DNA of 20,000 nucleotides from an uncultured virus (IMG/VR IMGVR_UViG_3300049791_000126) (Duplodnaviria > Heunggongvirae > Uroviricota > Caudoviricetes). This document shows, one piece after another, positions 1 to 20,000 of this stretch. The notes beneath the pieces were generated by a model, which worked only from the letters and a program-made list of their open reading frames with translations, made no database searches and was not told the origin of the DNA. Position 1 is the stretch's first letter; every line of letters starts with the position of its first letter. The position numbers and the translations under genes are program-made. The stretch lies in the IMG/VR virus record IMGVR_UViG_3300049791_000126, one strand, 5' to 3'.

Positions 1-43
1 TCGACGCGCACCCGGAAGACAGTGACGAGGAGGAGGAATAAAT

Positions 44-283
44 ATGGCCGATCGAATTCGATTCAAGTGCCCGTGCTGCGCCTCCGGGCACGACCGTGGA
101 TTTGTTGACGGCGTGAACACATTCCGCTGCCTCGGGTGCGGATACATCGGGCACGGGTTTCACCCGGACCCAGAGACGGACCGTTCGTTGCTTGCGGAGC
201 ACGAAGCCAATAACGCTTTGAATCGGAAGCTGGGGGTGCCCGAGGTACCGCTCGGCGTAGATCCACTGAGCTTTGGTTGTTAA
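44..283 (+). CDS. Hypothetical protein with N-terminal Zn ribbon
   Basis: GGAGGA RBS upstream of ATG; CPCC...CLGC motifs. Confidence 0.7.
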   Translation: MADRIRFKCPCCASGHDRGFVDGVNTFRCLGCGYIGHGFHPDPETDRSLLAEHEANNALNRKLGVPEVPLGVDPLSFGC

Positions 284-285
284 AA

Positions 286-480
286 ATGAAGCCCCGAGTT
301 TGGATCAGGTTCGACGAAGAGTTGCCGCCGGAGGGTGTGATGGTGATGACGAAGATCGATGATGCGCGCGGAGTCCGCAACGAGCAGCGGCTGCGCCGCA
401 GCGGTTCGATGCTGCTTGGAGGCGGCATGTACGTCTACTACCAACCGACGCATTGGTGTCACCTGGACGAGGAAGAATGA
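286..480 (+). CDS. Small phage protein, DUF551-like
   Basis: WI...ELP N-terminus and YYQPTHW C-terminus resemble DUF551; ATG at 286 follows the upstream stop. Confidence 0.6.
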   Translation: MKPRVWIRFDEELPPEGVMVMTKIDDARGVRNEQRLRRSGSMLLGGGMYVYYQPTHWCHLDEEE

Positions 481-734
481 AGCCCCGCGTTCCGACGCGG
501 AAAGAGCGCGCCGTACTCCGCGCCCGCGACGCCCTCAAGCGGAACGAATCCCGTCTCCTCGAGCGCTTGCAGTCAGCTCAGGAGGCCCTCGGCGACGACT
601 GCTCGCACCCGGTGATCTTTCGCTACCAGTGGCAAACGAAAGGCTCCCAAGCGAACTTCGTCACCGGCGAGCGCTGCGTGCTATGCGACAAGCGCCGGTC
701 CTTCGCGGGGCGCGGACGGTGGAAGAAGGGCTGA
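477..734 (+). CDS. Hypothetical protein with C-terminal Cys/His motif
   Basis: ATGA overlap with previous stop; CSHP...CVLC. Confidence 0.6.
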   Translation: MKPRVPTRKERAVLRARDALKRNESRLLERLQSAQEALGDDCSHPVIFRYQWQTKGSQANFVTGERCVLCDKRRSFAGRGRWKKG

Positions 735-748
735 CTCACCCCTAGAAA

Positions 749-778
749 TTGACCCGACCTCGCCCGCTCAGGTACCCT
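749..778 (+). promoter_or_regulatory. Putative sigma70-type promoter
   Basis: TTGACC-N18-TACCCT just upstream of ATG 786 (near-leaderless transcript). Confidence 0.45.
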
Positions 779-785
779 TCATGGC

Positions 786-1895
786 ATGCCCCGTCCCCGC
801 CATCGCCCCAACCGCCTCCCGGTCGCCCCCCCTCCGCTACGCCACCGGGTGCACTCGCCAGTGAGCGCTGGTGCTGGTCGGGAGAGTTCCTTGGACCGCG
901 TGCGGCGCTTGGCGCGCGAGCATCGAGTGGCGGAGAAACCGTTCGATCCGGAGAGGCGGGGGACGTGGCGGGGTAGCTCCCGGGATCTCGTCGTGAATCC
1001 ACGTCAACGGCGCAATGGCAAGGGGTCAGCGTCGGCGCAAGACCTCTTGGGCGACGTAACGGCTGTGCTGGACACGGCTCTGTCCCCCGATCACGACAAG
1101 AAAGAAATCGTGACGGGATCGATTCTTGTGGGATGGGACCGTAGCCCCGATGACTCGTCGCTCGTCATCGCCGTCATACCGTCATACACGCGCCCGAACG
1201 AAGCCGAAGCGATCGAGATCGCTACCGACTATGCGGTGGAGATGAAGTGGTTGCGCTCGAAGGACCCGCGCCAGCCAGATTACGTGGTCGAAGTAACTGG
1301 ACGAGACATAGCTGCCCGAGAGCGCTTCGAGGGCATCCAGCAAGGCAGCTTCTACAGTATCGACGGCTCGTCGTACCGAGATGTTCATCGGGACGATGGC
1401 GGTGACTGGTGGGGATCAGACTACGCGCAGGGCAGCGATTATTCAGGCGGCACCGTCACCCTGAACAACTACAACCAGCTCCTCGAAATGGCCAATGAGT
1501 CGGGATGCGACTGCTATGAGACCATGTCTAGCGGTCATGGCGGATACCACATCTTCTTCAACGTCTATACGACGCCCGACGAGATCGTGGAAGCGTTAGC
1601 CGCGCTCGATGACTACCCATCCATAGACGACGAGTCCCTCTCTGAACTCGAGCAAGAGCAATCAGAAGAAGCCTGGAACAACTGGGCAGAGAGTGAATTT
1701 CGTAAGGGCCTGGAAGCGAAGTTTACGGGGGACGCGAGCGAGGTATCTGATGAAGATCTGTATGCCTGCTTCCACGAAGCCATGGAAGACTCCAACTCCT
1801 ACTGGGAAGATCAGCAGAGAAGCGGCATGTGGGTCGACATCAAGCGCGTGCTCGCGAAAGTGACCGAGCCTCCGTCTGGTTTCGTCGAGGAATAG
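786..1895 (+). CDS. Hypothetical protein, basic N-terminus and very acidic C-terminal half
   Basis: 369-aa ORF; LDDYPSIDDESLSELEQEQSEEAW acidic segment; function unknown. Confidence 0.75.
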   Translation: MPRPRHRPNRLPVAPPPLRHRVHSPVSAGAGRESSLDRVRRLAREHRVAEKPFDPERRGTWRGSSRDLVVNPRQRRNGKGSASAQDLLGDVTAVLDTALSPDHDKKEIVTGSILVGWDRSPDDSSLVIAVIPSYTRPNEAEAIEIATDYAVEMKWLRSKDPRQPDYVVEVTGRDIAARERFEGIQQGSFYSIDGSSYRDVHRDDGGDWWGSDYAQGSDYSGGTVTLNNYNQLLEMANESGCDCYETMSSGHGGYHIFFNVYTTPDEIVEALAALDDYPSIDDESLSELEQEQSEEAWNNWAESEFRKGLEAKFTGDASEVSDEDLYACFHEAMEDSNSYWEDQQRSGMWVDIKRVLAKVTEPPSGFVEE

Positions 1896-2444
1896 ATGAA
1901 GCAGCGTGACGCAGAGAAGCTCGGCAAGGCTACCGAAGCGCTGCTGGCGCGCTTCCGCGCCGCTGTCGACAAGCTCAGCGCGCGCGAAAAGATTGCCCTA
2001 GCCGCCCTCGATCCCCTCGCGACCATCAACGAAGGGCTGGAGAAGGATGTCGAGAAATGGAATGAGCTCGCGAGCGATCTCGACCCGGACGCAGAAGTCG
2101 CTCCCGTCATGGATGCCCCAGCGATCGATCTCGATGATCTGACCACCACGATTGAAGGCGCCTTCGAGGCGGCTCATTCTACGTTGGAAGAGTCGATCGA
2201 TCTCTTCGAGGACCTCGCCTCCCGCGCGAGCGACTATGAAGAGTCTGAGGAAGAGGAAGAGGACGACGGGGAGGTGGTCTACGCGTGCTCTTGCGATCAC
2301 CCGCGCTGCGCGGCGGAAGGTCCAGAAAGACCGACCGACTCCGGGGCGCAGCAGGCTGCTCGTGACGCGGGCTGGTTAGTGGTTGACGAGGGAAACTACT
2401 GCCCGAAGCATCGGGACCAGGCGCGGTCGGTGCCACTGGACTGA
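1896..2444 (+). CDS. Acidic helical protein with C-terminal Zn-binding motif
   Basis: ATG abuts previous stop; CDHPRC...ARDAGW...YCPKH; poly-Glu/Asp linker. Confidence 0.75.
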   Translation: MKQRDAEKLGKATEALLARFRAAVDKLSAREKIALAALDPLATINEGLEKDVEKWNELASDLDPDAEVAPVMDAPAIDLDDLTTTIEGAFEAAHSTLEESIDLFEDLASRASDYEESEEEEEDDGEVVYACSCDHPRCAAEGPERPTDSGAQQAARDAGWLVVDEGNYCPKHRDQARSVPLD

Positions 2445-2448
2445 CGCG

Positions 2449-3026
2449 GTCTCAGCTTACATCGGCGCTGAGCTGCCTCGTCGCGCGCTGCCTGAGGCTT
2501 CGTCTCGGCTTCCATCGGCGCCGAGCAGCCTCCACACGCTTGACGCCGTTGATCTTCGCAACGAACGGCGCGACTGGTCTCGGTTTCCATCGGCGCCGAG
2601 CAGCCTCCACACCCAGCTCGCCCACGGCATACTGGGCGCCATAACGGGTGTCTCGGTTTCCATCGGCACCGAGCAGCCTCCACACCTCACAACGACCCCT
2701 CAGAATGAACGCGAGCTGAGTCGTCTCAGTTTCCATCGGCACCGAGCAGCCTCCACACTTGCTGCCGCTTGTCGTGCAGGTGCTTGGGTATTTGGTCTCA
2801 GTTTCCATCGGCACTGAGCTGCCTCCACACGTGCAAAAGTAGATCCATCACCAAATACCGAGGGAACCCGTCTCAGTTTCCATCGGCACTGAGCTGCCTC
2901 CACACCTCAGGCCTCGTCTCAGTTTCCATCGGCACTGAGCTGCCTCCACACCCTCCAGCGTCAGGGCGCTCGCAGGCAGTTCGTCTTCGTGTCTCAGTTT
3001 CCATCGGCACTGAGCTGCCTCCACAC
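2449..3026 (-). CRISPR. CRISPR array 1: 9 repeats (leftmost degenerate), 8 spacers
   Basis: 36-bp repeat, + strand GTCTCAGTTTCCATCGGCACTGAGCTGCCTCCACAC and variants, starting at 2449, 2502, 2577, 2650, 2723, 2795, 2870, 2916, 2991; spacers 36-39 bp except one of about 17 bp and one of 10 bp; degenerate end on the left, leader on the right. Confidence 0.97.
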
Positions 3027-3170
3027 AGGTCTAGTTGTCACAGAACAATTCCGCCTACTTACATGGCGGTTTGCGAGCGGTTCGAAAATCTACCCTGCCC
3101 ATTCGCGTCGGGCATCGGATTTCCCGGTTTATTTGCATCTAGTTCCCCATCGGCACCGCGGCTCTCGCGA
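3027..3170 (-). promoter_or_regulatory. CRISPR leader of array 1
   Basis: First 54 bp align without gaps to 18838-18891 (39/54 identical); contains CGGTTTGCGAGCGG and TTATTTGCA. Confidence 0.85.
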
Positions 3171-3187
3171 TCACGGTGCAGACGCAG

Positions 3188-4300
3188 TTAGCCAATCCTA
3201 AACACCGTATCCGGCGGCACGACGAGCGAGCCCCCAGCAGTCAGCGTGCCCGAGAACTCACCGAGTCGCCCCTTGCCGTGATAGCTGATGGCCTCTACCT
3301 GCCCGAATCCCCAGAGCTCGGTCAGGACTTCGAAGGCAAGCGGTTTGTCTTTCTCAACTCGGAAGTGGATGTCGTTGATGGTGATGGTCATCAGCTCGGG
3401 CGGCGGAGTCGGCTGCGCCGCGGCTTTGAGCTGCGCTACTTCCGCGAGAAGCGATTCAGCTAGGTCAAGCGCGCTGCTTATTTGGTCACGGCAATGACCA
3501 GCGCGGGCGTAGGATATGTGTCCAAGCCCCGCCTTAGTGAGGTACTCGGCCTGCTTCATCGCGTCCCGGAGAGTACCCGTGAGAAGCGAGTGATCGCTGG
3601 CAGGTTTCGACTCCGCAGCGGCCGTGAGCTGCGCTACTTTTTCGAGCAACGCGAGCACCCCCGTATCGTACTCGGTGCCGTTCAGGCGCACGAAGAGCAT
3701 GCGGCCGGCGGAATCGATGAGCAAGCCCGTCGGCGCGCGCAGCATGGCGCGGAGGGCTTCGGCTTCGGGGTGGGCGGAGAGATCGACCTCGGCGACGGCG
3801 AAGAGCTGCCATAGATCGACATTGAGTCGATCGATGAGGGCGTCCAGGTGCCGGCCTAGGTGGTTTAGTGGGCCGTGTTGCAGCTCACCAGTGCGGAGCG
3901 TGGTGACGAGCGCCTTCACGGTCAGGAGCGCGTCGCGGAATCCTTGGTCGTAGCCGTGGTCTTTTTCCAACCGGCGGCGCGTCAGCAGCTCGGTTCTCAT
4001 CGCATCGTATTTCGATCGAATGCGCCCGAATGCCTCGAGAGCATTCTCATATAAATTCGAGAGTGCGTAGGTGACGAGCTCGAAGTCTTCGGGGGTGGAT
4101 GTGGCTGTGGTGTGTTCGACGGGCTGAATTTCAGCCGCACGATCGCGTTGTTTATGTTCAGCGTGAATGACGCGCGCGTCCTCGACGGGCACATCCTCCG
4201 CCCATGCGGTGTGGAGGTACCCGTGCAACCTCTTCGGGAGCTCATGGAGTTCGTGGTTCGTCACCTCGACGACCCACTTATCGAATGGAGTTCTGGTCAT
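3188..4300 (-). CDS. Hypothetical helical/coiled-coil protein
   Basis: Likely start ATG 4300 (MTRTPF), with ATGA overlap to the upstream stop; 370 aa. Confidence 0.7.
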   Translation of the reverse strand: MTRTPFDKWVVEVTNHELHELPKRLHGYLHTAWAEDVPVEDARVIHAEHKQRDRAAEIQPVEHTTATSTPEDFELVTYALSNLYENALEAFGRIRSKYDAMRTELLTRRRLEKDHGYDQGFRDALLTVKALVTTLRTGELQHGPLNHLGRHLDALIDRLNVDLWQLFAVAEVDLSAHPEAEALRAMLRAPTGLLIDSAGRMLFVRLNGTEYDTGVLALLEKVAQLTAAAESKPASDHSLLTGTLRDAMKQAEYLTKAGLGHISYARAGHCRDQISSALDLAESLLAEVAQLKAAAQPTPPPELMTITINDIHFRVEKDKPLAFEVLTELWGFGQVEAISYHGKGRLGEFSGTLTAGGSLVVPPDTVFRIG

Positions 4301-4587
4301 TTGGTGGCTAGCTTCAAGTGGGGTGGAGGAGCGGGCTCGGTGTCCCGAGCGCGGAGGTCGGCGAGTTGTTGTTCGAGTTCGCAGATACGGGTGATGTCTT
4401 CTGCGGCGTGGGGGTATTCGGTGCCCCAATCTACAGTGCCTTTGGTTACGATCTCTAGCCCAAGTGGAGCAAGCAGAGATCTCAGATCCTGCAACGTTGC
4501 AGGCCTCGTTTCGGTTTCTGTTCGGACGACTAGGTTACTTTGCGCTAAGCGCGCCGAGATCTCCTCGGCAAGTGGAAGTGAAGACAA
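4297..4587 (-). CDS. Hypothetical protein
   Basis: Fits the coupled minus-strand gene run; start uncertain (TTG). Confidence 0.55.
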   Translation of the reverse strand: MSSLPLAEEISARLAQSNLVVRTETETRPATLQDLRSLLAPLGLEIVTKGTVDWGTEYPHAAEDITRICELEQQLADLRARDTEPAPPPHLKLATK

Positions 4588-4600
4588 GATTGCGGGCCTT

Positions 4601-4852
4601 TCATACGCTGCCTTTCGCTCGGTACTGAGCTCGCGGCAGAACGCCTATCGCCCCCTCACTCCCCTCCACGAGTCCGTCGTAAACCTCCCAGCCGATCGAG
4701 ATCACCCGAGGTGAACCGAGCGCTTCCACGTCGCCATTGTCGCTGACCTTCCCGCGCGTCGCCCCGCACTCGCAGATCCGCACCGATTCGACGAGCTTCA
4801 CCACGTCGTCGCAACGCGTGCAGTTGAGCAGCAGCATGGGCCGGCGGGTCAT
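4601..4852 (-). CDS. Small Zn-ribbon protein
   Basis: CTRCDD...CECG; ATG at 4852. Confidence 0.7.
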   Translation of the reverse strand: MTRRPMLLLNCTRCDDVVKLVESVRICECGATRGKVSDNGDVEALGSPRVISIGWEVYDGLVEGSEGAIGVLPRAQYRAKGSV

Positions 4853-4856
4853 GGCG

Positions 4857-5138
4857 TCACCGGAGCCTCGTGCATTCAGCCGAGAGCCGTCCATACGCGC
4901 GCTCACGCCGTCCGAGATCGGGGATCTGGCCGATGCGGTTGTAGGTCCCGACCACGCTCTCCCGCGCGAACCACAGCTGCCGTTCGTGGGGCTTCAGCGC
5001 TTCGATCGATCCACCGTGGAGCGCCACCAAGCGCTTGAGCCAGCCGAAGCGCTCGTCGATACGGGTGAGGCACTCGCGCCGCGCTTCCTCGGCTTTGAGC
5101 AGGGCGCTTTGCGGCGCGGAGAGGATGCGGGCGTTCAT
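4857..5138 (-). CDS. Hypothetical protein
   Basis: 93-aa ORF in operon context. Confidence 0.6.
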   Translation of the reverse strand: MNARILSAPQSALLKAEEARRECLTRIDERFGWLKRLVALHGGSIEALKPHERQLWFARESVVGTYNRIGQIPDLGRRERAYGRLSAECTRLR

Positions 5139-5186
5139 GGGTCGGGCACCAGATGCGGGTACACTGGCACGATTCTCCCGAAAACT

Positions 5187-5318
5187 TCAGCCATGCAATG
5201 GGTATCCGGCTTCGCAAAGCAAACGGAACCGATATTCTCCAGCAGGAAAGCTTATCGGGTGATCCAGTGCGTCCGCGAGCGCGCGTTCGCGTGGACCCTT
5301 GCGCTCTTCGTGGCTCAC
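5187..5318 (-). CDS. Putative 43-aa protein
   Basis: GTGA overlap with the upstream stop; translated by hand as MSHEERKGPRERALADALDHP... Confidence 0.4.
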   Translation of the reverse strand: MSHEERKGPRERALADALDHPISFPAGEYRFRLLCEAGYPLHG

Positions 5319-5599
5319 CGAAGCTTCTCCCGCCTCGAGCAGTACCGATCCACCAAGTCCGAAACCTCCTGGATCGGATCTCCGTGCTCGACCTGCAGCT
5401 CGTCGCAGGCAGCCGCCTCGAGCATGCGGAGCTTTCCGGGAGCGAAAGCTTCCATGGTCAGGAGCACGGCTTCGATCTCGTGGAGGTTCAGGAGGATGCT
5501 CTTCCAGAGGCGGCGATCGGGGTGCGTCGAGAATGGCGCAAAGTGCGCCAAGGCCTCGATGGCATTGCCGATGTCGGTCGTGATCGCTGCTTTAGCCAC
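5315..5599 (-). CDS. Hypothetical protein
   Basis: Overlapping start/stop with neighbouring genes. Confidence 0.6.
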   Translation of the reverse strand: MAKAAITTDIGNAIEALAHFAPFSTHPDRRLWKSILLNLHEIEAVLLTMEAFAPGKLRMLEAAACDELQVEHGDPIQEVSDLVDRYCSRREKLR

Positions 5600-5807
5600 G
5601 GCGCCTCTGAAGCGCGCGGCGCTGCGCGCGGAGATCGTAGAAGAAGTTCTGGGTCACGTAGCCGAGGAGCACCGGCCAGACGATCATGCCCCGCACGAAC
5701 TCCATCCGGGTCATGCAGCCAGAGAGGCACTCGTTGGCGGCGAGCATGAGCAGGCAACCGACGAGCAGGTAGGCGGGGATGATCATGTAGACGAGGGTGA
5801 TGGGCAT
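5592..5807 (-). CDS. Small membrane protein
   Basis: Hydrophobic N-terminal helix, IVWPVLL motif, basic tail. Confidence 0.6.
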   Translation of the reverse strand: MPITLVYMIIPAYLLVGCLLMLAANECLSGCMTRMEFVRGMIVWPVLLGYVTQNFFYDLRAQRRALQRRRG

Positions 5808-5815
5808 GGTGGGTG

Positions 5816-6100
5816 TTACAGGTGAGTTGACAAAATTCTTCCCACGAGTTGGATGGTTTTTCCAGATTTGACGACGGCCGTCAGCCGATGCTGGCCATCG
5901 ATCAATTGGCCTTCGCCGTCAAAACAGATCCCCTGATGAGTGAGTCGCCATTCCCCTGCCAACATGTCGGCCGTAAAGGCATCCACGAGGCGCAGTGAGA
6001 TGTTCCTGTTTCGCGGGTGGTTCTTTGCGAGCCACTTTTCGGCTTGCGAAGGCGTGACAGATTGGGGACCAATTTTCAGAGCTGATTGAGCGCGCGCCAT
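5816..6100 (-). CDS. ParB/Srx-like DGQHR-motif protein, apparently C-terminally truncated
   Basis: VTPSQAEKWL..N.RNR...W.LTHQGICFD..G.LIDGQHRL.A; ends about 23 aa after DGQHR. Confidence 0.75.
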   Translation of the reverse strand: MARAQSALKIGPQSVTPSQAEKWLAKNHPRNRNISLRLVDAFTADMLAGEWRLTHQGICFDGEGQLIDGQHRLTAVVKSGKTIQLVGRILSTHL

Positions 6101-6134
6101 GTGGGGTGATTCCTTTGGAACGGGATACCGGCTG

Positions 6135-6163
6135 ACACTACGCTAGTGGCACACCGCTGTCAA
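6135..6163 (-). promoter_or_regulatory. Putative sigma70-type promoter
   Basis: TTGACA-N17-TAGTGT upstream of the ParB-like gene; 21/29 identical to 18151-18179. Confidence 0.6.
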
Positions 6164-6513
6164 CGCTCCGGATCTGCCGGCTTTCCGCGGCGAAGCTCCG
6201 CTGACAGCTTCGCCGCATGCGCGCACTTTCGAAGAAAGTCCTGCTCGGCGCGCGCGAGCGCCACCTCGGGCTTGCCCCCCACGCCATTGCCCCCTTCGTA
6301 CAGGCTCTCGCCGTGCCCCTCCTCGAGCCCCTGGAAGTGAATGAACGCCGTCCACTCCGGAGGCACCTCAGTATCTTGCGTGTCGCGATAGATGAGCCGC
6401 ACGCGGAGCTTCGGGAGCCGCATCTCCCAGTGCACCTCTTTGCTCGTCGCGTGCGACTGCCGAAACTCCCAGCCGCGCCAGAGGAACTTCTCGCGCGCTG
6501 CGATGCGACTCAC
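6160..6513 (-). CDS. Hypothetical protein
   Basis: 117-aa ORF, GTGA overlap. Confidence 0.6.
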   Translation of the reverse strand: MSRIAAREKFLWRGWEFRQSHATSKEVHWEMRLPKLRVRLIYRDTQDTEVPPEWTAFIHFQGLEEGHGESLYEGGNGVGGKPEVALARAEQDFLRKCAHAAKLSAELRRGKPADPER

Positions 6514-6809
6514 TCGGGGAGCTCGGAAATGGTCCCGTCCGTGCTCTTGAAGATCAGTACGATGGAAGAAGTGGCTCCATGAAAGAGAGCCGCGTAGGCG
6601 CCTTCCACGCGGCTCGATTGAGCGACCTCGACTCGATACAAAATCAGTCCCTCCGTGTCGGGCGGCAGATTGAACTCAACGACGTTGCCAGCGCCGACCC
6701 CGAACGATCGCCGCATTCCATCTTGGAAGACGAAGGTAACGCTCGCCTTGTCAGCAGGAGTGTGAGCGTGAGCGAGGGGTTTGTCGAACATGTTGGAAAA
6801 GTCGATCAT
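6510..6809 (-). CDS. Hypothetical protein
   Basis: AGGAG RBS, ATG 6809 (MIDFSN), ATGA overlap. Confidence 0.65.
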   Translation of the reverse strand: MIDFSNMFDKPLAHAHTPADKASVTFVFQDGMRRSFGVGAGNVVEFNLPPDTEGLILYRVEVAQSSRVEGAYAALFHGATSSIVLIFKSTDGTISELPE

Positions 6810-7147
6810 GGTGACTCCTGGATGCGTTGGGGACGATATTTGGGTTTGCGCTTGAGGCGGCGCTGCTGGTTGCAGTGCGCGCACCGGCACGAACCATACT
6901 CTTGGCCGCGCTCGCCGCACAAGAGACAGGGAGAGGCCTTGATCTCGAAGCCCGGAGGGGAGGCGTTGCGGGAGGGAGCTCGAGCCAGATTTTTCGACCG
7001 AGGCCGCTCGCGCACGGCTCTCCTGAACACGCTCATCGAGCCGCTGGGGCCGAGTAGGCTCGCCACGCGCTTGAAGGTCGACACCGACCCCTGCGCTTCC
7101 TCGAAGATCTCGGTGACCCAGTCCTCGGGCTCGTCCTCGAAGCTCAT
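6806..7147 (-). CDS. Hypothetical protein with C-terminal Zn finger
   Basis: ATG 7147 (MSFEDE); CLLC...CAHC followed by a basic tail. Confidence 0.6.
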   Translation of the reverse strand: MSFEDEPEDWVTEIFEEAQGSVSTFKRVASLLGPSGSMSVFRRAVRERPRSKNLARAPSRNASPPGFEIKASPCLLCGERGQEYGSCRCAHCNQQRRLKRKPKYRPQRIQESP

Positions 7148-7449
7148 GGCGTCTTGATCTGGGTGGAGTCTCTCTCGCCGGTCACGAAAGATACTTCGGT
7201 CCAGATAAATTCGCAGTCGCTGTCGTCTTCGTGGCCTGCCGGTAGGAAAGGCGCCGTGATGACGTAGCCATTTCGGGCGAAGTCGAATTCGATGCGAATA
7301 GGCCGCGCCGCGCGTACGCAAATGAGGTCGACCTCGACCCTCACCGGATGATCGAGCGTGCGATCGGGGTCTTGGGTTCTGGGGTACCAGAGACACGTCG
7401 AGAGCATCTCCCCATCGAACGACAGATCTCCAATGGCGGCGGGTTTCAT
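7144..7449 (-). CDS. Hypothetical protein
   Basis: ATG 7449 overlaps the recombinase stop. Confidence 0.65.
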   Translation of the reverse strand: MKPAAIGDLSFDGEMLSTCLWYPRTQDPDRTLDHPVRVEVDLICVRAARPIRIEFDFARNGYVITAPFLPAGHEDDSDCEFIWTEVSFVTGERDSTQIKTP

Positions 7450-8462
7450 AATAGTCCTCGTCCCGGGTTGTCCTGAAACAAATTCGCGCGCCGGATGTAG
7501 CCCCGGAAGCTCTCGTAGCTCTTGTGTCGCGAGTGACTCATGATCTGCCACTCAGGCCGCCCTGCGCGCGCCGCTTCCGTGATGAAGCCTGCCCGGAGCG
7601 AGTGCCCGCTGAACTCCACGCCCGGTTGGTCGGGGGAGATGTTCGACTTGCGCGCCCACTTCTTCACCACGTCGTTTACTTCCCATTCGGGGATGCGATC
7701 GAGCACTAAGCCGCCGTAGTAGGTGCGCGGAAAGAGCGCTCCCACGATCTCCAGCACATCAGGGCTGGCATCGATCCACGCGCGGAGCGCTGCTACCGGG
7801 CAGAGATCGGGGTTCCCAGCAGGCTCGATGGGGATGAGCTCGCCCTGGCCTTCCTGGTCGGTCTTCGACGACGCAATGGTGAGCTGCACTCCTTCCGGCG
7901 TGAACACCGCATGCTTCCGGTCGAGCGCCGCGATCTCGCTCCTTCGGAGGGCGCCAGCCCAACCGACGAGCAAGAGCGCCTTGTCGCGGATGGCGAGGGG
8001 ATCGGTCGCGGGCATGCGTGCCACGATTTTTTCCAAGTGCCGCACGAGCAGCGGGGGCGCCTGCTCGGGGGCCATCTTGAGCGCGTTCTTGATCTTTCGG
8101 ATATGCTGCTGCACGTGGATCGATTGCCGGGGCGGCACGTAGCCCCGCACCTTGTGGTAGTGCGAGAGGGCCGCCATGGCCCGCTCGATGGTGGCGGGCT
8201 TCTGGGAGCCGCCTGGACGCTCGGGATCGGCCAAGTAGGTGACGTAGAGGATCACGACCTGAGGGGAGGCGGGGAGCGCGCGGTGGCCCCAAGCCGTGCA
8301 CCAGGCATCAAAGCGCTTCCAGTCGCCCTCGTAGGCGCGCTTGGTGTTGGCAGGCGTCCCTTCCCGTTCGAAGCGGAGCGCGCGCACGTAGAGGCGCTCG
8401 GCCTCCACCCGCTGGAGTGGAGAGAGATGTAAGGGATCGGGGCGGCCGAGAAAATCGCTCAC
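7446..8462 (-). CDS. Tyrosine recombinase (Cre/XerD-like site-specific integrase/resolvase)
   Basis: N-terminal NTKRAYEGDWKRF core-binding domain; catalytic motifs ALRRSEI (R), SKTDQ (K), GHSLRAG (HxxR), SRHKS (H), RGYIR (Y). Confidence 0.95.
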   Translation of the reverse strand: MSDFLGRPDPLHLSPLQRVEAERLYVRALRFEREGTPANTKRAYEGDWKRFDAWCTAWGHRALPASPQVVILYVTYLADPERPGGSQKPATIERAMAALSHYHKVRGYVPPRQSIHVQQHIRKIKNALKMAPEQAPPLLVRHLEKIVARMPATDPLAIRDKALLLVGWAGALRRSEIAALDRKHAVFTPEGVQLTIASSKTDQEGQGELIPIEPAGNPDLCPVAALRAWIDASPDVLEIVGALFPRTYYGGLVLDRIPEWEVNDVVKKWARKSNISPDQPGVEFSGHSLRAGFITEAARAGRPEWQIMSHSRHKSYESFRGYIRRANLFQDNPGRGLL

Positions 8463-8902
8463 TACGGGGTAGGATAGCTCTCTTCAGCGCACTCGTCTGC
8501 CCGGAACACCACCACCACTTGGTGATCCATCACAATGACCGGCAGCGTATTGGTCATGGAGCGCAGCTTGAGGGCCTCCTCTGGATCGACCAACTCGAGG
8601 ATGCCCTGCATCCCCTCACGGTCCGCCAGGCCTCGTGCGAATGGGACCTGGCCCTGATCTCGATAGGCTTGCCAGTCGTGGCCAGGCATGAGTATCGCAG
8701 CGAGTTCACCGCCGATCAGGTCATCGACGTTGAGGATCAACAGCGCGCAGGAATCGCTTTTGCCGAGATCGGATGCGCGTTTTTGGAAGTGTGCGATCCG
8801 TTCGGCATTTTGATGGAGCGTAGTCCAGCAATTGTGCTTGCTCACGGCCGTGAGCACCGCGAGCGCTTCGGGGTCATCCAAGATGATGTCGATAGCGGGC
8901 AT
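8462..8902 (-). CDS. Hypothetical protein
   Basis: GGAG RBS, ATG 8902 (MPAIDI); MPGHDWQAYRDQGQVPFARGL segment. Confidence 0.7.
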   Translation of the reverse strand: MPAIDIILDDPEALAVLTAVSKHNCWTTLHQNAERIAHFQKRASDLGKSDSCALLILNVDDLIGGELAAILMPGHDWQAYRDQGQVPFARGLADREGMQGILELVDPEEALKLRSMTNTLPVIVMDHQVVVVFRADECAEESYPTP

Positions 8903-9150
8903 CAGGGTTTCTCCGGGTGCTCTTCGAGTAGCATCTGCATCACAGTGGTTGCTTGACAGAGGGCGTCGAAGTGGTTGACGCCGAAGGAACAGGACAAGAG
9001 CCAATTGGTACCGTCGCTGTGGACATAGGTCACGCGAACTTTGTCGTCCAGGATCTTGCCGATCGCGGAATACTTCCAGCCGCGCTTCGTCCATTGCTCC
9101 AAGATCTCGAGCACGTGGACGGCTTGTTCTGGGGTCGGGGTGGGGGTCAT
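8902..9150 (-). CDS. Hypothetical protein
   Basis: ATG 9150, coupled to neighbouring genes. Confidence 0.6.
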   Translation of the reverse strand: MTPTPTPEQAVHVLEILEQWTKRGWKYSAIGKILDDKVRVTYVHSDGTNWLLSCSFGVNHFDALCQATTVMQMLLEEHPEKP

Positions 9151-9461
9151 ACACTGAACCTTTCCCCCGCTATGAGTGCTTCCAGGTGATCGTCGAGCCA
9201 CTGCTGAGCCCAGTGCTCCGACCAATTCTCCGCTTCACGACATTCCAGCAGGTAAGGGCCGCCAAAGCTGAACTTCGCAATGCGAGGAACGTGCTGATGG
9301 GTTGGATCTTCTGGTCGAACGCTGCCGCTCGTCACGCCCAGCGTGACCCCGGGACGCAGATACAGAAACAGCTCCCAATGACCCGGGGACTCCTCGAATA
9401 GAGCAATGCGCAAGACGCCCAAGTTTTGTTTACGCCCGAGTTTGCTGTCGGACCAGGTCAT
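9147..9461 (-). CDS. Hypothetical protein
   Basis: ATG 9461 (MTWSDS), ATGA overlap. Confidence 0.6.
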   Translation of the reverse strand: MTWSDSKLGRKQNLGVLRIALFEESPGHWELFLYLRPGVTLGVTSGSVRPEDPTHQHVPRIAKFSFGGPYLLECREAENWSEHWAQQWLDDHLEALIAGERFSV

Positions 9462-9814
9462 GGCTTCACCAGCCTGAGCTTGCGCCGTAAGATCTGCCCG
9501 ACCTGCCTCACGCGCGCGACGTAGTCGCCGTCGCACTCCTGCTCGTCATCCTCCCAGCCGAGTTCTTCGTCGATCAGCATGCGAAGCTCGCCGAGCGATT
9601 TCGAGTCATCCGCGTCGTACCCGAATGCCCCGAGCACCTCGTCGCCTTCTGCCTCGTCGGCGGCGTAGAGCACCTCGATCGCGTGAGCGCGCGCTTCTGT
9701 CGGCGTCATGGTCTTGTCGCCGCGCACGGTCACGCGCACGTGGTGAGCGTCTGGGATGAACAGGAGCGCGAGCAATGGGCGGAGATGGTGGAAGTTGTCT
9801 TTTGGGTGGGGCAT
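9458..9814 (-). CDS. Hypothetical acidic protein
   Basis: 118-aa ORF abutting the upstream stop. Confidence 0.6.
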   Translation of the reverse strand: MPHPKDNFHHLRPLLALLFIPDAHHVRVTVRGDKTMTPTEARAHAIEVLYAADEAEGDEVLGAFGYDADDSKSLGELRMLIDEELGWEDDEQECDGDYVARVRQVGQILRRKLRLVKP

Positions 9815-10057
9815 TTAGCGGTACTCCGGACTTCGCCCCGACCAATGCGCGCCGCACTTTCGACAGGTCGCGCCGTTCGTGGAGTGGCACCAGTCGTGAC
9901 CGTTGTGGCAGGCGTTAGATCCGTAGCTGGAGACAACACCGCACTGACGACATACTCGTCGGTCAGCTGAGTGACACCAATCGTGGCCCTGGAGGCAGCT
10001 CAGGGGTGCATTCTCGAGTTCATAGAGTTCGTCGGTTCTTCTGTACTCATCGGCCAT
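9815..10057 (-). CDS. Small protein with a tandemly duplicated C-H-CxxC motif
   Basis: C..GHDWCHS.....CRxCG occurs twice. Confidence 0.7.
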   Translation of the reverse strand: MADEYRRTDELYELENAPLSCLQGHDWCHSADRRVCRQCGVVSSYGSNACHNGHDWCHSTNGATCRKCGAHWSGRSPEYR

Positions 10058-10384
10058 TCAGATCACCACCACTCGGAGTTTGAAATCAGTCACGAGACCT
10101 TGCCCGCCTTTGAATACGGCGAGGTCACTGCTCACGAATACGACGCCGGCGGAGGTTCCTTCCTTGAGCATGCTGGCGATCATCGTCGGCGGCCACTCGG
10201 AGATCTCACGCCTCCCGAACTTCTCCGCTACGAACAGCTGCGCGCGCCCGCGCTCTGCCCGCCTGAAGAGATATTGCTCCTGCACGTACTCGGGCAAGCC
10301 CTTGGCTAGGTCCTGGGACTGAGCTTCCCGATCGGTGGTCCACCAGATGAGGAGCTCACGGCGGGGCTTGGGGGAGTCGCTCAT
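10058..10384 (-). CDS. Hypothetical protein
   Basis: 108-aa ORF, coupled. Confidence 0.65.
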   Translation of the reverse strand: MSDSPKPRRELLIWWTTDREAQSQDLAKGLPEYVQEQYLFRRAERGRAQLFVAEKFGRREISEWPPTMIASMLKEGTSAGVVFVSSDLAVFKGGQGLVTDFKLRVVVI

Positions 10385-10734
10385 CGTTCGGTCGCCTCGA
10401 GCGCACCGATCTCAATGAACGGCATTTTGACTCGGCACCTTTTCTGCGTACAGGTCACCTCGTGGCCCTGGAGCTTGGCGAAGTAATCACCGATGGCTTC
10501 TTCGGGGGATGAGCCTTGGCCGTATCGGATGTCGCCAGGGCCGCCCTCGCGGCCGCTCACCACGACGCCACCTTTGCCGTTGGTCACGTCGATTCCGGTC
10601 AGGCGCGCCGAGAATCGGTGGCCGCCGATCTTCTCCTCGACGATCAAACTGCAGTCATATACCTCGCAGAACGCCTCCAGTGTCATGTGCGTCAGGCGGG
10701 GAGCTTCAGGCAAACGGTACAACGTATACTTCAT
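10381..10734 (-). CDS. Hypothetical protein
   Basis: 117-aa ORF, ATGA overlaps at both ends. Confidence 0.65.
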   Translation of the reverse strand: MKYTLYRLPEAPRLTHMTLEAFCEVYDCSLIVEEKIGGHRFSARLTGIDVTNGKGGVVVSGREGGPGDIRYGQGSSPEEAIGDYFAKLQGHEVTCTQKRCRVKMPFIEIGALEATER

Positions 10735-11906
10735 GATGCTTGGCTCTCTTCTTTGGCTTCAACCGGCTTCCAGGTCACTCGCGCGAGCTCCGCCTGCTGC
10801 GCGTACTTGCCCTGCGCGGGCTTGTGGCTCTTGCAGCGCCCTTTGATCTGAAAGCGCATGCCCTGCATATCGGGCTTCGGGGCGACACCGGAGGCAAACC
10901 AGACGAGGTCGTGGCCTTCGTCGGTGCGGAAGGTGCAGATCGCTTTCGAGCCGAAGTCGTTTTGCATGAGGTAGTGGCGGACGAGGGTCACTTCCCCCTT
11001 GAACACCATGTGTTTTTCTACGGCATAGCCCTCGGCGCGCTTCTCGGGCAACTTCTTTGCGACTAGCTTGCCGAGCTCGCGGTTGTAGGCTGCAGGCGCG
11101 CTCGCGAGCAGCCCCGCGTGCTTGCCGACGCCTGAAACCTTGACGGCCAGCGACAGATTCCAGCGGTACTCAGACGGGTTTTCTCCGGGGTTCGCGCACC
11201 AGGCGAGGACGGCGTGCGCGGTCTCGATGTGGTCTTCGTTCGGTTGACCAGCGAGCCAGCGCGCGTGGGCATCGGCGCTGCCCGGAGATCCCTGACTGAG
11301 CCAGGTCGCCACGACGTGCGTCGGGGTGCGGGACGGGTCCTTCGACTTGACGAAGCCGTCGCGCTCAGTCGTCGCTACGGCGCACGCCAAGTACGCGATC
11401 GGGGCGACATCCCAGAAGCCGCCGTAGCCGCCCCAGTGCTCGTCCGAACCCTCTTCGGAGATGGCTTTGACGAGCTCGGCGAGCGCGATCATTTGCGCGG
11501 GATCGACCATCAGGAAGTCGGCGAGGCAGTTGCGCCCGATCTGTATGAGCCGCATGCCGTACTGCCGAAGCAAGAACGTCTCCTTGCGGCGGCGGTTCGT
11601 GTTGCAGTGCTCGCAGTGTGGCGCGGCCATGCGCCAGGAGGTGTCGAGGGCCTCGGTCTCCTTCGGGCCGCGGGCGATGACGTTGCCATCTTTCCCGTGC
11701 TCGATGCGCGCTGCGAACTCGTAACCACCGACGCTCGGGAGATCGCCGATCGTGATGCGCGCGCAGGTCAAGACAGTCTTCTTGCGGATGAGCGTCGTCG
11801 TGCCGGGCACTTCCTCGATCAGGACGCCGGCCGTGCGGGCGAGCTTGTCCAAGCGCTTCCAGACCTTCGGGAGGGCTTCTTGGGGGACGAGGAGCGAGAG
11901 GGTCAT
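10731..11906 (-). CDS. Phage-type protein with Zn-binding motif and probable C-terminal OB fold
   Basis: Likely start ATG 11906 (MTLSLL); CEHCNTNRRRK...QIGRNCLADF; C-terminal GHDLVWFASG...IKGRCKSH...QAELARV. Confidence 0.75.
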   Translation of the reverse strand: MTLSLLVPQEALPKVWKRLDKLARTAGVLIEEVPGTTTLIRKKTVLTCARITIGDLPSVGGYEFAARIEHGKDGNVIARGPKETEALDTSWRMAAPHCEHCNTNRRRKETFLLRQYGMRLIQIGRNCLADFLMVDPAQMIALAELVKAISEEGSDEHWGGYGGFWDVAPIAYLACAVATTERDGFVKSKDPSRTPTHVVATWLSQGSPGSADAHARWLAGQPNEDHIETAHAVLAWCANPGENPSEYRWNLSLAVKVSGVGKHAGLLASAPAAYNRELGKLVAKKLPEKRAEGYAVEKHMVFKGEVTLVRHYLMQNDFGSKAICTFRTDEGHDLVWFASGVAPKPDMQGMRFQIKGRCKSHKPAQGKYAQQAELARVTWKPVEAKEESQAS

Positions 11907-11914
11907 GGTCGATG

Positions 11915-12172
11915 TTACGCGCGGGTGCGGAAGTTCTTCCCCCGGGTCACATAAAGTTCGGTCGAGCGGAAAAAGCCACCCGGCGCGCCGTCCTCGAATT
12001 CCACAAACGTGATCACGTAGTCGGTCTCCGGGCGGATGATGGCGCCCTTCCGTAACAAGCGCTGCAAGGTCTGTGAGATGATTCGGGTATGCCACATACG
12101 GTTTCCGTTCCAGGGGCACTTGCCCTCCGCGACCCGGAGCAAGATCTTGATCTCGAGATCGGTTAGCTTCAT
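11915..12172 (-). CDS. Hypothetical protein, possible winged helix
   Basis: MKLTDLEIKILLRV...QTLQRLLRKGAI pattern. Confidence 0.55.
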   Translation of the reverse strand: MKLTDLEIKILLRVAEGKCPWNGNRMWHTRIISQTLQRLLRKGAIIRPETDYVITFVEFEDGAPGGFFRSTELYVTRGKNFRTRA

Positions 12173-12255
12173 GGGTACTGCTTCAGGAACTCTCGTCCCT
12201 TGTCGGTGAGCTCCGCGAGCCACCGGTCGTCATTGGGAGCTAACCGGATAAGCAT
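12169..12255 (-). pseudogene. 28-aa ORF resembling a winged-helix C-terminal remnant
   Basis: MLIRLAPNDDRWLAELTDKGREFLKQYP; LTDKG motif; stop overlaps the next ATG. Confidence 0.35.
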
Positions 12256-12264
12256 GGTTCGATC

Positions 12265-12579
12265 CTACGCCCGGTAGTCGACTTTCTTCCCCGGCACCAC
12301 GTCGCGAATTTCGCTGTGTTCCTCGTACCCATCCCGCCGCGGGTCCCCAAACCGACCCGTCACGACCTCTTCGGTCACGAGCGCGAGCGTGCCCTTCTTC
12401 GGGCGCGCCTTCGGCGTGGCATCGCGGAGGGCGAGCGTGCTCTCGATCTCAGCGATTTTCTCGGTCGCTTCGCGCAGATCGAGCGCCATGCGGAGGACCG
12501 CGTGCTGCCCGATGGGGCTGTCCTTGAGGCGGCCGTCGTTGTCGATGATTTCTTTCAGGAAGTGAGCGGCGATTCTCAT
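12265..12579 (-). CDS. Hypothetical protein
   Basis: ATG 12579 (MRIAAH). Confidence 0.65.
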   Translation of the reverse strand: MRIAAHFLKEIIDNDGRLKDSPIGQHAVLRMALDLREATEKIAEIESTLALRDATPKARPKKGTLALVTEEVVTGRFGDPRRDGYEEHSEIRDVVPGKKVDYRA

Positions 12580-12584
12580 GGGGG

Positions 12585-12845
12585 TTACTTTCGTTGGTCG
12601 CGTTCGTAGTCGACATCCCACTCTTCAGCGAGCGGGGAGAGGATCACGGTGTCTCCCGTCACGTCGCACTCGATGTCGAGGGCTTCGTTTAGGAGGATGC
12701 GGGCTTCGGGGAGGTTCCCGGCGAGGTGCTCGGCCATGGCGCGCTCGACGAGCCTTGCGCATTCCTGGAACTTCCAGCCGATCTGACGGATCAAGTTTTT
12801 GCACTCGGCGTCGAGGGCGGCTGCGAGGTCTTGGGCTTGGCTCAT
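12585..12845 (-). CDS. Hypothetical protein
   Basis: ATG 12845 (MSQAQD), ATGA overlap. Confidence 0.65.
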   Translation of the reverse strand: MSQAQDLAAALDAECKNLIRQIGWKFQECARLVERAMAEHLAGNLPEARILLNEALDIECDVTGDTVILSPLAEEWDVDYERDQRK

Positions 12846-13165
12846 CGCCGTCCCGCGTCCTGATGGATGCCCGCGATGCGGAGGTGGTGGTAGACCTGAT
12901 CCAATAGACCGACCGCGAGGCAAAAGTGCTGCTCGGCAAGTGGCCCAAGCCCGGTCGTCTTCGACTCGAATAACAAATCCGCACGCAGTAGTTCGACGTG
13001 GCGTGCGATCTGGTTGAGATCGTCCGGTTTCGAAAGATCTAGGGTGCTTAGGTCAGGGCAGGTGAGGCCGTTCGGGACCTCTGTCTTGCGCACTGGGATG
13101 CCTTCGGGGACCGAGTCGAGGATCGCTTCGGTTAGGGTCTGCTGGATTTCGGATACGAGGCTCAT
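12842..13165 (-). CDS. Hypothetical protein
   Basis: 107-aa ORF in operon. Confidence 0.65.
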   Translation of the reverse strand: MSLVSEIQQTLTEAILDSVPEGIPVRKTEVPNGLTCPDLSTLDLSKPDDLNQIARHVELLRADLLFESKTTGLGPLAEQHFCLAVGLLDQVYHHLRIAGIHQDAGRR

Positions 13166-13172
13166 GGGCGGC

Positions 13173-13385
13173 TCAGTACAGGGGGTGGGCGAGCAAGCTC
13201 GCAGGTACCGCGCCAGGGGCGCGGAGGTAGGCGTCGCGGTCGATGATGGGGAAGTAGAGCTCGAGGCCGGGGGCGCGGTCGCTGAAGGCCTCCGGGCGGC
13301 GCGTGGGCGCTTCGTCGGCGGTCGGTAGGCCAGCGCGGCGGAGCACGTCGTCGATGTCTCCTTGGGTGACGGTAATAGAAGTCAT
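13173..13385 (-). CDS. Hypothetical protein
   Basis: ATG 13385 (MTSITV), TGATG overlap. Confidence 0.55.
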   Translation of the reverse strand: MTSITVTQGDIDDVLRRAGLPTADEAPTRRPEAFSDRAPGLELYFPIIDRDAYLRAPGAVPASLLAHPLY

Positions 13386-13723
13386 CAGAACTCCAGCACC
13401 ACGAAGCTGCTGTTCTTGTCGGGCACCGCAGCAACCCATACTCGCCGAGGGGATAGCCCCCGTTGCGCATAGTGACCGAAGCCGGAGCTGCCATTCGGCA
13501 GCTCTGTCCAGAGAAGATGGGACCCGACGAGTTCGTGGGCCTCGTCCTGGGCTCCCTTCGTGCCGAAGTAGTGCCCGATGAATTCTCGAGGACCTGGCAT
13601 CGTGGGAAGCACGATGGAGATCAGCAGAGTCGCTCCGTTCAGCCTTTTCTTCGGGCTCACCTCGACGCCAGCTCTGCCGCCGGGGAACACGTCGTGGTGG
13701 TCGGGGTCATTGTGCGTTGCCAT
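13385..13723 (-). CDS. Hypothetical protein
   Basis: AGGA RBS 7 nt before ATG; 112 aa. Confidence 0.65.
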   Translation of the reverse strand: MATHNDPDHHDVFPGGRAGVEVSPKKRLNGATLLISIVLPTMPGPREFIGHYFGTKGAQDEAHELVGSHLLWTELPNGSSGFGHYAQRGLSPRRVWVAAVPDKNSSFVVLEF

Positions 13724-13763
13724 CGTCTTGTCCTACGGAATTGGGGTGGGAGATCTTCCTTAC

Positions 13764-14288
13764 TCAGACGGCCAAGCGATTGGCTTGGCGTACGCCGCAC
13801 TCGCGGACGAAGTGATGGTGGAGAGCCACGTCGCACTCGACGTAGGCGTGGCAGAGACCGCAGTGCGCCTTGCTGTACGGCGAGCGCTCAGGGTGCGTGC
13901 AGCGCGCCTGGAGGGCCTCGCAGACGCGGCAGGCCTTGCGGTACGCCGACTCGAGCGCGCGGCGCTTGGGGCTCGCCTTCGGCAGCTCGCGCCAGCCCTT
14001 CCCCGCCTTCACGAACCGCCCCGAGAGAGCGTCCCGAGCTTCTCGCTCCGCATTGCCAGCAAGGCGGCACTCTTCGCGGAAGGCGGCGTCCGTCGGCGCA
14101 TCGAAGCGGAAGGCGATGACGACGCCCGGGGCGGCCACGTAGGGACCGTAGGCGCGGGCGGAGCAGGTGCACCAGGGGGCGGGCTCGTCACCGCTTTGCG
14201 GGTCGTAGAGGCCGGTCTTTTTGCAGCCCTGGCAGAGGATCTGGTGGGCGGGCAGGGCGGACTTTCGGGTGGCGCTGGAGTGGGTCAT
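13764..14288 (-). CDS. Cys-rich hypothetical protein
   Basis: ATG 14288 (MTHSSA); CQGC, CTC, CTHP...CGLC. Confidence 0.65.
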   Translation of the reverse strand: MTHSSATRKSALPAHQILCQGCKKTGLYDPQSGDEPAPWCTCSARAYGPYVAAPGVVIAFRFDAPTDAAFREECRLAGNAEREARDALSGRFVKAGKGWRELPKASPKRRALESAYRKACRVCEALQARCTHPERSPYSKAHCGLCHAYVECDVALHHHFVRECGVRQANRLAV

Positions 14289-14300
14289 GGCGAGGCTTAT

Positions 14301-14316
14301 TGCAGGGGGCATGCCA
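14301..14316 (-). promoter_or_regulatory. Putative sigma54 (-24/-12) promoter
   Basis: Minus strand TGGCATGCCCCCTGCA: GG-N10-GC spacing, close to the TGGCACG-N4-TTGCW consensus. Confidence 0.55.
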
Positions 14317-14399
14317 GGGGTCAGGCTTGGGCTTTTGCTGGTTTTTGAGGGGTGACGGCCCGGGAAGGCCGTCACAGGTGACGGTGTTACGGTGGGCTG

Positions 14400-14588
14400 T
14401 TACGACACCACCCCCGAGAAAGCTGGCACCCAGACGGCCACCAGGCCCTGGGGGTCGGTCACGTAGTAGTCTTCTGCGGGCTCCCCCGGGGCTGCGCGCC
14501 GCCGGCCATCGCGCGCGATGATATCGTCCACCTTGCGGCAGAGCGCGCAGCGACAGTCGGCTTCGTGCCGGATGATCTTCGTGCTCAT
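14400..14588 (-). CDS. Small hypothetical protein
   Basis: ATG 14588; HEADCRCALC motif. Confidence 0.55.
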   Translation of the reverse strand: MSTKIIRHEADCRCALCRKVDDIIARDGRRRAAPGEPAEDYYVTDPQGLVAVWVPAFSGVVS

Positions 14589-14704
14589 GGCTCGTCGTCG
14601 TGCCGCGTGAGCGAGCCCTTGAGCTTGAGGATACCAGTCGCGGCACCGACTGCTACCGTGACGCAGCCGATCACCGCGAACACATGCTCGACCGCTTGCG
14701 ACAT
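14585..14704 (-). CDS. 39-aa single-TM peptide
   Basis: MSQAVEHVFAVIGCVTVAVGAATGILK; coupled on both sides. Confidence 0.5.
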   Translation of the reverse strand: MSQAVEHVFAVIGCVTVAVGAATGILKLKGSLTRHDDEP

Positions 14705-16086
14705 CACTCTTCCCCAAACGCTTCCGCGAGCTCTTCCGCCGTGTAGGCGTCCTCCTCGTACTCGACCGACTCGAGACCCTGCTCGCCCGTCGTGGGGTTT
14801 TGCGCCCAGGTATCTCGCACGCGCTTGCAGCCGCAGTGACGACACACCTCGGTGATGATGACTCCGCTGCCGTTGCCGTGCACGCCGGGGTTCTCGGTGA
14901 GGCCACCGACGAGGCAGTGGGGGGACTGCCAGTCGTGCGTTTCGCCGTCCTCGCAGTCGGGCGCTGGGGCCTCTAGCGTGACTGTCTCGGAGGCGTCTTC
15001 GCCCGTCTCTTCGCAGCTCACGCGTACGTCAATGTACAGCGTGCCGGTGCTCTCGGGGTAGTTGGCGCGGTCGCAGTTGTCGCGAGCAATCCCGAGCGCC
15101 TCTTCGGCGCTCTCGGCCGTGATCGTGTCGTACTCGAAACCCTCTTCGCGGAGATCCCACTGGCGGGGGCAGTCGGAGTCGAGAAGAGCTTCGCGGGCTT
15201 CCCGCGCTTGCTGTTCAGCGTCGCGGAGCGCGGTATGGGCAAGGGAGAGATTCGCCGTGTTGTCTTCACCGGCGAGGTTCGCGGCCTCTTCGGCTTCCTC
15301 GTATTCCGTTTGCGCGATGAGGAGCATCGCATCGGCGAAGTCCTTGGTCGCCCGGAGCGCTTGTGCGCTGCCGACTTCGCTCATGCGCGCCGGGCAGCCA
15401 CTCCGCTCCAGGGTAGCGACGATCTCGACCGCTTCGCTCTCGGTCAACCCAATCGCTGCACCATAAGACATCCGACGCGGTTGGCCGGGCTGCTGCTGAC
15501 GGTCGGCGACAGTCCACTCCTCGGTGCCGTTCCCATCGTCGCTACGGAGCGCCTCGACAGTGTAGAGTGTCTCGGTCGCTTGCATCTCGATTTGGCTGAG
15601 TTGGGTCATGGTGTCTTGTCCTACGCTCGGGCCGCGGGGACCTTCCCTGCGGCGCCAGTCGGCCGCGATCTTGGCGACCGCCACGAGGCATTCTTCGAGT
15701 GCGGCGTAGTCGATCACGACCGGGCGAGCTCGGGATGGGAGCCCGCGCTGCGCGATCATGTTGGCGACGAAGAGCGTGGGGGTCACCTTGGCGAGTGACA
15801 TCGCGCCGAGCTGGTGCGGCTTAGTCTCCTTGATCGCGTTCCGGTAGCTTGCTTCTGGCCTGGGTGACAAGCGCGAGAGCGCTCGGGTGAAGCCCGCTCC
15901 CCACGCGCCCACGTCATTGCACACGTGCACGATGAAGCGCTCGTGGTGCCCCGTGTCGAACGGCTTCGTCGCGTCGCCCACGAGGTAAGAGATCTTGGTT
16001 GGCTCAGGCGTATCGCTGCGCGGGAGGCGCCCCTCGACCGCCGCCTGATGCGCGATCGCATCCTCTAGCGACTTGAAATCTCTCAT
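14704..16086 (-). CDS. Truncated macrodomain (TARG1/DarG-like) fused in frame to an acidic protein that has its own start at 15609
   Basis: ISYLVGDAT...IVHVCNDVGAWGAGF...VANMIAQ...IDYAALEECL; the C-terminal PRIGCGLAGG-type motif is absent; internal AGGA RBS plus ATG 15609 (MTQLSQ). Confidence 0.75.
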   Translation of the reverse strand: MRDFKSLEDAIAHQAAVEGRLPRSDTPEPTKISYLVGDATKPFDTGHHERFIVHVCNDVGAWGAGFTRALSRLSPRPEASYRNAIKETKPHQLGAMSLAKVTPTLFVANMIAQRGLPSRARPVVIDYAALEECLVAVAKIAADWRRREGPRGPSVGQDTMTQLSQIEMQATETLYTVEALRSDDGNGTEEWTVADRQQQPGQPRRMSYGAAIGLTESEAVEIVATLERSGCPARMSEVGSAQALRATKDFADAMLLIAQTEYEEAEEAANLAGEDNTANLSLAHTALRDAEQQAREAREALLDSDCPRQWDLREEGFEYDTITAESAEEALGIARDNCDRANYPESTGTLYIDVRVSCEETGEDASETVTLEAPAPDCEDGETHDWQSPHCLVGGLTENPGVHGNGSGVIITEVCRHCGCKRVRDTWAQNPTTGEQGLESVEYEEDAYTAEELAEAFGEE

Positions 16087-16304
16087 GGCGTTCGCCGCCC
16101 GCCCAAGAGCGCGCAGCGCACTTTCAGGACTTGACCATAGTTTCGGGTGGAGACGCTGCCGCGCGTGGCCGGCATTGTCGATTGGCATTCTCTGCAGGTC
16201 CAGGCGCAGGCGTGTTCGGCGCGAGTGATGCTCGGGCAAACTCCATGCTCATCGAACGCGGCGATGGTCGCGCGCATGTAACTGATGCTTTTGGGTTCGG
16301 TCAT
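16083..16304 (-). CDS. Small hypothetical protein
   Basis: ATG 16304, ATGA overlaps; Cys motifs. Confidence 0.5.
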   Translation of the reverse strand: MTEPKSISYMRATIAAFDEHGVCPSITRAEHACAWTCRECQSTMPATRGSVSTRNYGQVLKVRCALLGGRRTP

Positions 16305-16483
16305 GCTGGTCCCAGTATCCAACCACGCCGCACGGCTTCCTTGTAGAGCCATTCGCCGCAACGGCGTGAACTCCATATCGACGATATTCCGCTGGCGTCG
16401 AGCGCGTCACCGAGAGCATCTTGTTGCGCTTCAGATAGCGGCTGAAGCGCGCGGCGGAAGTCCGACCAAGCGCCCGCGATCAT
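16301..16483 (-). CDS. Small hypothetical protein
   Basis: 60 aa, ATGA overlaps at both ends. Confidence 0.55.
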   Translation of the reverse strand: MIAGAWSDFRRALQPLSEAQQDALGDALDASGISSIWSSRRCGEWLYKEAVRRGWILGPA

Positions 16484-16761
16484 CGCGAGCCGTACCCAGC
16501 TGCCGCCTCATCAACCGTCAAGCCCTGCACCCTGTACAGCGGAGGTTGCCCCGTCGAGCCTGCGGGAGCCGACCGCTGTTCGATCTCGGCACTGACGAGC
16601 TCGCCGTAGTGATCATACTGAAACCGCACGATCATGTTGTACTCGCCTGTCAAGCCATTCTTGAGCGCCGCGGCAAATCCGAGAGCGTTCATGATCTCCG
16701 CCTTGGTCAGTGTCGTCTTGGTAACCGGCCGCGTGTCCTCTGAGTCGTCCTGTATGGTCAT
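16480..16761 (-). CDS. Hypothetical protein, first gene of the minus-strand run
   Basis: 93-aa ORF. Confidence 0.6.
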   Translation of the reverse strand: MTIQDDSEDTRPVTKTTLTKAEIMNALGFAAALKNGLTGEYNMIVRFQYDHYGELVSAEIEQRSAPAGSTGQPPLYRVQGLTVDEAAAGYGSR

Positions 16762-16787
16762 TCCGCGATAATATCACTTATCGCGGA
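16762..16787. repeat. Perfect 10-6-10 inverted repeat, dif/lox-like recombination site or operator
   Basis: TCCGCGATAA-TATCAC-TTATCGCGGA. Confidence 0.7.
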
Positions 16788-16817
16788 CTATGTGATAGTG
16801 GGCTACTCACTTTTTCA

Positions 16818-16847
16818 TTGACCGATCCAAGCCTCATCGCGTAGTTT
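16818..16847 (+). promoter_or_regulatory. Putative sigma70-type promoter for the tRNA-like/PTH2 cassette
   Basis: TTGACC-N18-TAGTTT, with a T-tract upstream. Confidence 0.5.
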
Positions 16848-16858
16848 CCAGGCGTGGC

Positions 16859-16939
16859 TTGACAGTCAGCGCGTCGCGCACCGAGGTAGCCCCGAATCCG
16901 ATCTTGGATTCTTTGGACTTTTGTGCGTTTGCTGCCTGA
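16859..16939 (+). CDS. Possible 26-aa small ORF ending AFAA
   Basis: TTG start; (M)TVSASRTEVAPNPILDSLDFCAFAA; no clear RBS. Confidence 0.25.
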   Translation: MTVSASRTEVAPNPILDSLDFCAFAA

Positions 16940-16953
16940 ACCTAGCCGTCATT

Positions 16954-17022
16954 GCCTCCCTAGCTCAGCTGGTATAGCACCGCTCGCTGCGGAGGCCCGA
17001 CGTTCAAATCGTCGGGGAGGCT
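16954..17022 (+). tRNA. tRNA-like gene with a shortened anticodon arm (no assignable anticodon; Thr-like body)
   Basis: Acceptor GCCTCCC/GGGAGGC; D arm GCTC-AGCTGGTA-TAGC; T arm CGACG-TTCAAAT-CGTCG; anticodon arm only CCGC-TCGCT-GCGG (13 nt versus 17). Confidence 0.85.
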
Positions 17023-17029
17023 CCTGTTC

Positions 17030-17107
17030 GCGCTCCTAGCTCAGTTGGTAGAGCGCCCGGTGTAAGCAATCGGGAGGTCAATGGTTCGAGCCCATTGGAG
17101 CGCACCA
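17030..17107 (+). tRNA. tRNA-like gene with an enlarged anticodon arm and encoded CCA
   Basis: Acceptor GCGCTCC/GGAGCGC-ACCA; canonical D and T arms; anticodon arm CCCGG-TGTAAGCAA-TCGGG (19 nt). Confidence 0.9.
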
Positions 17108-17123
17108 CACGAAAGGACACGTC

Positions 17124-17459
17124 ATGCAGAAGCTCTACGTCGTCACCCGGTCAGATCTGAGTCCTGGCGCGATCGTCGCGCAGTCTTGTCACGCGATCAG
17201 CGCCTTCGCGGTGCGCTTCCCCGAAGAACACCGGGCTTGGCACGCGCATGGACAGAACCTCGTCGTACTCGCAGCTACTGATGAGCAGTCGCTCGATCGG
17301 TTGATGAGCACGCTTGAGGACACGCATCAGATCCCATGCACAGCTTTCTTCGAACCCGATCTCAGTGATTCGCTCACGGCCTTTGCCGTTAGTGACCGTG
17401 CAGCAAAGCTGCTGTCATGCCTACCCCTCGCGCTCCGCGAGCCGCGCTGCGCCGCTTAG
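17124..17459 (+). CDS. PTH2-family peptidyl-tRNA hydrolase-like protein
   Basis: KLYVVTRSDLSPGAIVAQSCHA N-terminal motif, LVVL, FFEPDL...LTA; AAGGA RBS. Confidence 0.85.
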   Translation: MQKLYVVTRSDLSPGAIVAQSCHAISAFAVRFPEEHRAWHAHGQNLVVLAATDEQSLDRLMSTLEDTHQIPCTAFFEPDLSDSLTAFAVSDRAAKLLSCLPLALREPRCAA

Positions 17460-17788
17460 TAGTTACCCCCGAACACGTGACCCTCACCATGGGTCAATTC
17501 GTTGGCCCATTCGCGCGCGGTCACCTTCAGGTGCCAGTGGACGTGCTTCAGATCCGGAACGCCATTATGCGTGAGCGCCCGCTGGTACTCACGCGGATCG
17601 TCAAACGTGTCGTCAGCCGACTCGCCGGACACCTCGATCAGTTCGTCGTCAGGCACGTCGCGCTTGAAGTCATCGGTAGCCAGACCTTCCTCACCACATT
17701 CGGCATCATAGATCCGGAAGGCATCGTCCCTGCTCGCGGCAGCGTAGAAGCCGCCTTCCGCGAATTCATACAAATGCTTGTCAGCCAT
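17456..17788 (-). CDS. Acidic hypothetical protein
   Basis: 110-aa ORF convergent with the PTH2 gene. Confidence 0.65.
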   Translation of the reverse strand: MADKHLYEFAEGGFYAAASRDDAFRIYDAECGEEGLATDDFKRDVPDDELIEVSGESADDTFDDPREYQRALTHNGVPDLKHVHWHLKVTAREWANELTHGEGHVFGGNY

Positions 17789-18143
17789 TGGGCTTCTTCA
17801 CGAGCTCTCTGAGGTAGATCGTGTCGCCCTTCGCGCTCGGCGAATAGAGCACGTCCTTGTAGCGGAGATTCCCGCGGCCGAGTGTCGCGACGACTTTCTC
17901 GGCCGCAGCGTCGCGCGTCTTGATGGCGTCCTTCACCATCTGTCGGGCGCGGTCGACGACCTTATCGGCCTTCTCCCATTCTTCGAGCAATCGGCGTTTG
18001 GTAGCCTCCGTCGCAAGCTCGGGTTTGGCTGCGAGCGCCAGGGCTTCGAGCCGATCCTTACCGGTGAGCGGCGGCGCTGGCTCTTCAGCGAGATCTTGGC
18101 GGTCTTCACTCATGTTTTGCGGAGTCCTGACTGGGGCATTCAC
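17781..18143 (-). CDS. Hypothetical coiled-coil protein
   Basis: 120-aa ORF (alternative start ATG 18113) downstream of a promoter. Confidence 0.7.
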   Translation of the reverse strand: MNAPVRTPQNMSEDRQDLAEEPAPPLTGKDRLEALALAAKPELATEATKRRLLEEWEKADKVVDRARQMVKDAIKTRDAAAEKVVATLGRGNLRYKDVLYSPSAKGDTIYLRELVKKPNG

Positions 18144-18150
18144 CCGTTTA

Positions 18151-18179
18151 CCACTACGCTGCCATCACAGTGCTGTCAA
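18151..18179 (-). promoter_or_regulatory. Putative sigma70-type promoter
   Basis: TTGACA-N17-TAGTGG; similar to 6135-6163. Confidence 0.55.
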
Positions 18180-18219
18180 TGTAAATACATCGGGGCCAAG
18201 TATCTCGAGGGCCGCCTAG

Positions 18220-18837
18220 GTCTCAGCTTCCGTCGGCACTGAGCAGCCTCCGCACATTCTGGCGAAGCACAAGATCCGGGTGCTGTTCTCGAGTCTCAGC
18301 TTCCGTCGGCGCTGAGCAGCCTCCACACTCGTGAAGCAGCTGAGGAGGCCCTCAAGTAGGACCCAAGTCTCAGCTTCCGTCGGCGCTGAGCAGCCTCCAC
18401 ACAACACTGGGAATCGCCTGCCGGTGGGCACTTCCGGGTCTCAGCTTCCGTCGGCGCTGAGCAGCCTCCACACAAAGAGACCCACCCCGAGCGAGAAGAA
18501 GCCCAACGGGTCTCAGCTTCCGTCGGCGCTGAGCAGCCTCCACACTTGCGTGCTGGTGACAAGCGCTACGCCGTTAGGCGCTTGTCTCAGCTTCCGTCGG
18601 CGCTGAGCAGCCTCCACCGAGGAGATTGGGGCGGGTTGCTGCGCTCGACATGACGTCTCAGCTTCCGTCGGCGCTGAGCAGCCTCCACACTCGTGCAAGT
18701 CAGTACCAGGCGGGATCGTCGCAGCATCGTCTCAGCTTCCGTCGGCGCTGAGCAGCCTCCACACGTTCGAACTCGCCGAGCCCGCCCCAGGCGCTCCAGA
18801 CGTCTCAGCTTCCGTCGGCGCTGAGCAGCCTCCACAC
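18220..18837 (-). CRISPR. CRISPR array 2: 9 repeats, 8 spacers
   Basis: + strand repeat GTCTCAGCTTCCGTCGGCGCTGAGCAGCCTCCACAC at 18220 (2 mismatches), 18293, 18367, 18438, 18510, 18584 (lacks terminal AC), 18655, 18729, 18802; spacers 35-38 bp. Confidence 0.98.
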
Positions 18838-18972
18838 ACGTCTAGTCATAGCAGAACAACTTCGTACCCTTACGAATCGGTTTGCGAGCGGCTCCCCTCG
18901 AGCCTAGTCGTGCAACCATTTTCTCCGCGTTATTTGCACCCTGTACTGGCGCAGCACCTCGGCGCTCGCAAA
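18838..18972 (-). promoter_or_regulatory. CRISPR leader of array 2
   Basis: Homologous to 3027-3170; inverted repeat TTTGCGAGCG (18881-18890) / CGCTCGCAAA (18963-18972). Confidence 0.85.
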
Positions 18973-19019
18973 AGCCCGCGCTGGCGTACTGACGGTTAGC
19001 TGCGGTAAGATCTCTTCCC

Positions 19020-19319
19020 ATGCCGACCCTTCAGCACCCCAACGTTTCCTGGGTAGCTTGCGACAGCTTGGCGCCTGGCGTCTTCCGCTGCGTCTGCCGA
19101 GTCTGCCATGCGCAAATGGAGAACAGCGGATCAGGGCAAGCGGCCGACCAGTTCGCTCGGGTGCATTCAGCACATGAGAGCGCAAGTCCGACGCATTTCG
19201 GACTCGGAGATCTGATTGCCAAAGCGACGAGCGCAGTTGGAATCAAGCCGTGTTCGCCATGTGAGGCGAGGCGACGAGCAATGAATGGGGCGTTCCCACA
19301 GGTGCTGCGGAGACGGTAA
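19020..19319 (+). CDS. Small Cys/His-rich phage-type protein
   Basis: CRVC...H..H and GLGDLIAKATSAVGIKPCSPCEARRRAMN motifs. Confidence 0.7.
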   Translation: MPTLQHPNVSWVACDSLAPGVFRCVCRVCHAQMENSGSGQAADQFARVHSAHESASPTHFGLGDLIAKATSAVGIKPCSPCEARRRAMNGAFPQVLRRR

Positions 19320-20000
19320 CCGAGCTGCCTCCACACGCCATTTTGTCTCACCTCGTCTCGGGTTCCTTCGGCCACGAGCTGCCTCCACACGTTCGGCTCG
19401 CTGGCGCGCGGTTGGTGACGAGCGTCGTCTCGGGTTCCGTCGGCCCCGAGCTGCCTCCACACTTTGAAAAGCTCGTCGAGAATGTAGAGCGTTCCGAGGT
19501 CTCGGGTTCCGTCGGCCCCGAGCTGCCTCCACACGTGACATCGGATGGGCGCGCACTGGAATGAGCCAAAGCAGTCTCGGGTTCCGTCGGCCCCGAGCTG
19601 CCTCCACACTCAAGACTCGCCCGCGCCGCTCGTTGACGGCGCTCGCCGCGTCTCGGATTCCGTCGGCCCCGAGCTGCCTCCACACTCCCGCAACGGCGGC
19701 GGCGCAATGCCGAGCGGCATGTCTCGGATTCCGTCGGCCCCGAGCTGCCTCCACACGTGAAATGCATCTCGGAATGCGTGCTTGAGCTCAGGCTCGTCTC
19801 GGATTCCGTCGGCCCCGAGCTGCCTCCACACAGGCAGGCAACGTGGGGCGACTGCGCAAGATCACGGTCTCGGATTCCGTCGGCCCCGAGCTGCCTCCAC
19901 ACCCTGGAATCCGGGAGCACCGGAGTTCTCCGTTTCCGGTCTCGGATTCCGTCGGCCCCGAGCTGCCTCCACACGGCGCAAACGAGCGAAGCGCCTGCGA
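19320..20000 (-). CRISPR. CRISPR array 3: 1 half repeat plus 9 full repeats, probably continuing past the window end
   Basis: + strand repeat GTCTCGG(G/A)TTCCGTCGGCCCCGAGCTGCCTCCACAC at 19355 (degenerate), 19427, 19499, 19574, 19650, 19721, 19796, 19867, 19939; half repeat 19320-19336; spacers 35-40 bp, first one 18 bp. Confidence 0.98.

Follow-up and report, generated by a model that had tools for sequence, protein, structure and literature searches.

A probable type V-M CRISPR-Cas12m system with three arrays in a tailed soil phage

Introduction

CasPhi (Cas12j), a compact type V effector of huge phages, comes without an adaptation module, and its 36-nt repeat ends in a hairpin followed by AC; the phage family described here shares these features. 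Characterized members of type V-M (MmCas12m2, GoCas12m, and MsCas12m; formerly V-U1) have loci with an effector and an array and without cas1, cas2, and cas4, and their 36-nt repeats have a 3′ stem-loop ending in GAC. Their effectors are guided by a crRNA alone and use no tracrRNA. The Cas12m2 scaffold is given as a 36-nt repeat in PMC10442227. Cas12j cuts DNA, whereas Cas12m proteins tested to date only bind DNA. The variants tested in the literature examined have D-E-D, H-D-D, and N-D-D triads in their RuvC domains, and altered triads including N-E-D are listed for clades 3 and 4 of Cas12m.

A phage-borne Cas12m without an adaptation module is an already published kind of system. A recent preprint presents MvCas12m of myxophage MV-1 as the first phage Cas12m (bioRxiv 10.64898/2026.09.14.751636). 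Before that preprint, a 2024 review had stated that V-M is "also encoded by some prophages," and another study of 2024 used Cas12m derived from IMG/VR. Here, we analyze a 20,000-nt stretch of viral DNA (hereafter, the window) that carries three CRISPR arrays and no recognizable cas gene. We consider it probable that the window is part of a ∼135-kb tailed soil phage carrying a V-M CRISPR-Cas12m system that lacks an adaptation module, with array 3 as the primary array and arrays 1 and 2 as secondary copies.

Results

Three Arrays Are Present in the Window

A 36-nt repeat occurs 27 times in the window, in three blocks of nine that share one orientation, the minus strand. Array 1 (2449–3026) consists of nine repeats, the terminal one of which is degenerate (2449–2484), and eight spacers. 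Array 2 (18220–18837) has nine repeats and eight spacers of 35–38 nt. Array 3 (19355–20000) has nine repeats (19355–19974), eight full spacers, and a 26-nt spacer fragment at the end of the window; beyond its distal end lies a truncated terminal repeat (19320–19336) that retains the first 17 nt only. The same 27 units, all on the minus strand, are recovered by a covariance model of 28 repeat variants, which also matches the truncated unit (19316–19336, E 0.034). The model finds no further unit in the 20 kb, no repeat-like unit on the opposite strand of the window, and no solitary unit outside arrays in the window or in two related phage genomes (G001 and G002). The sole complement to the repeat in the window is a 14-nt stretch at 9990–10003, 7 kb from any array.

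Repeats start 71–76 nt apart except in two short units of array 1, and 22 of 24 spacers are 35–40 nt long, with exceptions of 10 and 17 nt, both in array 1. Array 1 repeats comprise five variants that grade from leader-proximal to distal positions (the degenerate terminal repeat not counted). Array 2 consists of seven identical repeats, one distal variant, and one copy missing 2 nt, and array 3 has two sub-variants and a degenerate distal copy. Degenerate or truncated repeats are located at the low-coordinate ends (2449, 18220, 19355, and 19320) and a conserved flank at the high-coordinate ends. Thus, the blocks combine regular repeats, unique spacers of similar length, and polarity between leader and degenerate end, which are generic features of CRISPR arrays, and they are genuine arrays read on the minus strand. 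An earlier note on this DNA had described three co-oriented arrays among phage-type genes, each with its own repeat variant and none sharing spacers. All of this is borne out, with the refinement that array 1 by itself spans five variants; the degenerate repeat consensus of the note matches every window variant in alignment, and no spacer recurs between or within arrays (blastn-short, E ≤ 1e-3).

The Repeat Resembles Those of Type V-M

The window repeat ends in ...AGCUCAGUGCCGAUGGAAACUGAGAC and the MsCas12m crRNA in ...AGCUCAGGGGCUCGAAAACUGAGAC (supplement of PMC11013384). Type V-M is characterized by a repeat of 36 nt whose conserved 3′ stem-loop forms the crRNA handle; comparison with the MsCas12m and GoCas12m crRNAs of the same supplement shows such a repeat in the window, and the ...GAGAC end is likewise that of characterized Cas12m crRNAs. 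Across the 28 repeat variants, hairpin positions pair in 97.6% of cells versus 89.1% in shuffles, with 0 of 500 shuffles reaching the observed value, and sliding the partner lowers pairing to 29–42%. Both sides have changed in four of nine stem pairs, and this covariation supports the predicted stem. The suggestion in the earlier note that a 3′ hairpin ending in GAC hints at a compact type V system, which the CasPhi repeat also fits, can now be narrowed to a subtype, V-M, on the basis of repeat likeness and the effector of relatives.

Relatives Encode a Compact Cas12m Next to the Syntenic Array

The phage-like context that had been proposed holds up: the window encodes a tyrosine integrase and another five ORFs that match PHROGs (Pfam and PHROGs searches), and it is colinear with a complete 135-kb IMG/VR genome. 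This relative, G001, has direct terminal repeats. Its positions 5363–25390 match window positions 476–18182, and what comes next in G001 is its single array, at the site equivalent to that of arrays 2 and 3. The first repeat is 69 nt downstream of a cas12m gene that encodes 488 aa (L001:11579-13045(-)). In the second relative, G002, a 514-aa cas12m ortholog is followed by a leader and then an array. Hence, cas12m adjoins the syntenic array in both relatives for which the region is available.

The best match of the G001 effector in PDB is Cas12m (phmmer, 23vw_A, E 3.8e-36), and PADLOC calls it Cas12u1 (5e-48). An AlphaFold2 model (pLDDT 85.1) has Cas12m2 and GoCas12m as its top four Foldseek matches in PDB (E 1e-17 to 1e-20). 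Identity as Cas12j was considered and rejected; CasPhi-2 is only at rank 23 (Foldseek E 1.7e-7, TM 0.41), behind Cas12m, Cas12f, and TnpB, and the best sequence match in PDB is also to Cas12m. Full-length members of the effector clade are 435–520 aa, shorter than known type V-M effectors at about 560–680 aa, and lack a ∼90-aa helical insertion that these have near the N-terminus. In alignment, all 53 sequences of the clade have N-E-D as the RuvC triad, and 50 of the 53 end in AAE. Clade members are often on contigs of 126–136 kb. In all, 14 viral Cas12m loci were found in this analysis.

Searches for cas families in the window yielded none (Pfam and PHROGs across 44 ORFs; NCBIfam and PADLOC across eight to nine of the largest ORFs). 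Likewise, no cas12m gene is present in the 20 kb when queried with the Cas12m of a relative (P0002; tblastn, best E 0.88), just two dead 3′ fragments. The description of the element as "Cas-less" holds for the 20 kb only, and the absence of a cas gene at array 3 is probably a window-edge effect. Adaptation genes were absent from window profile searches, PADLOC detected only cas12m among 117 of 160 called ORFs of G001, and six-frame searches for Cas1 and Cas2 found neither in G001 or G002 (0/2 genomes).

Soil run X1 contains 0.85 of the words sampled from window positions 15000–20000, and the contigs on which the sequence of the window itself is found have depths of 12.1 and 11.5. A 23,352-bp contig of the same run, at depth 12.1, covers L001 11584–13048, nearly all of cas12m, at 82–92% identity in the aligned pieces. 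Relative to G001 cas12m, this alignment is 1 nt shorter overall and has seven single-base gaps. The contig stops ∼100 nt past the gene, in a repeat; X1 assemblies break within arrays, between window sequence and the putative cas12m contig. Synteny with G001 and G002 and this contig of the same depth, with its putative linkage and possibly intact gene, point to one of the two readings in the earlier note, that a compact type V effector is encoded past the window edge, where the array 3 leader is expected. Most likely, the window phage has its cas12m gene on the minus strand shortly beyond position 20000, upstream of the array 3 leader.

Arrays 1 and 2 Adjoin Remnants of cas12m

The leader of array 1 (3027–3094, minus strand) is homologous to the 69-nt sequence between cas12m and the array of G001, with 52 of 69 columns identical. 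It is followed upstream by a decayed, noncoding 3′ end of cas12m (3095–3169, minus strand) that corresponds to the last ∼75 nt of the gene and is identical to G001 at 53 of 75 positions. Homology breaks off at the end of this remnant, and farther upstream only 51 of 118 positions are identical. The leader of array 2 (18838–18894, minus strand) has a 12-nt deletion relative to that of G001 (36 of 69 columns identical) and adjoins a second decayed cas12m 3′ end (18895–18970, minus strand; 48 of 76 identical to G001), which also gives a weak tblastn match (18970–18914). The leader is common to arrays 1 and 2, G001, G002, and L003. Because decayed cas12m ends adjoin both leaders, arrays 1 and 2 are interpreted as duplicated modules, each comprising a gene 3′ end, a leader, and an array; as judged from these alignments, they really are copies without an effector, each with a dead cas12m fragment.

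We propose that array 3 is the primary array, at the site where the array of relatives directly follows a compact cas12m. Arrays 2 and 1 would have arisen when a ∼150-nt module, consisting of the leader and the terminal ∼75 nt of cas12m, was duplicated along with an array; one copy would have landed in the flank on the trailer side of array 3 and the other at a distance of 15 kb, where two genes converge.

It is unlikely that arrays 1 and 2 are dead duplicates left by recombination and that array 3 alone works. Array 1 does have features that fit decay, namely its 10-nt and 17-nt spacers, five variants over eight repeats, and a degenerate terminal repeat, and it may be decaying. Furthermore, G001 has no array at this site, and we found no sigma-70-like promoter consensus at the two window leaders. 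However, an array is also present at the array 1 site in relatives L003/L005, and where the flanks are 88–94% identical to those of the window the array is retained with entirely different spacers, which argues for turnover rather than passive decay. In array 2, repeats are largely identical and spacers are full length, and stem changes in repeats are compensatory. Blocks of the noncoding cas12m remnant and leader are also invariant across all four copies, suggesting a retained signal.

Spacers of Relatives Match Genes of Kin Phages

Spacer mapping, which had been recommended earlier, was unproductive for the window itself and informative for its relatives. The 22 full-length spacers of the window have no convincing target in INPHARED (best E 0.5–0.8) or in ∼400 kb of viral Cas12m loci from this family and others (best E 0.008), and none matches a relative or the window itself. 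Across the family, three of 55 spacers of at least 30 nt match family DNA at E < 1e-5. All three belong to relatives and their targets are phage-family genes, one being cas12m itself. Because of these three matches, we infer that targets are mainly kin phages and that the role of the system would be competition between related phages that coinfect a host.

Some matches are to the genome that carries the spacer, raising the possibility that the system represses the phage's own genes by RNA-guided self-regulation rather than acting on rivals. G001 has matches to its own genome at 30 of 34 positions and, as a partial match, at 20 of 20, and a G002 spacer matches the cas12m of the same genome at 36 of 38 positions with a TTC 5′ flank. 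In G001, three worn repeats precede the start codon of cas12m by 29 nt, and published work in which Cas12m only binds DNA also fits regulation. We nevertheless regard self-regulation as distinctly unlikely. All matches to self are imperfect, and one G001 spacer is more similar to the window (31/34) than to its own genome (30/34), as expected of spacers derived from kin. The spacers of the window have no match in the window, and spacer content is fully different between close relatives, unlike what a hard-wired circuit would have.

In the Collections Searched, the Repeat Is Found Only in This Phage Family

The other reading in the earlier note, hijacking of a host system, envisions orphan arrays served by a Cas12m or another Cas protein of the host, such that the phage needs no effector of its own. 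The lack of a cas gene in the 20 kb and of an effector beside arrays 1 and 2 is consistent with hijacking. Relatives lack Cas1 and Cas2 and therefore must gain spacers through outside help or recombination, which also fits. But hijacking is unsupported by searches for the repeat. A 28-nt repeat core is in 0 contigs of 185,579 species-representative genomes of GTDB, in which the host may be unrepresented; in viral and metagenome collections, the core occurs only in this phage family. In the two relatives that include the region, the array has a phage-encoded cas12m next to it, each of the orphan arrays derives from an array adjacent to cas12m, and run X1 has a cas12m contig at the depth of the window. 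Reliance on a host effector is thus very unlikely. That the repeats serve as RNA anti-CRISPRs, decoys by which the phage would poison a CRISPR system of its host, is hardly credible given the long arrays with diverse full-length spacers, the cognate effector in relatives, and the absence of the same repeat from GTDB species representatives and of solitary repeats from the window, G001, and G002.

Discussion

An apparent puzzle of arrays without Cas proteins can be resolved as a typed system, V-M. In the V-M system that we favor, and by analogy with published Cas12m work, all three arrays would be transcribed from the minus strand and transcripts processed to crRNAs, each with a repeat handle of ∼33–36 nt at its 5′ end and a guide of 17–20 nt. 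The Cas12m-crRNA complex is then predicted to bind PAM-flanked DNA and block transcription or replication without cutting. The tests described in the literature examined cover D-E-D, H-D-D, and N-D-D variants; binding without cleavage by the N-E-D clade is therefore an extrapolation.

The dead cas12m fragments record duplication and reveal a way for a phage to distribute arrays over its genome. More tentatively, it is possible that a ∼135-kb soil phage lineage has a hypercompact and invariably N-E-D Cas12m and multiplies its guide capacity by copying a self-contained module of cas12m 3′ end, leader, and array, with the array promoter inside the gene end, to further places in its genome, and that its fast-turnover arrays are aimed at kin phages, including the cas12m of rivals. 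As part of this same tentative reading, the effector clade may be the smallest natural clade of DNA-binding Cas12m among those in the literature examined. If true, related viruses would be engaged in CRISPR-against-CRISPR warfare. Effectors smaller than the Cas12m characterized so far, which are about 580–610 aa in the literature examined, could interest builders of compact DNA binders, and spacer matches to genes of kin phages, including cas12m, provide a testable case of virus-versus-virus CRISPR interference.

Relative to characterized type V-M systems, the repeat is alike in length and terminal stem-loop and its 3′ half is nearly as in MsCas12m. The effector of the window's relatives is homologous to V-M effectors in sequence and fold, both are on a mobile element, and the locus likewise has an effector and array without adaptation genes (our six-frame search covered Cas1 and Cas2). 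It differs in that the effector clade is shorter, lacks the helical insertion, and is uniform in its N-E-D triad and nearly so in its AAE end. The carrier is not a plasmid but a phage genome of lytic type, 135 kb long and bounded by terminal repeats, and the window phage has three arrays, two of which are dispersed copies with dead gene fragments. MvCas12m of MV-1 (bioRxiv 10.64898/2026.09.14.751636) is similar in being encoded by a phage beside an array and in lacking adaptation genes; it has no tracrRNA, which would probably hold here as well, and the spacers of its carrier are without confident targets, as are those of the window. But MvCas12m is a 610-aa protein with a D-E-D triad and a single array of eight spacers, in contrast to the clade of 435–520 aa, the N-E-D triad, and the three arrays described here.

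Virus-borne mini-arrays are comparable in proposed role. Their spacers, like those of the window's relatives, match genes of kin viruses, and competition between viruses has been proposed for both. Mini-arrays, however, are described as single recruited components that lean on the host, whereas this phage family has long arrays of 8 to 22 spacers and brings its own effector.

Arrays and gene content of the window

The three CRISPR arrays of the window belong to a phage-borne type V-M CRISPR-Cas12m system (formerly V-U1) of a compact subclade with an N-E-D RuvC triad. A 36-nt unit is present in 27 copies, arranged in three blocks with one common orientation: array 1 (2449-3026), array 2 (18220-18837), and array 3 (19355-19974, with the final 26 nt to the window end being a spacer fragment). 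Worn or truncated repeats lie at low-coordinate ends (2449, 18220, 19355, and 19320), and arrays 1 and 2 have a conserved flank (family D5) at the end of higher coordinate; the arrays are therefore read on the minus strand, where the repeat is GTGTGGAGGC[A/T]GCTC[A/G]G.GCCGA[T/C]GGAA...GAGAC. A covariance model derived from 28 repeat variants was used to search the window and two relative phage genomes, G001 and G002. In the window, it retrieved exactly the same 27 units and only one more, a truncated unit at 19316-19336, and no solitary units were found outside arrays at E<0.01 in any of the three sequences. Spacers are 35-40 nt in length, except for one of 10 nt and one of 17 nt in array 1, and none in the window is common to two arrays or repeated within one. 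The three arrays, the repeat consensus, and the lack of shared spacers that an earlier note had read from the sequence are thus borne out. Separately, a window-only search found a 14-nt exact reverse complement of repeat positions 20-33 at 9990-10003 (E 0.002). It stands 7 kb from any array, in a stretch over which relatives are unaligned, and is probably due to chance or a relic.

Searches of 44 window ORFs against Pfam and PHROGs identified a tyrosine integrase (7446-8462, minus strand), a PTH2-like hydrolase (17124-17459, plus strand), and otherwise matches to a few phage families whose function is not known, with no cas gene among them. NCBIfam and PADLOC searches of the largest ORFs yielded nothing relevant, in line with the earlier note, in which no cas motif was recognisable. 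The 413-aa ORF adjoining array 1 on its upstream side (3188-4429, minus strand) was considered as an effector and rejected; it has no family match and its translation has no Cas12 or nuclease motifs. Rfam at gathering thresholds gave zero matches in the window. ARAGORN predicts adjacent tRNA-Ala(CGC) and tRNA-Leu(AAG) genes at 16954-17107, where Rfam at those thresholds reports no tRNA; the matching site in G001 has tRNA-Ser and tRNA-Leu. The integrase is also conserved in G001, a 135-kb phage genome with direct terminal repeats. A megablast of window 3027-18219 against INPHARED returned no match.

Relatives of the phage

Five contigs, one from IMG/VR and four from JGI metagenomes, contain the repeat core, and no species-representative prokaryote genome does. 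The IMG/VR contig, G001, is 135,429 bp in length, has direct terminal repeats, is rated 100% complete, and is colinear with window 476-18182 at ∼72-90% identity. Its phage-type genes, assigned with PHROGs on 117 of 160 called ORFs, include a tail fibre, a coat protein, a DnaB-like helicase, thymidylate synthase, and two sigma factors. A Doc-like toxin and glycosyltransferases are encoded as well. A single array of 23 repeats occupies the site of window arrays 2 and 3, and the array-1 site is empty. Two metagenome contigs, L003 and L005, represent closer relatives: their flanks share 88-94% identity with the window, and both have array 1 at the same site as window 2449-3026 with different spacers (L003 9560-9813 and L005 9993-10318). 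G002 (110,728 bp, linear, 82% complete) is a second genome of the phage family. Its array-bearing stretch (L014) was rejected as the continuation of the window because its repeat variant is unlike that of array 3.

Arrays of the relatives show features of their own. In G001, near-duplicate spacers with a flanking repeat (family D7; 9891-9928 versus 10397-10440 of L001, the G001 stretch with the array and cas12m; 34/36) imply that arrays also change by internal segmental duplication. Three worn repeats with 25-nt and 15-nt spacers, in the orientation of the array itself, precede the cas12m start codon by 29 nt (L001 13075-13222, equal to G001 28975-29122). They could represent the remnant of an array or an element for self-regulation; they are absent in G002 and, judged by a loose end at 13048, apparently also from the cas12m contig of a soil metagenome, X1. 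Near the far contig end of G002, a second, degenerate array (110351-110692, equal to 6352-6693 of stretch L027) runs opposite in direction to the main array. Its six repeat units are heterogeneous, its spacers are short (18-35 nt), and its stem changes, such as CTCGAT/ATCGAG, are compensatory.

A compact Cas12m effector

In G001, the end of a 488-aa ORF precedes the first repeat by 69 nt. Its product matches Cas12m among PDB sequences (phmmer; 23vw_A, E 3.8e-36; UnCas12m4a, 2.7e-10) and is called Cas12u1, the old name of Cas12m, by PADLOC (5e-48). In a Foldseek search of the PDB with its AlphaFold2 model (mean pLDDT of 85.1), the top four matches are to Cas12m2 and GoCas12m, followed by Cas12f and TnpB, with CasPhi in 23rd place. 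G002 encodes a 514-aa ortholog, followed by the same leader and by a repeat variant of its own. Among G001 ORFs of at least 110 aa, PADLOC found no cas gene besides cas12m, and six-frame searches found neither Cas1 nor Cas2 in G001 or G002.

A library-wide HMMER search recovered 2,655 relatives of the G001 protein, the nearest of which form a compact clade (52 clusters with E<=1e-40, 90% clustering). Its full-length members are 435-520 aa in size, with two fragments being shorter, and several come from contigs 126-136 kb long. N-E-D occupies the RuvC positions in 53 of 53 sequences, the zinc-ribbon cysteines are retained across them, and 50 of 53 end in AAE. All ten longer Cas12m-like proteins that were aligned have Asp at the first RuvC position, together with an N-terminal helical insertion of ∼90 aa that is missing from the compact clade.

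Evidence for an effector in the phage of the window itself comes from X1, which contains 0.85 of the words sampled from window 15000-20000; no RNA run containing this region was listed. X1 contigs were placed on L001:9000-13400 at 80% likeness. Record 1 (7,868 bp, depth 12.1) and record 4 (7,484 bp, depth 11.5) correspond to the window itself; one has the spacer at 18256-18292 and the other reaches the leader (the flank before the first repeat) of array 1. Record 5 (23,352 bp, depth 12.1) aligns over L001 11584-13048, nearly all of cas12m, with 82-92% identity in the aligned pieces, stops ∼100 nt past the gene, and has a joint that leads into a repeat. Such a pattern would be expected from a cas12m gene located directly past array 3 and an assembly broken within the array, and is not proof of linkage. 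The record 5 alignment is 1 nt shorter than G001 and includes seven single-base gaps, so the intactness of this putative cas12m cannot be vouched for. The earlier note's description of the arrays as Cas-less divides: for array 3, the X1 contig and synteny with G001 suggest that it is largely an effect of the window edge, and for arrays 1 and 2 it is apt, as these are effector-less duplicates with only 3′ ends of cas12m.

The repeat is of type V-M

Judged by its sequence, the window repeat is a V-M repeat. It ends in ...AGCUCAGUGCCGAUGGAAACUGAGAC, compared with ...AGCUCAGGGGCUCGAAAACUGAGAC at the end of the crRNA repeat of MsCas12m (supplement of PMC11013384); the Cas12m2 scaffold is described as 36 nt and repeat-derived (PMC10442227). 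Repeat variants were collected from the window, G001, G002, and L003 (28 in all) and examined for a stem of 6 bp between positions 13-18 and 29-34 and for a putative tertiary pairing of 3 bp between 8-10 and 19-21. Pairing is possible in 97.6% of cells versus 89.1% in shuffles, 0 of 500 of which reached the observed value, and drops to 29-42% with a slid partner. In four of the nine base pairs, both sides have changed. Position 16/31, for example, is G-C in 21 variants, A-U in four, and G-U in three. Single repeats have unremarkable folding energies.

Origin of arrays 1 and 2

The sequence that precedes the first repeat of array 1, of array 2, and of the L003 array was aligned to G001. Across the 69-nt leader, identities are 52/69, 36/69, and 50/69, respectively, and across the last ∼75 nt of cas12m they are 53/75, 48/76, and 55/76. 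Further upstream, similarity is at background (51/118, 40/126, and 51/118). These tallies indicate that arrays 1 and 2 both carry the leader and the last ∼75 nt of cas12m, the part encoding CESCGAAWDQDANN...AAE, and the copies in the window no longer code for the peptide. The presence of both at each secondary array implies duplication of a module composed of gene 3′ end, leader, and array. Window 19152-19354 matches the trailer flank of the G001 array and, as aligned, array 2 is an insertion into the trailer flank of array 3. Array 1 is between two convergent genes, where G001 has no array. Short blocks are invariant in all four copies of the cas12m end and leader though non-coding in three of them, hinting that an array promoter lies within them. 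A simple scan found zero sigma-70 promoter sites at both leaders; the plus strand has one terminator-like site (3114-3128; shuffled mean of 0.5).

Spacer targets and turnover

Targets were sought for 55 family spacers of at least 30 nt, 22 of them from the window, and three match family DNA at E<1e-5. One G001 spacer (L001 11141-11174) matches window 14150-14183, within an ORF (13764-14375, minus strand), at 31/34 and the ortholog in G001 itself at 30/34; the better match to the window suggests that its phage may be targeted by this relative. Another G001 spacer matches G001 itself in part (20/20). A G002 spacer (L014 7794-7831) matches cas12m codons 37-49, in its own gene at 36/38 (G002 1850-1887, 5′ flank CTTC) and in that of G001 at 33/38 (G001 28799-28836, 5′ flank GCTC), and could be either a weapon against the cas12m of rivals or a means of autoregulation. 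Informative 5′ flanks come from two spacers only, too few for a PAM: ..CCGT (window and G001) and ..CTTC/..GCTC (G002 and G001). Window spacers from both array regions had best matches of only E 0.5-0.8 in distant searches of INPHARED, and these, to Xanthomonas and Caulobacter phages, were treated as chance and rejected as targets. Searches against G002 and ∼400 kb of sequence from family and other viral Cas12m loci yielded no convincing match.

Array-1 spacers of the window and of an 88-94% identical relative are fully different, with none of the seven spacers available from the relative in common, trailer end included. This suggests fast spacer turnover in array 1, although the phage lacks Cas1-Cas2.

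Comparison with published systems

Cas12m proteins with D-E-D, H-D-D, and N-D-D triads are reported to bind PAM-flanked DNA and leave it uncut, to silence plasmids and phages, to need no tracrRNA, and to process pre-crRNA independently of RuvC (PMC11013384; PMC10442227), with mature guides of ∼17-20 nt (PMC10442227). By analogy, the compact N-E-D clade would bind PAM-flanked DNA without cutting, silence its targets, and process crRNA without tracrRNA or RuvC. All three arrays of the window would supply one effector, with kin phages as the predicted main targets.

In a scan of viral sequences, we found 14 Cas12m-like loci, three pairs of which look duplicate. The RuvC-I residue is Asn in eight, Asp in five, and truncated in one, and an array is directly downstream in nine of 13 loci other than G001 (simple k-mer test). 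In the literature searched, preprint supplements and Wu et al. 2022 aside, we did not meet a uniformly N-E-D compact Cas12m clade of 435-520 aa, dispersal of arrays by a copied gene-end and leader module, or a spacer against cas12m; this is not a claim of their absence from the literature. The "Cas12 hacker" (Cas12p) preprint concerns a different, tracrRNA-dependent family and was rejected as the same system, and in a landfill virome paper Cas12m is present only as a reference clade. Closer to the system described here, a 2024 study worked with a 583-aa Cas12m derived from IMG/VR, and a 2026 preprint (bioRxiv 10.64898/2026.09.14.751636) presents a myxophage Cas12m of 610 aa with a D-E-D triad as the first phage case. 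N-E-D triads themselves are listed for Cas12m clades 3 and 4 (PMC10442227, citing Wu et al. 2022).
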